A stretch of 64,000 nucleotides of DNA from Longimicrobiales bacterium. GTDB lineage: Bacteria > Gemmatimonadota > Gemmatimonadetes > Longimicrobiales > Gaopeijiaceae. The notes beneath the pieces were generated by a model. It saw nothing but the letters and a program-made list of their open reading frames with translations. It was not told the DNA's origin and did not search any database. Each line of letters opens with the position of its first letter. Within the stretch, counting starts at the first letter, position 1. The stretch spans positions 736,001 to 800,000 of the forward strand of contig OZ242008.1 of the NCBI GenBank assembly GCA_965204735.1, in the 5' to 3' direction. The translations under genes and the position numbers were made by a program. Of this stretch, positions 1 through 64,000 are shown piece after piece.

Positions 1-101
1 AGCGTGAAGGAGTTGGTCCCGTCCTCCTCCCAGCGCCGCTGCCAGTGCGCTTCCACGGCGACGGGGTCGTAGGCCCGGTTGGCGGGGTCGTAGGCGGACA
101 T
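1..101 (-). CDS. leuS: Leucine--tRNA ligase, 5' end (runs off window)
   Basis: Reverse strand from ATG at 101 reads MSAYDPANRAYDPVAVEAHWQRRWEEDGTNSFT, matching the LeuRS-type N-terminal YDP..E..WQ.RWEE motif. ValRS is less likely but not excluded on 33 aa. Confidence 0.65.
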   Translation of the reverse strand, partial: MSAYDPANRAYDPVAVEAHWQRRWEEDGTNSFT

Positions 102-339
102 GAGGGAGACTAGATTGAACGGGGAACCGTTGGTGGTTGGGGTAGGTTAGGCTGGTCGGAACAGGGGCTGCGCGAAATGCGGCATAAAGGTTGAAGCGAA
201 GCCGAACCGGGTCGGTGTAGTCCGCTGGCGGACTGCCCCTGAAGTGCCGCACTGCAAGCCATGTATTCCGGGATCCATCGTCGCCTAGTGTAGAACGCGA
301 GCAGAGCGATGGTATCCGTCAATGCTCCGCTTCCCCCGC

Positions 340-1005
340 TTAGTCCGCTAGCGACAAGGTACACGTCCAGTAGCCGTCTACTCTGCCGTCGTCATCTTCG
401 TCCCCGCCCCCACTAGTCTCATGGAATCTGCAAGTCAAAGTGGAATCGGACGTCAGTGATCTCATGGCCCTGCGCTCACAAACGTTCAGGAGCCAGTTAT
501 TGAAACTACACAGTCCCATATACATATTATCAAAGCTCCCGTTCATGTCGTAAGACCTGGCTGCAGACTCGCACCACCAATTCCTATTGGACGCTATCCG
601 TGCACAAGCACTATGCCGCGTATAACGAGGTGTGCGGACCAGGTCAGAAAGAGTAGACTGAGGTAGCACACAAGTACCCAGAGGATCCGTTGGGGGCGTA
701 GGCGAAGGCGACACGGATAGTGCTAGAGTACCAATGAGACACATGGTTCCCTTACCGTGATGACGACTGGAGCGTCGTTCCGATAAGCTCACCATCCACA
801 TGCCGAGTGCGACGATCGGCACCAACCAGATCGCTCTAGCCATGATAGCAGCCAGGGGAGCCCATCCGGGGATCGCCATGAGCTTCTTGAGGTCTTCGAC
901 GTCTCCAGCGATCGAGACCAGTACCGGGGCCAGCCACAGGACCGCCGTGAGCAACGTCACGCCGACCAGCAGGATGGTGATGAGCGACCTAGTCCTTATC
1001 TTCAT
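340..1005 (-). CDS. Hypothetical membrane protein with Cys-rich C-terminal region
   Basis: ORF from MKIRTRSLITILL with hydrophobic N-terminal segments and several Cys. Visibly lower GC than the flanks. Confidence 0.45.
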   Translation of the reverse strand: MKIRTRSLITILLVGVTLLTAVLWLAPVLVSIAGDVEDLKKLMAIPGWAPLAAIMARAIWLVPIVALGMWMVSLSERRSSRHHGKGTMCLIGTLALSVSPSPTPPTDPLGTCVLPQSTLSDLVRTPRYTRHSACARIASNRNWWCESAARSYDMNGSFDNMYMGLCSFNNWLLNVCERRAMRSLTSDSTLTCRFHETSGGGDEDDDGRVDGYWTCTLSLAD

Positions 1006-1202
1006 GTCCAGAGTCTCCGTCGGTTGGACTGCGCTTGAATGGGGGTGGAAGTTCTGCCTCTTGGGCTCACAAGTCAAGAGGTCGGGACTCCATCAGTGTC
1101 GTACCAATTTAGAAGTGTCTGGATCTGGATATCCTCTTTCGGGCGATGTTCGGCGGGAGTCGACCGGGTCTGACGGCGTCCGACGAGGTAGTAGCTAGCT
1201 AG

Positions 1203-3048
1203 CTAGTGTCTGCCAGAAAATAGGGGTCTGGCGCGATCTGGCGAGTCGCCAGGCGCGCCGAGTGGCTGTGACGGGGCCTGGAAGGTGCTGGCGACCGGGT
1301 CCAGAAGAGGTTGCGTGGGCGTTTTGGAGGCGCTGCGCGAGCGATTTGGAGGCACGGATCCGCTTGATCCGGGCTGCTGGAGACTCGTGTCCGCATCCCT
1401 CCCGAGGAAGGGCGGTGGAGCCCGGTCGTCCGAGAATGCCGCGTCGTTACGCGGCCCGTCGTCGTCGCTTTCCGTTCTTGAGAGCGTTGCGCCTGATCTG
1501 GAGCGCGCGCCGCTCGCGGCGCTGGAGCAAGACGCCGAGCGTGTGCACGTTGGCGGCCACGATCGACAAGGCGACGCTCCGGGCGAAGCCCGCAGCGCCC
1601 CGGGTCCGAACCCGAGCGAGGCCGTGGTGCTGCAAGTGGTTGATCCCCGACTCGACGGACGGGTGGCGCCGCCGCGCGGCGACGAACGCGGGATCGAGTT
1701 CCCTGACCTTGGCCGCCTTGCCCAGCTTGCCCTTCTGCGGCAACACGTTGCCGTCGGGCAGCAGCGCGTCCAGGCGCGCCCGGTTGGCCGGGCTGTGGAA
1801 GCCCTTGTCGAAGCTGCACGCCCGCAAGTCCGGATACGTCGCCCGGACCGCCTCGATCAGCGGGACGGCCACATGCACGTCCTCGCCTTCCCACAACACC
1901 GACCAGCCGAGCACGAACCGGTACTGGTCTTCGACGACGCACACCGGCACGCCCAACTCCACCGGGTTGCCCGCCTTCCCCTTCGACACCCAGCGCGTGT
2001 GCGGCTCGAACACCGAGAACACCTTCTCCGCGTGGGCGATCTTCTCGCCCTTCACCAACCGGCGCTCCACCTGGTCCACCTGCCGCAGCGCGTGGCCCAG
2101 CCAGTGCAGGATCGGCAGCATCTCGTCGCTCCCTGCGCCCGCCCGCTCCAGCCGGCGCACCGACTCGGCCGCCCGGTCGGCCAGCTTCCGGCAAAGCTCC
2201 ACGTACTCCGCCACGGCGCCCGGCCACCGCTTGCGCTGCCGTGCCGTGCAGACCCGCCTGGCCAGCTGCTTCGCCTGTTGCGTCAGATGGGCGTGCTGAC
2301 GCCAACCGCCGATGCCGCGACGCGCGCACGCCCGAGTCGCTTCGCGGACCATGCAGCGCACGGCGTCCATGAGCAGGCCCACGTCGGTGGGGTGTCGGAC
2401 GTCGGTCTTCGCGACGAACGAGTCACACCGCCCGCGCAACGTTGCGCCAGACTTTTTTTTTACGACCCGGTGCCCCGTCTCCACCACCAGCCGGTTCACC
2501 TCCCGCAGCAGCTCCGGCGTCAGCAGACTCACGTTGTCCACCACCGTCTGGTACTGGTACTCGTGCACGTCGAAGTCGCCGTGGCCCAGCATCGCCCGCA
2601 CCGTCCGATGCTGGTTCGCCAGCTCGTGCAGCCGGTCGAAGTCGCAGGCCAGACCCTGCTTCAGCACGCCCAGCACGAGGATGCGCCACAGCTCCATCCC
2701 CGGACGGCCCAGCCGATGGTCCGACTCGGGACACACGCCGGCCTCCAGCAACGCCCACAGCTCCGGCCGCCGCTCCTCGTACAGCAGCTGCAGCCCCCTC
2801 AGCACCGCCGGGATGTCGTCGCGCGACTTGGGATCGAGATCGATCTCGCCGATCGGCACTTGGCCGAGACCGAACTGGCACTCCTGCACCTTCCGCATGG
2901 CAGCAACCCTCCGCGAAGATCCCGCCAAACAGGGCCTCGCAAGGCCCCCGAACCTCAAAAACTACTGCAACCGCCCAATCTTCGGTACCTTCACCCCCTC
3001 GAATCCCCTGTCAGTCCAACGAAAACCGACTTCTCTGGCAGACACTAG
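1203..3048 (-). mobile_element. Insertion sequence (DDE, IS5/ISNCY-like) with terminal inverted repeats
   Basis: Left end CTAGTGTCTGCCAGAAAA (from 1203). Right end TTCTCTGGCAGACACTAG (to 3048) is its inverted copy with one mismatch. Flanking CTAG at 1199-1202 and 3049-3052 fits a target duplication. The exact ends are ambiguous within the CTAG runs. Confidence 0.9.
1447..2898 (-). CDS. DDE transposase (IS5/ISNCY-like), 483 aa
   Basis: MRKVQECQF..DPKSRDDIP..GRPGMELWRILVLG; DDE-type motifs RCDSFV, SFDKGF and HPSVESGIN; KVFSVFEPHTRWVSKGKAG..VELG. Enclosed by the TIRs. Confidence 0.9.
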   Translation of the reverse strand: MRKVQECQFGLGQVPIGEIDLDPKSRDDIPAVLRGLQLLYEERRPELWALLEAGVCPESDHRLGRPGMELWRILVLGVLKQGLACDFDRLHELANQHRTVRAMLGHGDFDVHEYQYQTVVDNVSLLTPELLREVNRLVVETGHRVVKKKSGATLRGRCDSFVAKTDVRHPTDVGLLMDAVRCMVREATRACARRGIGGWRQHAHLTQQAKQLARRVCTARQRKRWPGAVAEYVELCRKLADRAAESVRRLERAGAGSDEMLPILHWLGHALRQVDQVERRLVKGEKIAHAEKVFSVFEPHTRWVSKGKAGNPVELGVPVCVVEDQYRFVLGWSVLWEGEDVHVAVPLIEAVRATYPDLRACSFDKGFHSPANRARLDALLPDGNVLPQKGKLGKAAKVRELDPAFVAARRRHPSVESGINHLQHHGLARVRTRGAAGFARSVALSIVAANVHTLGVLLQRRERRALQIRRNALKNGKRRRRAA

Positions 3049-3052
3049 CTAG

Positions 3053-3400
3053 GTGGTCGTGCACGGGCTCTGGGGTCGGAGGTTGAACCGGTCGCTGCCG
3101 TCGGAGACGTGGGAGCAGCTGCTGGCCATGGCCAGGGGCGCCGACTACGCCCGACTTCGGTGCCACGCAGACGGACACGCACGTCATGGCCCGCGACTTC
3201 ACCGTGCGCTTCGAGAACCGCTTCTGGCAGGTCACGGCCCTCGATACGGAGGCGGCCGTCGTCGCGGCTGCTACCTGGCACCCAAGGCTTTGGGGGCGGT
3301 CCGGTCGGCGACGCCCAAGCCGCCAAAGCCGGGAACGGATCACCCGTGGCGCAAGCACTTCCGCGCCAGCGTGGCCCAGGCCGTGGCCAAGCGGGAACAC
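3053..3400 (+). pseudogene. Frameshifted C-terminal remnant of an IS1202/ISNCY-type transposase
   Basis: HVMARDFTVRFENRFWQV in one frame and KPPKPGTDHPWRK in another. Both are typical C-terminal motifs of that group. Confidence 0.45.
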
Positions 3401-3752
3401 CGCTCACTCCAACGGGACCGGTCCCGAGCGGTGCAGGGCCTCGTCCTGAGCCTGCAGACGGGGACGGCGGCCTGTAATTCCCTTCCCGCAAGGTCGGGCG
3501 CGACCGCAGAGTCGGTATCCGTGCCTCCGAGGCTTGCCGGTGCTGCCAGGTTGCTCGGCGCACCACGACCGTCCGAGCTGGCAAGCTCAGTGCGCACTGC
3601 GAGCCATCGGGGCAGCAGTGTCCGGACCGTCCGCGTTGGCCTCCACCCGGCCAGAGCTTTGGCCACGGCGACCATCTCGACTCGCGGCCGCCACTGGCCT
3701 TGAAGTGCCCGGGCCAGGGTTCTACTTGGGCTTGACAGGGCTCGGGACTCCA

Positions 3753-4844
3753 TCAGCCTGTATTCTCCAACAATGCCTCGAACGGGTCCTCCGCCTGCTC
3801 CACCGCCGTCTCCAGCTCCCGGACCGCCCTTGCCAGCGAACCGCCGTGCCGCTCCCGGAAGCGCTCGAACTCCGGCAGGCGGTGGTAGTAGCGCATCCGG
3901 CTGAGCAGCGTCGCGTTGTTGAGGGGGCCGGACTCGAAGCGGCTGAAGGCGAGGGAGTTGAAGGCGGGCTGGACCTCGTCTCGGAACCGGGCCAAGTGGC
4001 GTTCGAAGACGAACTCGCGACGGGCGATCTTCTCGTCGCGAGAAAGCCGCGGGTCCCCGTAGACGGCCTCCAGGTCGCCCACCAGTCCGTCGATGAAGGT
4101 CGAGAAGCGCTGCGCGTCGTCCCAGCGGTCCTGGGCGCGGTTGCACCAGACCGTGTCCGGCCCGCCTCCCGCGCGCGTGCAGAAGAACTCGATCGCCGCC
4201 GTTCGTCCCACCCAGGTCGCGAAGCTCTCGTTGAAGCGGACTTGCCCCGGCACGAAGAGGTGGTTGTGGGAGAGTTCGTGGAGCACGGTGACCACAAGCT
4301 CCACCTCGTCGTAGCGGACGACGGTGGAGAGAAGCGGGTCCGAGAACCAGCCCAGCGTGCTGAAGGCGGCCGTGGGGCGGAGCAGCGTGTCCCAGCCCTC
4401 GTCTTCGAGCTCGCCCTGCTCCCGCTGCGCGTCCTCCAAGTCGAAGAACCCTCGGTAGGGGACCCGGCCCACGATCGGGAACCACCACGTCCGCGCCGCC
4501 AGCCGATCCCGGTGCGCGGCGGAGAGGACCATCGCCAGCGTGTCCCGCTCCAACTTCACGTAGGTGGTGTAGCTGTCCCCCACGTCCAGCCCCAGCGTCG
4601 TCATGGCGAACTCGCGCGCCTCCCGGGCCAAGAGCAGCTTGCCCCGGGTGCGCTGGTCGGTGTCGGGGGAGAGGACGACTTCGGGGATCGGACGGCGGGC
4701 GCGGAGGATCTTGGCCTCCTCCCAGCCGGCGCGGATCACGTACCCGGGGGAACAGGCCCCGGGCCACAGCGCCGCGACCACCACGACGGCGGCCGCGACG
4801 CCCGCCGCGAACTTGCGGACGGAGCGGCTCCTAGCTGCCGCCAA
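3753..4844 (-). CDS. Predicted zinc aminopeptidase (DUF2265-type)
   Basis: WWFPIVGRVPYRGFF, AFSTLGWFSDPL, HELSH zinc motif followed by FNESFAT, LNNA. Start position uncertain. Confidence 0.85.
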   Translation of the reverse strand: MAAARSRSVRKFAAGVAAAVVVVAALWPGACSPGYVIRAGWEEAKILRARRPIPEVVLSPDTDQRTRGKLLLAREAREFAMTTLGLDVGDSYTTYVKLERDTLAMVLSAAHRDRLAARTWWFPIVGRVPYRGFFDLEDAQREQGELEDEGWDTLLRPTAAFSTLGWFSDPLLSTVVRYDEVELVVTVLHELSHNHLFVPGQVRFNESFATWVGRTAAIEFFCTRAGGGPDTVWCNRAQDRWDDAQRFSTFIDGLVGDLEAVYGDPRLSRDEKIARREFVFERHLARFRDEVQPAFNSLAFSRFESGPLNNATLLSRMRYYHRLPEFERFRERHGGSLARAVRELETAVEQAEDPFEALLENTG

Positions 4845-5715
4845 GGCTGCGGATCAGGGGGATGCCCCCTTCGGTCGGCACGTAGACCACCGAGCCGTCG
4901 GGCATCTCCGAGAGCTGCTGGATGTAGAAGAACGTCAGGTACTCCGGCGTCAGCCCTTCCGAGATGATCTGCTGGGCGTCGGCGATTCCCTTGGCCTCCT
5001 CGGCCTGCTGCCGCGCCCGCTCCTGGATGATCTGGGTCTGGAACTCCTCGGCGGCGACCTGCTGCTCCCGCTCCAGCTTCTGCTCGATCGCTTCGCGAAC
5101 CCGCGGCGGGGCCTGGATGTCCCGGACGAACACGTCCACCACGACGATCCGATCCCCTGCCTTGGCCTGGATCTCCTGCTTCATGCTGTTCGCCACCTCG
5201 CGTCGGTCCGGCGAGAAGATCTCGTTGATGGACTTGGTGGCCACCGCGTCGCGAACCCCGTTGCGAACCGCGTTGAGGACGATGTTTCGCTTGATCTGTT
5301 CCTCGGAACCGATCCGGCCGTAGAGATCCGGCGCCGTGGCGCCGTCGATTCGGAAGTTGAGGGAGACGTCCATCTCCACGTTCAGCTGCTCCGAAGTCTG
5401 GGCTTCGATCTTCTCGATGCCGCCCTGGGCCGGGAACGTCTGCTCGCGGACGGACATTCGCTCCACGACGGCCAGCGGGTTGATCAGGTGGACTCCCTGC
5501 ACGATCGGGTCAGGATCCACCCTTTCCAGAAACTTCTTGATCCCCACCTCCCCGACCGGAATGACCACGATCGCGTTCATCCCGAAGAGGCCGAGGCCGA
5601 CGAACATGATGACGTAGCCGGCCAGCTTGTTGGGGATGCCGGTCTTGCTGGTGGGAAGGGAGCGAACGATTGCGCCGATGGCGATGAGTACCACTGCTGC
5701 CGCTGCAAAGCCCAT
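4831..5715 (-). CDS. SPFH/prohibitin (band 7) family membrane protein
   Basis: Two N-terminal TM segments, GVHLINPL, VRDIQAP..EAIEQK, and a coiled-coil EAKGIADAQ region. Confidence 0.9.
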   Translation of the reverse strand: MGFAAAAVVLIAIGAIVRSLPTSKTGIPNKLAGYVIMFVGLGLFGMNAIVVIPVGEVGIKKFLERVDPDPIVQGVHLINPLAVVERMSVREQTFPAQGGIEKIEAQTSEQLNVEMDVSLNFRIDGATAPDLYGRIGSEEQIKRNIVLNAVRNGVRDAVATKSINEIFSPDRREVANSMKQEIQAKAGDRIVVVDVFVRDIQAPPRVREAIEQKLEREQQVAAEEFQTQIIQERARQQAEEAKGIADAQQIISEGLTPEYLTFFYIQQLSEMPDGSVVYVPTEGGIPLIRSLGGS

Positions 5716-5824
5716 GCGGTTCTCCTTGAGGTGTTGGTGATTTCGCGGTGCTGGCGCTTCACGGCCGCGCCCGGCGGCGTGCGCGCCGACGCCTTTCGGC
5801 TACGCAACTCCCGCCCTCCGACCT

Positions 5825-7243
5825 TCAGCGCCTGCGGATCCGGCCGCCGGGGTAGGCCACCGGGCTCTCGTTGCCGTCGGCCCCTACCGCCGCCACGCCG
5901 AAAAGGTAGTTGTCGATGACCAGCCCTTCCAGCGTGAACGACGTTCGGTTGCCCACCCATCGGGAGCGTTGCCACCGGGGCGCCGTGGTGTCCCGCCAGT
6001 AGACCTTGTAGCCGGCAAGTCGAGGGTCGTCCACGGCTTCCCACTCCAGTGCGGCGGACGGCCGCACGGCGCCGCCGATCCGGACGTCGGACGGGGCGGG
6101 AGGCGCCCAGGCAAGCTGCGCCAGGACGGCCGCGTTGAGGGCGGTCATCTTGGCCGCGTAGTCGAAGTCGACCCCCTCCACCACGTCTCCGTAGGCGATG
6201 CCGTTCTCGGTGCGGAGGTCCTGATGCTGCCGCACGTAGTTCTCGTGCGTCTCCATGATGCGCACCGCCGGGAAGCCCGCGTCGTTGAAGGGCCGGTGGT
6301 GGCCGCCGCGGCCGAAGCGGTCCAGGCGGTAGATCATGATCGGGTCCAGGTTGGGGACGTATTCGTCGGCGGTGCGGGCCACGTAGCGCGCAAGCTGGCG
6401 CGAGGGTCCGTCCACCTCGCCGCCGTACACTCGCCGGCGGGCGTGGTCCTGCTCGCTGTCGGTGGCGGGAACCGGCTCGGAGAAGACGCGGAAGGTGTTG
6501 TTCTCGATCACGCCGTCCACGCCCTCGATGTTGCCGATCATGTCGTTGTTGAGCACGCCGACGATCTCCCAGCCCTCCTCGCGGGCGACTCGTGCCATGT
6601 GCCGTCCGCCCCACAGCCCCTGCTCCTCGCCCGAAAGCCCGGCCAGGACCACCGTGCTGCCGAACTCGTGCCCCGCCAGCAGCCGCGCCGCTTCGACGGC
6701 GCCCGCCATGCCCGACGCGTTGTCGTTGGCTCCGGGAGCGTCGGACTCGGCGTCGTAGCTGCTGGACGCCCGCGAGTCGATGTCGCCGGACATGATCACG
6801 TAGCGGTTCGGCGCCACCGTCCCCCGCTTGATCGCCAGCACGTTGACCACCCACGTGTCCTGGGGGATGCGGGGGCTGTCCTCGGCGGTCACCAGGCTCC
6901 GCTGGTAGACGACTTCGTAGCAGCCGCCGCACGCCGCCGAGATGCGGTCGAACTCGGCCTTGATCCAGCGGCGGGCCGCCCCGATGCCGCGGATCTCCGA
7001 CAGGGTGTCCGAGAAGGTGTTGCGGGTGCCGAACCCCGCCAGCCGGCGGATGTCGGCCTCGACGCGCTCGGGGGACGCCGCCTCCACGATCTCGTAGATG
7101 CGGGGGTCCACTTCGGGGGGCGACGCCTGGGCGGCTGCGGGGCGAACGGCCCCTGTCGCGACGGCGAGGACGGCAAAGGCGGCGAGGAGCGCCGGCGGGA
7201 CGAGCCCGGCGAGCGTCGCGGCAGGGTTGGTCGGATAGCTCAT
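5825..7243 (-). CDS. M28 family metallopeptidase with C-terminal fibronectin-like domain
   Basis: Signal peptide; GDIDSR, PGANDNASG, GEEQGLWG, NNDMIG, GRGGHH.PF motifs. Confidence 0.9.
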   Translation of the reverse strand: MSYPTNPAATLAGLVPPALLAAFAVLAVATGAVRPAAAQASPPEVDPRIYEIVEAASPERVEADIRRLAGFGTRNTFSDTLSEIRGIGAARRWIKAEFDRISAACGGCYEVVYQRSLVTAEDSPRIPQDTWVVNVLAIKRGTVAPNRYVIMSGDIDSRASSSYDAESDAPGANDNASGMAGAVEAARLLAGHEFGSTVVLAGLSGEEQGLWGGRHMARVAREEGWEIVGVLNNDMIGNIEGVDGVIENNTFRVFSEPVPATDSEQDHARRRVYGGEVDGPSRQLARYVARTADEYVPNLDPIMIYRLDRFGRGGHHRPFNDAGFPAVRIMETHENYVRQHQDLRTENGIAYGDVVEGVDFDYAAKMTALNAAVLAQLAWAPPAPSDVRIGGAVRPSAALEWEAVDDPRLAGYKVYWRDTTAPRWQRSRWVGNRTSFTLEGLVIDNYLFGVAAVGADGNESPVAYPGGRIRRR

Positions 7244-7482
7244 CTGGCTCTTCCTGCTTGATTGGAGGTGCCCGGTCCGGCTGCCTTGCCAGTGCTTGAC
7301 ATGCGGGCGCCGCCCGGGCGAAGCTTGCGGAAGCGGCGCATCCTGACTTGGTTGCGGGAGCTGGAGCGGGAGGGCGGCAAGATGGAGAACGTCCGGGCGG
7401 TGCTGCAACCTTCTGTCGGACAACTCGGGCCAGGGAGCATGGAGCGATGAAGGTGGCCGGCCGGCGGAGGCCGTAGAGGCGG

Positions 7483-9063
7483 ATGCGCTACTTCAACACG
7501 TCCGGTCCGGTCGTGGCGGACGACCACTACCACGTCCCGCCCCTCGACCGACTCGACCTTGCCGAGGTCCGGGAGCTGATCGACGACCAGCGGTACTTCG
7601 TGCTTCACGCCCCCCGGCAGACCGGCAAGACGTCGGCCCTGCTGGCGCTCCAGGACCTGCTCAACGCGGAGGGCGGTTGCCGCTGCGTCTACGTCAACGT
7701 CGAAGGCGCCCAGGCGATGCGCGAAGACGTGGAGCGCGCGACTCGGGTCATGCTGGGCCAGATGGCCTTGCGGGCTCGGGACGCGCTTGGCGACGACTTC
7801 TTGTCCGGCGCATGGTCCGGCATCGCCGACGAGTTCCGGGAGGGTGCGCTGGGCGAGGCCCTGTCGCGTTGGGCGGAGGCCGACGAGAGGCCGCTGGTGC
7901 TGCTGATCGACGAGATCGACTCGCTGGTGGGCGACACGCTCCTGTCGGTGCTGCGTCAGCTTCGCGCAGACTATCCCCACCGGCCCGCCAGGTTCCCCCA
8001 GAGCGTGGTCCTGTGCGGTGTCCGGGACGTGCGCGACTACCGCATCTGGTCCAGCTCGGCGAAGACGATGGTCACGGGCGGCAGCGGCTTCAACATCGTG
8101 GCCGAGTCCCTGCGCCTGGCCGACTTCTCCCAGGCCGAGGTGCGCGACCTGCTCGGACAGCACACCGAAGAGACCGGCCAGCCGTTCACCGAAGCCGCGC
8201 TGGACGCGGTCTGGACCCAGACCCAGGGCCAGCCGTGGCTCGTCAACGCCCTGGCCTACGAGACCTGCTTCCGCGGCGACCTGGCCGCCGACCGGTCGCG
8301 ACCCGTGACCGAGGCGGACGTGCTGGATGCCCGCGAGCGGTTGATCCAGCGTCGCGACACCCACCTGGACCAGCTGACCGACAAGCTGCGGGAGGACCGC
8401 GTCCGGCGGGTCGTCGAGCCGCTCCTCGTGGGCGGCGAAGGGTTCGATGCCACGGCCGACGACATCGAGTACGTGCAGGACCTGGGCTTGGTCGCCCGAG
8501 ACGCTCCGCTCCGCTTGGCCAACCCGATCTACGCGGAGGCCGTGCCTCGCCAGCTCACGTGGCCGACCCAGCTCAAGATTCGGGAGGACCCGGCGTGGTA
8601 CGTGGACGCCGACGGCGCGTTGCTGCTGGACAAGCTGCTGGCGCGCTTCCAGGAGTTCTTCCGCGAGAACGCCGAGAGCTGGGTCGAGCGGTTCGACTAC
8701 AAAGAGGCGGGACCGCACCTGCTGCTGCAGGCGTTCTTGCAGCGGGTTGTCAACAGGGGCGGGCGGGTCGAGCGGGAGCACGGGCTGGGCCGAGGGCGCG
8801 CGGACCTGCTGATCCGGTGGCCGGAGGGCGACGAAGCGCGCAGCTACGTGGTCGAGTGCAAGGTTCGCCACGACCGCCGGGGCCTGGAGCGCACCGTGGC
8901 CAAGGGGGTGGAGCAGACGGCGGCCTACATGGACCGCTGCGGGGCCGAAGCGGGGCACCTGGTCGTCTTCGACCGCAGCGACGAGCGCAGCTGGGACGAG
9001 AAGGTCTTCCGCGACGTCCGCACCGCCGAGAGCGGGGCCGAGATCGCCGTGTGGGGGATGTGA
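7483..9063 (+). CDS. AAA ATPase - PD-(D/E)XK nuclease fusion, copy 1 (526 aa)
   Basis: Walker A APRQTGKT, Walker B LLIDEID, GQPWLVN, C-terminal GRADLLI..VVECK. Confidence 0.85.
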   Translation: MRYFNTSGPVVADDHYHVPPLDRLDLAEVRELIDDQRYFVLHAPRQTGKTSALLALQDLLNAEGGCRCVYVNVEGAQAMREDVERATRVMLGQMALRARDALGDDFLSGAWSGIADEFREGALGEALSRWAEADERPLVLLIDEIDSLVGDTLLSVLRQLRADYPHRPARFPQSVVLCGVRDVRDYRIWSSSAKTMVTGGSGFNIVAESLRLADFSQAEVRDLLGQHTEETGQPFTEAALDAVWTQTQGQPWLVNALAYETCFRGDLAADRSRPVTEADVLDARERLIQRRDTHLDQLTDKLREDRVRRVVEPLLVGGEGFDATADDIEYVQDLGLVARDAPLRLANPIYAEAVPRQLTWPTQLKIREDPAWYVDADGALLLDKLLARFQEFFRENAESWVERFDYKEAGPHLLLQAFLQRVVNRGGRVEREHGLGRGRADLLIRWPEGDEARSYVVECKVRHDRRGLERTVAKGVEQTAAYMDRCGAEAGHLVVFDRSDERSWDEKVFRDVRTAESGAEIAVWGM

Positions 9064-10667
9064 TGTCGCCCCCAGACCCGTCGGCGATGCGCCGCTTCAA
9101 CAGATCCGGTCCGGTAGTGGAGGGGCGCCACTACTGCATCGCGCCCCTCGACCGACTCGACCTTGCCGAGGTCCGGGAGCTGATCGACGACCAGCAGTAC
9201 TTCGTGCTTCACGCCCCCCGGCAGACCGGCAAGACGTCGGCCTTGCTGGCGCTCCAGGACCTGCTCAACGCGGAGGGCGGCTGCCGCTGCGTATACGTCA
9301 ACGTCGAAGGCGCCCAGGCGATGCGCGAAGACGTGGAGCGCGCGACTCGGGTCATGCTGGGCCAGATGGCCTTGCGGGCTCGAGACGCGCTTGGCGACGA
9401 CTTCTTGTCCGGCGCATGGTCTGGCATCGCCGACGAGTTCCGCGACGGTGCGCTGGGAGCGGCCCTGACCCTCTGGGCCGAGGCCGACGCAAGGCCGCTG
9501 GTGCTGCTGATCGACGAGATCGACTCGCTGGTGGGCGACACGCTCCTGTCGGTGCTGCGCCAGCTTCGCGCTGGCTACGACATGCGGCCCGTCAGGTTCC
9601 CCCAGAGCGTGATCCTGTGCGGAGTCCGGGACGTGCGCGACTACCGCATCTGGTCCAGCTCGGAGAAGACGATGGTTGCGGGTGGCAGCGCCTTCAACAT
9701 CAAGGCCGAGTCCCTGCGCCTGGGCGACTTCTCCAAGGACGATGTGCACGACCTGCTCGGACAGCACACCGAGGAGACCGGCCAGCTGTTCACCGAAGCC
9801 GCGCTGGACGCGATCTGGACCCAGACCCAGGGCCAGCCGTGGCTGGTCAACGCCTTGGCCTACGAGACGTGCTTTCGCGGCGAGTTGGCCGCCGACCGGT
9901 CGCGACCCGTGACCGAGGCGGACGTGCTGGATGCCCGCGAGCGGTTGATCCAGCGTCGCGACACGCACCTGGACCAGCTGACCGACAAGCTGCGCGAGGA
10001 CCGCGTCCGGCGGGTCGTCGAGCCGCTCCTCGTGGGCGGCGAAGGGTTCGATGCCACGGCCGACGACATCGAGTACGTGCAGGACCTGGGCTTGGTCGCC
10101 CGAGACGCGCCGCTCCGCTTGGCCAACCCGATCTACGCGGAGGTCGTGCCTCGCCAGCTCACGTGGCCGACCCAGCTCAAGATTCGGGAGGACCCGGCGT
10201 GGTACGTGGACGCCGACGGCGCGTTGCTGCTGGACAAGCTGCTGGCGCGCTTCCAGGAGTTCTTCCGCGAGAACGCCGAGAGCTGGGTCGAGCGGTTCGA
10301 CTACAAGGAGGCCGGACCGCACCTGCTGCTGCAGGCGTTCTTGCAGCGGGTCGTCAACAGCGGCGGGCGGGTCGAGCGGGAGCACGGGCTGGGCCGAGGG
10401 CGCGCGGACCTGCTGATCCGGTGGCCGGAGGGCGACGAAGGGCGCAGCTACGTGGTCGAGTGCAAGGTTCGCCACGACCGCCGGGGCCTGGAGCGGACCG
10501 TGGCCGAGGGGGTGGAGCAGACGGCGGCGTACATGGACCGTTGCGGGGCCGAAGCGGGGCACCTGGTCGTCTTCGACCGCAGCGACGAGCGCAGCTGGGA
10601 CGAGAAGGTGTTCCGCGACGTCCGCACCGCCGAGAGCGGGGCCGAGATCGCTGTGTGGGGGATGTGA
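9063..10667 (+). CDS. AAA ATPase - PD-(D/E)XK nuclease fusion, copy 2 (534 aa)
   Basis: TGATG overlap with the copy 1 stop; same motifs. Alternative ATG at 9087. Confidence 0.85.
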   Translation: MSPPDPSAMRRFNRSGPVVEGRHYCIAPLDRLDLAEVRELIDDQQYFVLHAPRQTGKTSALLALQDLLNAEGGCRCVYVNVEGAQAMREDVERATRVMLGQMALRARDALGDDFLSGAWSGIADEFRDGALGAALTLWAEADARPLVLLIDEIDSLVGDTLLSVLRQLRAGYDMRPVRFPQSVILCGVRDVRDYRIWSSSEKTMVAGGSAFNIKAESLRLGDFSKDDVHDLLGQHTEETGQLFTEAALDAIWTQTQGQPWLVNALAYETCFRGELAADRSRPVTEADVLDARERLIQRRDTHLDQLTDKLREDRVRRVVEPLLVGGEGFDATADDIEYVQDLGLVARDAPLRLANPIYAEVVPRQLTWPTQLKIREDPAWYVDADGALLLDKLLARFQEFFRENAESWVERFDYKEAGPHLLLQAFLQRVVNSGGRVEREHGLGRGRADLLIRWPEGDEGRSYVVECKVRHDRRGLERTVAEGVEQTAAYMDRCGAEAGHLVVFDRSDERSWDEKVFRDVRTAESGAEIAVWGM

Positions 10668-12268
10668 TGTCGCCCCCAGGCCCGCCGGCGGTGCGCCGCT
10701 TCAACAGGTCCGGTCCGGTAGTGGAGGGGCGCCACTACTGCATCGCTCCCCTCGACCGACTCGACCTTGCCGAGGTCCGGGAGCTGATCGACGACCAGCA
10801 GTACTTCGTGCTTCACGCCCCCCGGCAGACCGGCAAGACGTCGGCCTTGCTGGCGCTCCAGGACCTGCTCAACGCGGAGGGCGGCTGCCGTTGCGTCTAC
10901 GTCAACGTCGAAGGCGCACAGGCGATGCGCGAAGACGTGGAGCGCGCGACTCGGGTCATACTGAGCCAGATGGCTCGCCAGGCACGGCGAACGGGCGACG
11001 ACTTCCTGACCGGGGCATGGTCTGAGATCGCCGCCGAACACGGCGCTGATGCGCTGGGCGAGGCCCTGTCGCGCTGGGCCGAGGCCGACGAGAGGCCGCT
11101 GGTGCTGCTGATCGACGAGATCGACTCGCTGGTGGGCGACACGCTCCTGTCGGTGCTGCGCCAGCTTCGCGCAGACTATCCCCACCGGCCCGCCAGGTTC
11201 CCCCAGAGCGTGATCCTGTGCGGCGTCCGCGACGTGCGCGACTGTCGCATCTGGTCCAGCTCGGCAAAGACGATGGTCACGGGCGGCAGCGGCTTCAACA
11301 TCGCGGCCGAGTCCCTGCGCTTGGGCGACTTCTCCCGGGACGAGGTGCACGACCTGCTCGGACAGCACACCGAAGAGACCGGCCAGCCGTTCACCGAAGC
11401 CGGGCTGGACACGATCTGGACCCAGACCCAGGGCCAGCCGTGGCTCGTCAACGCCCTGGCCTACGAGACGTGCTTTCGCGGCGAACTAGCGAAGGACCGG
11501 TCCCGCCCAGTGACCGAGGCGGACGTGCTGGACGCCCGCGAGCAGCTGATCCAGCACCGCGACACCCACCTGGACCAGCTGACCGACAAGCTGCGCGAGG
11601 ACCGCGTGTGGCGAGTCGTCGAACCGCTCCTGACCGGCGCCAGCGAGTCCAGCTACACCGCTCGGGACGTGGAGTACGTTCGGGACCTGGGCCTGATCGC
11701 CCACGCCCCCCCGATCCGCATGGCCAACCCCATCTACGCCGAGGTCGTGCCTCGGGAGCTGACTTGGCTGGCCCAGGACGACCTGCCGCACGACCCAGCC
11801 TGGTACGTGGACGCCTCCGGCGCCTTGCGCCTGGGCAAGCTGCTCGAAGCGTTCCAGGAGTTCTACCGCGAGAACTCGGAGCACTGGGTCGAGCGCTACG
11901 GCTTCAAGGAGGCGGGCCCGCAGCTGCTCTTGCAGGCGTTCCTGCAGCGGGTCGTCAACAGCGGCGGACGGATCGAGCGGGAGTACGCGCTGGGCGGTGG
12001 TCGCACCGACCTGCTGATCGTGTGGCCGCAGAGCGGGCGCGCGAGCAAGCATGTGGTCGAATGCAAGGTTCGCCACGAGCGCCGGGGCCGGGAGCGGACC
12101 GTGGCCGAAGGCGTGGAGCAGACGGCGGCCTACATGGACCGTTGCGGGGCCGAGGCCGGGCACCTGGTCGTCTTCGACCGCAGCGACGAGCGCAGCTGGG
12201 ACGAGAAGGTGTTCCGCGACGTCCGCACCGCCGAGAGCGGGGCCGAGATCGCAGTGTGGGGGATGTGA
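10667..12268 (+). CDS. AAA ATPase - PD-(D/E)XK nuclease fusion, copy 3 (533 aa)
   Basis: TGATG overlap; same motifs; nuclease variant GRTDLLI..VVECK. Confidence 0.85.
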   Translation: MSPPGPPAVRRFNRSGPVVEGRHYCIAPLDRLDLAEVRELIDDQQYFVLHAPRQTGKTSALLALQDLLNAEGGCRCVYVNVEGAQAMREDVERATRVILSQMARQARRTGDDFLTGAWSEIAAEHGADALGEALSRWAEADERPLVLLIDEIDSLVGDTLLSVLRQLRADYPHRPARFPQSVILCGVRDVRDCRIWSSSAKTMVTGGSGFNIAAESLRLGDFSRDEVHDLLGQHTEETGQPFTEAGLDTIWTQTQGQPWLVNALAYETCFRGELAKDRSRPVTEADVLDAREQLIQHRDTHLDQLTDKLREDRVWRVVEPLLTGASESSYTARDVEYVRDLGLIAHAPPIRMANPIYAEVVPRELTWLAQDDLPHDPAWYVDASGALRLGKLLEAFQEFYRENSEHWVERYGFKEAGPQLLLQAFLQRVVNSGGRIEREYALGGGRTDLLIVWPQSGRASKHVVECKVRHERRGRERTVAEGVEQTAAYMDRCGAEAGHLVVFDRSDERSWDEKVFRDVRTAESGAEIAVWGM

Positions 12269-13872
12269 TGTCGCCCCCAGGCCCGTCGGCGATGCGCTAC
12301 TTCAACACGTCCGGTCCAGTAGTGGCGGACGACCACTACCATGTCCCGCCCCTCTCTCGGGTCGACTTGGCCGAACTCCGTCTGTTGATCGACCAGAAGC
12401 GCTACTTCGTGCTTCACGCCCCCCGGCAGACCGGCAAGACGTCGGCCCTGCTTGCGCTCCAGGACCTGCTCAACGCGGAAGGCGGCTACCGCTGCGTCTA
12501 CGTCAACGTCGAAGGCGCACAGGCGATGCGCGAAGACGTGGAGCGCGCGACTCGGGTCATACTGGGCCAGCTGGCCTTGCGGGATCGAGACGCGCTTGGC
12601 GACGACTTCTTGTCCGGCGCATGGTCTGGCATCGCCGACGAGTTCCGCGACGGTGCGCTGGGAGCGGCCCTGACCCTCTGGGCCGAGGCCGACGCAAGGC
12701 CGCTGGTGCTGCTGATCGACGAGATCGACTCGCTGGTGGGCGACACGCTCCTGTCGGTGCTGCGCCAGCTTCGCGCCGGCTACGACATGCGGCCCGTCAG
12801 GTTCCCCCAGAGCGTGATCCTGTGCGGAGTCCGGGACGTGCGCGACTACCGCATCTGGTCCAGCTCGGAGAAGACGATGGTCACGGGCGGCAGCGCCTTC
12901 AACATCAAGGCCGAGTCCCTGCGCCTGGGCGACTTCTCCAAGGACGAGGTGCGCGACCTGCTCGGACAGCACACCGAAGAGACCGGCCAGCCGTTCACCG
13001 AAGCCGGGCTGGACGCGATCTGGACCCAGACCCAGGGCCAGCCGTGGCTCGTCAACGCCCTGGCCTACGAGACGTGCTTTCGCGGCGAACTAGCGAAGGA
13101 CCGGTCCCGCCCAGTGACCGAGGCGGACGTGCTGGACGCCCGCGATCAGCTGATCCAGCGCCGCGACACCCACCTGGACCAGCTGACCGACAAGCTGCGC
13201 GAGGACCGCGTGTGGCGAGTCGTCGAACCGCTCCTGACCGGCGCCAGCGAGTCCAGCTACACCGCTCGGGACGTGGAGTACGTTCGGGACCTGGGCCTGA
13301 TCGCCCACGCCCCCCCGATCCGCATGGCCAACCCCATCTACGCCGAGGTCGTGCCTCGGGAGCTGACTTGGCTGGCCCAGGACGACCTTCCCCACGACCC
13401 AGCCTGGTACGTGGACGCCTCCGGCGCCTTGCGCCTGGGCAAGCTGCTCGAAGCGTTCCAGGAGTTCTACCGCGAGAACTCGGAGCACTGGGTCGAGCGC
13501 TACGGCTTCAAGGAGGCGGGCCCGCAGCTGCTCTTGCAGGCGTTCCTGCAGCGGGTCGTCAACAGCGGCGGACGGATCGAGCGGGAGTACGCGCTGGGCG
13601 GTGGTCGCACCGACCTGCTGATCGTGTGGCCGCAGAGCGGGCGCGCGAGCAAGCATGTGGTCGAATGCAAGGTTCGCCACGAGCGCCGGGGCCGGGAGCG
13701 GACCGTGGCCGAAGGCGTGGAGCAGACGGCGGCCTACATGGACCGTTGCGGGGCCGAGGCCGGGCACCTGGTCGTCTTCGACCGCAGCGACGAGCGCAGC
13801 TGGGACGAGAAGGTCTTCCGCGACGCCCGCACAGCCGAGAACGGCGCCGAGATCGCAGTGTGGGGAGCGTGA
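12268..13872 (+). CDS. AAA ATPase - PD-(D/E)XK nuclease fusion, copy 4 (534 aa)
   Basis: TGATG overlap; same motifs; its stop overlaps the GTG of the next gene. Confidence 0.85.
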   Translation: MSPPGPSAMRYFNTSGPVVADDHYHVPPLSRVDLAELRLLIDQKRYFVLHAPRQTGKTSALLALQDLLNAEGGYRCVYVNVEGAQAMREDVERATRVILGQLALRDRDALGDDFLSGAWSGIADEFRDGALGAALTLWAEADARPLVLLIDEIDSLVGDTLLSVLRQLRAGYDMRPVRFPQSVILCGVRDVRDYRIWSSSEKTMVTGGSAFNIKAESLRLGDFSKDEVRDLLGQHTEETGQPFTEAGLDAIWTQTQGQPWLVNALAYETCFRGELAKDRSRPVTEADVLDARDQLIQRRDTHLDQLTDKLREDRVWRVVEPLLTGASESSYTARDVEYVRDLGLIAHAPPIRMANPIYAEVVPRELTWLAQDDLPHDPAWYVDASGALRLGKLLEAFQEFYRENSEHWVERYGFKEAGPQLLLQAFLQRVVNSGGRIEREYALGGGRTDLLIVWPQSGRASKHVVECKVRHERRGRERTVAEGVEQTAAYMDRCGAEAGHLVVFDRSDERSWDEKVFRDARTAENGAEIAVWGA

Positions 13873-16800
13873 CGGACGTCCCCCGCCCCGGAATGCTGGC
13901 CACCGTCCGCAACCGGCGCGGCGTGGTGGCGGCGGTGGAACCCCACGACGGCGAGCGCGGGCGGGTCCACCTGGTCCACTTGGAGTACGCGGACCATCAG
14001 TCGCCCCGAGAGGAGCGCCTTCTGTGGGAGATCGAAGGCAGGCCGTCTCTCCTGGAGCCCAACGCCCTGCCCAATCCGGCCCGTTCGCCCATGGCCGCGC
14101 CCGACTTCGACGCCATGCTTCGGGCGGCTCGGTGGACGGCCCTCTCGCCCTACCTCGACCCGTCCGGCGACGGCCGCCCGGCCCAGGAGCCCCTGGCCAG
14201 CCCCTTCCACGGCGGCGTCCGCATCGAGAACTACCAGCTGGTTCCTCTCTTGAAGGCGTTGCGCATGCCCCGGGTCAACCTGCTCATCGCCGACGACGTG
14301 GGGCTGGGCAAGACCGTGGAAGCCGGGTTGGTCCTGTCCGAGCTGCTGCTGCGCCGCCGCATCCGCCGGGTGCTGGTGCTGACGCCCGCGTCGCTCCGCC
14401 GTCAGTGGAGCGAGGAGATGCAGGAGAAGTTTTCGTTGCCCTTCGAGATCGTGGACCGGCTGAGCACGGAGAAGCTGCGCCGCCGCCAAGGCATGGACGC
14501 CAACCCCTGGCGCTCCTTCAGCCGCGTCGTGGCGTCGTACCACTACCTGCGCCAGCCGGACGTGCTGGAGCACTTCCGGGCGGCCTGCGACCACCAGACT
14601 CGCGAAGGCTCTCCACACCTGCCATGGGACCTGCTGATCGTCGACGAGTGCCACAACCTTATGCCGTCCCCGTTCGGCGAAGACAGCGAGCTGTGCAAGA
14701 TGCTGCGCTTTGTGGCCCCGCGCTTCGAGCACCGGCTCTTCCTGTCGGCCACGCCCCACAACGGCCACACCCGCTCGTTCACCGGGCTGCTGGAGATGCT
14801 GGACCCGGTCCGCTTCTCGCGCACCGGCGAGATGACGCCCGCCATGCGCGGACGCATCGACGACGTGGTGATTCGCCGGCTCAAGCGCGACATCAACGCG
14901 ACCGCGACCGGCGAGGGGACCGGCCCCCGCTTCTGCACCCGGTGCCCGCCCAAGGCCCTGACGCTCGCCTTCAGCCCGCACGAGACCCGCCTTTCTGCCG
15001 CCTTCGACGCCTTTCGCAGCGCCATCCGGGAGCAAGTCGCGGAAGGAGGCAAGCGCCGTCGCCGCGCCGGTGCGTTCGCGGTCGAGATCTTCGGCAAGCG
15101 GCTGCTCTCCTGCCCGACCGCCTTCGCCGAGTCGTGGAGCCGCGCCAAGCAGGGGTTCGAGGACCCGCAGGCCGCCGGCGACCGACAGCTTGCGACGGCG
15201 GAACGCTCGCTGCGCCAAGACACGGGCGACGATCGCGAGGCCCAGCAGCGCCAGGCCACGGCGTCGACGGTCGTAGGGGCGTGGCTGAAGAACTTCGCGG
15301 GCGACTTGACGGCCGAGGTCCATGGGATTGAAGACGCTCTTGCCCGGCTGGAGTTCGACTTGGACGCCGGCGCTGCGCCCGTCGTGTCCCAAACGCCCAT
15401 TGCCGACGCCCGCTTCGACCGGCTCTTGAAGCTCGTCGAGGGCCGTCTGCGCGGCGAGGGCCGGTTCCGCGGTGGCGAGCGGCTGGTCGTCTTCACGGAG
15501 TACAAGACGACCCTGGATTATGTGGCCCGCCGCCTGCGGGAGCGCTACGGAGACGAACGTATCCTGACCCTGTTCGGCGCGGGCGGCCCCGGCGGGATGG
15601 ACGAGTCGGGACGCGAGCACGTCAAGGCGGCGTTCAACGACCGCGTGTCCCCCGTGCGCATCCTCGTGGCCACCGACGCCGCGTCGGAGGGGCTCAACCT
15701 GCACCGCACGGCCCGCTACCTGCTCCACTGGGACTGTCCCTGGAACCCGTCTCGGCTGGAGCAGCGGAACGGCCGCCTGGACCGCTACGGCCAAGCCCGC
15801 GACGTGACCGTCCACCACTTCGTGAGCGACACGGACCCGGACTTGCGCTTTCTGGACCACGTGGTTCGCAAGGCCGACGACATCCGGGAGGACCTGGGGT
15901 CGGTCAACGAGGTCTTCGACCGTGCCGTTCACCGCCGCTTGGTTCGGGGCGAGGACGCCGCCGCCGTGCAGGCCGGGCTGGACTTGGAAGTGGAGGCGGC
16001 GCGAGGCCGTGCCAGCCTTGGCGGCGACGGAGCCGCCGACCGGACGTCCAACGGGACATCCGATGGGACATCAAACGGCGAAAATCGGGACATTTCGCTG
16101 GACATTTTAGCCGCCGAAATCGATTTCGACCCCGAAGCGGTCCGGGACACGCTGGAGGCGGCGATGGCTGACACCGCCGGGCGACCGCAGCTCGAGCCCG
16201 CCGCGCGCGCCCACGACACGGGGAGCAGCAGCAACGGCCGCGACGGCCTTCATCGCCTTGTGAACCCCGGCTTGCCCGGCTGGAGCCAAGTCGTGGACGA
16301 GTCCGTCCGCCGCCCCGGACTCGGCGGGGCGCAGGGACCGGTTCCCGCACTGGCTTTCAGTCCAAAGCCGTTCATCAAGAAGCGGGGCGACTTGAGCGTC
16401 TTTCGGCCGCGCAAGGATGCGTTGTTCGTCCACTTGGCCCACCCGATCATGCGTCATGCCTTGGGCGTGCTGGCGAAGCGGCGATACCCGGGCGCCGGGA
16501 GCGAGGCGTCGCGCTGGACCGCGCGTTACGGCGGCGTGCCGGAAGGAGCCGAGGCGGCGGTTCTGCTCAGCGTGGAGGAGATCGGCGTGAACAAGCTGCG
16601 GGAGACGTTCCACCGCTGGGTGCGGACGGTCGTGTTCCCGATGCGCGACGGCGAACTTGGATCGCCCCTTCCCCACGCGCCCGCCCGGTCGCTCCTGGGC
16701 GCAAGCGAGTGCGAGGACGCGGCTCGCCGGGAACAGGCCGCCGAGATCCTGGAAGCCGCCGCGCCGGCGCTCAAGCAGTGGATGCGCGATCACAGGCGCG

Positions 16801-17207
16801 CGCTCGGCGAGCGCTTGGCCGCCCAGCTCGAAGACGACGGCGCCGCCGCCCGGAAGCGCGAGCGCGACAGCTACCGACAGCGCCTGGCCGAAGTTTCCGA
16901 ACTGATCACACGCACCACGATGGACAGGTTGGGCCGTGAAATCGAGCGACTCAAGGGGCAGCGCGACCAAGGACAGCTCTTCAACGAAGCCGAGCGCTTG
17001 GCCGAGTTGGAGCGATCTATCGAGGAATGGGAAGAAGAGCTGAAGCGCCGTCGCTTCCATCACGACGAGATTCGCGACCAGCTCCAGCGAGAGCGCGACC
17101 GCACAGTGAAACGGCTGTTTCCCAAGCGCTTCGCCTTGGCGGGGACCGCCCAACTCTTTCCGGTGGCCGTGGAAGTGCGCCTTCCGGCAACGCGGCGTCG
17201 TCCGTGA
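13869..17207 (+). CDS. drmD: DrmD-like SNF2 helicase (1112 aa)
   Basis: GTG start overlapping the upstream TGA; LLIADDVGLGKT, DECH, LSATPHNG, ATDAASEGLNL, WNPSRLEQRNGRLDRYGQ; C-terminal coiled coil. Confidence 0.8.
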   Translation: MTDVPRPGMLATVRNRRGVVAAVEPHDGERGRVHLVHLEYADHQSPREERLLWEIEGRPSLLEPNALPNPARSPMAAPDFDAMLRAARWTALSPYLDPSGDGRPAQEPLASPFHGGVRIENYQLVPLLKALRMPRVNLLIADDVGLGKTVEAGLVLSELLLRRRIRRVLVLTPASLRRQWSEEMQEKFSLPFEIVDRLSTEKLRRRQGMDANPWRSFSRVVASYHYLRQPDVLEHFRAACDHQTREGSPHLPWDLLIVDECHNLMPSPFGEDSELCKMLRFVAPRFEHRLFLSATPHNGHTRSFTGLLEMLDPVRFSRTGEMTPAMRGRIDDVVIRRLKRDINATATGEGTGPRFCTRCPPKALTLAFSPHETRLSAAFDAFRSAIREQVAEGGKRRRRAGAFAVEIFGKRLLSCPTAFAESWSRAKQGFEDPQAAGDRQLATAERSLRQDTGDDREAQQRQATASTVVGAWLKNFAGDLTAEVHGIEDALARLEFDLDAGAAPVVSQTPIADARFDRLLKLVEGRLRGEGRFRGGERLVVFTEYKTTLDYVARRLRERYGDERILTLFGAGGPGGMDESGREHVKAAFNDRVSPVRILVATDAASEGLNLHRTARYLLHWDCPWNPSRLEQRNGRLDRYGQARDVTVHHFVSDTDPDLRFLDHVVRKADDIREDLGSVNEVFDRAVHRRLVRGEDAAAVQAGLDLEVEAARGRASLGGDGAADRTSNGTSDGTSNGENRDISLDILAAEIDFDPEAVRDTLEAAMADTAGRPQLEPAARAHDTGSSSNGRDGLHRLVNPGLPGWSQVVDESVRRPGLGGAQGPVPALAFSPKPFIKKRGDLSVFRPRKDALFVHLAHPIMRHALGVLAKRRYPGAGSEASRWTARYGGVPEGAEAAVLLSVEEIGVNKLRETFHRWVRTVVFPMRDGELGSPLPHAPARSLLGASECEDAARREQAAEILEAAAPALKQWMRDHRRALGERLAAQLEDDGAAARKRERDSYRQRLAEVSELITRTTMDRLGREIERLKGQRDQGQLFNEAERLAELERSIEEWEEELKRRRFHHDEIRDQLQRERDRTVKRLFPKRFALAGTAQLFPVAVEVRLPATRRRP

Positions 17208-20200
17208 CGACCGCCTCGCGCGCTGGTCAAGAGGTCCCCGGCTGGCGAGACCTGCGTCACGGCGGGCTCCTGCTGGACGGCCAACGTCTGGCCGACTTGG
17301 CGCCGCACACGCCCGACCCCTTGGACGGCTGGACCGAGCATCTGCTGCGGCGCCGCGCCACCGACCTGCGCCGCCACGCCACGGACGGAGCCCCGGCGTT
17401 CGCGAAGTTCGTGCTGGAGGAGGTGTGCGGGTTCGACGCCGGCACGGGCGCGTGGACCCGTGGCGCCAAGGTCTCGCCCGAGTGGAGTCGTCGAGCCCCG
17501 ACCGGAGAGGTCGTCAAGCCGCGCCAGCTGTGGGAGGGTCTCGGGGGCGGACGTCTGCCGGTGTTCATGGAACCCGGACCGCGCGTCGGGATCGGCAAGG
17601 GCCGCCGAACGGTCAGCCGGGTGCTCGGATGGCTTCGCGCCGGCAACGACCACTTGGCCCTGATCACCAACGGCAAGCAGTGGCGACTCCTCTTCGCCGG
17701 GTTGGACTTCGAGGCGTGGTGCGAGTGGGACATGGACCTGTGGTTCCAGGACGGCAAGCCCGCGCCCCAGGTGGACGCGCTCCGGACGCTGTTGCAGCCC
17801 AAGCTCTGGACTCCCGCGTCAAAGGACGCCGCCTCGCCTCTGCTCCAAGCGATTCGGGACACGCGCAAGGGACAGGCCGAGCTCTCGGAGACGCTGGGCG
17901 AGCGCGTGCGGGAAGCCGTCGAGGTCCTGATCCAGGGCCACGGAGAGGCGCTCAAGGAGCAGTGCTCCGACGTGGACCCCGCCGACATCTACCGGGCCGC
18001 CTGCCGAGTCGCGATGCGCCTCGTGGTGATCCTCTTCGCCGAGGCCCGGGACCTGTTGCCGAGGGACAACCCCGTCTACCACGCCAGCTACGGCCTCAAC
18101 GGCCTGATGGAGCGGCTGCAGTCGGCGGCCGGCGGCCATGCCCTGTCCCGCCGCTTCAGCGCATGGCCCCAGGTGCAGGCCCTCTTCACCTTGGTGCACG
18201 ACGGCTCCCACCTTCCCCAGATGCCGGTCAAGGACTACGGCGGCGAGCTCTTCAAGCCCGGCAGCGCGGAGTCGGCCGACGGCCTCTCCCGAGCCTTGGC
18301 GGTGTTCGAGACCGCCTGCTTGAAGCACGACGTACTGCCGGACGACGACGTTCGGCGCATGCTGGAGCGGATGACGCTCACGCGGGTCCGAATCCGCCAG
18401 GGCCGGGGCGGCACATGGGTCACCGTGCCCGTGGACTTCTCGGACCTGTCCTCCGACTACATCGGCATACTGTACGAAGGCTTGCTGGACTACGAGCTCA
18501 AGACGTCGCCGCCCGGCGAGCCCGTCATCTTCCTGGCGGCGGGCCACTACCCGGCATTGCCGTTGTCGCGCCTGGAGGCGATGGACGACAAGGCGATCAA
18601 GGCGCTGTTCAGCAACCTGAAGAAGGATGTTGCGACGGACGACGACGGACCGGAGGAGTCGGAGGGCCAAGCCGTTGCCAAAGGCGAGGCGAACGAAGCC
18701 GAAGGCGCCGCCGGGCCACTCGGCGACCCCAGCGAGGCTTCGCCGGACGGCGCCGACCCGCGATTTGCCAACCGCACCCGCGCCGAGAAGTGGGCGCGGA
18801 GGGCCGCGCACGTGGCTGGACTGGTCAAGAAACCCCGTGGCAAGCTCACCCCGGAGTGCCGACTGAAGGCCGAGGACGACTTGGCCCGAAAGGCCCGCAA
18901 GCTGGTCGCTCGCGTCGTGTTGCCCGGCGAGTGGTACTTGGTGCGGTGGGGCGGCACCCGAAAGGGGTCGGGCAGCTTCTACACGCGACCCGGCTTGGTC
19001 GTGCCCACGGTGCAGCGCACGTTGCGGCCTTTGGCCTACGACCCTCCGCTCGGCAAGGACGGCGAACCCGACCGAGACGCTCCTGCCGCAAAGTGGACGC
19101 CCAAGCGCCCCGAGCAGATCCTTGAACTGAAGGTGTGCGACCCGGCCTGTGGTTCGGGCGCGTTCGTGCTGTCGGCTTTGCGCTTCCTGACCAACGCGCT
19201 CTTCGCTTCTCTTCAGCGCCACGGACGCATCGAGCCGGACGGGGAGCGCACGCTGATTCGGTTGCTGGGCGCGCCGACCGAACACGAGCCGCACACCGAG
19301 CGTTTGGGCGACGAGATGATCCCCTGTCCGCAGGACCATGACGACTTCGAGCCCCGTCTGCGGGCCGTGCTGCGCCGCCACGTGGTGGAGCGCTGCATCT
19401 ACGCCGTGGACATCGACCCCTTGGCCGTCGAGCTCTGCCGCCTGTCGCTGTGGATCGAGACCATGGACCGGGGCCTGCCCTTCGGCTTCTTGGATCACAA
19501 GGTCAAGTGCGGCAACTCCCTCGTGGGCGCGTGGCTCGACCAGTTCGCCCACTACCCGGTCATGGCCTGGAAGAACCGCGAAGGCGGTGACAAGAACCAC
19601 GGCAACGGCATCCACTTCAAGAAGGGCGCCCGGACGAAAGCGATCAAGGCGTTCGTGAAGGACCGGTTGACGCCGGACTTGGCCTCGTTCCTCCGCGACC
19701 CCGACCTCTTCCTCGACGACCACCTGAAGCGCCACGACAACGCCCACCGCAGCGCGCTGGCCGTTCTGGAGAAAATGCACGCCCTGCCCGTGCAAGACGC
19801 GACGGAAAGGGCGCGGCTCTACCGCGACGAATTCGTGGGCTCGTCGGAGTGGTTGGCACTCAAGGAGGCGATGGACCTGTGGTGCGCCTGTTGGTTCTGG
19901 CCCGCCGACGACATCGCGTGCGCACCGTTGCCCTTGAGCTTCGCCGATCCGCCCCAAGAGACACGAGAGATCGCACGGCGCCTATCCGCCAAGATCCGTT
20001 TTTTCCACTGGGAGCTAGAGTTTCCGGATGTGTTCTGGGAAGAGGGCTCTGGCTTCAACGCGGTCCTCGGGAACCCCCCGTGGGACACCCGTCAGCCCAA
20101 CTCTAAAGAGTACTTTTCGAACATCGATCCAATCTATAGCTCCTACCCAAAACAGGAAGCATTGAGACGCCAAAGGGAATTTTTTTGTTGCTACGTCACA

Positions 20201-22297
20201 GAGCAACAATGGCTTGACTACACTGCCAGTTTTGCAAACGAATCACACTATATGAAATGCGTCTCGGATCCTTTTGGCGATTTCGCCAAGATCGTCAAGA
20301 AATCATCAATAAGATACAACAGTCATGCATGCACTCCACATCCGTATGTACACAGAGGTACAGGAAAGGCATACACTTACAAGTTGTTCTTGGAATACGC
20401 GCATGCCTTGTGTCGGACTAGCGGCAGGATCGGACTCATTGTACCATCGGGGGTTTATTCCGATAAAGGCACTAGTGCGCTCAGAGACTTGTTCTTGTCC
20501 TGTTGCCAATGGGAATGGCTGTTCGGATTGGAAAACCGAGATCGTATTTTTCCAATTTCAAGCAATTACAAGTTCAATCCCGTCATCATTGAGAAGGGTG
20601 GTTCTACTCGTGCGATCCGCACTGCCTTTATGCGTCGGAAGCTTGATGATTGGGAGGAGGCCGAAAGGATCGTAACCCAGTACTCCTACCAGCAGATCGA
20701 AAAATTCAATCCAAAGAGCCAAGCACTTTTGGAAATTCAGTCTAAACGTGACCTTGACATACTAGAGACGATGTCCGCCAGTGGTTGCCCCCTTGGCGAT
20801 GGCGGTGGAGTTGCCCCGGTTCGTGGTCCAGTAGAATCGGCGTGGCGATTTAGATATGCTACTGAGTTTAACATGACTAGCGATTCCAAGTTGTTTCCCT
20901 TAGTCCACCACTGGGAGGCGAAGAGGTACAGGCCCGACGAGTACAGTCGGTGGTTACACGGCGAATGGCTGCCCATCCACGAGTTGTGGGCGACAATGGG
21001 CATTGACCATTCTCATTCCCCTTCTCCACATCGGGATCGGAGCTTACGGTGTGCCCAGCCTCCATACGACATCTTGCCCATTCCGAGGGCCAAGGTGCCC
21101 CCCGGCATAATCCTGTCTCGCACGGGAGATGCTTGGATTCATGAGGATCAAGTGCAGGGCGTGGCACTGCCACTTATCGAAGGTAAGATGATGTATGTTG
21201 GTACATGGGCCGCGAGTGGCCTTCAATTCGACTCGACTGACCACCGGATTGATATCACCCCGAAGTACATGATCGATTCCCGTCACATTCGGAACGCTAG
21301 CGGACCGAAGCCGACGGGTAGGATAGCATTTCGACTTATCTCACGCAGTACAAATGAACGCACTGTCGTCGCCTCTGTAATTCCCAGATGGTACCCCTGC
21401 GCAAACTCGCTGGGGGTCTTGAATGTAGATCACCGTCTCGGTATTACGGACCTCTTGGAGCTCAGTGCCTATATGTCAAGCATTGTACTTGACTGGTCGG
21501 TTCGCCAGCGGATGGCGGGAGCTAATCTGAACTGGCATATTGTAGAATCCGTTAGCGTGCCCTCACCCAAATCTCTGTCCGGCGAGCTTGTTGCAAAATT
21601 CGCCAGCCATATGCTGTCAGGCATTCAGTTTGCGGCGGAATGGCTGTGTCTTGTGCATGACGTGCATCGTCCACAACCGTTTCTGGGCACTCTTCATGAA
21701 CGCACGCGCGTTTCTGTCATAGCTGATGTTGTGACAGCCGCTGTAATGGGATACTCGGAAAACGACGTTCGGCATGTCTTGGACGGATGTGATCTTCCTA
21801 GAGAAGCAATAGACAGTCGGGCGAGGAAGAAAGTACTGTCCAGAAAAGGATTCTGGCGTGTGGATCAGAGTCGACACCCCGAATGTCGTCGCACTGTTCT
21901 AACACTTGTGGCGTTTAGAGACTTGCAGTCCAGAATCAATAGTAGTGCGAATCAAGATGAAGGCATCCGGGCGTGGTTGAACCAGAACGACGGCGAAGGT
22001 TGGCGCATTCCCGAGGTCATTCGCCTAGCGGACTACGGTCTCGGAAATGACGGACGCGCCGAACGTCTGCAGCCAGTCGCCAGCAGTCTTGGTCCCAGAT
22101 TCTACAACTGGCAGATTGCCCAGGGCACCGAGGAGGCGTGGCAAGAATGTCACCTGCACGCTCGGAACCTACTCGGAAGGGAGGAGTATGCTAGATTTCT
22201 GAGGGACTTAGTAGCTCGTTGTCTTCAAGAAGGTTACACTGATATCAGTCGTTTGTACAACGACTACACGCTTAGCTTGGTCCGTGACCCGTCATGA
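17204..22297 (+). CDS. Large N6-adenine DNA methyltransferase (DrmMI / Eco57I / type IIG-like), 1697 aa
   Basis: GTGA overlap; GILYEGLL, RKGSGSFYT, motif I DPACGSGAF, motif IV GNPPW, FFHWELEFPDVF; TRD-like C-terminal half. Confidence 0.85.
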   Translation: MTTASRAGQEVPGWRDLRHGGLLLDGQRLADLAPHTPDPLDGWTEHLLRRRATDLRRHATDGAPAFAKFVLEEVCGFDAGTGAWTRGAKVSPEWSRRAPTGEVVKPRQLWEGLGGGRLPVFMEPGPRVGIGKGRRTVSRVLGWLRAGNDHLALITNGKQWRLLFAGLDFEAWCEWDMDLWFQDGKPAPQVDALRTLLQPKLWTPASKDAASPLLQAIRDTRKGQAELSETLGERVREAVEVLIQGHGEALKEQCSDVDPADIYRAACRVAMRLVVILFAEARDLLPRDNPVYHASYGLNGLMERLQSAAGGHALSRRFSAWPQVQALFTLVHDGSHLPQMPVKDYGGELFKPGSAESADGLSRALAVFETACLKHDVLPDDDVRRMLERMTLTRVRIRQGRGGTWVTVPVDFSDLSSDYIGILYEGLLDYELKTSPPGEPVIFLAAGHYPALPLSRLEAMDDKAIKALFSNLKKDVATDDDGPEESEGQAVAKGEANEAEGAAGPLGDPSEASPDGADPRFANRTRAEKWARRAAHVAGLVKKPRGKLTPECRLKAEDDLARKARKLVARVVLPGEWYLVRWGGTRKGSGSFYTRPGLVVPTVQRTLRPLAYDPPLGKDGEPDRDAPAAKWTPKRPEQILELKVCDPACGSGAFVLSALRFLTNALFASLQRHGRIEPDGERTLIRLLGAPTEHEPHTERLGDEMIPCPQDHDDFEPRLRAVLRRHVVERCIYAVDIDPLAVELCRLSLWIETMDRGLPFGFLDHKVKCGNSLVGAWLDQFAHYPVMAWKNREGGDKNHGNGIHFKKGARTKAIKAFVKDRLTPDLASFLRDPDLFLDDHLKRHDNAHRSALAVLEKMHALPVQDATERARLYRDEFVGSSEWLALKEAMDLWCACWFWPADDIACAPLPLSFADPPQETREIARRLSAKIRFFHWELEFPDVFWEEGSGFNAVLGNPPWDTRQPNSKEYFSNIDPIYSSYPKQEALRRQREFFCCYVTEQQWLDYTASFANESHYMKCVSDPFGDFAKIVKKSSIRYNSHACTPHPYVHRGTGKAYTYKLFLEYAHALCRTSGRIGLIVPSGVYSDKGTSALRDLFLSCCQWEWLFGLENRDRIFPISSNYKFNPVIIEKGGSTRAIRTAFMRRKLDDWEEAERIVTQYSYQQIEKFNPKSQALLEIQSKRDLDILETMSASGCPLGDGGGVAPVRGPVESAWRFRYATEFNMTSDSKLFPLVHHWEAKRYRPDEYSRWLHGEWLPIHELWATMGIDHSHSPSPHRDRSLRCAQPPYDILPIPRAKVPPGIILSRTGDAWIHEDQVQGVALPLIEGKMMYVGTWAASGLQFDSTDHRIDITPKYMIDSRHIRNASGPKPTGRIAFRLISRSTNERTVVASVIPRWYPCANSLGVLNVDHRLGITDLLELSAYMSSIVLDWSVRQRMAGANLNWHIVESVSVPSPKSLSGELVAKFASHMLSGIQFAAEWLCLVHDVHRPQPFLGTLHERTRVSVIADVVTAAVMGYSENDVRHVLDGCDLPREAIDSRARKKVLSRKGFWRVDQSRHPECRRTVLTLVAFRDLQSRINSSANQDEGIRAWLNQNDGEGWRIPEVIRLADYGLGNDGRAERLQPVASSLGPRFYNWQIAQGTEEAWQECHLHARNLLGREEYARFLRDLVARCLQEGYTDISRLYNDYTLSLVRDPS

Positions 22298-24264
22298 AGA
22301 CCATCCTCCCTGTCAACCTGGACGACCTTCTCGACTGCCGAACCGTCGAGTCGGAGCGGGTCGAGTTCAAGTGCTCCTGGGACCCCAAGACGACTGGCCC
22401 GCAGGTGCTCCGAACGATCTGCGCCTTCGCCAACGACCACCACAACCTCAACGGGGGGTACGTTGTCGTTGGCGTGGAGGAGCGGAACGGTCGGGCCGTG
22501 CTGCCGCCCGTGGGCCTGGTGCCCGAGACGGCCGAGGCGGCGGAGAAGTGGATTCGCGGCAACTGTAGACGCATCGATCCAGACTACCAACCGGTTCTGT
22601 CCCGCGAGTGGGTCGACGACCGACTGATTCTGGTGGCGTGGGCGTTTGCGAGTCAGGTGAGGCCGCACCGGGCGCCCGACGGGAAGGGGCGGCGACGGTA
22701 CTGGGTTCGTGTCGGCGCCGAAACCGTGGACGCGGAGCATGGCGGCCTATTGCAGCCGCTGGTGCAGCAGGCCGGCCGTGTGCCGTGGGACGATCGCAGG
22801 GCTATGGACGCGTGCGTCGAAGACATGCGGGAAACGAGGGTTCGGCAGTTCCTGCACGACGTGGGGAGCGGGCTCTTGGACGAGCCGGAGACCGAGACCG
22901 TCTATCGTGGAATGCGCCTTACCACCAAGGTGAACGATCACGAAGTGCCCAGGAACGTTGGACTGTTGTTGTTCTCGTCGGACCCTGCAGCGTGGTTTCG
23001 AGGTGCGTGGATCGAGGTCGTGCAGTTTGCGGCCGACCGTGACGGCGATGTCCAGGAAGAGCGCGTCTTCAAGGGCAGCCTCTTGGATCAGTTCCGCGAC
23101 TGCATGACTTACCTCGAGAACCTCTCGGTGAATCACGTCCAGAAGCAGAACCATCGCAGCCAAGTTCGAGGATGGGTCAACTTTCCGGTGCCCGCGATTC
23201 GAGAGGCCTTGGTCAACGCGCTCTACCATCGCAGCTACGACGTGGAGCACCCCGATCCCACGAAAGTCTACCTGTTTCCCGGCAAGGTGGAGATCGTCAG
23301 CTACCCCGGCCCGGTGCCAGGCGTGCAGTCGGAACACCTGGTGCCCGGCGCCGCATTTCGGGGCGCTCCCGCTCGAAACCGCCGGATCGGCGAGTTCTTC
23401 AAGGAGCTGAAGCTCGCCGAGCTGCGGCTGACAGGGCTTCCGAAGATGTATCGAGCGATGGAGGCCAACGGCTCGCCGCCGCCGCGGTTCAGGTTCGACG
23501 AGTCGCGGACGTACTTCCAGGTGACTCTGCCGGCCCACCCCGAGTACGCGGCGCTCTCTGCTCTTCGAGACGCGGCCCACCTGCGGGTGCTGGGGGACGA
23601 GGCAGAGGCGTCTCGCCGCGTCGAGGTCGCCTGGCAGGGCAACCCAGGCTCGGGAGCGCTCGCGGTCGAACTGATCCGAGCCTACGCCAAGAAGGGGGAG
23701 ACGGCCCGCGCCGAAGACGTGTTCCGCGCCTTCAAGGCTCAAGGACCGGGAGTCGCGGCTGTTCACGTGGCCAACGCGCTGGCGGAAGTCTTGGTGGCGG
23801 CCGGCGACCCCGAACGGGCGCGGCAGCTGCTCCAGCCGGACGACGCGGCCCGGTTCGGCCAGGACGCCATCGACGCCGCCATCGTGGCGCGACGAGCCCG
23901 CGACTCGCAGTTGGCGCACCAGCACTTCGAGCGCGCCGGCGAAGTCGTCTACGCCGACCCCCGCGCGATGCTTGAATTCGCCCAGACGAAGATGTGGCTG
24001 GCCAACGAGGCCCTGCGCAGCGGCATCCCCGAGTCCAACCGGCGCCTCCTTGCCGAGGCCCGGACCCTCCTGGAGCGCGTGCTGCAGCTGGACACGTCCC
24101 CGGCTTGCCACGCCTGGGCTTGGCGGGAACTCGCCCGCACCTTGACTTGGCTGGGAGCACCCCGGCGCGAAGCGGAGGAGGCCTACCAGAGGGCCATCGC
24201 GCTGCTGCCGTCGGAGGAACGGTTTCGGGAGGAGCTGGAGGGGCTGCGGGAGAACTCGGGGTGA
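22294..24264 (+). CDS. Schlafen/AlbA_2 - HATPase_c_4 - TPR-like protein
   Basis: ATGA overlap; ESERVEFK, ICAFAND, GGYVVVGV; REALVNALYHRSY, RNRRIGEFF; Ala-rich helical repeats ending AEEAYQRAIALLP. Confidence 0.8.
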   Translation: MKTILPVNLDDLLDCRTVESERVEFKCSWDPKTTGPQVLRTICAFANDHHNLNGGYVVVGVEERNGRAVLPPVGLVPETAEAAEKWIRGNCRRIDPDYQPVLSREWVDDRLILVAWAFASQVRPHRAPDGKGRRRYWVRVGAETVDAEHGGLLQPLVQQAGRVPWDDRRAMDACVEDMRETRVRQFLHDVGSGLLDEPETETVYRGMRLTTKVNDHEVPRNVGLLLFSSDPAAWFRGAWIEVVQFAADRDGDVQEERVFKGSLLDQFRDCMTYLENLSVNHVQKQNHRSQVRGWVNFPVPAIREALVNALYHRSYDVEHPDPTKVYLFPGKVEIVSYPGPVPGVQSEHLVPGAAFRGAPARNRRIGEFFKELKLAELRLTGLPKMYRAMEANGSPPPRFRFDESRTYFQVTLPAHPEYAALSALRDAAHLRVLGDEAEASRRVEVAWQGNPGSGALAVELIRAYAKKGETARAEDVFRAFKAQGPGVAAVHVANALAEVLVAAGDPERARQLLQPDDAARFGQDAIDAAIVARRARDSQLAHQHFERAGEVVYADPRAMLEFAQTKMWLANEALRSGIPESNRRLLAEARTLLERVLQLDTSPACHAWAWRELARTLTWLGAPRREAEEAYQRAIALLPSEERFREELEGLRENSG

Positions 24265-24383
24265 GCCTCGCCCGAACCGTCGACCTCAGATCACGGCCGC
24301 CTCTGACAGTCTCGTCTTGGTTGTCGGTACAGTCTCGCTTGGTTGTCGCTCAATACCAGGATCCCCTGTCGCGACGGCTTGAC

Positions 24384-24614
24384 CTATTCGCCGCGCTGCT
24401 CAAAGACCTGCCGTCCTAGCCCCGAGTGGCGGATTATCGCACCCAGGGTTCCTTGGGCGACTTGGCGGTGGTTAGGGACTACGACCGTGGTTGTTCCCTC
24501 GCCGGCCTGCCGTTGCATAACGATGTGGCTGCCACGCCGCCGGGCCTCCAGGAAGCCGTGACGTTCAAGAATTCGGCAGACCTCGCGTGCAGAAAATACC
24601 CCCAGCCTACCCAA
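24384..24614 (-). CDS. hicA: HicA family toxin
   Basis: SAREVCRILERHGF..RRGSHIVM..VVPNH..GTLGAIIRHSGL; TTG start overlapping the hicB stop. Confidence 0.9.
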   Translation of the reverse strand: MGRLGVFSAREVCRILERHGFLEARRRGSHIVMQRQAGEGTTTVVVPNHRQVAQGTLGAIIRHSGLGRQVFEQRGE

Positions 24615-24828
24615 CGGCGACTTCGACGTCGGTAACGTAGAACTCCGGTCGAACCCTTGCCATCTTCTCGGCGGGCGACGCGCATTCGATGAACAGCTCG
24701 ACGGCTTCCTTGAGATTGTCTCGAGCTTCTTGAATGGTGTGTCCTTGCGTAACCACGTCGAAGTGTGGACAGGTCGCGACGTACAGGTCGCCCTCGCGTT
24801 CGATGATTGCGGTCAGCGTTCTCGTCAC
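24607..24828 (-). CDS. hicB: Short HicB family antitoxin (73 aa)
   Basis: AIIEREGDLYVATCP..TQGHTIQEARDNLKEAVELF; AGGAGG RBS before GTG at 24828. Confidence 0.9.
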   Translation of the reverse strand: MTRTLTAIIEREGDLYVATCPHFDVVTQGHTIQEARDNLKEAVELFIECASPAEKMARVRPEFYVTDVEVAVG

Positions 24829-25105
24829 CTGCGTCCTCCTTGGTATCCGATTGTCCGGGGGCTTGCACGCTCGTAGTAACGTACCGTAGCTCCCAGTGGC
24901 TCCAAAGTCAAGTCCGTCTGCTCCAGTCGCGGCCAGAGAAGGCAGCGGTTCAAGGCGGACGATGACCAAGCTACCCCGTTGTCACGGCCTCCTCGCCGAC
25001 CGCCAGCGCTGTTTGACGGGAGCGCATGAGAGGGCGCCTAGCGCGCCGGGTCTGGTGGTCCGCATTTCCGACTCGACCTTCTCCCCGCGCTTGGTCAATT
25101 CTCAC

Positions 25106-25474
25106 TCAGAGTTCCTCGGGCACCTCTTCCAGCCATGACATGACTCGGTCGAGTTCCTCTCGGCTGTGCTCCAGGAAGCTTCCTTCCTTGCTCTCCTCGC
25201 TCAACGTGCGGCTGACGTAGTACCCGACGCTGCCATCCTCTTCGGTGCCGATCTCGACCCTGCCGTACCCGCTGCGCCAGATGATGCAGATCTCCCACGC
25301 CTCGTCGGCGTAGACTTCATCAGGCCGCTTCCATTTGTCGCGCCATCCCAGCAACGTTGCGATTCGGCCCCTGTTGACCTCGATCTGAGGCATGGCCCCT
25401 CCCTTGACCCGGGCTGCCCTCAAGGTGTCGGCGTCGATCGCGTCCAGGATCCGTTCCCCGTCCAGCTCTTCCAC
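25106..25474 (-). CDS. Hypothetical acidic protein (122 aa)
   Basis: Natural-looking composition; AGGAG about 10 nt before the GTG; no family recognised. Confidence 0.5.
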   Translation of the reverse strand: MEELDGERILDAIDADTLRAARVKGGAMPQIEVNRGRIATLLGWRDKWKRPDEVYADEAWEICIIWRSGYGRVEIGTEEDGSVGYYVSRTLSEESKEGSFLEHSREELDRVMSWLEEVPEEL

Positions 25475-25625
25475 CTACTACATGCTCCTGTTCTCCGGGT
25501 GTCTGAACTGAAGTCCGTGTCCCGCTGAAAGCAATATGCCCGCCGGAACCTTGGCCGTCAACTGCCTGGCTCATCGCGCTCCGCGCGTGCGACTCGCCCT
25601 CGGACAGCCCGATCCCGCCAGCCCC

Positions 25626-25762
25626 GCCCTGCGGAGCGGCATCCCCGAGTCCAATCGGCGCATCCTTGCAGGGGCCGGGACCCTCCTGGAGCGCGTGCCG
25701 CGGCTCGACGCCTCCCCGACACGACTGGGCTTGGCGGGAACTCGCCCGTACCTGGACCGGCT
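25626..25762 (+). pseudogene. Degenerate copy of the 3' part of the AlbA-TPR gene (matches 24010-24152)
   Basis: GCCCTGCGGAGCGGCATCCCCGAGTCCAA..ACCCTCCTGGAGCGCGTG..CTGGGCTTGGCGGGAACTCGCCCG is present at both sites, with a frameshifting deletion in this copy. Confidence 0.8.
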
Positions 25763-25885
25763 TCCGGAGGAGCTCCCGCCGCTGCCAGGGGTCGCGGTCG
25801 GAAGAAGTCGACACGCCGGAGGATGTTGCCTGTCGGTGAGCAATCTGGGGGCCGACGCGCTCGGGCGTGAGCTTGCGCAGCAACC

Positions 25886-25915
25886 TTGACAAGCGTCGCA
25901 TTGATGTGTTACGAT
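25886..25915 (+). promoter_or_regulatory. Sigma70-type promoter upstream of the Panacea and helicase genes
   Basis: TTGACA (25886-25891), 18 nt spacer, extended -10 TGnTACGAT (25907-25915). Confidence 0.65.
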
Positions 25916-25986
25916 CAAATAGTGAGTGGTGACCAAGTTCGTTGGATGCCCGGACCGCCCATTTCCCCGGCAAGAGGAGGCCGCAG

Positions 25987-26499
25987 ATGGGCTACACCGC
26001 GAAAGCAGTCGCGAATCACTTCCTGGACTTCGGACGAACCCGCACGAAAGAGATATCGCCGCTGATGATTCAGAAGCTCGTGTACATCTCTCACGGCTGG
26101 CATCTCGCGCTCAGCGGAGGGAAGCCATTGGTCTCGGACGAATACGTCGAGGCATGGGAGTACGGCCCGGTCTTCCCGTCCGTTTACCACGAGTTCAAGC
26201 ACTACGGCGCGTCGCCCATACTCGACTACGCGACCGACTTCGAGCTCGTGGGAACCGACTTCAAGCTGGTTACGCCTCGTGTCGAGACGGACGACGTCAA
26301 TGCGGTCGCGCTCCTTGGACGAGTGTGGAAGGTCTACGGCGACTTCAGCGGTCTGCAACTGTCCGGCATGGCCCACGCGCCGGGCACGCCGTGGGACATC
26401 GTGTGGAACAAGAACAGGGGCATGAGAAACGTGCACATTCCCAACGAGCTGATTGGCAAGTACTACCTGCGAATCATGGAGAGCCGAAATGGCAATTGA
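25987..26499 (+). CDS. Panacea (DUF4065 / SocA-like) antitoxin-domain protein
   Basis: AKAVANHFL..ISPLMIQKLVYISHGW..EAWEYGPVFPSVY..LSGMAH..TPW; GAGGAGG RBS. Confidence 0.9.
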   Translation: MGYTAKAVANHFLDFGRTRTKEISPLMIQKLVYISHGWHLALSGGKPLVSDEYVEAWEYGPVFPSVYHEFKHYGASPILDYATDFELVGTDFKLVTPRVETDDVNAVALLGRVWKVYGDFSGLQLSGMAHAPGTPWDIVWNKNRGMRNVHIPNELIGKYYLRIMESRNGN

Positions 26500-26557
26500 C
26501 TCCGACGAGAAGAACCTGCCTATCCTTGACGTTGATTGACAAGATCAGCCTCCGAAG

Positions 26558-29500
26558 ATGGCCCTGAACCCCGTCGCCTACACCGAGAAGGTCGTCGGCA
26601 GCTTCTTGCGGTACCAGCTCACGGCCTATCCGTTCATGGACGAGGGGCTTCGCGGCCAGATGCGCGACCTCCTCTCTCTGGACGAGACCCGGCAGTCGCC
26701 CCTGCTGAAGGGACCTTACGTCAGCCTGTCCCGCCCGTTCAGGCAGGGCGCGGCGGTGAAGGACTTGGTGGCCGACGGGCTGTTGCACCCGCATCTCCGC
26801 GAACGCATTCCCGAGGCGATCACTCACCTGTACAGCCACCAGGAAAAGGCGGTTCGGGCCGTCGCCGAGGGACGGACCACACTGGTGTCCACAGGCACCG
26901 GCTCGGGCAAGACCGAGTGCTTTCTCTACCCCATCGTCAGCAAGTGCCTGGCGTTGCGGGACGAGGACGCGCCGCCGGGCGTCAGCGCCGTGATCGTCTA
27001 CCCCATGAACGCGCTCGCCGAGGACCAGCTGCTGCGGCTCCGGGACCTGCTGGCCGGGACCGGTGTTTCGTTCGGCATCTACGTCGGCAAGACGCCGGAA
27101 GGGGAGTCGGGAGTGACGGGCCTCCGCTTGCCCGCCGGTTCGTCCCGGGCTGACTACCGGGCGAGGTTGGAGCAGGCGCGAAAAGACGGTCAGGGAGAAG
27201 CCGTCTACCCCGCTGAGGAAGTGTGCTCGCGCGAAGCGATGCGGACGCCGGGCCGCCAGCCGCGCATCCTGCTCACCAACGTGAAGCAGCTGGAGCTCCT
27301 GCTGACCCGCCGCCGCGACATCGAACTTTTCGCCGGCGCGCGCCTGGACTACTTGGTGTTCGACGAGGCCCACACCTTCGCGGGCGTCATGGGGGCCGAA
27401 TCCGCCTGCCTGCTCCGCCGCCTTCGCGCCTTCTGCGACGCGGGGCCGGAGCGCACGACGTGCATCGCCACTTCCGCCACCATCGTGGACCGGGAGGACC
27501 CGGAAGCGGCGCGCAACTTCGCCGCCCGGTTCTTCGGCGTCGCGCCGGGGGACGTGGCAACCGTCGGCGAGGACTACGAGGCCGAGGTCTGGGCCAACCG
27601 GCGGTTCCTGCCGCCCACGCCCCAGGACGACGACGCAGGCATCCTCAACGAGTGCGTGCGCGCAGTCGAAGACGAAGACTCGGCAGGAGGCAGGGTTCGC
27701 GCGGCCTACCGGTCCCTGTCGGGCCGAACGCTTCCGGGCGCGGATGACGACGGCGATGGCAACGGCAACAGCAGCGGCTGGCGGGAGGCGCTGCACGCGG
27801 CCCTGTCGCACAACGAAGTCGTCTACGCGCTGAACGAGGAGCTTGTCGAGCCCCGTGCCCTGGAGGCGTTGCCCGCCGCCCTGGAGCAACGGATCGGACG
27901 GCCCGTGTCCCAAGCCGAGATCCTGTCCTGGCTCACGCTGGGGGCGGCGGCACGCCTGCAAGGGCGCCCATTGCTTCGCCCCGTCGTGCATGCGTTCGTG
28001 CGCGGCGTCGGCGGCGCGGTCGCGTCGTTCCCCGACGGAGCCTCCGGTCCCAGGCTCTGGCTGGCCGCCGAAGACGAAGCCGCCAGCAACGGACCCGACG
28101 GCGCCCGCGCCCGCTTCCCCGTGACCACCTGCACCACGTGCGGACAGCACTACTTCGTCGCGTTCCTGAAGGACTTCACGTTCACGGGAACCAAGCCGGG
28201 CGGGGGCAACGCGAGCCCCAGCGGTCCCTGGTGGGAGCGACTGGACCAGAAGGCGGGCGGAAAGCGAGTCCTGGTCACCGACCGGCTCATCGGCGCCGAC
28301 GAAACAGACGACGACGCGCCGCCCCACAAGCGCACGGCGTCCCTGGCCTTCTGCCGCCGCTGCGGCGCGGCTCACGCAAGCGCGCAGTCGAGCTGCTCGG
28401 CCTGCGGTCGCCCGGGACCGCTCTTGGAGCTGCGGGCGGTCCGGCAGAAGCAGGACAACCCGGGCCTCCTCACGAGCTGCCTGTCGTGCGGCTCGGTGGG
28501 TCGCCGTCCCAGCGGCGGCCGATACCGGGAACCGGCCCGCGAGGTGCGCGCCGTCAACGTTGCCGACGTGCATGTCCTTTCGCAGGACATGGTGCAGCAC
28601 GCCGAGCGGCGGCGCCTTCTCGTCTTCTGCGACAACCGGCAGGACGCCGCGTTCCAGGCCGGCTGGATGAAGGACCACGCCCGCCGCTTCCGCCTGCGCG
28701 CACTGATGAGCCAAGCGCTGGAGGCCGACACGACGTCCGTCGGCGACTTGACGGCCTGCCTGGACGACCGACTGGACGAGGACGAAGCCCTCTCTCGGGC
28801 GCTGATCCCCGAAGTCTGGCAGGCCGCGCCGAGCGACGGCGCCGGAGTCCGTCACAGGCAGGAGCGCCGGAAGTACCTGCGCATTCAAGTGCTGCGCGAG
28901 GTGGCCCTTTCCCCGCGCCAAGCATACGGCCTGGAGCCGTGGGGCCGGATGAAGGTGGAGTACGACGGCCTGAGTTCGACGGACCCGTGGATTCGCCGCC
29001 ACGCCCACCAGCTGGGCATCCCGCCCGACAAGATGCGCGAAGGCGTCGCCAGCGTCCTGGACTATCTGCGCCGCAAGCGCGCGCTCTTCGACCCCGTGCA
29101 CGAGGTCTTCACCAAGCATTGGATGGACGGCGATCGGGAAGTTCAGCAGGGCTACCTTCCCGGCTTCCTCAAGCCCAACGCCACGAAGCTGCGCCGAGAG
29201 CCGACGGAGAAGCCCGCGCAAGTCACCCAGTGGCTGAGCACCGGCGGCGGCGACACCACCATGCGCCAGGTCGCCAGGAAGTGGGGCGTGGCGGGCGACG
29301 CGGTCGAGGCGTTTCTGGAGGGCCTGTTCGAGTACGTGGTCGAGGCGGGGCTGCTTGTCCGGGTCGTCCTCAAGGGGTCCAAGAAGAGACCGTTGCCGGG
29401 TGTAAGCGGGGTGTTTCAGGTGGCCGCCGACAAGCTGCTGCTGAAGCCGAACAGGGGCGTGTGGCGTTGCAGGAAGTGCAGGCGCAAGGCAACCCGCGAC

Positions 29501-32500
29501 GTGCCCCACGGCTTGTGCCCGGCCTGGCGGTGCGACGGCCCGCTGGAGTGGATCAAGGAGGACCCCGACGACTACAACTTGCGGCTGCTGGACGGCGACT
29601 ACTCGATGCTTCGCTCCGAGGAGCACACCGCCATGGTGCCGCCCGACGAGCGCGACCGGCTGGAGAACCGATTCAAGGGCGAGTCCGATGCCGTGAACTG
29701 CCTCGTGTGCACGCCGACGCTGGAGCTCGGGATCGACATCGGTCGGCTGGACTCGGTGCTCATGCGCAACGTGCCGCCCCTGCCCGCCAACTACTGGCAA
29801 CGCGCCGGACGGGCGGGACGGCGTCACCGCATGGCCGTGAACGTGACCTACTGCCGGCCCGTCTCCCACGATCGGGCCTACTTCGCCGACCCGCCGAAGC
29901 TGCTCGGCGGCAAGATCGACCCGCCGGCGTTCAACCTTCGCAACGAGGTGATGGTCGCCAAGCACGTTCACGCCGTCGCGATCGGCGCCCTGTACCGGTA
30001 CAGCCAGGACCCGGAACGACCCGAGGCCGAGCGAAACCGCATTCGCAACGTGCTGAACTCGGCCCTGCCCCGGCGAGTGGCGCCCTACCTGTTCGCCGAC
30101 GGAGAGGTGCGGGATGCGTCCTTCGACTTCGACCCTCTGCGGCACTTGGTGGAGGACCTTTCGGACAGCTTGGCGCACGACCCGAAGCGCGTGTTCCGTC
30201 AGGGCTGGCCCGAGGCGGACGCGGCCGTCGTCGCCGACGCGGCGCTGCAAGGCCACGTGCAGCGATTCGCCGACGAGCTCGAAGAGGTCGTGGCGCGCCT
30301 GCGGCACCGGTTGAAGTGGGCGATGAGGCAGATCGGGCGCTTGAACCGCGAGCAGGAGCGGAAGGGAAGCTTGGAGCCGCCCGAGGAGGCGCTGCGCCGA
30401 CGTTGCGACCGGCTGGTCAAGCAGCTGAAGGGCACATCGCCGAGAAACTGGAGACATGCGGAGGGACACGACGACGCCAACACCTTCGGCGTGCTCGCCG
30501 CGGAGGGATTCCTGCCCGGATACGGCCTGGAGACCGGCGCGGTGACGGGCTGGGCCGAAGTGCCCTTCTGGAAGGCGGGGCCGGCGGAGTTCCGGCTTCC
30601 GCGTCCGCCGGCCACCGCGCTGCGCGAGTACGTGCCCGGCAACCTGATCTACGCCAACGGCCATCGCTTCGCCGCTCGCCGCTTTCACAGGGACGCCAAC
30701 GAGCGCCGGACCGACATGGCGACCTACGCGGTGTCGCGGAAGCGGCGGGCCGTTGCCGAGGTGCACGGCGCCAGCGGCACCGACGGCGACGCAACGCTGC
30801 CCACCATGGCCGTCTGCGACGTCGACCTCGTGCACACGTCCCACATCTCCGACGAAGAGGACCTTCGCTTTCAACTGGGAGTCGCCGTCGCGGGCGTCGA
30901 GCGCGACCAGCACAGCGGCGGAGATGCCTATCGGTGGGGCGCGCAATCGTTGCTGCTTCGCCGGGGCGTGCGGATGCGTCTGGTCAACGTGGGTCCCGCG
31001 ACCTCCATGGACGGCGGGGGCGCGCTCGGCTACCCCGTGTGCTCGGTTTGCGGCCACAGCGTCTCGCCGTTCGCGTCGGACCGCCAGCGGGAGGAGTTCG
31101 ACAAGGGCCACGAGGAGCGGTGCAACCGCAAGCCGGGACTCGTGGGCTTCCATGCGGACGTGATCGCGGACGCCCTTTCCCTGCCGGCGTGCGACGGCCA
31201 GACTACGGCGCACAGCGTCTTGGAGGCCCTGCGCTTCGGCGCTGCCCGCGTGCTCGACATGCACATCGACGACCTGCAGGTCCTGGTCGTCGGCAAGATG
31301 CACGAGGAGGCCGTGGACGCGCTGCTCTGGGACCCGATGCCCGGCGGCTCCGGCCTCTTGGAGCGGATCTGCGACCGCTTTGGAGAAGTGGTCGCGGCGG
31401 CCCGGCGAGTCGTCGGCGAATGCCCCGCCCTGTGCGAATCGGCGTGCACCGACTGCCTCCAGACCTTCCGCAACGCCTACTATCACCGCTTCCTCGACCG
31501 CGGAAACGCAGTCAAGCGCTTCGACAAGTGGGGGAGCAGCCTGGCGTGGGAGCACAAGGTTCCGCCCCGTCAGCCGGACGCGACTCTTCCGCGCAACAGC
31601 GCCGTCCCCGTCAACGCCGCCGAGGCCAAGCTCCGTCGATTGCTGTTGCGGGCCGGCTTCGGGGAAGGCGGGCGCGGCGAGCAGATTCGGCTGGACCGCG
31701 CCCTGGGCACCACGACGCCCGACGTGATCTACCGAGGTCCCGGCCACGACGCCGACGAAGGCGTGTGCATCTACCTGGACGGCCTCAGCCGACACCTCCA
31801 CGGCAACCCCGAGACCGCCGAACGCGACGCGCAGATTCGGAGCTGGTTGCAGAACAAAGGCTACGACGTGGTCGAGGTCGCCGTGCACGACTTGGACGAC
31901 GCGGACGCCATGGCGCGCCACTTCCGCCGCCTGGCCCGCTGCTTGGGCATGGGCGAGAGGGCGAAGAAGCTGGGCACCGACCGGTCATGGTTTCCGGCTC
32001 CCGAGTCCTCCGACGCCGGGGAGCGGCCACGCCTGCGCTTGATCAGGCCCGACCCGGCCCAGCGCTACGTGACGTGCGTGCCCTTCATGCCGTTGAAGGC
32101 TGCGGCCGGGGCCTTCGGCGACCCGCAGACGCTTGCCGAAGACGACGACGAACGGGAGTGGCTGGAGGTGGAAGCGGGACGCGCGCTTCGGCCCGGCATG
32201 TTCGCGGCGCAGGTCGAGGGCCGCTCCATGGAGCCGCGCATCCCCGACGGCTCGTATTGCCTCTTCCGGCCCGACGTGGCCGGCACGCGCCAAGGTCGAG
32301 TGCTCCTCGTGCAGCTCCTGGATCAAGTCGACCCGGAGACGGGCTACCGCTTCACCGTCAAGCGCTACCGCAGCAAGAAGCGCCAGGACGAAGGCGGCTG
32401 GCGTCACGTCAAGGTGACGCTGGAGCCCGACAACCCCGACTTCGCGCCCATCGAGATCGCCACCGACGACGAGGCGACCGTGGACGTCGTGGCCGAGTTC

Positions 32501-32524
32501 GTCGCAGTGCTTGGAGCTGGGTAG
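26558..32524 (+). CDS. YprA/DruE-like DEAH helicase - DUF1998 - Vsr/DUF559-like nuclease - S24 peptidase fusion (1988 aa)
   Basis: [46 protein letters not shown]; several CxxC motifs; [47 protein letters not shown]. Confidence 0.85.
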
Positions 32525-32648
32525 AGGTAGACCATTGCCGCATCCCGCCCCCTTAGCTGGAGAGCTCCAGCCGGGATTGCGCATCGCGAGCACCGGTCCG
32601 ACAATCGCTGGCGCCAGTCGCAAGCACTCGCAGGCGAAGGAGGGCCGC

Positions 32649-33941
32649 GTGTTGAAGCCGGCGTGGGACAGACTGTGGACCGGAGCGAACCTGGCGACCA
32701 TGACGGATGCGTCCATGGGGGTCGTCGAAGACGGCGCCCTCGCCGCAAAGGACGGGCGGATCGCATGGGTAGGCCGAGCCCGGGACCTGCCAAGGGACGC
32801 GAGGACGCGGGCCGACGCGGTGATCGACTGCGACGGCGCGTGGATGACGCCGGGGCTGGTCGATTGTCACACGCACCTCGTCTTCGGCGGCGACAGAACG
32901 GGCGACTTCCGGCGACGACTTGGAGGCGAGTCCTACGAGGAGATCGCGCGCGCCGGCGGCGGCATCTGGTCCACGGTGCTGGCCACGCGCCGCGCCTCTG
33001 CGCGGGAGCTGGCCGAGAGCGCGTCGGCCCGAGTGCGGGACCTGACCGCGTGGGGCGTCACGACGATCGAGATCAAGTCCGGCTACGGCCTGGACGTGGA
33101 GACGGAGCTGAAGATGCTGGACGTGGCCGCGGGGCTGGGGCGCGACCTTCCCGTGGACGTGTCGCCCACCCTGCTGGCGGCCCATGCGCTGCCCCCGGAG
33201 TTCGCGGGAAGACGGGCCGAGTACGTGGAGCACGTCGTGCAGGAGATGATTCCCGCCGCTGCCGAGCAGGGCCACGCGACCGCCGTGGACGTGTTCTGCG
33301 AAGGCATCGCCTTCTCGCCCGCCGAGTCCAAGAAGGTTCTGGAAGCCGGTCTTGCCGTCGGCCTTCAAGCCCGCGTGCACGCTGACCAGCTCTCGGACAC
33401 CGGCGGCGGCGTGCTCGCGGCGTCGCTGGGCGCCCGCTCCGCCGATCACCTGGAGCATCTCTCGCCGGAGGGCGTCGCGGCCATGGCCGAAGCGGACGTC
33501 GCAGCGGTCCTTCTGCCCGGCGCGGCGTACACGCTGGACGCGGATCGGAAGCCTCCCGTCGCCGGGCTGCGGAAGGCGGGGGCGACGCTGGCTCTGGCCA
33601 CGGACGCAAACCCGGGGTCGTCGCCGATCACCAACGTGGGAATGATCCTCAACTTGGCCTGCATCCTCTTCCGGACGACTCCGGCCGAAGCCCTGACGGG
33701 TTTCACGCGCGCCGCCGCCAAGGCGCTCGGGCTGGACGGCGACCGAGGCACGCTGGAGCGCGGAAAGCGAGCGGACCTGGCGATCTGGAACGTGCGCGAC
33801 CCTGCGTTCCTCTGCTACTGGATGGGCCAAAGCCCGTTGGCCGGCTTGGTCAAGGACGGCGAGCCGATCAGCGCAAACCGCGTCAGCTTGCCGGACGCCG
33901 CACCGGTCCCCGGAGCCACCGGCCCGGCTTCTCGCCCGTGA
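32649..33941 (+). CDS. hutI: Imidazolonepropionase
   Basis: PGLVDCHTHLVFGG, YEEIARAGGGI, EIKSGYGL, DVFCE, HADQLS, ATDANPGSSP. Confidence 0.95.
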   Translation: MLKPAWDRLWTGANLATMTDASMGVVEDGALAAKDGRIAWVGRARDLPRDARTRADAVIDCDGAWMTPGLVDCHTHLVFGGDRTGDFRRRLGGESYEEIARAGGGIWSTVLATRRASARELAESASARVRDLTAWGVTTIEIKSGYGLDVETELKMLDVAAGLGRDLPVDVSPTLLAAHALPPEFAGRRAEYVEHVVQEMIPAAAEQGHATAVDVFCEGIAFSPAESKKVLEAGLAVGLQARVHADQLSDTGGGVLAASLGARSADHLEHLSPEGVAAMAEADVAAVLLPGAAYTLDADRKPPVAGLRKAGATLALATDANPGSSPITNVGMILNLACILFRTTPAEALTGFTRAAAKALGLDGDRGTLERGKRADLAIWNVRDPAFLCYWMGQSPLAGLVKDGEPISANRVSLPDAAPVPGATGPASRP

Positions 33942-35550
33942 GCCCGCCGTTGCGGATCACCGGAACGCCGTTCACCAGCAGGTCGGCGATGCCCACGCTG
34001 TACTGGTGCGGGTCGGCGTAGGTGGCCCGGTCGGCGATCACGTCCGGGTCGAACACCGCCACGTCGGCGCGCATCCCCTCGGCGATCACCCCCATGTCGC
34101 TGCGGCCGAGCCAACGGGCGGGCATGGACGTCATCTTCTCGACCGCTTCCTCCAACGTGAGCACGCCCAGCTCGCGGACGTAGCGCGCCAGCACTCGCGG
34201 GAACGCGCCGTAGCTGCGGGGGTGCGGGTATCCGATCCCGTAGCCCACCGCGTCGCCGTCCGTCTCGATCATGGCAAGGGGGTGCTGCATGATCCGGATC
34301 ACGTCCGCCTCGTCCATGGCGTGATAGATGGCGCTGAAGCCGCCCTTCAGCTGGAGATCGATCGCCAGCTGGATGCCCGTTTCCAGGTTGTTCGGGAGTC
34401 CCAGGTCGGCGGCGTACTCCGCCAGCGTGCGGCCGTTCCACCTTTCGTCCGAGCGCAGGACGCGGAACTGAATGCGCGAAATGTCGCCGCCGGTGCGGTC
34501 GGTCGTGAATATCGTCCGCATGTCCGCCTCCATCCGCCGGCGGGTCTCCGGGTCGGCGACGCGCTTGGCGAACTCCTCCGGGCCGCCGGCCAGCGCCCAC
34601 TGCGGGAAGAGGATCGACGAGCCGGTGCTGGAGGCGGCGTAAGGGTAGAGGTCGTGGGTGACCGAGAGCCCGGCCGCGTTGGCCGAATCGATCATTGCCA
34701 GGGACTTCTCGCTCCATCCCCATTGGGCGGCGCCGGCCGCCTTGTGATGGTTGATCTGGGCGGGGATGCCGGCTTCGTCGGCGATGCGGATCACCTCGGC
34801 CACGGATTCGAGCAGTCCGCTGGCCTCGTTGCGCATGTGGGTGACGTAGATGCCCCCGTGGCGGGCTGCGACCTTGGCCAGCTCGATCACCTCTTCGGTC
34901 TCGGCGAAGTTGGCGGGCACGTACAGCAACCCCGTCGAGAGGCCCAGCGCCCCTTCGCGCATCGACTGGTCCACGAGCGCCTTCATCTCCTCCAGCTCGG
35001 CCTCGGTGGGGGCGCGGTCGTCCATTCCCAGGACTTGCTTTCGGGTCCAGGAGTGGCCGGCGAAGAACCCGAAGTTCGGGGCCGCCTCCAGGCTCGACGC
35101 GAACGCCTCCATCGGCCACGGCTGGTCGCCCGAGTGCAGCGACGCGATCAGCGTGGTGATCCCCTGCCGCAGGAAGTTCTCGGCCAGCGGGTATTCCGCG
35201 ATCGTCTGCTGGACGTGGGAGTGGTTGTCGATGAACCCGGGGGCGACCACTCGGCCTTCGGCGTCGATCACCGTCGCGGCCAGAGACCTGTCCACCGGCT
35301 CTCGCGAGACGAGGACGATGCGTCCGTCCGCCACCGCCACGTCGGCCCGGAAGCGGTCGGCCCCCGTGCCGTCCACCACCGTGCCGCCGGCGATCAGCAC
35401 GTCGTACTGCTGGGCGGAGGCGCCGGCCGACCGACCGGACGTTCCCGGCGCGCCCGGCGCTCCGGCGAGGCAGAAGAGGGTCAGCGCGACGGCCGAAGAG
35501 ACCACCGGCGACGGGAAGCTGGCCGAAGCGGCCTTTGCGCGAAGAGTCAT
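33883..35550 (-). CDS. N-acyl-D-amino-acid deacylase family amidohydrolase
   Basis: VVDGTG, PGFIDNHSH, GALGLSTGLLYVP, HPRSYGAFPRVL. Start position uncertain. Confidence 0.9.
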   Translation of the reverse strand: MTLRAKAASASFPSPVVSSAVALTLFCLAGAPGAPGTSGRSAGASAQQYDVLIAGGTVVDGTGADRFRADVAVADGRIVLVSREPVDRSLAATVIDAEGRVVAPGFIDNHSHVQQTIAEYPLAENFLRQGITTLIASLHSGDQPWPMEAFASSLEAAPNFGFFAGHSWTRKQVLGMDDRAPTEAELEEMKALVDQSMREGALGLSTGLLYVPANFAETEEVIELAKVAARHGGIYVTHMRNEASGLLESVAEVIRIADEAGIPAQINHHKAAGAAQWGWSEKSLAMIDSANAAGLSVTHDLYPYAASSTGSSILFPQWALAGGPEEFAKRVADPETRRRMEADMRTIFTTDRTGGDISRIQFRVLRSDERWNGRTLAEYAADLGLPNNLETGIQLAIDLQLKGGFSAIYHAMDEADVIRIMQHPLAMIETDGDAVGYGIGYPHPRSYGAFPRVLARYVRELGVLTLEEAVEKMTSMPARWLGRSDMGVIAEGMRADVAVFDPDVIADRATYADPHQYSVGIADLLVNGVPVIRNGGLTGEKPGRWLRGPVRRPAS

Positions 35551-35717
35551 CGGGGCGGAACCTCCAAAGGTGACGGCCGGGTCTGGCCTGACGGCGGGTC
35601 TGGCAACGATCTGGAATGGACCCGGCGGCCGGGAGCGGCGCAACTGGGGCCAGGCGGCGCCCGGTCGCATCGGCCGGCACTTGCCTTCGGCCGCGCCATG
35701 CCGCCCAATTGGCCAGC

Positions 35718-36503
35718 ATGAGCATGAAGGTCGCGACGTGGAACGTGAACTCGGTCAAGGCGCGGGAGGCGCGGGTGGTCGGGTGGCTCCGGGAGCACGA
35801 GCCGGACGCCCTCTGCCTTCAGGAGCTGAAGACCACCGACGCGGCGTACCCGTTCGACGCCGTCCGCAGTGCAGGCTACGAGTCGGCGGTGCTGGGCCAG
35901 CGGACCTACAACGGCGTGGCGCTGCTCGGCCGCCGTCCGATCTCCGACGTGGTGCGGGGCTTGGGCTCCGACGACCTGGACTCGCAGGCCCGGCTGATCC
36001 AAGGCGTGGTCCGGGGAGTCGCGGTGTACTCGGCCTACTTCCCCAACGGGCGAACGGTCGGCTCCGAGTCGCACCGCTACAAGCTGGCCTGGATGGGGCG
36101 GCTGCTGGAGGCGCTGGAGACCCGCCACGACCCCCGCGACCCCGTGATCCTGGCCGGCGACTTCAACGTGGCCCGCGACGACCTGGATGCGGAGAACCCG
36201 GAGCAGTGGGCGGCCAGCGTCCTCTGCGATCCGGCTGCGCGGGAGGCGCTGGAGCGGATCCGCGAGTGGGGCTTCGTGGACGTGGTGCGGAAGCACAACC
36301 CCCAGGGCAAGCTGTACAGCTGGTGGGACTACCGTCGCCTCGCGTTTCCCAGGAACGACGGCTTGCGCATCGACCACGTCTTTGCCACAGTTCCCGTGGC
36401 GGACGCGTCGACCGCAGCCTGGGTGGACCGCAACCAGCGGAAAGGCAAGAAGACGGACAAGCCGTCGGACCACGCGCCGGTGTTGGCGGAGTTCGACCTC
36501 TAG
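35718..36503 (+). CDS. xth: Exodeoxyribonuclease III
   Basis: ATWNVNS, LQELK, YNGVA, GDFNVA, SWWDYR, GLRIDH, SDHAPV. Confidence 0.95.
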   Translation: MSMKVATWNVNSVKAREARVVGWLREHEPDALCLQELKTTDAAYPFDAVRSAGYESAVLGQRTYNGVALLGRRPISDVVRGLGSDDLDSQARLIQGVVRGVAVYSAYFPNGRTVGSESHRYKLAWMGRLLEALETRHDPRDPVILAGDFNVARDDLDAENPEQWAASVLCDPAAREALERIREWGFVDVVRKHNPQGKLYSWWDYRRLAFPRNDGLRIDHVFATVPVADASTAAWVDRNQRKGKKTDKPSDHAPVLAEFDL

Positions 36504-36648
36504 ATCGGAGCAACCTTCCGACGGGAACCTTGGGTCGAAACGGGTGTAGCAACCTGGAAACGGGTGTAGCAGCCCTGGGTCGAACTCCAGCGAAGCGAGT
36601 TCTCGCAGGAGCGCAAGAGGAAGAGCAGGAGGAACGCAGGAGGAAGAG

Positions 36649-37377
36649 ATGAAGAGCAGGCGGCTCAGGGAGCGCCACTACCGGCGCATCTTCGTGGCGG
36701 GGATCGGGGCGTCGGTGACGGTCCACGCCGTCGTCTTGGGGATGGCGACGTTCAACGTCCCCGCCACTACCGCAGGCCCCCCCGAGAACCGTCGCGTCAC
36801 GTCCGAAGCGCCCCGGTTCGACGCCGTCGAGGTGGTGCAGCTGTCGGTGCAGGCCGAGCCGACGGAAGCGCCCGTGCCCGTGGAGGCCGTAGTCGCCGCA
36901 GCGGCGGTCGAGCCCTCCGCGACCGCGCCCGCCGCGGCGCCCCCGGCATCGGCTCGCGCAACGCCGTCTCCGGCGGCAGGCGCACCCTCTCCGGCGACGA
37001 ACGCCGCGGTCCTCCTGGCTTCCCTCGAGGCCCCGTCGGCGCCATCCATGCGCGCCAACTTCGCGGCTCGGCAAAGTCTTCCCTACGGCGCGTCGGCGTC
37101 CCAGGCGATTCCCGAGCCGGCCGACGCGGATCCCCACGCCGGCCACGACCACGGCCACGACGAGGAGTCCGAAGGAGACGGCTGGTGGGGCCGCTTCAAG
37201 GTCGCCCTGGGCCAGGGCGCCGCAGGGGGCTACTGCAAGCCGCGCAAGCCGCCGGTCCTGGTGTCCGGACCCAATCACCCGCCAGTGCTGGGAGAGGCGC
37301 AGCCCGAGGACGACACGGAGCCCCCGGACGCCCAGTTCCCGCGCCCCCGGGGTCCCCGAGGCCGCCTCTTCCGCTAA
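36649..37377 (+). CDS. Hypothetical membrane-anchored Pro/Ala-rich protein
   Basis: AGGAG RBS; a single TM segment with SVTVH motif followed by a low-complexity linker. Confidence 0.6.
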   Translation: MKSRRLRERHYRRIFVAGIGASVTVHAVVLGMATFNVPATTAGPPENRRVTSEAPRFDAVEVVQLSVQAEPTEAPVPVEAVVAAAAVEPSATAPAAAPPASARATPSPAAGAPSPATNAAVLLASLEAPSAPSMRANFAARQSLPYGASASQAIPEPADADPHAGHDHGHDEESEGDGWWGRFKVALGQGAAGGYCKPRKPPVLVSGPNHPPVLGEAQPEDDTEPPDAQFPRPRGPRGRLFR

Positions 37378-37496
37378 GCTCTTCCGCTAAGAGGTTCCGC
37401 CCCAGGCCGGTCCTGGCGGTCGCGCGCCGGTCCTGGCGGCTCCGGTCCTGGCGGCCCCGGCTCCGGCCGGCCGAGCTGCTCCCTGCGCTTGCGCGC

Positions 37497-38399
37497 TTAC
37501 TCCCTCCGCATCAGGGCGTCCATCTCTTCCACGCTCCTGGGCCAGTCCTCCCCGAGCAGCCGCGACAGGCCCCGGTCGGCCAGGATCTTGCCGCCCGTCT
37601 GGCACTGGGGACAGTAGTTGGTCTCTCGGGTCGAGTAGACGATCCGCTGGACGGCCGTACCGCAACGAGGACACGGCTTGCCGTACTTGCCGTGGGTCGC
37701 CATCGCCGGATGGAACGCGGTCACCTTGGCCGGGAAGCGGTCCCCGGCCTCCTCCACCAAGCGCTCCGACCACTCCCGCAGGGACGACTGGACGGCCGCG
37801 CGGAGGCGCTCGACCTCGGCGTCGGACAGCCGGCTCGTGAGAGCGACCGGCGAGAGCCCGGCCCGCCAGAGGATCTCGTCGGAGTGGGCGTTGCCGATCC
37901 CCGAAAGGATGCGCGGGTCGGCGAGGGCCCGCTTCAGCGTCCGGTTTTCGCGGCGAACGGCCTGGGCGAAGGCTTCTGCGGACGCCTCCATCGGCTCGAT
38001 CCCGCCCGGGTCGTGCTCGGCCAGCGCATCCTCTCCCCGGACCAGGTGGAGCGACGCGCGCTTGTGGGTCGCGGACTCGGTGAGGAGGAGCGCGCCCCCG
38101 GGGAAGTCGAACGCCGCGTGGCCCCGCTTGCGCGGGATCGGCGCACCCGGCGCCTTCCACTGGAAGCGCCCCGAAATCATGAGGTGCACGACGAGGAAGA
38201 GGTCGTCGTCCATGCCCAGCACGATCCGCTTGCCCAGCCGCCGTAGCTCGCGCACTTCCTTTCCATCGACGGCGGAGAGGGGCGGGTCGAAGCTCTTGAG
38301 AAGGGAGGGCGACCGAATGCGGACTCGCTCCAGGCGTTCGCCCAAGACCCGCGGCCGGAGCGCGTGAAGGTAGAGGGCGACTTCCGGGAGTTCGGGCAT
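37497..38399 (-). CDS. Fpg/Nei family DNA glycosylase
   Basis: N-terminal MPELPEV, HLMISG, GIGNAHSDEIL, zinc finger CPRC..CPQC. Confidence 0.95.
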   Translation of the reverse strand: MPELPEVALYLHALRPRVLGERLERVRIRSPSLLKSFDPPLSAVDGKEVRELRRLGKRIVLGMDDDLFLVVHLMISGRFQWKAPGAPIPRKRGHAAFDFPGGALLLTESATHKRASLHLVRGEDALAEHDPGGIEPMEASAEAFAQAVRRENRTLKRALADPRILSGIGNAHSDEILWRAGLSPVALTSRLSDAEVERLRAAVQSSLREWSERLVEEAGDRFPAKVTAFHPAMATHGKYGKPCPRCGTAVQRIVYSTRETNYCPQCQTGGKILADRGLSRLLGEDWPRSVEEMDALMRRE

Positions 38400-38409
38400 C
38401 GCGGGCCAA

Positions 38410-39462
38410 TCAGGACGCGGCGTTCATGTCGACCACAAGGTACTCCTGCTCGTGGGTGCCCTCCAAGCCGGTGTTGCGTTGCGAGATCACGTCCCGAATG
38501 TTCGTGGGCGCCGTCCACGGGATCGGTCCCCGGTAGACGACGATGGGCGCCACGGGGGGCAGGAGGTCGTCGGGACCCAGCTCCCCTCGTTCGATCGCGT
38601 CCACCCAGGTGAGCGCCGTGTTGGTCAGGACCCGCAGCCCCATGAACGCGTCGGGGATGGTCTCGTCGAAGAGCAGGACGAAGGCTCGCTGTCCGCTCCG
38701 GAGCCGAAGTTGCCAGACCCGATCTCCGTCGCGGTGAAGAGGCGCGGGCGCCAGATGCCCCGTCGGCCGCTCTTCCAGGGTCCCGTAGTCGAAGCGGTCG
38801 ACTCCCGGCGGCGGCACGGCGGCCCGCATCATGTCCTCGACGAAGTTCCTGTCGTGGAACAGCCGGACGTAGTCCTCGACCGACTGCTCGGTCCCTGCCG
38901 CGGGTCTCGTCCTGGGCTTGGCCGCGAAGCGCCGGCCTCCGGCCTCGGAGTTGCCGACCGTCGGCCGCTTTCCGTTCTGTTTCCTTCCGATTCCTTTCCG
39001 TTTCCCCGCAACCCCGTTCTGTTTCCCCGCGACCCCGGGCTGGCAGGGCTTCAGGTACGCCGGAACCTCGCCGATCACCCGCCCGAGGTCGCTCTGGATC
39101 CTCCAGCGCGCGTCCGGGGACGCCACCACGGACATCAGGGGCGGCAGGTTGCCGGCCTCGTCGAACCCGCCCCGACCGATCCCGAGCTGGCGAACCATGC
39201 ACCCGGCGGCCATGGATCGGGCCACCGCAGCAAGGTCCATCTCACGGCTGTACAGGACCGTGAAGTACGCGGGCGTGCCGTCGAAGAACTTCGTCTGCCA
39301 TGGAGTGGCGCCGAAGAAGGGAGGCCCGTCGTCGTCCTCCTCGTCGGAGGGGCCGGCGTAGTCGTCGATGTCGTACTCTCCGGCCTTGATCCTGTCCACC
39401 TGCTCCTGGATCTTCGGGGGAAGGGGGGACTTGTCGAAGAGGTGGTCGAAGCGTGTGGTCAT
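38410..39462 (-). CDS. Divergent Rpn/YhgA-like protein
   Basis: C-terminal half (YVRLFHDRNFVEDMMR..FDYGTLE..DRVWQLR..DAFMGLRVL..LPPVAPIVVYRG..WTAP..YLVVD) follows the Rpn pattern. Confidence 0.55.
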   Translation of the reverse strand: MTTRFDHLFDKSPLPPKIQEQVDRIKAGEYDIDDYAGPSDEEDDDGPPFFGATPWQTKFFDGTPAYFTVLYSREMDLAAVARSMAAGCMVRQLGIGRGGFDEAGNLPPLMSVVASPDARWRIQSDLGRVIGEVPAYLKPCQPGVAGKQNGVAGKRKGIGRKQNGKRPTVGNSEAGGRRFAAKPRTRPAAGTEQSVEDYVRLFHDRNFVEDMMRAAVPPPGVDRFDYGTLEERPTGHLAPAPLHRDGDRVWQLRLRSGQRAFVLLFDETIPDAFMGLRVLTNTALTWVDAIERGELGPDDLLPPVAPIVVYRGPIPWTAPTNIRDVISQRNTGLEGTHEQEYLVVDMNAAS

Positions 39463-39682
39463 CGAGGTTGCCGTTGCAGAGAGGGTTCGTTTTGCGCGGG
39501 GAAGATTCCTTTGGATCGCCTGCGACGCTTTTCCCGGTCGTCGCTTGGCTGTCCCGGTCGTGGCTTAAGTGTTGCACCCCGAACTGGGCGTTTCCATGTC
39601 TGGATGGGACAACTTTTCCGGGCCGTCGGGGCGCCCGCCTGTCGGTCCGCTTCGGGAGGCCGCCCGCCGTTAGCTTTCGCAG

Positions 39683-40879
39683 ATGATCGTTCGTCCCAGA
39701 GTTCGCGGCTTCGTCTGCGTCACCAGCCATCCTGTAGGTTGCGCCGCCAACGTGGCGGAGCAAGTGCGCCGGGCCCGTTCCGCTCCCCTCGCCGACCCTC
39801 CGCGCTCGGTCCTGGTCCTCGGTTCGTCGACCAGCTACGGCTTGGGCTCGCGCATCGCCCTGGCTTTCGGAGGCGGCGCGGCCACCTTCGGCGTCTTCTT
39901 CGACCGTCCGCCCACCGCCCGACGGCCCGCCACGGCGGGGTGGTACAACACGGCGGCGTTCGAGGCGATGGCGGAAGAGGCGGGACTCCACTCGGCCTGC
40001 CTCAACGGAGACGCATTCTCCGACGAGACCAAGGAACGGGTCGTGGAGAGGCTGAAGCGGGACTTCCCCCCCGTCGACTGCGTCGTCAACTCGGTCGCCG
40101 CGCCCCGCCGGACCCACCCCCGCTCGGGTCGGACCTTCACGTCGGTCCTGAAGCCGATCGGCGAAGCGTACCGGTCCAAGACGCTGGACACCGACAAGGG
40201 CTTGGTCTCCGACATGGAGCTGCCGCCGGCGTCCGACGAAGAGGTGAGCGCCACCGTGGCCGTCATGGGCGGAGAGGACTGGCGGATGTGGATCGACGCT
40301 CTGGAGGCGGGCGGCGTCCTGGCGCCGGGGTGCCGGACCTTCGCCTACAGCTACGTGGGACCCGAGCTCACTTGGCCGATCTATCGGGACGGAGCGATCG
40401 GGCAGGCGAAGGCGGACCTGCACGAGACCGCCCGAGCGCTGAACGAGCGACTCTCGGCGTCGGACGGAGGTGCCCACGTGGCGGTCATGAAGGCCGTGGT
40501 GACCCAGGCCAGCGCGGCGATACCCGTCGTGCCCCTCTACGTCTCGATTCTGTACAAGGTCATGAAGGCGGCCGGCGACCACGAGGGACCCTTGGAACAG
40601 GCGCTCCGCCTCTACGGCTCCAAGGTCTACGGGTCCGGGGGAGTGCAGACGGACTCGGAGGGCTTCATCCGCATGGACGACTTGGAGATGAAGTCCGAGA
40701 CCCAGGCCGCCGTGCGCCGGGCGTGGGACGCGATCTCCACGGAGAACCTGCACGCCGAGTCCGACTTCGACGGCTACCGAACCGACTTCCTGCGCCTCTT
40801 CGGCTTCGAGGTCCCGGGGGTGGAGTACGGGGCCGAAGTGGAGCCGCTCGTGCCGATACCGACCCTGGCCGGAGCGTGA
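39683..40879 (+). CDS. fabV: Enoyl-ACP / trans-2-enoyl-CoA reductase
   Basis: MIVRPRVRGFVCVTSHPVGC, GSSTSYGL, TAGWYN, NGDAFS, VMGGEDW, KAVVTQAS. Confidence 0.95.
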   Translation: MIVRPRVRGFVCVTSHPVGCAANVAEQVRRARSAPLADPPRSVLVLGSSTSYGLGSRIALAFGGGAATFGVFFDRPPTARRPATAGWYNTAAFEAMAEEAGLHSACLNGDAFSDETKERVVERLKRDFPPVDCVVNSVAAPRRTHPRSGRTFTSVLKPIGEAYRSKTLDTDKGLVSDMELPPASDEEVSATVAVMGGEDWRMWIDALEAGGVLAPGCRTFAYSYVGPELTWPIYRDGAIGQAKADLHETARALNERLSASDGGAHVAVMKAVVTQASAAIPVVPLYVSILYKVMKAAGDHEGPLEQALRLYGSKVYGSGGVQTDSEGFIRMDDLEMKSETQAAVRRAWDAISTENLHAESDFDGYRTDFLRLFGFEVPGVEYGAEVEPLVPIPTLAGA

Positions 40880-40964
40880 CGGCCCCGGCGACGGCGGGGG
40901 CGAACGCGTTGGCAGAAGCCGCGGTCGGAGGCGGGCCGATCGACGACGCGGGAAGCCGCGGCCA

Positions 40965-41600
40965 GTGAAGGTCGTGCCGACGCCCGAGCAGCTCCGCGAG
41001 CTGGCGGGCCGCGACCCCGTGCTCGGCGACGCCATGGAACGGCTACCGCCCTACCCGGGGTTCCCCGACGGTCCCCTTGCCGAGGGCTCCCACTTCCAGG
41101 CGCTGGCTCGCTCCATCTCGTTCCAGCAGCTGGCCGGGGCTGCCGCGAACACGATCTACGCCCGGGCGTGCGCCCTCACGCCGGGACCGGCCTTTCCCAC
41201 CGTCGCCGAGTGCTTGGCGCTGCCGGACGAGAGCTTCCGGGAAGTCGGGCTTTCGGCGGCCAAGACCCGGGCGGTGAAGGAGTTGGCGGCCAAGTCGAAG
41301 GACGGGTCGGTGCGGCTGGAGAAGGTCGCCCGCATGACCGACGACGAGATCGTGGCGATGCTCTCCTCCGTGTGGGGGATCGGCGAGTGGACGGCCCAGA
41401 TGTTCCTGATCTTCCGCCTGGGACGGCTGGACGTGATGCCCGCGGGGGACCTGGGGGTGCGGGAGGGGGCGCGCAGGCTGGACGGGCTGGAGGAGCGGCC
41501 GTCGCCGACGGCCGTTCTGGAGCGCGCCGAGGCGTGGCGGCCGTTGCGGTCGGTGGCCACATGGGCGCTGTACCGCCTTTGCGACGAGGGGCGCTCGTGA
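40965..41600 (+). CDS. DNA-3-methyladenine glycosylase II (AlkA family)
   Basis: ISFQQL, GLSAAK, HhH GIGEWTAQMFL, DLGVR, WRPLRS. Confidence 0.9.
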   Translation: MKVVPTPEQLRELAGRDPVLGDAMERLPPYPGFPDGPLAEGSHFQALARSISFQQLAGAAANTIYARACALTPGPAFPTVAECLALPDESFREVGLSAAKTRAVKELAAKSKDGSVRLEKVARMTDDEIVAMLSSVWGIGEWTAQMFLIFRLGRLDVMPAGDLGVREGARRLDGLEERPSPTAVLERAEAWRPLRSVATWALYRLCDEGRS

Positions 41601-42223
41601 AGAGCGGCGACGCGCAGCTCCCAAGGCCGGTCGACGCTCCGCCCCCGACGGCGATCGTCTCGGCGCGGATCGAGACGCCCCTGGGGCCGATGGCGGCGAT
41701 GGTCCGCGACTGGGCCGTGTGCCTGCTCGAGTTCGCGGACCGGCCGATGCTCGAGACCCAGGTCGAGCGCGTTGCACGGCGGTTCGGCAGCGCGCCGACG
41801 CCGGGACGCCACCCCCTGCTCGACGCGCTGAAGGCGGAGCTGGACGAGTACTTCCGAGGCGAGAGGCGAGGGTTCGACGTGCCCTTGGCGCTCTCGGGGA
41901 CTCCGTTTCAGACGCGGGTGTGGCGGCTGCTGATGGATATCCCGTACGGCGACACGATCAGCTACGACGAGCTGGCGCGCAGGGCCGAGACGCCCGGGGG
42001 ACAGCGCGCGGTGGGTCGCGCCAACGGCGACAACAGGATCGCAGTCGTGATCCCCTGCCACCGGGTGGTTCGAGCGAGCGGAGATCTGGGAGGGTACGGC
42101 GGAGGACTCGACCGCAAGCGCCGTCTTCTTGCTCTGGAGCAGGAGCACGCGTCTCAGGGAACGCTCTTCGGGCAGCGCTCGCGCGCGGGGCGATCCCAGC
42201 CGGCAGATCACCCGGTCCCATAG
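41597..42223 (+). CDS. ogt: Methylated-DNA--protein-cysteine methyltransferase
   Basis: GTPFQ..IPYG..SY, RAVGRANG.N, PCHRV active site; GTGA overlap. Confidence 0.9.
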   Translation: MKSGDAQLPRPVDAPPPTAIVSARIETPLGPMAAMVRDWAVCLLEFADRPMLETQVERVARRFGSAPTPGRHPLLDALKAELDEYFRGERRGFDVPLALSGTPFQTRVWRLLMDIPYGDTISYDELARRAETPGGQRAVGRANGDNRIAVVIPCHRVVRASGDLGGYGGGLDRKRRLLALEQEHASQGTLFGQRSRAGRSQPADHPVP

Positions 42224-42786
42224 GAAAACCGGTCCGATTCCGGTCGCGCCAGCCACTCGGCCAGCGTCCCGGCGCTCCGATCCTTCGCCGACAGCAGCGC
42301 TGGCCCCGGCAAGGGCCAATCGATCCCCACGTCGGGATCGTCCCACCGAATCCCCGACTCGCAGGCCGGGTTGTAGGCGCCCGTGCACAGGTACTGGACC
42401 TCGGCCCACCGGCTCAGGGCGCAGAACCCTCGGGCGAACCCCGCCGGCGCCCACAGCTGGCGCTTGCACTCGGCCGACGCCTCGATCCCGACCCACCGCC
42501 CCAGCGTCGGCGAGCCCTTGCGGATGTCCACGGCCACCAGGAACACGCTGCCGAGAGTCGCCCGCATCATCTTCCCCATGGGGGGCTCCCACTGGAAGTG
42601 CAGCCCGCGAACGACGCCGCGCCGGGAACGGGAGTGGTTCTCCTGCACGAACGAGGGAGGCAGTCCGTGCTCTGCGAACCGGCGCCCGTTGAAGGCCTCG
42701 AAGAGGTGGCCCCGGTCGTCGGCGTGGACCCGGGGAGAGACGATCCGCACGTCGGGAACGTCCGTGGCCGCGACGATGAACGACAT
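42208..42786 (-). CDS. rfbC: dTDP-4-dehydrorhamnose 3,5-epimerase
   Basis: DDRG..E, VQENHSRS..VRGLHFQ, VDIRKGSPT, LWAPAGFARGF, LSAKD. Confidence 0.95.
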   Translation of the reverse strand: MSFIVAATDVPDVRIVSPRVHADDRGHLFEAFNGRRFAEHGLPPSFVQENHSRSRRGVVRGLHFQWEPPMGKMMRATLGSVFLVAVDIRKGSPTLGRWVGIEASAECKRQLWAPAGFARGFCALSRWAEVQYLCTGAYNPACESGIRWDDPDVGIDWPLPGPALLSAKDRSAGTLAEWLARPESDRFSYGTG

Positions 42787-42910
42787 GATCGGGAATGTAA
42801 CCTCCGCTCGTGGCGGACTGGCTCCAGTCGCGTCACGCCTCGCCGGGCCGGTGCCCGGCCACGCGTGCGAGACCGCACGCCGCGGCTTGCGGCAGACCGT
42901 CCCCGCCGCG

Positions 42911-43927
42911 TCACGCCTCGCGAAGCGCCCGCAGGACCCGCAGGTTCTCCCGGTCGGAGGCGGTGGCGTCCGCGCCCTTGGGCGTCTCCAGCAGCTTGGG
43001 CACGTGGCGGAACCGCTCCCACTTCAAGAGGCGGCGAAACGGGGCCAAGCCCAGGGTGCCCCGACCGATGTGTTCGTGTCGGTCTCGCCGGGAAGCGAAG
43101 GGAGTCTTGGCGTCGTTGAGGTGGAAGAGCCCGATCCGCTCGGCCCCGAAGGCGTCGTCGACGTGGGCGACAACGCCCTCGAAGTCGTCTCGAAGGTCGT
43201 AGCCCGCGACCCAGGCGTGGCAGGTGTCGAAGCACACGCCCACTCGACCCTGCTGCGCCCGGGGGATCCTTCGGATGATCTGGCCCAGCTCCTCGAAGGA
43301 GCCTCCCACGGAGGTGCCCGCGCCGGCCGTCAGCTCCAGAAGGACGCGGGGGGCGGACGCTGCGACGGGGAGGGACGCCGCGACGGGGACGGACCGGTCC
43401 CGAGCCTCGGGCACGTCCGACTCGAACGCCGTCTCCAGCGCCCAAGCCACCGCGTCGGCGTTCCGGGCGATCCCGCTGGCCTTGTCGCCGTCCGTGGCGT
43501 TTCCGGGGTGGGTGACTACGGCGTCGAGCCCCAGCGTCGCGGCCCGCTCCAGCTCCCGCCGGAAGCACTCTGCCGACCTCCGCTGCAACGCCGCGTCCGG
43601 CGACGCCAAGTTGATCAGGTAGGAGTCGTGAACGGCGACGAACGCGGCGCCGGCTCGCTCGGCTTCCGCCCGGAAGCGGGCCGCCGCCTCTGGCGCGACC
43701 ACCGGGTCCTCCCACCGGCTGGGGGCCTTCGTGAAGATCTGGAAGACCACGGCGCCGATCTCCTCGGCCCGCCCCGGCGCCCTCCACGCGCCGCCGGCCG
43801 CCGAGACGTGGGCGCCGAGCTCGTCGACTGCCGCCGCGCCTCCGTCGTTCGCCGCGCCTCCGTCGTTCGCCGCGCCTCCGTCGTTCGCCGCACCTCCGTC
43901 GTTCGCCGCACCTCCGCTGTTCGTCAT
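42911..43927 (-). CDS. nfo: Endonuclease IV
   Basis: [50 protein letters not shown]. Confidence 0.95.
43833..43922. repeat. 5 x 18 bp tandem repeat in the nfo 5' end, encoding (NDGGAA)n
   Basis: GCCGCGCCTCCGTCGTTC x3 followed by two variant units. Confidence 0.95.
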
Positions 43928-44065
43928 GGCTTGAAGCATAACCGAGCGTGGCCGACCTTCAGGACTTGACCACGGCCGAGCGAGGGGCGCTCCGCCGTCG
44001 TCCCGCCGTCCGGCACGGAACAGGCCCGTCGGCCCGTCTTGCGCACGCACGCGAGGAACCCCGCC

Positions 44066-44848
44066 ATGCCCGCAGACTCCCGAACCTCGCCGCCCGCGCC
44101 GCCGGTCGCGCTGGTGACCGGCGCTTCTTCGGGGATCGGCAGGGGACTTGCGGTCCGCTTGGCCCGCGAGGGCTGGGCCGTCGGCCTGGCGGCCCGGCGC
44201 GAGGCCCGGCTGGAAGAGGTTGCAGGCGACGTTCGCGACTACGACGGCGTCGCCTCCGTCCACGTCTGCGACGTCTCCGAGCCGGAGCAGGTGCGTCGCG
44301 CGGTGGCGGAGTGCCGGACGGCCCTGGGTCCCGTCGACCTGCTCGTCGCCAATGCGGGGATCGCCGCCCGCGCGCTCCCGGACGACCTGGACGCCGAAGA
44401 GGTGGAGCGGGTCTTCCGCGTCAACTTCATGGGCGCCGTGCACGCCGTCGAAGCCGTGCTCCCCGAGATGCTCCGCCGCCGGTCGGGCCACCTGGTCGCG
44501 GTGGCCAGCTTGGCGGGCTTCGGCGGGCTGCCGGGCCGCGCCGCCTACGGCGCTTCCAAGGCCGCCATGATCGCCTTCTTCGAGAGCTTGCGACTGGACC
44601 TCGGACCCCGTGGCGTGGCCGTGACGGTGGCGAACCCGGGCTTCGTGCGCACCGAGATGACCGAGGAGGACGACAGGCCGCGTCCCTTCATCGTGGACGC
44701 CGACCCCGCCGTCGACCGGATCGCAAGAGCCGTCCTGGCGCGCCGCCCGTCGGTCTCCTTTCCGTGGCAGGTGGCGTCGGCGGCGGCCCTGGCCCGCGCG
44801 CTCCCCCGCCGGGCCTACGACTTCCTTGCCAAGCGGGCGCCCAGTTGA
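44066..44848 (+). CDS. SDR family oxidoreductase
   Basis: TGASSGIG, NAG, YGASK, PGFVRT. Confidence 0.9.
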   Translation: MPADSRTSPPAPPVALVTGASSGIGRGLAVRLAREGWAVGLAARREARLEEVAGDVRDYDGVASVHVCDVSEPEQVRRAVAECRTALGPVDLLVANAGIAARALPDDLDAEEVERVFRVNFMGAVHAVEAVLPEMLRRRSGHLVAVASLAGFGGLPGRAAYGASKAAMIAFFESLRLDLGPRGVAVTVANPGFVRTEMTEEDDRPRPFIVDADPAVDRIARAVLARRPSVSFPWQVASAAALARALPRRAYDFLAKRAPS

Positions 44849-45684
44849 CGGCCCGCCCCACCTCCCGACCGGGCCACTCCTACTTCGCGGGCGCCCCCCT
44901 CCTCATGGCCCACCGAGGCGGCGCCGCGCTGGCGCCCGAGAACACGATGGCGGCCTTCCGGCGCGCCGTGGACGAGTACGACGCCGACGTGCTGGAGATG
45001 GATGTGCGCCTGGCCGCCGACGGAAGCTTGGTGGTGATCCACGACGAGACCGTGGACCGCACCACCGACGGAACCGGCCTCGTGCGCGAGAAGAGTTGGC
45101 GCCAGCTGCGGCGGCTAGACGCCGGTTGCCGCTTCCGGGACCGATCCGGTGCTTTTCCCTTCCGGGGAAGAGGCGTGCGGCTGTGCCTCTTCGAAGAAGT
45201 GCTGGACGCCTTTCCGAACGTCCGCATCAACGTGGAGCCCAAGGCGGCGGAGGCGGCGGCGCCTCTTCTGGCTGCCGTCCGCTCCCATGGGGCCGCTCAT
45301 CGGGTGCTGGTCGGCGCCGTCTTCGAGGCCACGCGACGGGGCGCCCGCGGCCACGCCGGTCCCTGGGGCGCATCCCGCCGGCAGCTGGCGCCGTTCTGGT
45401 TTGCTTACCGGGTCCCTCTGCTCGGACGCTGGTACCTGCCTTCCGCCGACGCTTTCCAGGTCTCGGAGAGGTGGGGCTGGTTCCCGCTCCTGACCCCGTC
45501 TCTGGTGCGGGCGGCCCACCGGCGCAACATCCCGGTCCATGCATGGGTGGTCGACGATCCCGCCGACATGCGCCGCCTCCTGGCGTGGGGAGTGGACGGC
45601 ATCCAGACCGACCGCCCCGATCTGCTGGCCGACGTGCTCGCCGAAGCGGTCGGCCGGCCGCCGCCCGCCCGCCGACGGACGTGA
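44845..45684 (+). CDS. Glycerophosphodiester phosphodiesterase
   Basis: AHRGG..PENT, EMDV, HD..VDRTT, GVDGIQTDRPD. Start may be the ATG at 44905. Confidence 0.9.
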   Translation: MTARPTSRPGHSYFAGAPLLMAHRGGAALAPENTMAAFRRAVDEYDADVLEMDVRLAADGSLVVIHDETVDRTTDGTGLVREKSWRQLRRLDAGCRFRDRSGAFPFRGRGVRLCLFEEVLDAFPNVRINVEPKAAEAAAPLLAAVRSHGAAHRVLVGAVFEATRRGARGHAGPWGASRRQLAPFWFAYRVPLLGRWYLPSADAFQVSERWGWFPLLTPSLVRAAHRRNIPVHAWVVDDPADMRRLLAWGVDGIQTDRPDLLADVLAEAVGRPPPARRRT

Positions 45685-47354
45685 CCGCGCCCGCCCGCCC
45701 GCCCGGCCCCGACCTGCCGGCCGCCGCCGACTCGACCGACCTGGCAGAGCGCTTTCGCGCCGGCCTCGCAAAGGCGGAGTGGCCGAAGGAAGCCCCCGCC
45801 GTGGTCGTGGGCGTCTCCGGCGGCCTGGACTCCATGACGCTGCTCCACCTCTTCCTCCGCCTCCGGCGCAGTGCTCGCCGACGGCCCGCCTTCCCCGAGA
45901 TCGTCGCCGCGCACCTGGACCATCGCATGAGCCCCGGGAGCGCCGCCGTGGCCCAGTGGGTGGCAGACACGTGCGAAGAGTGGGGCGTGCCGTGCCGTAC
46001 GGGGGCCGTGCCGTCGCCGCCAAGGTCGGAAGCCGAGGGACGGAGCCTCCGCTACCGCTTCTTCGAGGAGACGAGAAGGGAAGCGGGACCGGGAGCGGTC
46101 GCGGCGACGGGCCACACCGCCGACGACCAGGCGGAGACGGTCCTCTTCCGGATCGCCCGGGGCGCCGGTCCCCGGGGCATGACGGCGGTCCTTCCCGAAC
46201 GGCCGCCCGGCGTCGTTCGGCCACTGCTTCCCTTCTGGCGCCGCGAGCTGGCCGCCTACGCGGCCGAGCACCGCATCCCCTTCCGCGAAGACCCCACCAA
46301 CCGCGACCTGCGCTGGACCCGCAACCGCCTTCGCCACGAGGTGCTGCCCGCCCTGGAGGACGCGGTCCCCGGCGCCGCGTCGGCGCTGGCGGCCCTGGCA
46401 GCCGCCTCCCGGACGCACGTCGAAGCCCTGGACCACCTCCTGGACGACCAGATCGCGGCCCTTGGCGCCCGCGGCACGTCGGCGTCGCGGGCCACGGACT
46501 CGACTTCCCACCTCCTGGACGGCCAGATCGCGGCTCTCGCCGCCCGCGCCCGCTCGTCGTCCGCTGCTCCCGCCCCGCCCGCCGGCGCCTGCCCCGAGCC
46601 CATGGCCCGCCCCGCTCCGGTTCCCCCCACCGGCTTCGACCTGGACCACCACAGGCTTCTGGCCCTCCCCGACGCCGTCGTGGCCCAGGCCCTGCGTCGC
46701 GCCGTCCTGCGACTGGGCGGACGGCTTGGGCGCGCCGCCACCCGCGACCTCCTCCGCTTCGCCAAGGAGTCCCAGAGCGGGCGACGGATCGCCGTGCCCG
46801 GAGGCGTGACCGTGACCCGCGACCTGGATCGCCTCCGGATCGAGGTCGGCGATCCGCCCGCCGCCTCGCTCGAGCACCCCGCCGTCCAAGAGGTCGTCGT
46901 CGCAGGCGGCAAGGGAGAAGGGCGCTTTGCGAAGGGAAGGCTGGAGGTCCACGCGGCCTGGGGTCCCGCGCCCCCCGCCGACTTCCCCTTCGTTGCGCCG
47001 TTTGTTCCCGGGGAAGTACGATTCCCCTTGGCCGTGCGCCCCTGGCGTCCCGGCGACCGGATCGAAGCCCGCTGCGGCAAGAAGAAGGTCAAGAAGCTCC
47101 TCCTGGAGGCGCGTATCCCGACCGACCGGCGAACCGGCTATCCCGTCCTAGCGGACGCGACCGGCAAGCTCCTGTGGGTGCCCGGAGCGGCGGACCCCGA
47201 GCTTCCGCCCCCGGCCGGCGCCCCGCGCTGGGTGGGCGTCCGAATCCGAGACCTGGCCGACGCCCGGGCCAAGCCGGCCCCCTCGTCGGCGCCGGATCCC
47301 CAGTGCCCGCCGGACTCCTCCGGGGCCGCCTCGTTCCGCCCCGCCGCGCAGTGA
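45681..47354 (+). CDS. tilS: tRNA(Ile)-lysidine synthase
   Basis: PP-loop SGGLDS, GHTADDQAET, RPLL, EDPTN, RNRLR; lies upstream of hpt-ftsH. Confidence 0.95.
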   Translation: MTAPARPPGPDLPAAADSTDLAERFRAGLAKAEWPKEAPAVVVGVSGGLDSMTLLHLFLRLRRSARRRPAFPEIVAAHLDHRMSPGSAAVAQWVADTCEEWGVPCRTGAVPSPPRSEAEGRSLRYRFFEETRREAGPGAVAATGHTADDQAETVLFRIARGAGPRGMTAVLPERPPGVVRPLLPFWRRELAAYAAEHRIPFREDPTNRDLRWTRNRLRHEVLPALEDAVPGAASALAALAAASRTHVEALDHLLDDQIAALGARGTSASRATDSTSHLLDGQIAALAARARSSSAAPAPPAGACPEPMARPAPVPPTGFDLDHHRLLALPDAVVAQALRRAVLRLGGRLGRAATRDLLRFAKESQSGRRIAVPGGVTVTRDLDRLRIEVGDPPAASLEHPAVQEVVVAGGKGEGRFAKGRLEVHAAWGPAPPADFPFVAPFVPGEVRFPLAVRPWRPGDRIEARCGKKKVKKLLLEARIPTDRRTGYPVLADATGKLLWVPGAADPELPPPAGAPRWVGVRIRDLADARAKPAPSSAPDPQCPPDSSGAASFRPAAQ

Positions 47355-47911
47355 CCGCCGCCGCCCGCGAAGCCTTCGCCCGCAGCCAGCTGGGAGACGG
47401 TCGGCTTCGTCGAATCGTCTTCACCGAAGCGGCGATTCAAGGGCGAGTGGCCGAGATGGGCCGCCAGATCGGCGCCGCCTACCCCCGGGGGGCGGAGCTT
47501 CTGATCCTGGGGCTGCTGAAGGGATCGTTCATCTTCATCGCCGACCTCGTGCGCCGCATTCCGCGCCCCATCCAGGTCGACTTCATCCGAGTCTCCAGCT
47601 ACGGAAGCGGAACCGTCAGCAGCGGAGAGGTCCGTCTTCTCTACGACCCGCGAGCAAACCTGGAAGGCCGAAGTGTTATCCTTACAGAAGACATCGTGGA
47701 CAGCGGGAAGACCATGAACCACTTGCTCCCGTTGCTGCTGGAGAGGAATCCGGCGAGCCTCGAAGTCTGCACCCTGCTCCACAAGCGTCGGGCTCGCCTC
47801 TTCATGGAGCCCCGCTGGGTCGGCTTCGACGCGCCCGACGAGTTCCTCGTGGGCTACGGGCTGGGGCACGGCGAGGACTACCGGCACCTTCCCTGCATCG
47901 GATCCATCTGA
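47351..47911 (+). CDS. hpt: Hypoxanthine phosphoribosyltransferase
   Basis: LLKGSFIFIADL, VSSYG, EDIVDSGKT, FLVGYGL..YRHLP. Confidence 0.95.
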   Translation: MTAAAREAFARSQLGDGRLRRIVFTEAAIQGRVAEMGRQIGAAYPRGAELLILGLLKGSFIFIADLVRRIPRPIQVDFIRVSSYGSGTVSSGEVRLLYDPRANLEGRSVILTEDIVDSGKTMNHLLPLLLERNPASLEVCTLLHKRRARLFMEPRWVGFDAPDEFLVGYGLGHGEDYRHLPCIGSI

Positions 47912-47943
47912 TCGCCGGACGGCTCCAGCTGAACAAGGCTAGC

Positions 47944-50076
47944 ATGGCAGACGAGAAGCCTTCCAAGAAGAAGGCCGGAACGAAGATCGACTCGTCCCCC
48001 GACGCGCTCGGCGGCGAAGTTGCGGGCGAGACGGACGCGAAGGCCGGCAAGAAGCCCCAGAAGAAGGCCGACGCGAAGCCCGAGAAGAAAGCCGACAAGA
48101 AGCCCGAGAAGGCTGCCGGCGGCTCGAAGCTCTCGGGAGCGTCCCGGGCGGCGTCGTTCTGGATATTCCTCGCCCTGATGTCCGTGCTGGCGTTCCAGTT
48201 CATGCGCCAGTCCGACGAGCGCGCCAACGAGCTTCACCTCTCCGTCTTCCACCGGGAGATCGAGGCCCAAAACATCCTGAAGGTCACCTTCTTCGGAGAG
48301 AGCCGGGTCGAAGGCGAGCTGAAGAACACGATCACCCTGCCCTCCGGCGCCGACGTCCACGAGTTCCGGACCAACTTGGTGCCAGGGGCCGCCGTCGGAC
48401 TGGAGGAGAAGCTTCGGGCCCAGGACGTGGAGATCACCGCCAAGCCCCAAGGCACGGCTTGGTGGGGAGTCCTCCTGGGCTTCCTGCCGTGGCTCCTCAT
48501 CATCGCCTTCTGGATATGGATCGTGCGCTCGATCCAGAGCGGCGGGAACAAGGCGTTCCAATTTGGGCGCTCCCGGGCCAAGCTGATCAGCCCGGACAAG
48601 CCGCAAGTCGACTTCGGCGACGTGGCCGGGGCGGAGGAAGCCAAGGACGAGCTGGAGGAGATCGTCGAGTTCCTCAAGGACCCGCCGCAGTACTCCAGGC
48701 TCGGGGGGCGCCTCCCCAAGGGCGTTCTGCTGGTGGGCCCCCCTGGGACGGGCAAGACCCTTCTGGCCCGGGCGGTGGCCGGCGAGGCGGGGCGCCCCTT
48801 CTTCCAGATGTCGGGCTCCGACTTCGTGGAGATGTTCGTCGGCGTGGGGGCGTCGCGGGTGCGGGACCTCTTCGAGCAGGGGAAGGCCCACGCCCCGTGC
48901 ATCATCTTCGTTGACGAGATCGACGCCGTGGGGCGCCACCGCGGGGCCGGACTGGGGGGCGGCCACGACGAACGGGAACAGACCCTCAACGCCCTCCTCG
49001 TCCAGATGGACGGCTTCGAGGCCAACGAGGGGGTCATCCTCCTGGCCGCCACGAACCGCCCGGACGTGCTGGACCCCGCCCTCCTCCGTCCGGGCCGCTT
49101 CGACCGCCAAGTGGTGGTGGACCTGCCGGACCTGAAGGGCCGCGAAGGCATCCTTCGCGTCCACGCCAAGCAGCTTCCCCTGGACGAGGACGTGGAGCTG
49201 TCGCTGGTCGCCCGGGGGACCCCGGGGCTGAGCGGCGCCGACCTCTCCAACATCTGCAACGAGGCCGCCCTCTTCGCGGCCCGCCGAGGCGTGGACCGGG
49301 TGGGCATGGAGGACTTCGAGCAGGCCAAGGACAAGGTCATGCTCGGTGCCGAGCGGAAGAGCATGGTCCTCAACGAGTCGGAGCGGAAGCTGACCGCCTA
49401 CCACGAGGCCGGCCACGCCGTGATCGGCGTGAAGATCCCAGGACTGGATCCGGTCCACAAGGTGACGATCGTTCCCAGGGGGCGGGCGCTGGGAATCACG
49501 GCCTCGCTTCCCGAGGAGGACCGCCACTCCTACACCCGGCACTGGATGAACGGCCAGCTGGCGATGCTCTTCGGCGGGCGGGTGGCGGAGGAGACGGCGT
49601 TCGGCCCGGAGAAGGTCACCACGGGCGCCGGCAACGACATCGAGCGGGCCACGGCCATGGCCCGGCGCATGGTCACGCGCTTCGGCATGTCGGACCGGAT
49701 CGGCCTCATGGCCGTGGGCGACTCGGAGCACGAGGTCTTCCTGGGGCGGGAGCTCGTGCAGCGCCGCGAGGTCTCGGAGCACACCGCGCGCCAAGTGGAC
49801 AAAGAGGTGAAGCGCATCCTGGACGACGCCCACGCCCGGGCAAGAGACGTCATCGAGGACAATCGGGAGCTGCTGGAGACGATCGCGGCGGCCCTGCTGG
49901 ACCGGGAGACGCTGGACGGAGACGAGATCGGAATGCTCGTGGAGGGGAAGGAGCTTCCGCCCCTCGTCGTGGAGTCCGAGCAGGACCAGCTCCAGCTGGA
50001 GCTTCCCGGCGCCGAGTCCCGGGCGCCCGTCAAGCCGGTCCTGGGCGTCTCCGAACCCCTGCCCGCCCCTGGGTAG
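47944..50076 (+). CDS. ftsH: ATP-dependent zinc metalloprotease FtsH
   Basis: Two TM segments, [24 protein letters not shown]. Confidence 0.98.
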
Positions 50077-50122
50077 GATCGCCCGCGTACGTCCCGGGTC
50101 CCGGCGGAGCTCCCCGGAGGCG

Positions 50123-50926
50123 CTACTCCAGGCCCTCCGCTCCCTCCATCCGCACTCCCGCCCTGGGAATGGACCGCTCCAGGATCTCCCGGAGCCGGGC
50201 CGCCTCCACCCCCACCTCGATCCGCCCCCGCCGCGCAACGGAGATGCGCGCCGTCTCCTCGCTCACCACGATCACCACCGCGTCGGTCTCTTCGCTGAGC
50301 CCGATCGCCGCCCGGTGCCGGGTGCCCAGCGACCTGTCGCCCACGGGGTTCTGGGTCAGGGGCAGGATCACCCGGGCGGTCTGTATCTCGTCCCCGACGA
50401 CGATCGCCGCCCCGTCGTGAAGCGGAGACTGGGGCGCGAAGATCGAACGGAGGAGCTCCGGCGACAGCTTGGCGCCCACGCGGCTCCCGGACCGGGCGTA
50501 GTCCCGGAGGCCCGTCTCCCGCTGAACCGCCAGGATCGCGCCGACCCGCGCCCGGGCGAGCTGGACCGCCCCCTCGACGATCCCGTCCACGATCTTGGTC
50601 TCGCGGGCGGGAGTCAGCAGTCCCACCAGCCGGCTCTCGCCCAGACGCGCCAGCGCGGCCCGCATCTCGGGCTGGAACACCACCAGCGCGGCGATCGCCC
50701 CGTACTGGAAGATGTTCTCGACCAGCCGGCGGATCACGGAGAAGTCCAGGACCACCGCCAGCAGGTGGAGGGCTCCCAGAAGGAGGACTCCCAGGAGCAT
50801 CTGCATGGCGCGGGTCTCCCGGATCAGCAGCAGGATCCGATAGACGAGCAGGAAGACCACGGCGATCTCCGCCAAGTCGCCCCACCCGGGCCGCAGGAAG
50901 TCCAGCTGCCGGAGGATCCCGTTCAC
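50123..50926 (-). CDS. cdaA: Diadenylate cyclase
   Basis: Three TM segments, FQPEMR, PLHDGA, GTRHRAA, VSEET. Confidence 0.92.
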   Translation of the reverse strand: MNGILRQLDFLRPGWGDLAEIAVVFLLVYRILLLIRETRAMQMLLGVLLLGALHLLAVVLDFSVIRRLVENIFQYGAIAALVVFQPEMRAALARLGESRLVGLLTPARETKIVDGIVEGAVQLARARVGAILAVQRETGLRDYARSGSRVGAKLSPELLRSIFAPQSPLHDGAAIVVGDEIQTARVILPLTQNPVGDRSLGTRHRAAIGLSEETDAVVIVVSEETARISVARRGRIEVGVEAARLREILERSIPRAGVRMEGAEGLE

Positions 50927-51129
50927 GGTGCCGCCTGTCCTCTCACGGTGCCGCCTGTCCTCCCGCCCTGTCGCCGAGGTGCCTTCCAAGATAACTTGTT
51001 GACCCTGGCGGGGCGGCGTCCTACATTGGCGCAGCTTCGCAGCCGGCCCGCCGTTTCCCCCGGGAGACGCCGGGACGCCCCCGAGCCGAGAGAGACGGAG
51101 AAGGACGCTTCCACTCCTGGAGCCCAGAC

Positions 51130-51795
51130 TTGGACAACAGCTACGAGCTACTCACCCTCTTCGCCGACGGCGGGCTCATGATGTACCCCCTCGTCATCTG
51201 TTCGCTGATCGGCCTGGGCGTCATCATCGCCAAGGCGTGGACCCTGTGGCTCGCCCACCGCAGCACGGTCGCGGTGCTCCAGCAGGTGGAGGAGGCCGCG
51301 ACGGCCGGACGCTTGGACGAGGCGGCGGAGATCGCGGCGTCCACGCCGGGACCCGCCGCCGCCATCCTCTTGGCCGGACTTCGGCGGATCAAGAACCTGA
51401 CGGTGGCCGAGGGAGAGCTGGAGCAGGTGATCTCCACGGCGGGAACGATCGAGCTCAGCTTCCTGGAGCGGGGCTTGGTGATCCTGGCGACGGTCGCCAA
51501 CGTGGCGCCCCTGATGGGCTTCCTGGGAACCGTGGCCGGCATGATCCTGGCGTTCTCCGCCATCGAGCGCGCCGGCAGCGTGGACCCGGGGCTCGTGGCC
51601 GGCGGGATCAAGGTGGCGCTCCTCACCACGGCGGCGGGGCTGACGATCGCCATTCCGGTGAACATCGGCTACAACTTCTTCGTGACGCGGATCGACAAGC
51701 TGATCGTGGAGATGGAACAGAGCACCCAGAAGATCCTCAACATCGCGTGGGACATGGAGCGCGACGGGAAGTTGCAGGTGCTCTCGCAGGGATAG
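51130..51795 (+). CDS. exbB: MotA/TolQ/ExbB proton channel protein
   Basis: APLMGFLGTVAGMI, GIKVALLTTAAGL. Confidence 0.9.
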   Translation: MDNSYELLTLFADGGLMMYPLVICSLIGLGVIIAKAWTLWLAHRSTVAVLQQVEEAATAGRLDEAAEIAASTPGPAAAILLAGLRRIKNLTVAEGELEQVISTAGTIELSFLERGLVILATVANVAPLMGFLGTVAGMILAFSAIERAGSVDPGLVAGGIKVALLTTAAGLTIAIPVNIGYNFFVTRIDKLIVEMEQSTQKILNIAWDMERDGKLQVLSQG

Positions 51796-51913
51796 ACCGT
51801 CGAGGCCGAGGTCGGGGGAGAAGCAGGGAACCCCGGAGACCTTGACGGCGTAGAAGGAACAGACGGGGAAAGCAGCCGGCGAAACCACGGAAAACCAAGC
51901 GGAGGTCATCCAA

Positions 51914-52336
51914 GTGGCGGTACTGGGCGGCAAGAAGTCGAGAGTCTCCGACGAGATCCCATCCTCGTCGATGGCCGACATCGCCTTCCTCCTGCTCATC
52001 TTCTTCCTGGTCACGACGACGTTCCCGAAGGACAAGGGACTCGCCATCGTGCTGCCGGAGGAGGCGGCGGAGATCGAGGTCAGCCAGAAGAACATTCTCC
52101 ACATCGTCGTGAACCCCAACGGGGCCGTGACGATCAAGCGGGGCGAAAGCCAGCAGGAGCAGACGGTCCGACCCAACGACGTGGAGGCCATCTGGCGTCA
52201 GGACGTGGTCCAGAACCCGAACCTCATCGCGGCGGTGAAGACCCATCCGAACACGCAGTACCGCTTCATGATCGACGTTCTCGACGCCCTGCACACCGCG
52301 GGCGCCGAGCGCATCTCCCTCCAACTCCTGGAGTAG
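51914..52336 (+). CDS. exbD: ExbD/TolR family protein
   Basis: SMADIAFLLLIFFLVTT. Confidence 0.9.
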   Translation: MAVLGGKKSRVSDEIPSSSMADIAFLLLIFFLVTTTFPKDKGLAIVLPEEAAEIEVSQKNILHIVVNPNGAVTIKRGESQQEQTVRPNDVEAIWRQDVVQNPNLIAAVKTHPNTQYRFMIDVLDALHTAGAERISLQLLE

Positions 52337-52343
52337 CGCGGCC

Positions 52344-52790
52344 ATGGGTCTGAAAGCAGGGGGCCTCCAGCGGAAGTCGAAGGCTTCGCAGGACATTCCG
52401 TCGTCCTCGCTGGCCGACATCGCCTTCCTTCTCCTCATCTTCTTCATGGTTTCGACCGTCTTCCAGACCGACAAGGACCGGCCCATCGACTGGGCGGCCG
52501 CCGAAGCCACGGAGAAGATCGACGAGAAGCAGAAGAACATCCTGAACATCTGGGTGGAGACCAACGGCGACATCTACATCAACGACGCCCAGCGTCAGAT
52601 GGCGGAGCTGAGCGACGTCGTGGCTCCCATGTACGTAGCCAACCGGAACCTGGTGATCTCGGTTCGGTCGGATCGGTCCGTCCCCTACCGGTTCATCGAC
52701 TTGGTCCAGCAGGAGCTGGTTTCGGCAGGCGTAGTCCGGGTCGTGTTTGCGACCGAACTCGAACAAAGCATGACGAGGGAAAGACGATGA
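52344..52790 (+). CDS. exbD: ExbD/TolR family protein (second paralog)
   Basis: SLADIAFLLLIFFMVST. Confidence 0.9.
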   Translation: MGLKAGGLQRKSKASQDIPSSSLADIAFLLLIFFMVSTVFQTDKDRPIDWAAAEATEKIDEKQKNILNIWVETNGDIYINDAQRQMAELSDVVAPMYVANRNLVISVRSDRSVPYRFIDLVQQELVSAGVVRVVFATELEQSMTRERR

Positions 52791-53476
52791 ACGAGCACAT
52801 CACCGAAGAGCAGACGGGAATCGTCGAGGGCGACGCGACGGCCAACGACCGGTTCAAGCGGTCGTTCTCCGCGTGGTTCTGGGGCTCCATGATCGCGGCG
52901 ACGGCGGTCCACTTCGCCGTCTTCGCGTACTGGCCGGACCTGCAGGCGGAGGACGTGAGCATCGTGGTCGACGAGATGGAGGCCGTCGACATCCCGCCGG
53001 AGGTCGAAATCCCGCCGCCGCCGGAAGCGATCGCCCGCCCCGCCAATCCGGTCGTCACCGACGTGGCCATGGAGGAGGACATCACGATCGCCGTCACCAC
53101 CTTCGAGGACAACCCGGTGGAGAACCTGCCGCCGCCGCCGTCGGAAGTGGAGACCGACATCTCCGCCGCGCCCACCTTCACGCCGATGACGGTGCGGCCG
53201 GGCCTCAAGAACGAGCGGGAGGTGCAGCGGGCGCTGGAGCGGGAGTATCCGCCCCTGCTCCGGGACGCCGGGATCGGGGGCACCGTCAAGGTGCACTTCT
53301 TCATCACCGAAGAGGGTGTGGTCAAGGACACGAGGATCGACGAGAGCTCCGGCCACTCGGCGCTCGACGAAGCGGCCCTGCGGGTCGCCGACGTGTTCGA
53401 GTTCACGCCGGCGCTGAACCGGGACAAGAAGGTCCCGGTGTGGATCTCGCTGCCGATCACCTTCACGACCACCTAG
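52787..53476 (+). CDS. tonB: Energy transducer TonB
   Basis: TM segment with His, Pro-rich linker, YP..GIGGTV..SSG..LDEAA C-terminal domain. Confidence 0.9.
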   Translation: MNEHITEEQTGIVEGDATANDRFKRSFSAWFWGSMIAATAVHFAVFAYWPDLQAEDVSIVVDEMEAVDIPPEVEIPPPPEAIARPANPVVTDVAMEEDITIAVTTFEDNPVENLPPPPSEVETDISAAPTFTPMTVRPGLKNEREVQRALEREYPPLLRDAGIGGTVKVHFFITEEGVVKDTRIDESSGHSALDEAALRVADVFEFTPALNRDKKVPVWISLPITFTTT

Positions 53477-53505
53477 CCGGGTCTCCGGTCTTCCAGAAGG
53501 TCGGG

Positions 53506-53543
53506 GAGCGCCCCGCCGGCCCCTTGCGGCCGGCGGGGCGCTC
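53506..53543. terminator. Perfect 16 bp hairpin between tonB and yggS
   Basis: GAGCGCCCCGCCGGCC-ccttgc-GGCCGGCGGGGCGCTC. There is no long U tract, so a terminator role is uncertain. Confidence 0.5.
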
Positions 53544-53548
53544 TTGCC

Positions 53549-54280
53549 ATGAGCTTGCCGAACTTTCGCCGCCGCATCGAGGAAGCTCTGCCCCGGGTCC
53601 TCGACCGCATCGCGGCAGCCGCCGAGCGGAGCGGGCGGGAGCCGGGGGCCGTGCGGATCGTGGCCGTGACCAAGGGGCACCCCCAGGAGGCGGTGGAGGC
53701 GGTTCTCGACGCGGGGCTGGCGGACGTGGGGGAGAACCGCGTGGAGGAGTTGGAAGAGAAGGCGCCGGCGTTCCGGGGGCGGGGCGCTCGGTGGCACATG
53801 ATCGGCCACGTGCAGAGCCGGAAGGCCGCTCGGGCGGCGCGCTTGGCGGAGCTCCTCCACAGCGTGGACTCGCTGCGCCTGGCAGGAAGGCTCTCCCGCG
53901 CGGCGGAAGGGGCGGGAACGCGCCTGCCCGTGCTGGTGCAGGTGAACGCCTCCGGCGAGGCCGCGAAGGGGGGCTTCCCGGTGACCGGGCGGTCGGAGGC
54001 GGCGTGGCAGGAGGCGCTGGAGGGGATTGCGGAGGTGGCCGCCCTGCCGGGCCTGCGCCCGGTCGGCCTCATGACGATGGCCCCCTTCACGAGCGACGAC
54101 TCCGTGGTCCGAGCCGCCTTCCGTCGGACCCGGAAGGTGCTGGAGGCGGCCGCCGAGATCGAAGGATTCGACGCCCGAGAGCTCTCCATGGGCATGTCCA
54201 ACGACTACGAGACGGCGGTGGAGGAAGGGAGCACGATCGTCCGGCTAGGCACGACGCTGCTGGGGGAGCGGCCCAGGTGA
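53549..54280 (+). CDS. yggS: YggS family PLP homeostasis protein
   Basis: VAVTK, GENRVEE, HMIGHVQSRK, GLMTM, LSMGMSNDY, VRLGT. Confidence 0.95.
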   Translation: MSLPNFRRRIEEALPRVLDRIAAAAERSGREPGAVRIVAVTKGHPQEAVEAVLDAGLADVGENRVEELEEKAPAFRGRGARWHMIGHVQSRKAARAARLAELLHSVDSLRLAGRLSRAAEGAGTRLPVLVQVNASGEAAKGGFPVTGRSEAAWQEALEGIAEVAALPGLRPVGLMTMAPFTSDDSVVRAAFRRTRKVLEAAAEIEGFDARELSMGMSNDYETAVEEGSTIVRLGTTLLGERPR

Positions 54281-54422
54281 GTCGAGTTGCGGCGGCCGAG
54301 CGCGCGGCGACCGGCTTCGGCCGGGCAGGCGCCCTCTCGGTGCCGGCCCCGATGACGACGCGCCCGGCGACCGGAGACGCCGTCGCCGGGCAAGCTCGCC
54401 GCCGAGTCTCGGTGACGGTCCA

Positions 54423-55286
54423 ATGACGACGCGGCCGGCGACCGCGTTCACCGCGCCCGGCGAGAGCGCGCGGCTTCGCGAGGCGGTGGCGGCCGTCCAG
54501 GCGGCGAGCAGCCTCCGGCCTCGGGCGGCCGTCGTCATGGGCACGGGCCTGGGCGGGCTGGCTCGGGCCATCGACGTGGCAGCCGAAATGCCGTTCGACG
54601 CTCTTCCCCACTTACCCCGGTCCACGGTGGCGAGCCACCAGGGCAAGCTGCTGCTGGGCGAGCTGGAGGGCGTTCCCGTGGTGGCGATGCAGGGCCGCCT
54701 GCACTGCTACGAGGGCTGGTCCCCAAGAGAGGTCGTCTTCCCGGTGCGGGTCATGAAGCTGCTGGGCGCGGACGTCCTCGTCTCCTCTGCGGCGTGCGGG
54801 GGCATGAACCCGCTCTGGTCGCCCGGCGACCTGGTCGTGCTCAGCGACCACGTGAACCTGATGGGGGACAGTCCCTTGGTCGGCCCCAACCTGGAATGGC
54901 TGGGCCCACGCTTTCCCGACATGTCCGCGCCCTACGACCTGGAGCTCCGCCGTACCGTCGCGGCGCTGGCCATGGCCCAGGGCGTGGCCCTTCGCGAGGG
55001 CGTCTACGCGGCCGTCGCCGGGCCGCAGCTGGAGACCCGCGCCGAGTACAGGATGCTTCGCGCCCTGGGAGCCGACGTGGTGGGGATGTCCACCGTGCCC
55101 GAAGTGATCGCCGCCCGCCACATGGGGATGCGCGTGCTGGCCGTCGCCGTCGTCACGGACCAGTGCCTTCCCGACGCGCTGGAGGAGGTCGACCTGGCCC
55201 GGATCGTCGCCACGGCGGCGGCCGCCGAGCCCGCGCTGACCCGCTTGATCGCAGCCGTCGCGGCTCGGCTGGACGCGCCGCCCTAG
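54423..55286 (+). CDS. Purine-nucleoside phosphorylase
   Basis: GTGLG, QGRLHCYEG, GPRFPDM, GPQLETRAE, VGMSTVPE. Confidence 0.93.
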   Translation: MTTRPATAFTAPGESARLREAVAAVQAASSLRPRAAVVMGTGLGGLARAIDVAAEMPFDALPHLPRSTVASHQGKLLLGELEGVPVVAMQGRLHCYEGWSPREVVFPVRVMKLLGADVLVSSAACGGMNPLWSPGDLVVLSDHVNLMGDSPLVGPNLEWLGPRFPDMSAPYDLELRRTVAALAMAQGVALREGVYAAVAGPQLETRAEYRMLRALGADVVGMSTVPEVIAARHMGMRVLAVAVVTDQCLPDALEEVDLARIVATAAAAEPALTRLIAAVAARLDAPP

Positions 55287-55547
55287 TCGCGCCCCGGAGA
55301 CCCCCTGCGGCCCCCGCGCCCCGGCGACATGTCGCGGCTCGGCTGGACGCGCCGCCTCAGTCGCGCCCTCCCAAGGCGCAGCGGCGGGCTCGGCTGATCG
55401 CGTTCGCGAATCGAACGTTATCTTTGTCGTGGCGCTTCCGTGCCCTTTGCTCCCAGCTCCCGGCTCACAAGAGCCTCCGCCCGCGTCCTGCCCCACGATG
55501 TCGAAGTTCGCCTGGCGGAACGACACTCCCACCTGGCTCGACCCGCC

Positions 55548-56390
55548 ATGACCAGCCGCTCCTCCCCGCCCACCCGCTCGGTCGAAGCTTCGATCCGCAT
55601 CGCTGCCGGCGTGGACGACGTCTGGCGCGCGGTCTCCGACGGCGAATGGCTGGCGCGCTGGTTCTCTCCGATCGCGTCGGTGACGCCCGGCAGAGGCGGC
55701 AAGGTCGCCGTGTCGTGGGGCGGCGACGCCGAGTGGACGAGCCGGATCACCGCCTGGGAGCCCGGCGTGCACATGCGCCTGGAGGACGAGCCTCCGGCCG
55801 GCGTCGAAGCGGCCGACGACGCGACGGCGTCTGCCGAGGCCGATGGCGACCACGCCGATCAAGGCGTCACCACCCTGGACTACCATCTCGAGCCGGCCGA
55901 CGGCGGCACGCTGATCCGGTTGGTGAACGCCGGCTTCTCCACGGACGCCGAGTGGGACGAGCACTTCCGAATGCTGGAGAACGGCTGGCGGTTCTTCCTC
56001 TGGAACATGAAGCACGCCCTGGAGCGCCACCGTGGCGTGCCCCGGACCATGATCAGCGCGCGACCCTGGGTAAGCGGCGCCCGCGCCCAAGTGTGGGACC
56101 GGCTCTTCGGTCCGGAGTGCCTGGGACCCCTTGCGGAAGACGACGCGCGCTTCCGCTTTGCGCTGGACGGTGGTCCGTCGCTGGAAGGATCCGTCGTGGC
56201 GTGCGACCGCCCCTGGACCTTTGCAGGAGTCGTCGAGTCCCTGAACGACGGCGTGCTCCACGTGGAGCTCGAGGGCTCCGGCCGCCGGTGGAAGCTGGGC
56301 GTCTGGCTCTCGCTCTACGGAGTCGCCGACGAGGAGCACGACCGAGTCCGGACGGCCCTTCGCGAAACGATCGGGAGACTCTCCGCATGA
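55548..56390 (+). CDS. SRPBCC (AHSA1-like) domain protein
   Basis: DDVWRAVSD..LARWF, GTLIRLV..GF..GW..L..LE, plus a second degenerate domain. Confidence 0.75.
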   Translation: MTSRSSPPTRSVEASIRIAAGVDDVWRAVSDGEWLARWFSPIASVTPGRGGKVAVSWGGDAEWTSRITAWEPGVHMRLEDEPPAGVEAADDATASAEADGDHADQGVTTLDYHLEPADGGTLIRLVNAGFSTDAEWDEHFRMLENGWRFFLWNMKHALERHRGVPRTMISARPWVSGARAQVWDRLFGPECLGPLAEDDARFRFALDGGPSLEGSVVACDRPWTFAGVVESLNDGVLHVELEGSGRRWKLGVWLSLYGVADEEHDRVRTALRETIGRLSA

Positions 56391-57871
56391 GCCAAGCCAC
56401 GAACCCGCGCGTCCTGTGCATCGGCGGCGGCCCGGCCGGCCTCACTGCCGCCTATCTTCTGTCCAAGAGGGGCGTGCCGGCGACGGTTCTCGAAGCCGAC
56501 CCCAGCCTCTTGGGCGGCATCTCGAGAACGGTCTCCCACAACGGATACCACTGCGACATCGGCGGGCACCGCTTCTTCTCGAAGTCGGCCGAAGTCAATC
56601 GACTCTGGCGGGAGCTTCTGCCCGACGACTTCATTCGCCGGCCGCGCAAGTCGCGCATCTACTACCGACGCAAGTTCTTCGACTATCCACTGCGGGCGGG
56701 CAACGCCCTCGGCAACCTCGGCCCGTTCGAAGCGGCCCGCTGCGTGCTCTCCTGCCTCCGCGCGCGACTCTTCCCGGTCCGAAACCCCACCAGCTTCGAG
56801 GAGTGGGTCGGCAATCAGTTCGGCCGCAGGCTCTTCTCGATCTTCTTCGAGGCGTACACCGAGAAGGTGTGGGGCATGAAGTGCTCCGAGATATCCGCCG
56901 ACTGGGCGGCGCAGCGCATCAAGGACTTCTCGCTGTGGGCAGCCGCTCGAAGCGCGGTCTTCCCCCGATTCGCGGGCGACGGCACGATCAAGACGTTGAT
57001 CAACGCCTTTCAGTACCCGACGCGCGGACCCGGCATGATGTGGGAGAGCGCAGGACGCAAGATCACGGCCCAGGGGGGCGTGGTGGAGCGAGGCCGGCGG
57101 GCCGTGCGGATCGAGCGTTGCTCCGGCGGCGGATGGAGCGTAGCGTCGGTGGGAGCGGCAGGCGACGAAGCCCACCACGAGGCCGAGCACGTGATCTCGT
57201 CCGCGCCCCTGCGCGAAGTCGTCGGATGCGTCGCCCCTCCGGCGCCCGCCGAAGTCCTGGACGCCGCAAACGGGCTGAAGTACCGGGACTTCCTGGTCGT
57301 CGGCCTCGTCGTCGAGGACCGCGACGCCTTCGACGATCAGTGGATATACGTTCACGATCCGGGAGTGAAGGTCGGACGCATTCAGAACTTCAAGTCCTGG
57401 TCTCCCGCCATGGTTCCCGAGGGGGACGGCAACTGCTACGGCATGGAGTACTTCTGCTTCGAGGGCGACGGGCTGTGGACCAGCTCGGACGAGACGCTGA
57501 TCGAGCTGGCGGCGAACGAGCTCGTGCAGCTGGGGCTTGCGCGGCCCGACGACGTGCGGGACGGCTTCGTGGTGCGCCAGAAGAAGGCGTATCCCGTCTA
57601 CGACGACGGATACGCGGCCCGCGTGGACGCGATTCGGCGGTTCGTCGAGAACGAGTGTCCGGGACTGCACTTGGTCGGCCGCAACGGAATGCACAAGTAC
57701 AACAACCAGGACCACGCGATGATGACGGCGATGCTCGCCGTGGAGAACATCGTCGCCGGCGAAACCCGCTACGACGTCTGGAAAGTCAATCAAGACGCCG
57801 AGTACCACGAAGAAGACCAGGCCGCGGGGGACGGTCGGCTGACCCCGCAGGCGCTCGGGGAGCGCAAGTGA
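56387..57871 (+). CDS. FAD-dependent oxidoreductase (protoporphyrinogen oxidase / UDP-galactopyranose mutase-like), copy 1
   Basis: IGGGPAGLTAA, GGISRT, DIGGHRFF, YTEKVWG, AYPVY, GRNGMHKYNNQDH. Confidence 0.85.
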   Translation: MSQATNPRVLCIGGGPAGLTAAYLLSKRGVPATVLEADPSLLGGISRTVSHNGYHCDIGGHRFFSKSAEVNRLWRELLPDDFIRRPRKSRIYYRRKFFDYPLRAGNALGNLGPFEAARCVLSCLRARLFPVRNPTSFEEWVGNQFGRRLFSIFFEAYTEKVWGMKCSEISADWAAQRIKDFSLWAAARSAVFPRFAGDGTIKTLINAFQYPTRGPGMMWESAGRKITAQGGVVERGRRAVRIERCSGGGWSVASVGAAGDEAHHEAEHVISSAPLREVVGCVAPPAPAEVLDAANGLKYRDFLVVGLVVEDRDAFDDQWIYVHDPGVKVGRIQNFKSWSPAMVPEGDGNCYGMEYFCFEGDGLWTSSDETLIELAANELVQLGLARPDDVRDGFVVRQKKAYPVYDDGYAARVDAIRRFVENECPGLHLVGRNGMHKYNNQDHAMMTAMLAVENIVAGETRYDVWKVNQDAEYHEEDQAAGDGRLTPQALGERK

Positions 57872-59478
57872 TCCCAGCGAAGACCCGCGTCCTCTGCATC
57901 GGCGCCGGCCCGGCTGGCCTTACCGCCGCCTATCTGCTGTCCAAGAGGGGAGTTCCCGTGACCGTCCTGGAGGCCGATCCCGTGTACGTGGGAGGCATCT
58001 CCCGGACCGTCGTCCACAAGGGCTACCGCTGCGACATCGGCGCCCACCGCTTCTACACCAAGTCCAAGGAAGTCAACGAACTTTGGCTGGAGCTCCTCGA
58101 CGAAGGCTTCCTTCGGTGCGTTCGCAAGTCGAGCATCTACTATCGGCAGCGCTTCTTCGACTACCCGCTGAAGATCGGCAACGTCTTCGGCAATATCGGA
58201 GTGGTCGAATCGGCGCTTTGCCTGCTCTCCTACCTCAGGGCGCGCGCCTTCCCGATCAAGAACCCCGACAACTTCGAGCAGTGGGTGTGCAACAACTTCG
58301 GCCGCAGGTTGTTCTCGATGTTCTTCGAGACGTACACCGAGAAGGTGTGGGGAATGAAGTGTTCCGAGATCTCGGCAGATTGGGCGGCCCAGCGCATCAA
58401 GCAGCTTACGCTTGGGCGCGCGCTGAAGAACGCGCTCTTCGGGAGTCGCGCGAAGGGACAAGAAGCGATCTCGACCCTGATCGACTCGTTCCAGTATCCG
58501 CCCAAGGGCACAGGCATGATGTGGGAGAGCGCGGCGCGCAAGATACGAGCGCAGGGCGGCAAGATCGAAATGGACCGACGCGCCGCAGGCTTGGAGCGGC
58601 TGCCGGGCGGCGGGTGGCGAGTGGCGTCGGTAGGAGTGGACGGCGGCGAAGCGCACCACGAGGCCGAGCACGTGATCTCGTCGGCGCCGTTGCGCGAGGT
58701 CGTCGAGTTCGTGGACCCGCAGCCGGCGCCCGAAGTCGCTGCCGCCGCCAGGGGGCTGAAGTACCGGGACTTCCTTGCGGTCGGCATCGTGGTCAAGGAC
58801 CGGGGCGTCTTCACCGACCATTGGTTGTGCGTCCACGATCCGGGCGTGAAGGTCGGGCGCATAGAGAACTTCAAGTACTGGTCGCCGGAGATGGTGCCGG
58901 ACCCGGAGAACGCGTTCTACTGCATGGAGTACTTCTGCTTCGAGGGCGACGGCTTGTGGAGCAGCTCGGACGCCGCGCTGGTGGAGCGAGCGAAGAACGA
59001 GCTCGTTCAGATTGGACTGGCGGCCGCCGCGGACGTGATCGACGGCTTCGTGATTCGCCAGAAGAAGGCGTACCCCGTGTACGACGAAGGATATGCGGAG
59101 AGGGTGAAGCTCGTCAGGGGCTTCGTCGAAGCGGAGTGTCCCGGCCTGCACTTGACGGGCCGCAATGGGATGCACAGGTACAACAACCAGGACCATGCGA
59201 TGATGACGGCCATGCTCGCCGTCGAGAACATCGTCGCCGGCGAGAACCGCTACGACCTGTGGAACGTGAGCCAGGAGGCCGAGTACTGCGGAAACGGCGA
59301 AGGCGCCGGCGCCGGGCGGGCGGTCCCAAGGAAGCTGGCGACTCCGACGGAAGTTCCAAGCGGCGTTCGCGTTGTCTCCGTCGAGCCCCCCTTGAACCCC
59401 GATGCCTCCTGCAATATCGTTCCTCGTTCCGCTCGTTCCATCGCATCCGTTCCCCGCAACACTCCCGTAGCGAAATGA
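57868..59478 (+). CDS. FAD-dependent oxidoreductase, copy 2
   Basis: GTGA overlap; same motifs with substitutions; C-terminal extension. Confidence 0.85.
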   Translation: MIPAKTRVLCIGAGPAGLTAAYLLSKRGVPVTVLEADPVYVGGISRTVVHKGYRCDIGAHRFYTKSKEVNELWLELLDEGFLRCVRKSSIYYRQRFFDYPLKIGNVFGNIGVVESALCLLSYLRARAFPIKNPDNFEQWVCNNFGRRLFSMFFETYTEKVWGMKCSEISADWAAQRIKQLTLGRALKNALFGSRAKGQEAISTLIDSFQYPPKGTGMMWESAARKIRAQGGKIEMDRRAAGLERLPGGGWRVASVGVDGGEAHHEAEHVISSAPLREVVEFVDPQPAPEVAAAARGLKYRDFLAVGIVVKDRGVFTDHWLCVHDPGVKVGRIENFKYWSPEMVPDPENAFYCMEYFCFEGDGLWSSSDAALVERAKNELVQIGLAAAADVIDGFVIRQKKAYPVYDEGYAERVKLVRGFVEAECPGLHLTGRNGMHRYNNQDHAMMTAMLAVENIVAGENRYDLWNVSQEAEYCGNGEGAGAGRAVPRKLATPTEVPSGVRVVSVEPPLNPDASCNIVPRSARSIASVPRNTPVAK

Positions 59479-60962
59479 CCGCGACCAAGACCCGCGTCCT
59501 CTGCATCGGTGCCGGCCCGGCTGGCCTTACCGCCGCCTATCTGCTGTCCAAGAGGGGAGTTCCCGTGACCGTCCTGGAGGCCGACCCCGTGTACCTGGGC
59601 GGCATCTCCCGGACCGTCGTCCACAACGGCTACCGCTGCGACATCGGAGGACACCGCTTCTACACCAAGTCCGAGCAAGTCAACGAGCTCTGGCTGGAGA
59701 TCCTCGACGAAGGCTTTCTTCGGTGCATTCGCAAGTCGAGCATCTACTATCGGCAGCGCTTCTTCGACTATCCGCTGAAGATCGGCAACATATTCGGCAA
59801 GATCGGAGTGGTCGAGTCGGCGCTCTGCCTGCTCTCCTACCTCAAGGCGCGCGCCTTCCCGGTCAAGAACCCCAACAACTTCGAGCAGTGGGTATGCAAC
59901 AACTTCGGCCGCAAGTTGTTCTCGATGTTCTTCGAGACGTACACCGAGAAGGTGTGGGGAATGAAGTGCTCCGAGATCTCGTCGGACTGGGCGGCCCAGC
60001 GCATCAAGCGCTTCACGCTTGGGGGCGCGCTGAAGAACGCGCTCTTCGGTAGCCGCACGAAGGGAAAGGAAGTGATCAAGACCCTGATCAGCTCGTTCCG
60101 GTACCCGCCCAGGGGCGCGGGCATGATGTGGGAGAGCGCGGCGCGCAAGATACGAGCGCAGGGTGGCACGATCGAAATGGGCCGACGTGTCGCAGGCTTG
60201 GAGCGCATGCCGGACGGCGGGTGGCGAGTGGCGTCGGTGGGACCGGACGGCGACGAAGCGCACTACGAAGCCGAGCACGTGATCTCGTCGGCGCCGTTGC
60301 GCGAGGTCGTCGAGTTCGTGGACCCGCAGCCGGCGCCCGAAGTCGCTGCCGCCGCCAAGGCGCTGAAGTACCGGGACTTCCTGGCGGTCGGCATCGTGGT
60401 CAAGGACCGGGGCACCTGCACCGACCAGTGGGTGTACATCCACGATCCGGGCGTGAAGGTCGGGCGCATAGAGAACTTCAAGTACTGGTCGCCGGAGATG
60501 GTGCCGGACCCGGACAACGCGTTCTACTGCATGGAGTACTTCTGCTTCGAGGGCGACGGCTTGTGGAGCAGCTCGGACGCCGCGCTGGTGGAGCGGGCGA
60601 AGAGCGAGCTCGTTCAGATTGGGCTGGCGGCCGCCGCGGACGTGATCGACGGCTTCGTGATTCGCCAGAAGAAGGCGTACCCCGTGTACGACGAAGGATA
60701 TGCGGAGAAGGTGAAGCTCGTCAGGGACTTCGTCGAAGCGGAGTGTCCCGGCCTGCACCTGACGGGCCGCAACGGGATGCACAAGTACAACAACCAGGAC
60801 CATGCGATGATGACGGCCATGCTCGCCGTCGAGAACATCGTCGCCGGCGAGAACCGCTACGACGTCTGGAAGGTGAACCAGGACGGCGAGTACTACGAGA
60901 AGGGCGAAGGCGCCGGCGCCGGCACCGGGCGGCTGATCCCCAGCAAGGCGGCGAGCGCTTGA
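59475..60962 (+). CDS. FAD-dependent oxidoreductase, copy 3
   Basis: ATGA overlap; same motifs. Confidence 0.85.
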   Translation: MTATKTRVLCIGAGPAGLTAAYLLSKRGVPVTVLEADPVYLGGISRTVVHNGYRCDIGGHRFYTKSEQVNELWLEILDEGFLRCIRKSSIYYRQRFFDYPLKIGNIFGKIGVVESALCLLSYLKARAFPVKNPNNFEQWVCNNFGRKLFSMFFETYTEKVWGMKCSEISSDWAAQRIKRFTLGGALKNALFGSRTKGKEVIKTLISSFRYPPRGAGMMWESAARKIRAQGGTIEMGRRVAGLERMPDGGWRVASVGPDGDEAHYEAEHVISSAPLREVVEFVDPQPAPEVAAAAKALKYRDFLAVGIVVKDRGTCTDQWVYIHDPGVKVGRIENFKYWSPEMVPDPDNAFYCMEYFCFEGDGLWSSSDAALVERAKSELVQIGLAAAADVIDGFVIRQKKAYPVYDEGYAEKVKLVRDFVEAECPGLHLTGRNGMHKYNNQDHAMMTAMLAVENIVAGENRYDVWKVNQDGEYYEKGEGAGAGTGRLIPSKAASA

Positions 60963-60978
60963 GCGGCACGGCCGCGGC

Positions 60979-62166
60979 GTGAAGTCGTCGGGCGTCGCGG
61001 CCGGCTTGGACCGGCTGGTGGGCGAGCCCGACGCGGCAGGACGCCTGGGGCTGGCCGGCGCCCGCGTGGGAATGATCGTGCATCCGGCGTCGGTCACGTC
61101 GGAGCTGGCCTTCGGGGTGGACGCGGCCCGCAGGGCGGGTCTCGACGTGCGCGCCCTCTTCGGCCCGCAGCACGGCGCCCGAGGCGAGAAGCAGGACAAC
61201 ATGATCGAGTCCGCGCCCTATGCGGATCCGGTCACGGGCTTGCCGGTCCACTCCCTGTACGGCGAAGTCCGCAAGCCGACTCCCGACATGCTCGCTGGCC
61301 TGGATGCAGTCCTCTTCGACCTTCAAGACGTGGGCGTGCGCGTCTACACCTTCGCGTGGACGATGGCCCTGGCGATGGAGGCGTGCGGCGAAGCCGGAGT
61401 TCGGTTCGTCGTCCTGGACCGTCCCAACCCCATCGGCGGCAAGCGCGAGGGTCCCGTCCTGCGCCCCGGCTTCGAGTCCTTCGTGGGACTGCATCCGGTT
61501 CCGCTGCGCCACGGAGCGACCTGCGGCGAGCTGGCCCGCTGGTTGTGCGCCGAGAGAGGCGTCGCGTGCGAGCTGTCGGTGCTGCCGTGCCGAGGCTGGC
61601 GACGCGAAGCGACTTGGCGCGACACGGGCTTGCCGTGGGTCATGCCCAGCCCGAACCTGCCGACGACGGACTCCTGCGCCGTCTATCCGGGGATGGTGCT
61701 GCTGGAGGGGACCAACCTGTCGGAAGGACGCGGCACCACGCGCCCCTTCGAGCTCTTCGGGGCGCCGTGGCTGGACCCGGACGCTCTCGTGAAGCGGCTG
61801 CGGGGCGCAGGGCTGCCCGGCGTCGTGTTCCGTCCGTGCCACTTCGAGCCCACCTTCCAGAAGCACGCCGGGAAGCTGTGCGGCGGCGCCCAGCTGCACG
61901 TCACCGACCCCGACGCCTTCGCCCCGGTGCGGACCGCTGTCGAAGTCCTGGCGGCGGCGCGCGACTTGGCGCCAAACCGCTTCGAGTGGCGCGCTCCGCC
62001 CTACGAGTACGAAGAAGAGCTGTCGCCCATCGACATCCTATGGGGGCACGACGGGCTGCGGGCGAGTCTCGAGGCGGGCGTCGACGCCGACGAGATCATG
62101 GAGGGCACTATGGCGGAGCTGGAGCACTTCGCCCGGTCCGCGGCACCGCACATGTTGTACGACTAG
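60979..62166 (+). CDS. namZ: DUF1343 exo-beta-N-acetylmuramidase
   Basis: LFGPQHG, SLYG..RKPT, FDLQDVG.R.YTF, VLDRPNP, PSPNLPT, SEGRGTTRPFE. Confidence 0.88.
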   Translation: MKSSGVAAGLDRLVGEPDAAGRLGLAGARVGMIVHPASVTSELAFGVDAARRAGLDVRALFGPQHGARGEKQDNMIESAPYADPVTGLPVHSLYGEVRKPTPDMLAGLDAVLFDLQDVGVRVYTFAWTMALAMEACGEAGVRFVVLDRPNPIGGKREGPVLRPGFESFVGLHPVPLRHGATCGELARWLCAERGVACELSVLPCRGWRREATWRDTGLPWVMPSPNLPTTDSCAVYPGMVLLEGTNLSEGRGTTRPFELFGAPWLDPDALVKRLRGAGLPGVVFRPCHFEPTFQKHAGKLCGGAQLHVTDPDAFAPVRTAVEVLAAARDLAPNRFEWRAPPYEYEEELSPIDILWGHDGLRASLEAGVDADEIMEGTMAELEHFARSAAPHMLYD

Positions 62167-62853
62167 CAGCCAGTCGTGAAGCGCAAGCACTCGAATCCGT
62201 CGGTGAGAATCGAGATCGGAGCGGACACGGTCCCCACAATCTTCGCGAAGATTCGCGAGGAGGGGCTGGCGGTCGAGGTGATCAGTTCTCCGGCCCGGCG
62301 TGAGGATCCAGGCTGCCGCGGACACTTCGATCGCCGCCGCGCTCGCGCATCCGGCGATGCCGGCCGACTCCGAAGCCAAAGTCGACGGAGCGTCCAGCTC
62401 CGGCGACACGACTACGAATAGCGTCTCGGAAACCGACCGTTCGCCCGGCGGCGGTGATGAGAGAAGCGCACGACCTTGTCGCGCATCGTCGGCGCGAACT
62501 CGGCCTACTCCTTCTGCTTGGCCAGCTCGAAGCTTCCGATTTCGACCTCCGGCGGCGGGCGACTCGCTCCGCCTTCGGTATAGCGACAGGCTAGCCTAGC
62601 CGGAGTCAGCGCGGCCTGGGCCAGGAAACGGCCGGCCGCTCGCAGCCGGGCGTGGGTCGCGCGCCAGCACGGGGGCCACCCCCCGGGCGAGACGATCACT
62701 CAGCAGGCGCGCTGGCACGGCTGCGCGGGACCCCGTTCCCACCGAGGGAACCCTTTCCGATTTCCGGTGTACGGAACAGCACGGCCCCGACCGCGGGCTC
62801 GCCACCGACGACGAGCCGCAGGCGGTCGGACCATCATTCAGCCAGGAGCAGTC

Positions 62854-63348
62854 ATGAAAGCAGCCGCATCCATCAGGGCGGCCTTCGCCACGCTGGCGCT
62901 GGCCCTCGTGGCCGTCGCCTGCGACGACGACGCCGCGCCCACCAAGCTCGCGGACGAGCCCCGCGAGATCACCGAGACCCCCAACCCCTGGACGACGATC
63001 TTCGCCGCCGCCGAGTCGAAGGGCGGCCCGGTCCAGGTCGTCTTCGCCGGCAGCGACCGGTCCTACAGGATCCGGGAGCTGTACGACGGCGCCAGGGCGC
63101 CCCAGGACGCTATCGAGGGGACCGCGGCCGTCTGTACGGTCGAGGACGCGACGAACCGCCTCGAGCTGGACGCCTTCCGGCGGTGCATGGCCCGCGCGCT
63201 TCGGCAGGACGTGTGCCGCAACGGAGGCGTCTTCGTCCTCTACCATCCGAGCCAGGCGCCGGGCAGCTGGCGCGCGGCGTGTCCCGTGCCGCCGGAAGCG
63301 GACGACGATCCCGACGGCGACGAGTCGCGGGCGAACGACCCCGCCTGA
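62854..63348 (+). CDS. Hypothetical lipoprotein
   Basis: AGGAG RBS; signal peptide ending in lipobox VAVAC; four further Cys. Confidence 0.65.
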   Translation: MKAAASIRAAFATLALALVAVACDDDAAPTKLADEPREITETPNPWTTIFAAAESKGGPVQVVFAGSDRSYRIRELYDGARAPQDAIEGTAAVCTVEDATNRLELDAFRRCMARALRQDVCRNGGVFVLYHPSQAPGSWRAACPVPPEADDDPDGDESRANDPA

Positions 63349-63519
63349 GCACGGCCCTTGCGAGCGGTCGGCGACTCGTCTCCAGCGCCGGCCGCTCGCT
63401 GCCGGGCGCGGAAGCGGCTCGCGGGCTTCGACGTCGATTCGCCGCGATCGCTATTCCCCAGCTACACGCCGCCCGGGCATCGGTACGTGGAACAGGGGCG
63501 CCGGATCCCGTCCGTCAAG

Positions 63520-64000
63520 TCAGGGCTTCAACCGCCGCCCGGCAGGCCCGTTCGCGAAGGCTGACCGGCTTCCGGAGGTTTCGACGGCAAGAGCTTTGTC
63601 GCTGAAGGTCTCGTCCTCGTTGGACGTTTCTTCGTCCGAGGCTTCGTCTCCGTCCGGGGTCTTCCAGAAGTCGGGGTTCGACGGCGCGGCGCCGGCGACC
63701 GGGGCGCCGTAGAGCAGCGCGTTGAACAGAACGCGGAAGTTGCCGAAGGGCTGGCCGCGCCACTGAGGCTTCATCCCCAGCAGCACCACGCGCCCGTCTC
63801 CGTGGGCCACGTCCACGGCGGCCGCAAAGCCCTGCAGGTGCTCCTCGCCCAGCAGGTATCCGGACAACAGGGGCGAACCGTCCGCCGGGTACTTCGCCAG
63901 GACCGAGCCCTCGAATCCATCCTTGGTCGTGAAGACGGGGCTGCGCTCGACCACGACCTTGGCCTGCGGGGGCATGCCGGACATGACGGGGTGCGACGGA
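63520..64000 (-). CDS. C-terminus of a probable M14 family peptidase (starts beyond window)
   Basis: PLLSGYLLGEE.L..AAAVDV..G.GRVVL.G..PQWRGQ..F..LFNAL is typical of these C-termini. The catalytic domain is not in the window. Confidence 0.65.
   Translation of the reverse strand, partial: PSHPVMSGMPPQAKVVVERSPVFTTKDGFEGSVLAKYPADGSPLLSGYLLGEEHLQGFAAAVDVAHGDGRVVLLGMKPQWRGQPFGNFRVLFNALLYGAPVAGAAPSNPDFWKTPDGDEASDEETSNEDETFSDKALAVETSGSRSAFANGPAGRRLKP

Follow-up and report, generated by a model that had tools for sequence, protein, structure and literature searches.

Four intact paralogous ORFs, here called T1-T4, lie head to tail in tandem on the + strand of the window at positions 7483-13872 and are translationally coupled; their mosaic structure is caused by recombination or gene conversion between the copies, and a single duplication tree does not fit it. 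The window is the whole stretch of DNA analysed, 64,000 nt at positions 736,001-800,000 of contig OZ242008.1 (assembly GCA_965204735.1). Taken as a whole, the locus is probably a tandem array of a large gene family, made mosaic by gene conversion and unequal crossing-over, that encodes putative ATPase-nucleases within a defence island.

Mosaic structure of the array

The units repeat with periods of 1604, 1601 and 1604 nt and share 86.7-94.5% pairwise DNA identity. The T1 stop and the T2 ATG overlap as TGATG, and TGATG overlaps connect the successive copies:

7483..9063, + strand: T1, 526 aa; blocks Na, B3a, B4a, Ca (based on ORF, translation, Pfam and model)
9063..10667, + strand: T2, 534 aa from the ATG, conserved body from 9087; blocks Nb, B3a, B4b, Ca
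10667..12268, + strand: T3, 533 aa, TGATG start, body from 10691 with GTG at the internal-Met position, one codon deleted within B3; blocks Nb, B3b, B4a, Cb
12268..13872, + strand: T4, 534 aa, TGATG start, body from 12292, own tail ending WGA; blocks Na plus B2b, B3a, B4b, Cb

The first-pass annotation had described four intact paralogs with particular peptide strings in named copies, and every string was found where it had been placed. In the four-way DNA alignment, the grouping 1+2 vs 3+4 was supported by 125 sites (aabb), 1+3 vs 2+4 by 21 (abab) and 1+4 vs 2+3 by 16 (abba), besides runs of T3-only and T4-only sites; all three 2+2 partitions are thus present, as claimed, and they are arranged in blocks. 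The blocks and the conserved Walker A segment are as follows:

7489..7542, + strand: B1, N-terminal block, T1 aa 3-20; 1+4 vs 2+3 (abba sites, columns 90-138); counterparts in T2, T3 and T4 at +1604, +3208 and +4809 nt
7546..7593, + strand: B2, aa 22-37; T4 unlike the other three (aaab run, columns 147-194)
7624..7632, + strand: Walker A G48-K49-T50, family-invariant (30/30 sequences)
7747..7854, + strand: B3, aa 89-124; T3 unlike the other three (aaba run, columns 357-445)
7855..8148, + strand: B4 and B5, variable ATPase core, aa 125-222; 1+3 vs 2+4 (abab run, columns 455-732); encloses an invariant Walker B segment with D143 at 7909-7911
8283..8952, + strand: C-terminal half, 1+2 vs 3+4 (the 125 aabb sites, columns 884-1553), densest at aa 305-470 (8395-8892); covers winged helix, helical linker and nuclease core

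The codon alignment has 161 informative sites, which follow the order C x14, A x2, B x20, C, A x123, C (pattern labels). This amounts to 5 pattern switches, compared with a mean of 59.8 (minimum 44) after shuffling, and so few switches were reached in 0/10000 shuffles; the three mutually incompatible patterns sit in contiguous blocks without interspersion. A PHI-type incompatibility score of 0.096 was obtained for T1-T4, compared with 0.374 +/- 0.0085 (0/2000 permutations), and with three dispersed copies added the score was 0.304 against 0.421 (again 0/2000). These values, together with discordant trees, bear out the earlier statement that no single duplication tree explains the array. Typed by block, the copies read a b a b in the core and a a b b in the C-half, which confirms that each of the four combinations occurs exactly once. 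Within the window, the N-terminal type tracks the C-half type of the preceding copy at 3/3 junctions (Ca followed by Nb twice, Cb by Na once), so two independent segments might be enough to account for all three partitions. In the sister array, where Nb comes after Cb in two cases, the rule does not hold. The longest identical runs between copies (422 nt in T3/T4, 192 nt in T2/T4) fall inside shared blocks and never across block boundaries. The boundaries themselves lie in conserved stretches, in agreement with the proposal that constant blocks served as crossover sites.

Variable blocks show dN/dS of 0.5-0.6 and constant blocks 0-0.2, raised yet below neutral, and whole-gene values of 0.27-0.57 indicate purifying selection. 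Values above 1 were obtained for the 18-codon N-terminal block in two pairs (1.05 and 1.58; 11.5 non-synonymous vs 2.5-3.5 synonymous), for B4 in T3-T4 (1.02) and for B5 in T1-T4 (3.0; 9 non-synonymous vs 1 synonymous), comparisons that rest on tiny counts, while all sizeable blocks stay below 1. Because variable-block dN/dS is below 1, positive selection, or selection for diversity, is not demonstrated. The earlier picture of a repertoire diversified by recombination therefore holds for recombination or gene conversion, and the sub-neutral variable blocks do not bear out its other half, a selected set of sensor and nuclease variants.

Predicted fold and comparison with known systems

In each predicted protein, an N-terminal AAA+ domain of the ORC/archaeal-ATPase type is followed by a winged helix and a C-terminal PD-(D/E)xK nuclease domain. 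T1 matched Pfam AAA_22 at 3e-8, with AAA_35 and PDDEXK_9 under their cut-offs; over 30 family members, AAA_22 was matched by 30/30, AAA_35 by 26/30 and ATPase_2 by 12/30. In the T1 model (pLDDT 90) an AAA+ core, lid and winged helix were recognised, with 2qen, 2fna, ORC2 and Cdc6 as the top Foldseek matches (E 2e-8 to 1e-6). The best are the archaeal Walker-type ATPases PABY2304 (2qen) and SSO1545 (2fna) of PF01637 (E 2.4e-8 and 3.6e-8; target TM 0.63 and 0.59), which have core, lid and winged helix in common with T1 and are followed by ORC/Cdc6, RFC and MuB. Unlike T1-T4, the 2qen, 2fna and ORC/Cdc6 proteins have no nuclease domain, and sequence identity to them is 11-15%. The winged-helix part resembles SmtB-type repressors and the 2qen C-terminus. 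G48, K49, T50 and D143 are invariant in 30/30 diverse members.

For the nuclease, the fold sought was the alpha-beta-beta-beta-alpha-beta core, and the C-terminal model (pLDDT 77) presents its elements in this order: H110-123, E128-131, E142-148, E151-162, H165-186 and E190-197. Against PD-(D/E)xK nucleases, VIA-align gave Z 8.5 for CinB (rmsd 3.2, 124 aligned), 7.8 for BamHI, 7.4 for McrC, 7.3 for CdiA-CT and 7.2 for EcoRV, and the top 35 rows are mostly such nucleases. The assignment was made because the match list is consistent and the motif is present, Z values of 7-8 being middling by themselves. A helix glutamate, a strand-2 acidic residue and a strand-3 (D/E)xK were all found; the four residues are invariant in 31/31 aligned C-terminal regions and kept in both C-half classes, in T1-T4 as well as in three dispersed copies (D5-D7):

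8704-8706, 8803-8805, 8854-8856 and 8860-8862, + strand: catalytic residues E408, D441, E458 and K460 of T1

According to model and alignment, the variable parts map onto the extra helices of the ATPase, the winged helix and a loop beside the active site; by secondary structure, B3 falls in the additional helices that lie between strand 2 and the strand carrying Walker B. We infer that the T1-T4 proteins may be ATP-dependent nucleases against foreign DNA, whose target preference would depend on three parts: the variable insert of helices, the winged helix and the D441-E458 loop. None of the PADLOC models matched T1-T4 at E<=0.01 or at E<=0.001.

The nearest published parallel is the DUF1703 family of Cardinium cCpun (PF09820 AAA-ATPase_like plus PF08011 PDDEXK_9), whose expanded paralogs are described as recombining on the basis of RDP4 and PHI (PMC6387759), so that a recombining multi-copy ATPase-nuclease family already has precedent. 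Both families combine an N-terminal AAA-type ATPase with a C-terminal PD-(D/E)xK nuclease, and the Cardinium account shares with ours a lineage-specific expansion, recombining paralogs, a suggested horizontal origin and an uncharacterised function (PMC6387759). The multi-copy, recombining ATPase-then-nuclease architecture is thus found in the array family too. The Cardinium paralogs are more divergent (mean 39% aa identity) and predicted to be secreted (PMC6387759), whereas the copies here are tight, translationally coupled and at the head of a defence-type operon. As to membership, T1 has no PF09820 match and scores 18.7 bits with PF08011 against a cut-off of 25.5; among 30 family members, 8 match each DUF1703 model at E<=0.01. 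We place the family outside DUF1703, as a distant relative that shares its architecture.

Defence neighbourhood and the wider family

Three genes of defence type complete the overlapping operon:

13869..17207, + strand: DrmD-like SNF2 helicase, 1112 aa (PADLOC DrmD 3.2e-195; Pfam SNF2-rel_dom, Helicase_C); its GTG start overlaps the T4 stop as GTGA
17204..22297, + strand: type IIG-like/DrmMI-like N6-adenine methyltransferase, 1697 aa (PADLOC REase_MTase_IIG 1216.7 bits, DrmMI 1.9e-121; Eco57I domain); C-terminal part (about 20130-22286) of low G+C and unconserved in the sister species
22294..24264, + strand: Schlafen AlbA_2 + HATPase_c_4 + TPR protein, 656 aa, ATGA overlap; last gene of the operon, 95.6% DNA identity to the sister species

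Promoter-like sites were not found within the operon, and the sole terminator-like site is on the opposite strand. Two species share the translational coupling of the array to defence genes, and we infer that in this lineage T1-T4 would belong to a defence island and be co-expressed with the helicase and the methyltransferase. The link is lineage-specific: a DrmD relative was found within 6 kb of a family gene at 0/78 other loci, and a methyltransferase match, a weak one, at 1/78. A metagenomic DrmD-methyltransferase pair, 59% identical, lacks a family gene both in the 2 kb of upstream sequence available and elsewhere on its locus.

The pair of genes that follows the array recalls DISARM class 1, as it gives the top PADLOC match to DrmD and one of the top matches to DrmMI. 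The PADLOC definition of that class requires all five core genes, DrmD, DrmMI, DrmA, DrmB and DrmC (PMC9252829), and the locus lacks DrmA, DrmB (DUF1998) and DrmC (PLD). No PLD match (PF13091, DrmC-type) lies in the window, the nearest being at genome position 845344, and the sole MZB/DUF1998 protein in the window (26558-32524) scores as DruE (1.4e-106), with a weak DrmA score of 3e-13. The methyltransferase, moreover, scores far higher as type IIG than as DrmMI, and an ATPase-nuclease is not part of DISARM as defined. Hma brings together the same kinds of protein, namely a helicase of SNF2 type, a large methyltransferase and an AAA+ ATPase resembling ORC (PMC8565338, PMC11232893), and the HmaA model also matches the DrmD-like protein (3.3e-59). 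As described, Hma comprises the helicase HmaA, which carries a nuclease, the DUF1156 methyltransferase HmaB and the DUF499 ATPase HmaC; the nuclease resides on HmaA, and HmaC has none of the T1-T4 type (PMC8565338, PMC11232893). T1-T4 match no HmaC model, and the methyltransferase here has an Eco57I domain, not DUF1156.

Outside the array, the same genome carries one fragment and the full-length copies D5-D7, which are single genes between housekeeping genes. No near-identical tract shared by the window array and these dispersed copies was found. In the sister species G002, the same array is followed by DrmD (95% aa identity) and has three copies (H1-H3) plus a 24-codon N-terminal stub, all three C-halves being Cb-type. 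The ATPase core of H1 is D6-like and 89% identical to the nearest G002 paralog. With an identity of just 89% there and no near-identical dispersed tract here, recent ectopic conversion from dispersed copies is not demonstrated. Identity between H2 and H3 is 95-100% across most of the N-half, a sign of concerted evolution, and H3 joins a T3-like body to a T4-like tail, the product expected of deletion by unequal crossover.

Tandem gene families evolve concertedly through gene conversion and unequal crossing-over. The locus resembles such families in its blocks of near-identity between neighbours, its copy-number change between species, its hybrid units and its within-species homogenisation (H2/H3; the C-halves of T1/T2 and of T3/T4). 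It differs in that homogenisation is incomplete: two old C-terminal classes coexist and the array is heterogeneous.

Metagenomic relatives reassort the same blocks. Of 119 database homologs examined, 25 could be typed at four blocks and fell into 7/16 possible combinations, with all four gametes for 8/10 block pairs; other combinations and another copy number, sought in relatives as the first-pass annotation had proposed, both occur. The blocks it called private to copies 3 and 4 are so only within the window: beyond it they recur in H3 and in close metagenomic homologs such as P0005-P0007, P0020, P0021 and P0024. The T3-type B3 is carried by H3 and by P0005, P0006, P0020, P0021 and P0024, and the B2 version of T4 is the common one among dispersed copies and many homologs. 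In the C-half tree, class Ca has support of 100/99 and class Cb 93/84, and sister pairs of the ATPase part, P0013/P0047 (99/94) and P0014/P0051 (98/91), straddle the Ca/Cb split. Judged from these sequences, the C-half falls into two classes of long standing, and recombination combines these freely with the ATPase types.

The family consists of stand-alone proteins and is very large: in a library in which each representative stands for one 50%-identity cluster, 5397 proteins match at E<=1e-3 and 996 of them reach E<=1e-30. It is spread over many bacterial phyla and some archaea. Its distribution is patchy: 5/41 genomes, including G000, have it (all 3 relatives searched in genus g1 plus G000, and 1/1 in genus g6), compared with 0/36 outside these genera, and identity to copies from other phyla is 60-68%. 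Neighbours are mostly housekeeping genes, 65/78 other loci have a single copy within 6 kb, and tandem triplets also occur among housekeeping genes with no defence partner. One copy (L054) sits between the genes for the large and small subunits of an aconitase-family enzyme. The D7 site shows a clean presence/absence difference, 1755 bp here vs 40 bp in genome G001, and neither target-site duplication nor terminal repeats were found there; a survey of neighbours of family loci found no transposase or integrase generally associated with the copies. About 25 or more copies are present in G002, and many of those in G001 are broken.

Explanations of the array and their weight

In the explanation we prefer, array members have repeatedly swapped tracts by homologous recombination (gene conversion), mutually and with other family copies, and the array has grown and shrunk via unequal crossing-over between the 1.6-kb units. 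On this view conserved segments act as crossover sites simply because they supply the identity that recombination needs. The blocks would be old alleles reassorted throughout the population, and the grouping of copies in every 2+2 way would be one snapshot of that reassortment, not the work of a dedicated shuffling machine; Pfam and PADLOC annotation of the neighbours found no recombinase gene in the operon, in line with the first-pass annotation. Since the same mosaic is seen across a very large, mostly solitary family and a related case has been published, it looks like normal multi-copy dynamics.

The mosaic might also be an assembly artefact, with reads of several strains or copies stitched into chimeric units. 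In favour of this, identical runs between copies are long, the public contigs listed for this stretch are pieces of 116 to 970 nt, mostly <400 nt, none spanning the array, and a low-depth X12 contig connects 12028 with 8847 through 23 letters of different sequence, a hint that the sample contains further alleles. We consider such an artefact extremely unlikely, as the genome is a single 4.14-Mb contig, the ORFs are all intact with exact TGATG junctions, and the identical runs stay within shared blocks. In addition, the independently assembled sister genome has the same kind of array, and metagenome contigs carry two different mosaic copies each (e.g. P0005 and P0020 on 49751 nt, P0006 and P0024 on 21357 nt). 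Rather unlikely, in our judgement, is a selfish gene that spreads by itself, nuclease-driven or hitch-hiking and of no benefit to the host, with the array as a local amplification, the mosaic neutral and the position upstream of DrmD an accident of insertion. The single copies between housekeeping genes (D5-D7, L054), the clean D7 site, the copy load of G002, the broken copies of G001 and the patchy distribution alongside 60-68% identity to copies in other phyla speak for it, whereas the D7 site lacks a target-site duplication and terminal repeats, the copies in general have no accompanying transposase or integrase, purifying selection extends over whole genes, catalytic and Walker residues are invariant, and the four array copies are intact and coupled to downstream genes.

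In a purpose-built combinatorial immune repertoire, expression would take place from the array, dispersed copies and fragments would be donor cassettes, and conversion would continually yield new specificities; antigenic-variation cassettes offer the analogy. Paralogs might in addition mix in hetero-oligomeric AAA+ rings and so multiply the diversity, and the array might guard or arm the DrmD-methyltransferase system. The four core and C-half combinations, the further combinations in relatives, the higher dN/dS of variable blocks, their modelled position at ATPase extra helices, winged helix and active-site loop, the conserved coupling to defence genes and the three full copies and one fragment elsewhere in the genome would all suit it. 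We regard it as very improbable, given that the genome offers no near-identical donor tract, all sizeable blocks have dN/dS <1, solitary copies dominate, tandem triplets lie amid housekeeping genes and the operon holds neither a recombinase nor a conversion-initiating element. A broader version also seems quite improbable to us: the array as a bacterial analogue of a combinatorial immune-receptor locus, in which the target-contacting modules of co-expressed paralogs (ATPase helical insert, winged helix and active-site loop) would be continually re-dealt by conversion from genome- and population-wide alleles. The paralogs might again form hetero-oligomeric rings, two old nuclease classes would be under balancing selection, and the whole set would do the sensing or cutting for a reduced system of DrmD and type IIG methyltransferase.

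The array represents a large uncharacterised family that is absent from the PADLOC defence catalogue searched, and the locus is a natural experiment in which four intact copies with defined module differences share one operon with a helicase and a methyltransferase; the sister array adds a different composition for comparison. Should these genes turn out to be selfish, the locus would illustrate how genes of that kind invade a defence operon. If the copies are defence nucleases, the block map points to candidate specificity determinants, and the locus would show how ordinary paralog recombination, without a dedicated device, can diversify immune genes.

The tandem array and the fold of its proteins

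Positions 7483-13872 of the window hold four consecutive forward-strand open reading frames, the paralogs T1 to T4, with periods of 1604, 1601 and 1604 nt; the window (G+C content 70%) lies at 736001-800000 of a genome in a single contig of 4.14 Mb. Tandem Repeats Finder was silent on the array because the longest period that it handles is 500. T2, T3 and T4 each have a possible ATG start that shares one base with the preceding stop (TGATG) and places eight residues ahead of the conserved N-terminus, and the GTG at the inner-Met position of T3 favours this upstream start. The stop of T4 and the GTG with which the following gene begins overlap as GTGA. A scan of the array returned zero promoter-like sites; 2.1 terminator-like sites were expected and a single one, on the opposite strand, was seen. 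From this gene arrangement, T1 to T4 and the three downstream genes look like one operon.

Table. The array and the genes that follow it
7483-13872, forward strand: T1 to T4, four tandem ATPase-nuclease genes
First gene after the array: DrmD-like SNF2 helicase (PADLOC, 3.2e-195)
Second gene, 17204-22297: Eco57I-domain methyltransferase, 1697 aa (type IIG model, 1216.7 bits; DrmMI, 1.9e-121)
Third gene: Schlafen AlbA_2/HATPase_c_4/TPR protein
Fourth, within 24384-32524: HicA/HicB-like pair, in which a partner gene upstream overlaps the HicA toxin gene
Next, within 24384-32524: SocA/Panacea protein
Next, within 24384-32524: DruE-like helicase, 1988 aa, with MZB and S24 peptidase domains

Close homologs of these proteins were unnamed in every source searched. 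Pfam matched T1 to AAA_22 (3e-8), with AAA_35 and PDDEXK_9 under their cut-offs, while NCBIfam reached no more than a chance-level match (17.8 bits; cut-off 227), the PADLOC models matched none of T1 to T4, and a search of the PDB with the T1 sequence was empty. The family profile matched PDB entries in the P-loop stretches of RecA, RFC and Vps4 only. A cluster look-up for five NCBI homologs returned no names, and look-alike clusters in a protein-language atlas carried the automatic names 'ATP-binding protein', 'ORC1/DEAH AAA+ ATPase domain-containing protein' and 'AAA-like domain-containing protein'. The family is large: a library with one protein per 50%-identity cluster yielded 5397 proteins at E<=1e-3, 996 of them at E<=1e-30, and most have the same length. 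The top match of that search, P0128 (993 aa), aligns with T1 over two stretches, of which residues 465-992 give the better match, and looks like two family units within a single reading frame. Among 30 diverse members, F4, G8, the Walker A residues G48-K49-T50, Walker B D143, Q159, F215, G249 and N347 were invariant, and Pfam matched AAA_22 in 30, AAA_35 in 26, ATPase_2 in 12, and PF09820 and PF08011 in 8 each.

The AlphaFold model of T1 was confident (pLDDT 90, pTM 0.89), and its top fold matches were the archaeal ATPases PABY2304 and SSO1545, followed by ORC/Cdc6, RFC and MuB. Modelled separately, the C-terminal 226 residues (pLDDT 77) resembled a winged helix and then PD-(D/E)xK nucleases, including CinB (Z 8.5), BamHI (7.8), McrC (7.4) and EcoRV (7.2), with further matches to HamA, Card1, Can2, Hjc and Cas4. 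E408, D441, E458 and K460 were invariant in 31 of 31 sequences.

The copies differ in five variable blocks (B1 to B5, from the N-terminus through the ATPase core) and in the C-terminal half, which is of class Ca in T1 and T2 and class Cb in T3 and T4. On the T1 model, B1 and B2 lie ahead of strand 1, and B3 (aa 89-124) lies within three helices that separate strand 2 (67-72) from the Walker B strand (138-143), where the minimal AAA+ core has a single helix. Initiator-clade ATPases carry a DNA-contacting insert at the corresponding position, a possible parallel. B4 and B5, which include a beta-hairpin (187-198), flank the invariant Walker B segment, and the C-half block comprises the winged helix, a helical linker and the nuclease sheet. 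Between D441 and E458 lies a loop that reads WPEGDEARS in one C-half class and WPQSGRASK in the other; nowhere else does the alignment of the wider family vary as much in length.

Recombination between copies

Every peptide string on which the first-pass annotation had based its description of four shuffled copies was found in T1 to T4 as stated, by translation and protein alignment. Pairwise DNA identity between units was 86.7-94.5%. Among the sites that divide the copies two and two, 125 group T1 with T2 against T3 with T4, 21 group T1 with T3 against T2 with T4, and 16 group T1 with T4 against T2 with T3, and the patterns occupy separate stretches.

Table. Patterns along the four-way codon alignment of T1 to T4
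Codons 3-19: T1 with T4
Codons 22-37: T4-only run
Codons 92-121: T3-only run
Codons 124-217: T1 with T3
Codons 267-490: T1 with T2

Along the 161 informative sites the pattern switched 5 times; shuffled site orders gave 59.8 switches on average and never fewer than 44 (0 of 10000 reached 5). A pairwise-incompatibility (PHI-type) statistic was 0.096 against 0.374 +/- 0.0085, a value reached by 0 of 2000 permutations. The mosaic described at first reading is thus confirmed, and these contiguous, mutually incompatible patterns bear out its attribution to exchange between copies; inter-copy recombination is the only reasonable cause.

An artefact of assembly might also be thought to produce mosaic units, and the public reads do not phase the array: contigs from four runs over 7300-14100 were mostly 116-428 nt, the longest listed being 970 nt besides one of 21759 nt that touched the 3' edge alone, so that none spanned the array and the pieces were too short to phase or count copies. 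Bins of zero depth in these data carry no weight as evidence. The longest identical runs between copies were 422 nt (T3/T4), 192 nt (T2/T4), 162 nt (T1/T2) and 143 nt (T2/T3); since they are confined within shared blocks, they would not by themselves make false combinations. The genome is moreover closed, the four frames are intact, the junctions are exact, the sister species has an independent array, and metagenome contigs bear two mosaic copies apiece, all of which argues against an artefact. In public run X12, a low-depth contig (3.8 against several hundred) links position 12028 in T3 to position 8847 in T1 with 23 other letters between; the join falls at the variable loop adjoining the active site, and the contig may represent another allele or paralog in the sample.

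Recombination between copies is also apparent in the sister species (G002), where the DrmD ortholog (95% amino-acid identity) is preceded by three copies, H1 to H3, and, just ahead of the first of them, by a 24-codon stub of a fourth (locus L029, G002:C2:168000-187900, minus strand). The stub begins with a T1-type N-terminus, runs on into unrelated codons and a stop, and is what remains of a deleted first copy. All three full copies combine class Cb with the Nb type of N-terminus. The ATPase core of H1 is nearest to that of D6, a dispersed copy in our genome (80-90%), and this D6-like core is only 89% identical to the nearest G002 copy, which gives no sign of a recent donor. H3 carries the T3 block that had been called private, which is so only inside the window, and ends in a T4 tail. 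H2 and H3 are 95-100% identical across most of the N-half, a region only 88-92% identical to the window copies. The copy loss and the hybrid unit are signatures of unequal crossing-over, and the likeness of H2 and H3 is one of within-species homogenisation. We also considered that the three partitions are really two, each C-half travelling with the next N-terminus; the sister array contradicts this.

Other block combinations and copy numbers, which the first-pass annotation had proposed to seek in relatives, do occur: the combinations in H1, H3 and close metagenomic homologs, and the copy number in the G002 array of three copies and a stub. P0005 joins the N-terminal blocks of T4 to B3 of T3, the core of T1 and class Ca, and P0020, which shares a 49751-nt contig with it, pairs the front half of P0005 with class Cb. 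With our own typing threshold (identity of 70% or more to a single reference allele, margin above 8 points), 25 of 119 database homologs were typed at four blocks, and 7 of 16 combinations were present. All four gametes occurred at 8 of 10 block pairs. B3 and B4 were linked, with just ba (16) and ab (10) seen, so the aa combination of T1 is unique in the typed sample. Maximum-likelihood trees of 27 sequences separated Ca (support 100/99) from Cb (93/84) in the C-half, while sister pairs in the ATPase-part tree (P0013/P0047, 99/94; P0014/P0051, 98/91) straddled that split, which indicates that the C-half classes are old and recombine freely with ATPase types.

Table. Nei-Gojobori dN/dS and dS between T1 to T4
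Constant stretches: dN/dS 0-0.2, dS 0.11-0.36
N-terminal block of 18 codons: dN/dS 1.05-1.58, dS 0.22-0.33 (11.5 non-synonymous against 2.5-3.5 synonymous, too few to weigh)
B3: dN/dS 0.52-0.64, dS 0.45-0.50
B4: dN/dS 0.56-1.02, dS 0.12-0.21
C-half: dN/dS 0.49-0.61, dS 0.29-0.51

The largest two variable blocks, B3 and the C-half, have a higher dS than the constant stretches, hence a greater age, and are under less constraint; the dS of B4 lies inside the constant-stretch range. Besides the N-terminal block, the sole value well above 1 was that of B5 in the T1-T4 pair (3.0, from 9 non-synonymous against 1 synonymous). These counts do not demonstrate positive selection on the blocks of T1 to T4. 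Of the recombination-diversified repertoire originally proposed, the recombination is supported and the selected repertoire is unproven.

Family distribution and the defence neighbourhood

Outside the array, the genome carries three full-length copies, D5, D6 and D7 (68-73% amino-acid identity to T1), as single genes amid housekeeping genes, and one fragment. Class Cb of T3 and T4 is close to D5 and D6 (83-96% DNA identity in 120-nt windows) and class Ca is not; this was the best match, and no T1 to T4 window was closest to D5-D7 at the high identity of a recent donor. Among 40 related genomes, the family was present in 3 of 3 of the same genus, in the single genome of one other genus and in 0 of the remaining 36. 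G002 has about 25 or more copies, two tandem triplets among them, and G003 has two triplets, whereas G001 has mainly broken pieces; other congener triplets lie amid housekeeping genes such as RF-1/PrmC, ClpB, TonB-receptor/SusD and DinB.

A species-representative collection gave 78 retained loci (49-79% identity), with record titles including Latescibacterota, Vicinamibacterales, Spirochaetia, Bryobacterales, Gammaproteobacteria, Chloroflexota, Desulfobacterales and Methanothrix; the nearest (L034, 79%) is from a Longimicrobiales MAG. At least two copies lay within 6 kb at 13 of the 78. A DrmD relative occurred within 6 kb at none, and a methyltransferase match, weak, at one. The neighbours scanned (110 proteins of 112 chosen, two being omitted for size) were mainly metabolic or housekeeping, with a defence or mobile minority (N6_N4 methylase, RES, BrxC/D, DUF1156, McrBC, DUF4143, Uma2, one integrase, one transposase), and no partner gene recurred among them. 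The patchy distribution and high cross-phylum similarity point to horizontal spread of the family.

The D7 site, between arginyl-tRNA synthetase and methylmalonyl-CoA mutase genes, is a clean presence/absence of one gene, with 1755 bp here (L012:9086-10840) and 40 bp in G001 (L118); a search for mobile-element ends found no direct or inverted repeats of at least 8 nt between the two borders. The equivalent site in G003 holds 1430 bp of other sequence. In a Latescibacterota MAG (L054:6001-7584), a family gene separates the genes for the two subunits, large and small, of an aconitase-family enzyme. A Bryobacterales MAG has five copies at one locus (L096) and three at another (L101), not abutting; their spacing of about 3.3-3.7 kb suggests that another short gene or spacer is repeated along with the copies.

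The genes around the array form a defence island that is not canonical DISARM. The DrmD and DrmMI matches resemble DISARM, but no PLD match was found within the 64-kb window, and the PADLOC definition also requires DrmA, DrmB and DrmC (PMC9252829). The Hma system has a similar cast of helicase, methylase and ATPase, but its families differ (PMC8565338, PMC11232893). A metagenome scan for DrmD found one locus alone, a distant one at 59% identity; that helicase-methyltransferase pair has no family gene in the 2 kb upstream or elsewhere on its 15-kb locus. The helicase-methyltransferase pair is therefore the module that is conserved, to which this lineage has added the array. Upstream of the array lies an M28 peptidase gene in the window, as opposed to enoyl-CoA hydratase, 3-hydroxyacyl-CoA dehydrogenase and thiolase genes in G002, so the array and the DrmD, methyltransferase and Schlafen genes moved as a unit.

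The C-terminal part of the methyltransferase gene (20130-22286) has 50-53% G+C against about 70% in its surroundings. DNA similarity to the sister species ends at 20130 and returns at 22286, and the proteins of the two species, near-identical at first, are far less alike from about residue 957 on; this part looks like a swapped target-recognition part. YhgA-like (Pfam Transposase_31) genes, which we take to encode recombination-promoting PD-(D/E)xK nucleases, lie at 38410-39462 (reverse strand), 25 kb downstream of the array, and near D7 (L012:16187-17392, forward strand). Another tandem paralog set, at 56387-60962, consists of three adjacent amine-oxidase/FAD-type genes (494, 536 and 495 aa) that share one Pfam profile.

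Recombining, multi-copy ATPase-nuclease paralogs like T1 to T4 are known from Cardinium cCpun, whose DUF1703 family has 25 paralogs that 'readily recombine' by RDP4 and PHI (PMC6387759). The evidence on T1 to T4 fits ordinary multi-copy-family dynamics. The array is thus a further example of known behaviour; its family is uncharacterised and very widespread, and because the array heads a DrmD/type IIG methyltransferase operon it is a handy case for testing.

Follow-up and report, generated by a model that had tools for sequence, protein, structure and literature searches.

A predicted ARMADA type I gene set preceded by a likely independent tandem array of ATPase-nuclease genes

ARMADA is defined by an SNF2 gene, a PglX-like methyltransferase and a YprA helicase, and the order SNF2-methyltransferase-YprA is reported for part of its type I (10.1101/2025.09.15.676423, PMC12458937). 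In the parts of their work available, Bell et al. describe DISARM- and Druantia-like resemblances for ARMADA itself, and their Table S2 lists 3r3p for the Vsr domains of ARMADA II and Druantia (10.1101/2025.09.15.676423). The phage experiments on anti-phage activity are reported there for type II, an E. coli system with the order armA-armB-armC, an ArmD protein (RelE-UvrD) and extra EEP/Vsr domains on ArmC (10.1101/2025.09.15.676423, PMC13463889). A further point of reference is DUF1703, which joins PF09820 (AAA-ATPase_like) to PF08011 (PDDEXK_9); it is expanded in the symbiont Cardinium cCpun, where its paralogues recombine and its function is given as unknown (PMC6387759).

We analysed a 64-kb stretch of DNA (the window) from a genome designated G000, in which four genes for ATPase-PD-(D/E)XK proteins are followed by an SNF2 gene, a methyltransferase gene, an AlbA-HATPase-TPR gene, a HicAB pair, a Panacea gene and the gene of a YprA helicase (Table 1). 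The array genes, armA, armB, the AlbA-HATPase-TPR gene and armC are all free of internal stops. Stop and start codons overlap as TGATG three times within the array, as GTGA at 13869 and 17204, and as ATGA at 22294. The original prediction had described a chain of seven genes joined in this manner; its coordinates and overlaps were found as written when the ORFs were re-read, and its domain assignments (ATPase-nuclease, SNF2, methyltransferase, AlbA-HATPase-TPR and helicase-DUF1998) match the Pfam and PADLOC results. Array and core are probably read as one operon.

Table 1. Features of the locus, in window coordinates.
Feature	Coordinates	Strand	Basis or remark
Rpn/YhgA-like gene relic, ~135 nt	7270..7405	+	9 further copies in G000; family name given by eye, not by profile search
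ATPase-nuclease copy 1, 526 aa	7483..9063	+	Pfam AAA_22 E 3e-8, PDDEXK_9 E 0.0017 (below cut-off)
ATPase-nuclease copy 2, 534 aa from overlapping ATG	9063..10667	+	alternative ATG 9087
ATPase-nuclease copy 3, 533 aa	10667..12268	+	alternative GTG 10691
ATPase-nuclease copy 4, 534 aa	12268..13872	+	alternative ATG 12292
armA, DrmD/BrxHII-like SNF2 helicase, 1112 aa	13869..17207	+	NF038317, PADLOC DrmD
armB, PglX/DrmMI-like adenine methyltransferase, 1697 aa	17204..22297	+	PADLOC type IIG MTase 1217 bits, DrmMI E 2e-121
AlbA_2-HATPase_c_4-TPR gene, 656 aa	22294..24264	+	Pfam; cargo in armB-armC interval
HicA toxin	24384-24614	-	PF07927 E 2e-15
HicB-like antitoxin	24607-24828	-	PF21748 E 4e-5
Panacea/SocA antitoxin-like	25942..26499	+	PF13274 E 3e-15
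armC, YprA-family helicase-DUF1998/MZB + Vsr-like + S24, 1988 aa	26558..32524	+	Pfam, PADLOC

ArmA scored 659 bits against the DISARM_DrmD model NF038317 (cut-off 610), was matched in PADLOC by DrmD (E 3e-195) and also by BrxHII, and carries the motifs GLGKT and DECH. ArmB contains DPACGSG at 646 and NPPW at 957. The GC content of armB falls from about 0.70 to 0.47-0.55 after about position 20200, and its product is 91% identical to the homologue in G002 over residues 1-980, as against 42% over residues 983-1672; this low-GC, exchanged 3' part is likely to be the target-recognition region. In ArmC, a single ORF joins DEAD (PF00270), Helicase_C (PF00271), MZB (PF09369) and a C-terminal Peptidase_S24, and the best PADLOC models are DruE. 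A Vsr-like domain was located at about residues 1685-1810. Its model (residues 1665-1815) gave 3r3p as the best structural match (probability 0.97, E 0.076), with Vsr itself (1vsr) at rank 12; 3r3p was also the best sequence-profile match, a weak one (E 0.31), and Pfam returned no Vsr match for armC.

With ARMADA type I, as set out in the available parts of Bell et al., the locus shares a BrxHII/DrmD-like SNF2 protein, a PglX-like methyltransferase with NPPW, a YprA-DUF1998 protein with a C-terminal Vsr-like domain and the lack of ArmD, and its gene order is the reversed one of part of type I. The type was assigned through a labelled relative and not through a YprA tree with type II sequences: JADKBN010000025.1 (L015), which carries the label 'ARMADA Type I helicase' in the table of Bell et al., has the same gene order, and its helicase is 70% identical to ArmC over residues 1-275, the part compared, whereas for the other plasmid helicases, which bear a type I or a Druantia III-B-like label, identity is 27-40%. 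By gene content and order, the core matches ARMADA type I, which bears out the suggestion in the original prediction that the three genes might belong to ARMADA (10.1101/2025.09.15.676423). The order armA-armB-armC is also common to type II, but the ArmD and extra EEP/Vsr domains described for that type were not seen here. No UvrD/ArmD gene follows armC in the window, where an amidohydrolase gene is found instead, and the nearest sizeable downstream ORF tested at eight related loci gave no UvrD match. The locus differs from type I in its ATPase-nucleases ahead of armA (one to four within this clade), in the AlbA-HATPase-TPR, HicAB and Panacea genes that separate armB from armC, and in an extra S24 domain on ArmC, none of which was found in the available parts of the main text or in Table S2 of Bell et al. 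(10.1101/2025.09.15.676423).

DrmD-like and DrmMI-like genes are common to the locus and DISARM class I, and a DruE-like helicase, here beside an SNF2-methyltransferase pair, is common to the locus and Druantia. DISARM class I was rejected: DUF1998 is fused to the helicase, there is no separate DrmB, and no PLD family (DrmC) was found by Pfam among the 17 proteins scanned. Druantia was rejected as well, only the helicase matching Dru models among the six large proteins scanned with PADLOC, with no Dru partner gene. The original prediction had named the absence of DrmB and DrmC and held the core to be neither system, as we also find. It had called for a PADLOC run, which recovered the core members (DrmD, type IIG MTase/DrmMI, DruE) and gave no match for the array gene.

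The AlbA-HATPase-TPR gene was observed at the armB-armC position only in G000, G002 and G252, and had no match in 80 metagenome loci. Ahead of the Panacea gene lies a sigma-70-like site (25886-25915), a consensus match only, with 2 found against 1.4 in shuffles; this predicted site may also serve armC.

The array proteins consist of an AAA+ P-loop ATPase, a winged-helix-like middle and a C-terminal PD-(D/E)XK nuclease domain. Walker A (G48-K49-T50), Walker B (D143-E144) and D441/E458/K460 of copy 1 are conserved in 98-100% of 170 relatives, and the protein is predicted, from this motif and a sub-threshold Pfam match (PF08011, 18.7 bits, cut-off 25.5), to be likely DNA-cutting. PF08011 matched 21 of 30 family members at E up to 0.1, and PF09820 weakly matched six of the 30 (best E 0.016). 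A PDB sequence search with the family profile gave nothing better than E 0.46. In Foldseek, a model of mean pLDDT 70 found the archaeal AAA+/STAND-like ATPases SSO1545 (2fna, E 3e-6) and PAB2304 (2qen, 4e-6) and Cdc6/Orc1 (2qby, 2e-5) as top matches, with low TM-scores (0.23-0.34). All three appear, from the model, to share with the array protein an AAA+ core that has helical and winged-helix domains behind it, and the array protein differs in its additional nuclease domain. We take SSO1545 and PAB2304 to be of the MNS class of STAND NTPases.

The array family resembles DUF1703, as far as the latter is described in the parts of the source available, in its AAA ATPase with C-terminal PD-(D/E)XK, its lineage-specific expansion and its recombining paralogues. 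It differs as a sister family, AAA_22/AAA_35-like, that falls below the curated cut-offs of PF09820 and PF08011, and its copies here are 65-92% identical and in part tandem, whereas Cardinium DUF1703 proteins average 39% (PMC6387759). Avs receptors, in the available definition, comprise an effector, a STAND NTPase and a C-terminal sensor of at least 400 aa, mostly TPR (10.64898/2026.01.04.697583); the array gene was rejected as an Avs receptor, being a 526-aa protein without a sensor domain or a PADLOC match. In the open-access literature we found no paper on a tested function of this family or on an ATPase-nuclease accessory of ARMADA.

The array is a tandem amplification with a period of 1601-1604 nt, so that the four ATPase-nucleases predicted originally are present, but not as four independent genes: pairwise identities are 81.3-91.9% (aa) and 86.9-95.1% (nt). 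None of the four is disrupted, and purifying selection acts on all of them (dN/dS 0.35-0.55). Informative sites among them form 6 runs, where 10,000 permutations gave 58 on average and never fewer than 43; the copies are four different combinations of three two-allele blocks, and blocks are also swapped with solitary copies. This site pattern marks the array as a set of mosaics built by recombination from old alleles. The TGATG starts of copies 2-4 are only candidate starts, because it is the second in-frame ATG/GTG, 24 nt downstream of each, that corresponds by homology to the start codon of copy 1 and to that of the solitary copies. Overlap at the 3' end of the gene is cheap, because the ATGTGA ending of 30 of the 49 full-length family members itself contains an overlapping GTG. 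In arrays elsewhere (G003 and the second array of G002) the junctions are non-overlapping.

Outside ARMADA, the ATPase-nuclease family has at least 8000 homologues, expanded by genus. It was found in 36 of 301 order-level genomes, far above the core (helicase in 11 of 301). G000 holds three more full copies and one fragment outside the array, and the matches in related genomes, which are not copy numbers, were 32 in G002, 12 in G003 and 9 in G001; armB had no match in the last two. Three arrays (L019, L020, L021) occur without ARMADA. In G262, an intact ATPase-nuclease is followed by only 50 codons of armA, with no armB, a remnant that reads as loss of the ARMADA core with the ATPase-nuclease kept. 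Neighbours at 37 other loci were mostly housekeeping genes and were judged to be of defence type at 5 of the 37, in a survey with a simple custom gene caller that left 20 of 66 ORFs without a Pfam match.

A survey of the neighbourhoods of SNF2 homologues, as proposed in the original prediction, revealed no ATPase-nuclease at any of 80 metagenome loci that carry related SNF2 genes, including 41 top-ranked close ones (31 of these with at least 1.7 kb upstream), using a profile that finds 40%-identical cyanobacterial members at E < 1e-120. SNF2-methyltransferase-YprA sets without ATPase-nuclease were present at nine of the 80. Among the 11 helicase genomes, the array stands directly ahead of armA in three: G000 (four copies), G002 (three and a fragment) and G252 (one). 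None was found in the 4.8-15.7 kb upstream covered in G251, G083, G109, G256, G068 and G259, which are all six informative family-level loci outside the linked clade; G303 is uninformative, with 835 nt to the contig end, and G309 has the helicase without SNF2 within 20 kb. The three linked ArmA proteins form one clade (FastTree support 1.0; in this tree the placement of the frameshifted L033 is unreliable), ArmA is 76% identical between G000 and G252, and the ATPase-nuclease and armA overlap by stop and start in every linked case. To judge from these comparisons, the junction is inherited across two genera (G000, G002, G252, with a relic in G262). It may be general within the linked ArmA clade, because two of 11 further ArmA proteins there (P0123-P0133) perhaps share a contig with two ATPase-nuclease copies each, a hint from equal lengths. 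The ARMADA-linked ATPase-nucleases are not one clade, requiring three changes on a quick tree; with recombination among these genes, no single tree of them can be more than approximate. On this distribution the array does not belong to ARMADA in general. The idea that array and core form a new defence system runs in large part into the refuting conditions that were set with it: the core is the described ARMADA, and the array is absent beside related cores outside one sub-lineage. The proposed link between the two holds in so far as the junction is inherited, but the ATPase-nuclease thrives without the core.

We consider the locus to be best explained, with a probability of about 0.68, as an ARMADA type I gene set in which armA is preceded by a likely independent gene, the ATPase-nuclease, likely raised to four copies through unequal crossing-over. 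The array copies are likely an independent incomer, because the same gene is scattered alone through this and related genomes. The ancestor of one ArmA clade would have acquired a single ATPase-nuclease at the start of armA. With the armA start codon now lying in its 3' end (the last bases of copy 4), the gene would likely have been kept there and likely co-expressed, and no cooperation with ArmABC would be needed. By analogy with ARMADA type II, as far as described by Bell et al., the exchangeable 3' part of ArmB would determine the site at which this enzyme methylates host DNA, and ArmA and ArmC would act directly on incoming phage DNA with no cell killing. Each ATPase-nuclease, judging by its anatomy, may be a self-contained ATP-regulated DNA endonuclease whose binding would be set by a variable helical insert (residues ~81-120) and the winged-helix region; recombination among copies would reshuffle these specificity blocks, giving a repertoire for genetic conflict on its own account. 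Against this explanation stand the persistence of the junction across two genera, with copies amplified there in two genomes, and the possible generality of the link within the linked ArmA clade; four intact copies in four block combinations also fit selection for a repertoire at this place.

It is highly improbable that the core belongs to DISARM class I or Druantia, or that the array is an assembly artefact. The DrmD score and the DruE models would favour the former, but the fused DUF1998 and the missing PLD gene speak against it, both resemblances are described for ARMADA in what is available of Bell et al., and the close relative L015 is labelled type I. Near-identical repeats are prone to mis-assembly, yet an artefact is very unlikely as the source of the array, because the copies differ at 5-13% of bases, contigs of public runs bridge the junctions and G002 repeats the arrangement with three copies. 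The copy 4-SNF2 junction was bridged in four of the four public runs examined, and that between copies 2 and 3 by at least one contig of run X4 among the pieces listed. These readings are already largely refuted. It is conceivable, but unlikely, that the ATPase-nuclease is a selfish mobile gene that drives its own copying into intergenic sites, the nuclease cutting and recombination inserting, with no defence role and with arrays as by-products. Of 25 tested ATPase-nuclease sites in G002 and G003, 5 have flanks that lie next to each other in G000, 17-419 nt apart, which fits single-gene gain or loss, and up to 32 matches occur per genome. Pseudanabaena plasmids share a unit of the gene and a leader of about 170 nt, 75-82% identical in unrelated contexts, with a tyrosine recombinase gene at most 1.5 kb away in three of five, and the Rpn-like nuclease-type family of G000 behaves likewise. 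However, no terminal repeats or target duplications were seen by eye at six filled/empty site pairs, although divergence of the intergenic DNA there precludes a strict test. Identity among dispersed copies is 65-85%, not the near-identity of an active insertion sequence, and 50,697 phage records gave no match.

We are more doubtful still of a lineage-specific accessory role, in which ARMADA I would have recruited the ATPase-nuclease in one clade as an additional sensor or effector, the array offering interchangeable specificities for a methylation-guarded core. The earlier proposal of interchangeable effectors or sensors survives only in this restricted form, as a minor reading for one ArmA clade and not for ARMADA generally. 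Inheritance of the junction within that clade, amplification at the armA site in two genomes, the constant overlap with armA and four distinct block combinations, all with apparently intact catalytic motifs, are consistent with it. Against it, ArmC already has its own Vsr-like domain, no ATPase-nuclease was found at the 80 metagenome or six informative sister loci, and the linked copies are no dedicated subfamily but exchange blocks with solitary ones. Moreover, arrays arise without ARMADA, the ATPase-nuclease outlives the core in G262, and neither 'ATPase' nor 'AAA' occurs in the main text of the ARMADA paper (10.1101/2025.09.15.676423). We give equally little credence to a bolder version, in which a self-dispersing ATPase-nuclease with recombining specificity blocks would have become, in a single lineage of sponge-associated bacteria, a domesticated and variable sensor or effector module of ARMADA I; its array of one to four copies would grow, shrink and reshuffle blocks, widening the range of phage or plasmid DNA open to attack by the methylation-guarded core. 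If the array were a working part of ARMADA, a diversifying gene family would here have been taken up by a defence system to serve as plug-in effectors.

As a further member of ARMADA type I, the locus shows a hotspot for cargo in the armB-armC interval and a methyltransferase whose 3' part has been exchanged. For a very large family without known function, it also provides a natural series of 0, 1, 3 and 4 copies together with an ATPase kept after core loss, and the four near-isogenic, block-shuffled variants form a convenient set to ask what the family recognises or cuts.

No tRNA was found in the 64-kb window, and promoter and terminator counts were no higher than in shuffled sequence. The two flanks of the island map to separate places in the relatives searched, with no empty site definable for the whole island. 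Just upstream of the array lies the Rpn/YhgA-like relic, whose further copies in G000 measure 101-137 nt, are 87-89% identical and lie inside longer ORFs; Rpn/YhgA-like genes are another multi-copy family of this genome.

We place the locus, at a probability of about 0.68, as a new ARMADA type I member preceded by a widespread ATPase-nuclease gene, present in amplified, recombining copies, that most likely acts alone. The original prediction had seen the coupled array and DISARM-related core as a candidate undescribed defence system. The eight large ORFs and the six stop/start overlaps that it listed were all found in place, and a search of the open-access literature found no paper describing an ATPase-nuclease paired with ARMADA. 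Array and core are probably one operon; that they form one machine is putative.

Coordinates of the features discussed (C1, source-genome contig; L handles, loci in related genomes)
Sequence	Position	Feature	Remark
Window	7270-7405	Presumed Rpn/YhgA-like relic	Immediately upstream of copy 1
Window	7483-13872	ATPase-nuclease copies 1-4	
Window	13869-17207	armA (SNF2)	
Window	17204-22297	armB (methyltransferase)	
Window	20200-22297	armB 3' third	GC 0.47-0.55 vs 0.70
Window	22294-26557	armB-armC interval	
Window	25617-25757	AlbA gene 3' (TPR) relic	81-92% identical to 24001-24146; 1.6 kb downstream of gene
Window	26558-32524	armC (YprA helicase)	
C1	near 0.50 Mb	Second YprA-like helicase	Adjoins methyltransferase match
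C1	2087607-2088124	ATPase-nuclease fragment	
C1	2.172, 2.8255-2.8283, 3.164 Mb	Presumed Rpn/YhgA-like family	
C1	near 2.68 and 3.46 Mb	SNF2-methyltransferase pairs	About 38% and 29% identical
L113 (G256)	10236-12401	Decaying ARMADA I	
L115-L116 (G068), L111-L112 (G309)		Decaying ARMADA I	
L120 (G259)	8530-11807	McrBC pair	3' of ARMADA I helicase
L164 (G262)	12758-14511	ATPase-nuclease and truncated armA	

The four leading genes recur every 1601-1604 nt and their proteins are 81.3-91.9% identical. Copies 2-4 carry, 24 nt downstream of the overlapping ATG, an extra in-frame ATG or GTG whose homologue in copy 1 is that gene's start; the overlapping ATG is their putative start. Since family copies commonly end in ATGTGA (30 of 49 full-length copies, drawn from eight genomes), the stop-overlapping GTG comes with the end of the gene. 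Contigs spanned the copy 4-SNF2 junction in all four public runs examined, and one contig spanned the copy 2-copy 3 junction; public run X4, labelled sponge metagenome, contains a close variant of the locus. The family that we take to be Rpn/YhgA-like is multi-copy in the source genome, where some of its members stand in tandem at a period of 930 nt.

The suggestion that the three-gene core might already be known as ARMADA was borne out. Bell et al. (10.1101/2025.09.15.676423) define the system by an SNF2 protein, a methyltransferase and a Druantia-like YprA helicase with a terminal Vsr-type nuclease; ArmD is added in type II, whose architecture and activity PMC13463889 confirms, and the SNF2-methyltransferase pair comes first in part of type I. 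Here, ArmA scores above the NCBIfam DrmD cut-off, ArmB matches type IIG/DrmMI models and has an NPPW motif, and the 1988-aa ArmC has DEAD, Helicase_C, MZB (DUF1998) and S24 domains, with DruE models nearest. A model of ArmC residues 1665-1815 best matched 3r3p (probability 0.97, but E 0.076), a structure also given for Vsr domains in Table S2 of Bell et al. No UvrD gene was found downstream of armC, in the window or among ORFs downstream in related loci. The related locus L015 has the same gene order and a helicase 70% identical to ArmC over 275 available residues, and its contig is entered as ARMADA Type I by Bell et al. On likeness to this labelled relative, we filed the core as a probable ARMADA type I. 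The McrBC pair of G259 is placed as Bell et al. describe for the cassette. The additional pairs and second helicase of the source genome would represent further DISARM/BREX/ARMADA-like islands.

Across 170 sequences of the array gene, conservation of the Walker A and Walker B motifs and of D441-E458-K460 reaches 98-100%; variability is greatest in the helical insert (residues 81-120). SSO1545, PAB2304 and Cdc6/Orc1 were nearest to the structural model (mean pLDDT 70), all at low TM-scores; ATPases of the SSO1545/PAB2304 type are presumably those labelled MNS class (STAND NTPases). No PADLOC model matched. The clusters returned by an Atlas search are ATP-binding proteins without a name, spread over many phyla; AAA_35 marks 22-83% of their members, and some clusters also show PF09820 or PDDEXK_3. 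The gene is similar to the DUF1703 family, for which PMC6387759 reports expansion and recombination in a symbiont, but falls short of its Pfam cut-offs; it is also built differently from Avs receptors (10.64898/2026.01.04.697583).

Informative sites pair copies 1+4 against 2+3 near the N-terminus (12 sites). In the ATPase the pairing is 1+3 against 2+4 (20 sites), and in the C-terminal half it is 1+2 against 3+4 (123 sites); the sites thus form 6 runs, compared with a permutation mean of 58 and minimum of 43 (10,000 permutations). Unequal crossing-over and conversion would have produced this mosaic. Each of the two C-terminal alleles has nearer relatives, among solitary copies or in other genomes, than the other allele, which indicates that they predate the array. 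ARMADA-linked copies were not one clade in a quick tree, and dN/dS among the copies (0.35-0.55) points to purifying selection.

Outside the lineage the gene does not appear to be linked to the core: an ArmA alignment led to 80 metagenome loci (41 close loci included, 31 of those with at least 1.7 kb upstream), and not one had a match to the ATPase-nuclease, using a profile that easily picks up 40%-identical members. Within the order, the helicase occurs in 11 and the ATPase-nuclease in 36 of 301 genomes. The latter stands upstream of armA as four copies in the source genome, as three with a fragment in G002 and as a single copy in G252, and is absent there in G251, G083, G109, G256, G068 and G259, the first, third, fourth and fifth of which carry it elsewhere; G303 ends 835 nt upstream of armA and G309 is without a nearby SNF2 gene. 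In G262 an intact ATPase-nuclease precedes the first 50 codons of armA, with armB and the rest of ARMADA gone. As all linked ArmA proteins fall, with P0123-P0133 (further ArmA proteins), in one clade (support 1.0), the junction appears to have arisen once and been kept across two genera. This inheritance is what remains of the link between array and core in the original prediction, against which stand the metagenome loci and the six unlinked genomes; it is also the main result counting against an independent gene. Recruitment as an ARMADA accessory, which it favours, we still consider improbable. Decay of ARMADA I loci takes three forms: armA broken and armB missing, armC split, or armC left with neither armA nor armB within 20 kb.

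A selfish gene is a slightly stronger candidate than a recruited accessory, but unlikely too, and other explanations have very little weight beside a gene acting alone. The source genome has three further full copies and one fragment, the latter among genes resembling, by eye, a type I-G CRISPR-Cas set; G002, G003 and G001 gave 32, 12 and 9 matches (not copy numbers), and 36 of 40 sampled relatives gave none. ARMADA genes are missing from three arrays in G002 and G003, whose junctions are of another type. Neighbours at 37 other loci are mostly metabolic or housekeeping, with defence-type genes at 5. When 25 sites in G002 and G003 were tested against the source genome, 18 were unmatched and 7 had collinear flanks, which in the source genome close up within 17-419 nt at five and enclose other DNA at two. 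The family was found in 14 plasmid records, mostly cyanobacterial (a lone gene in unrelated contexts in 6 of 6 inspected), and in no phage record. Two Pseudanabaena strains (L165, L167-L170) carry it on four plasmids each; what five compared copies share is the gene and a leader of about 170 nt, and tyrosine recombinases lie close to three of the five.

Within the core, ArmB is 91% identical to that of G002 in its 5' part and 42% in its 3' part. The latter is likely a target-recognition region that has been exchanged, and close relatives would then probably differ in the motifs they methylate. Between armB and armC lies a cargo hotspot, its content differing in every relative (L017, L105, L107, L109, L113, L117, L015), its length varying between less than 0.3 kb and about 17 kb, and its cargo including AlbA-HATPase-TPR, HicAB, Panacea, AAA ATPases and others. 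AlbA-HATPase has 10 distant paralogues in the source genome.
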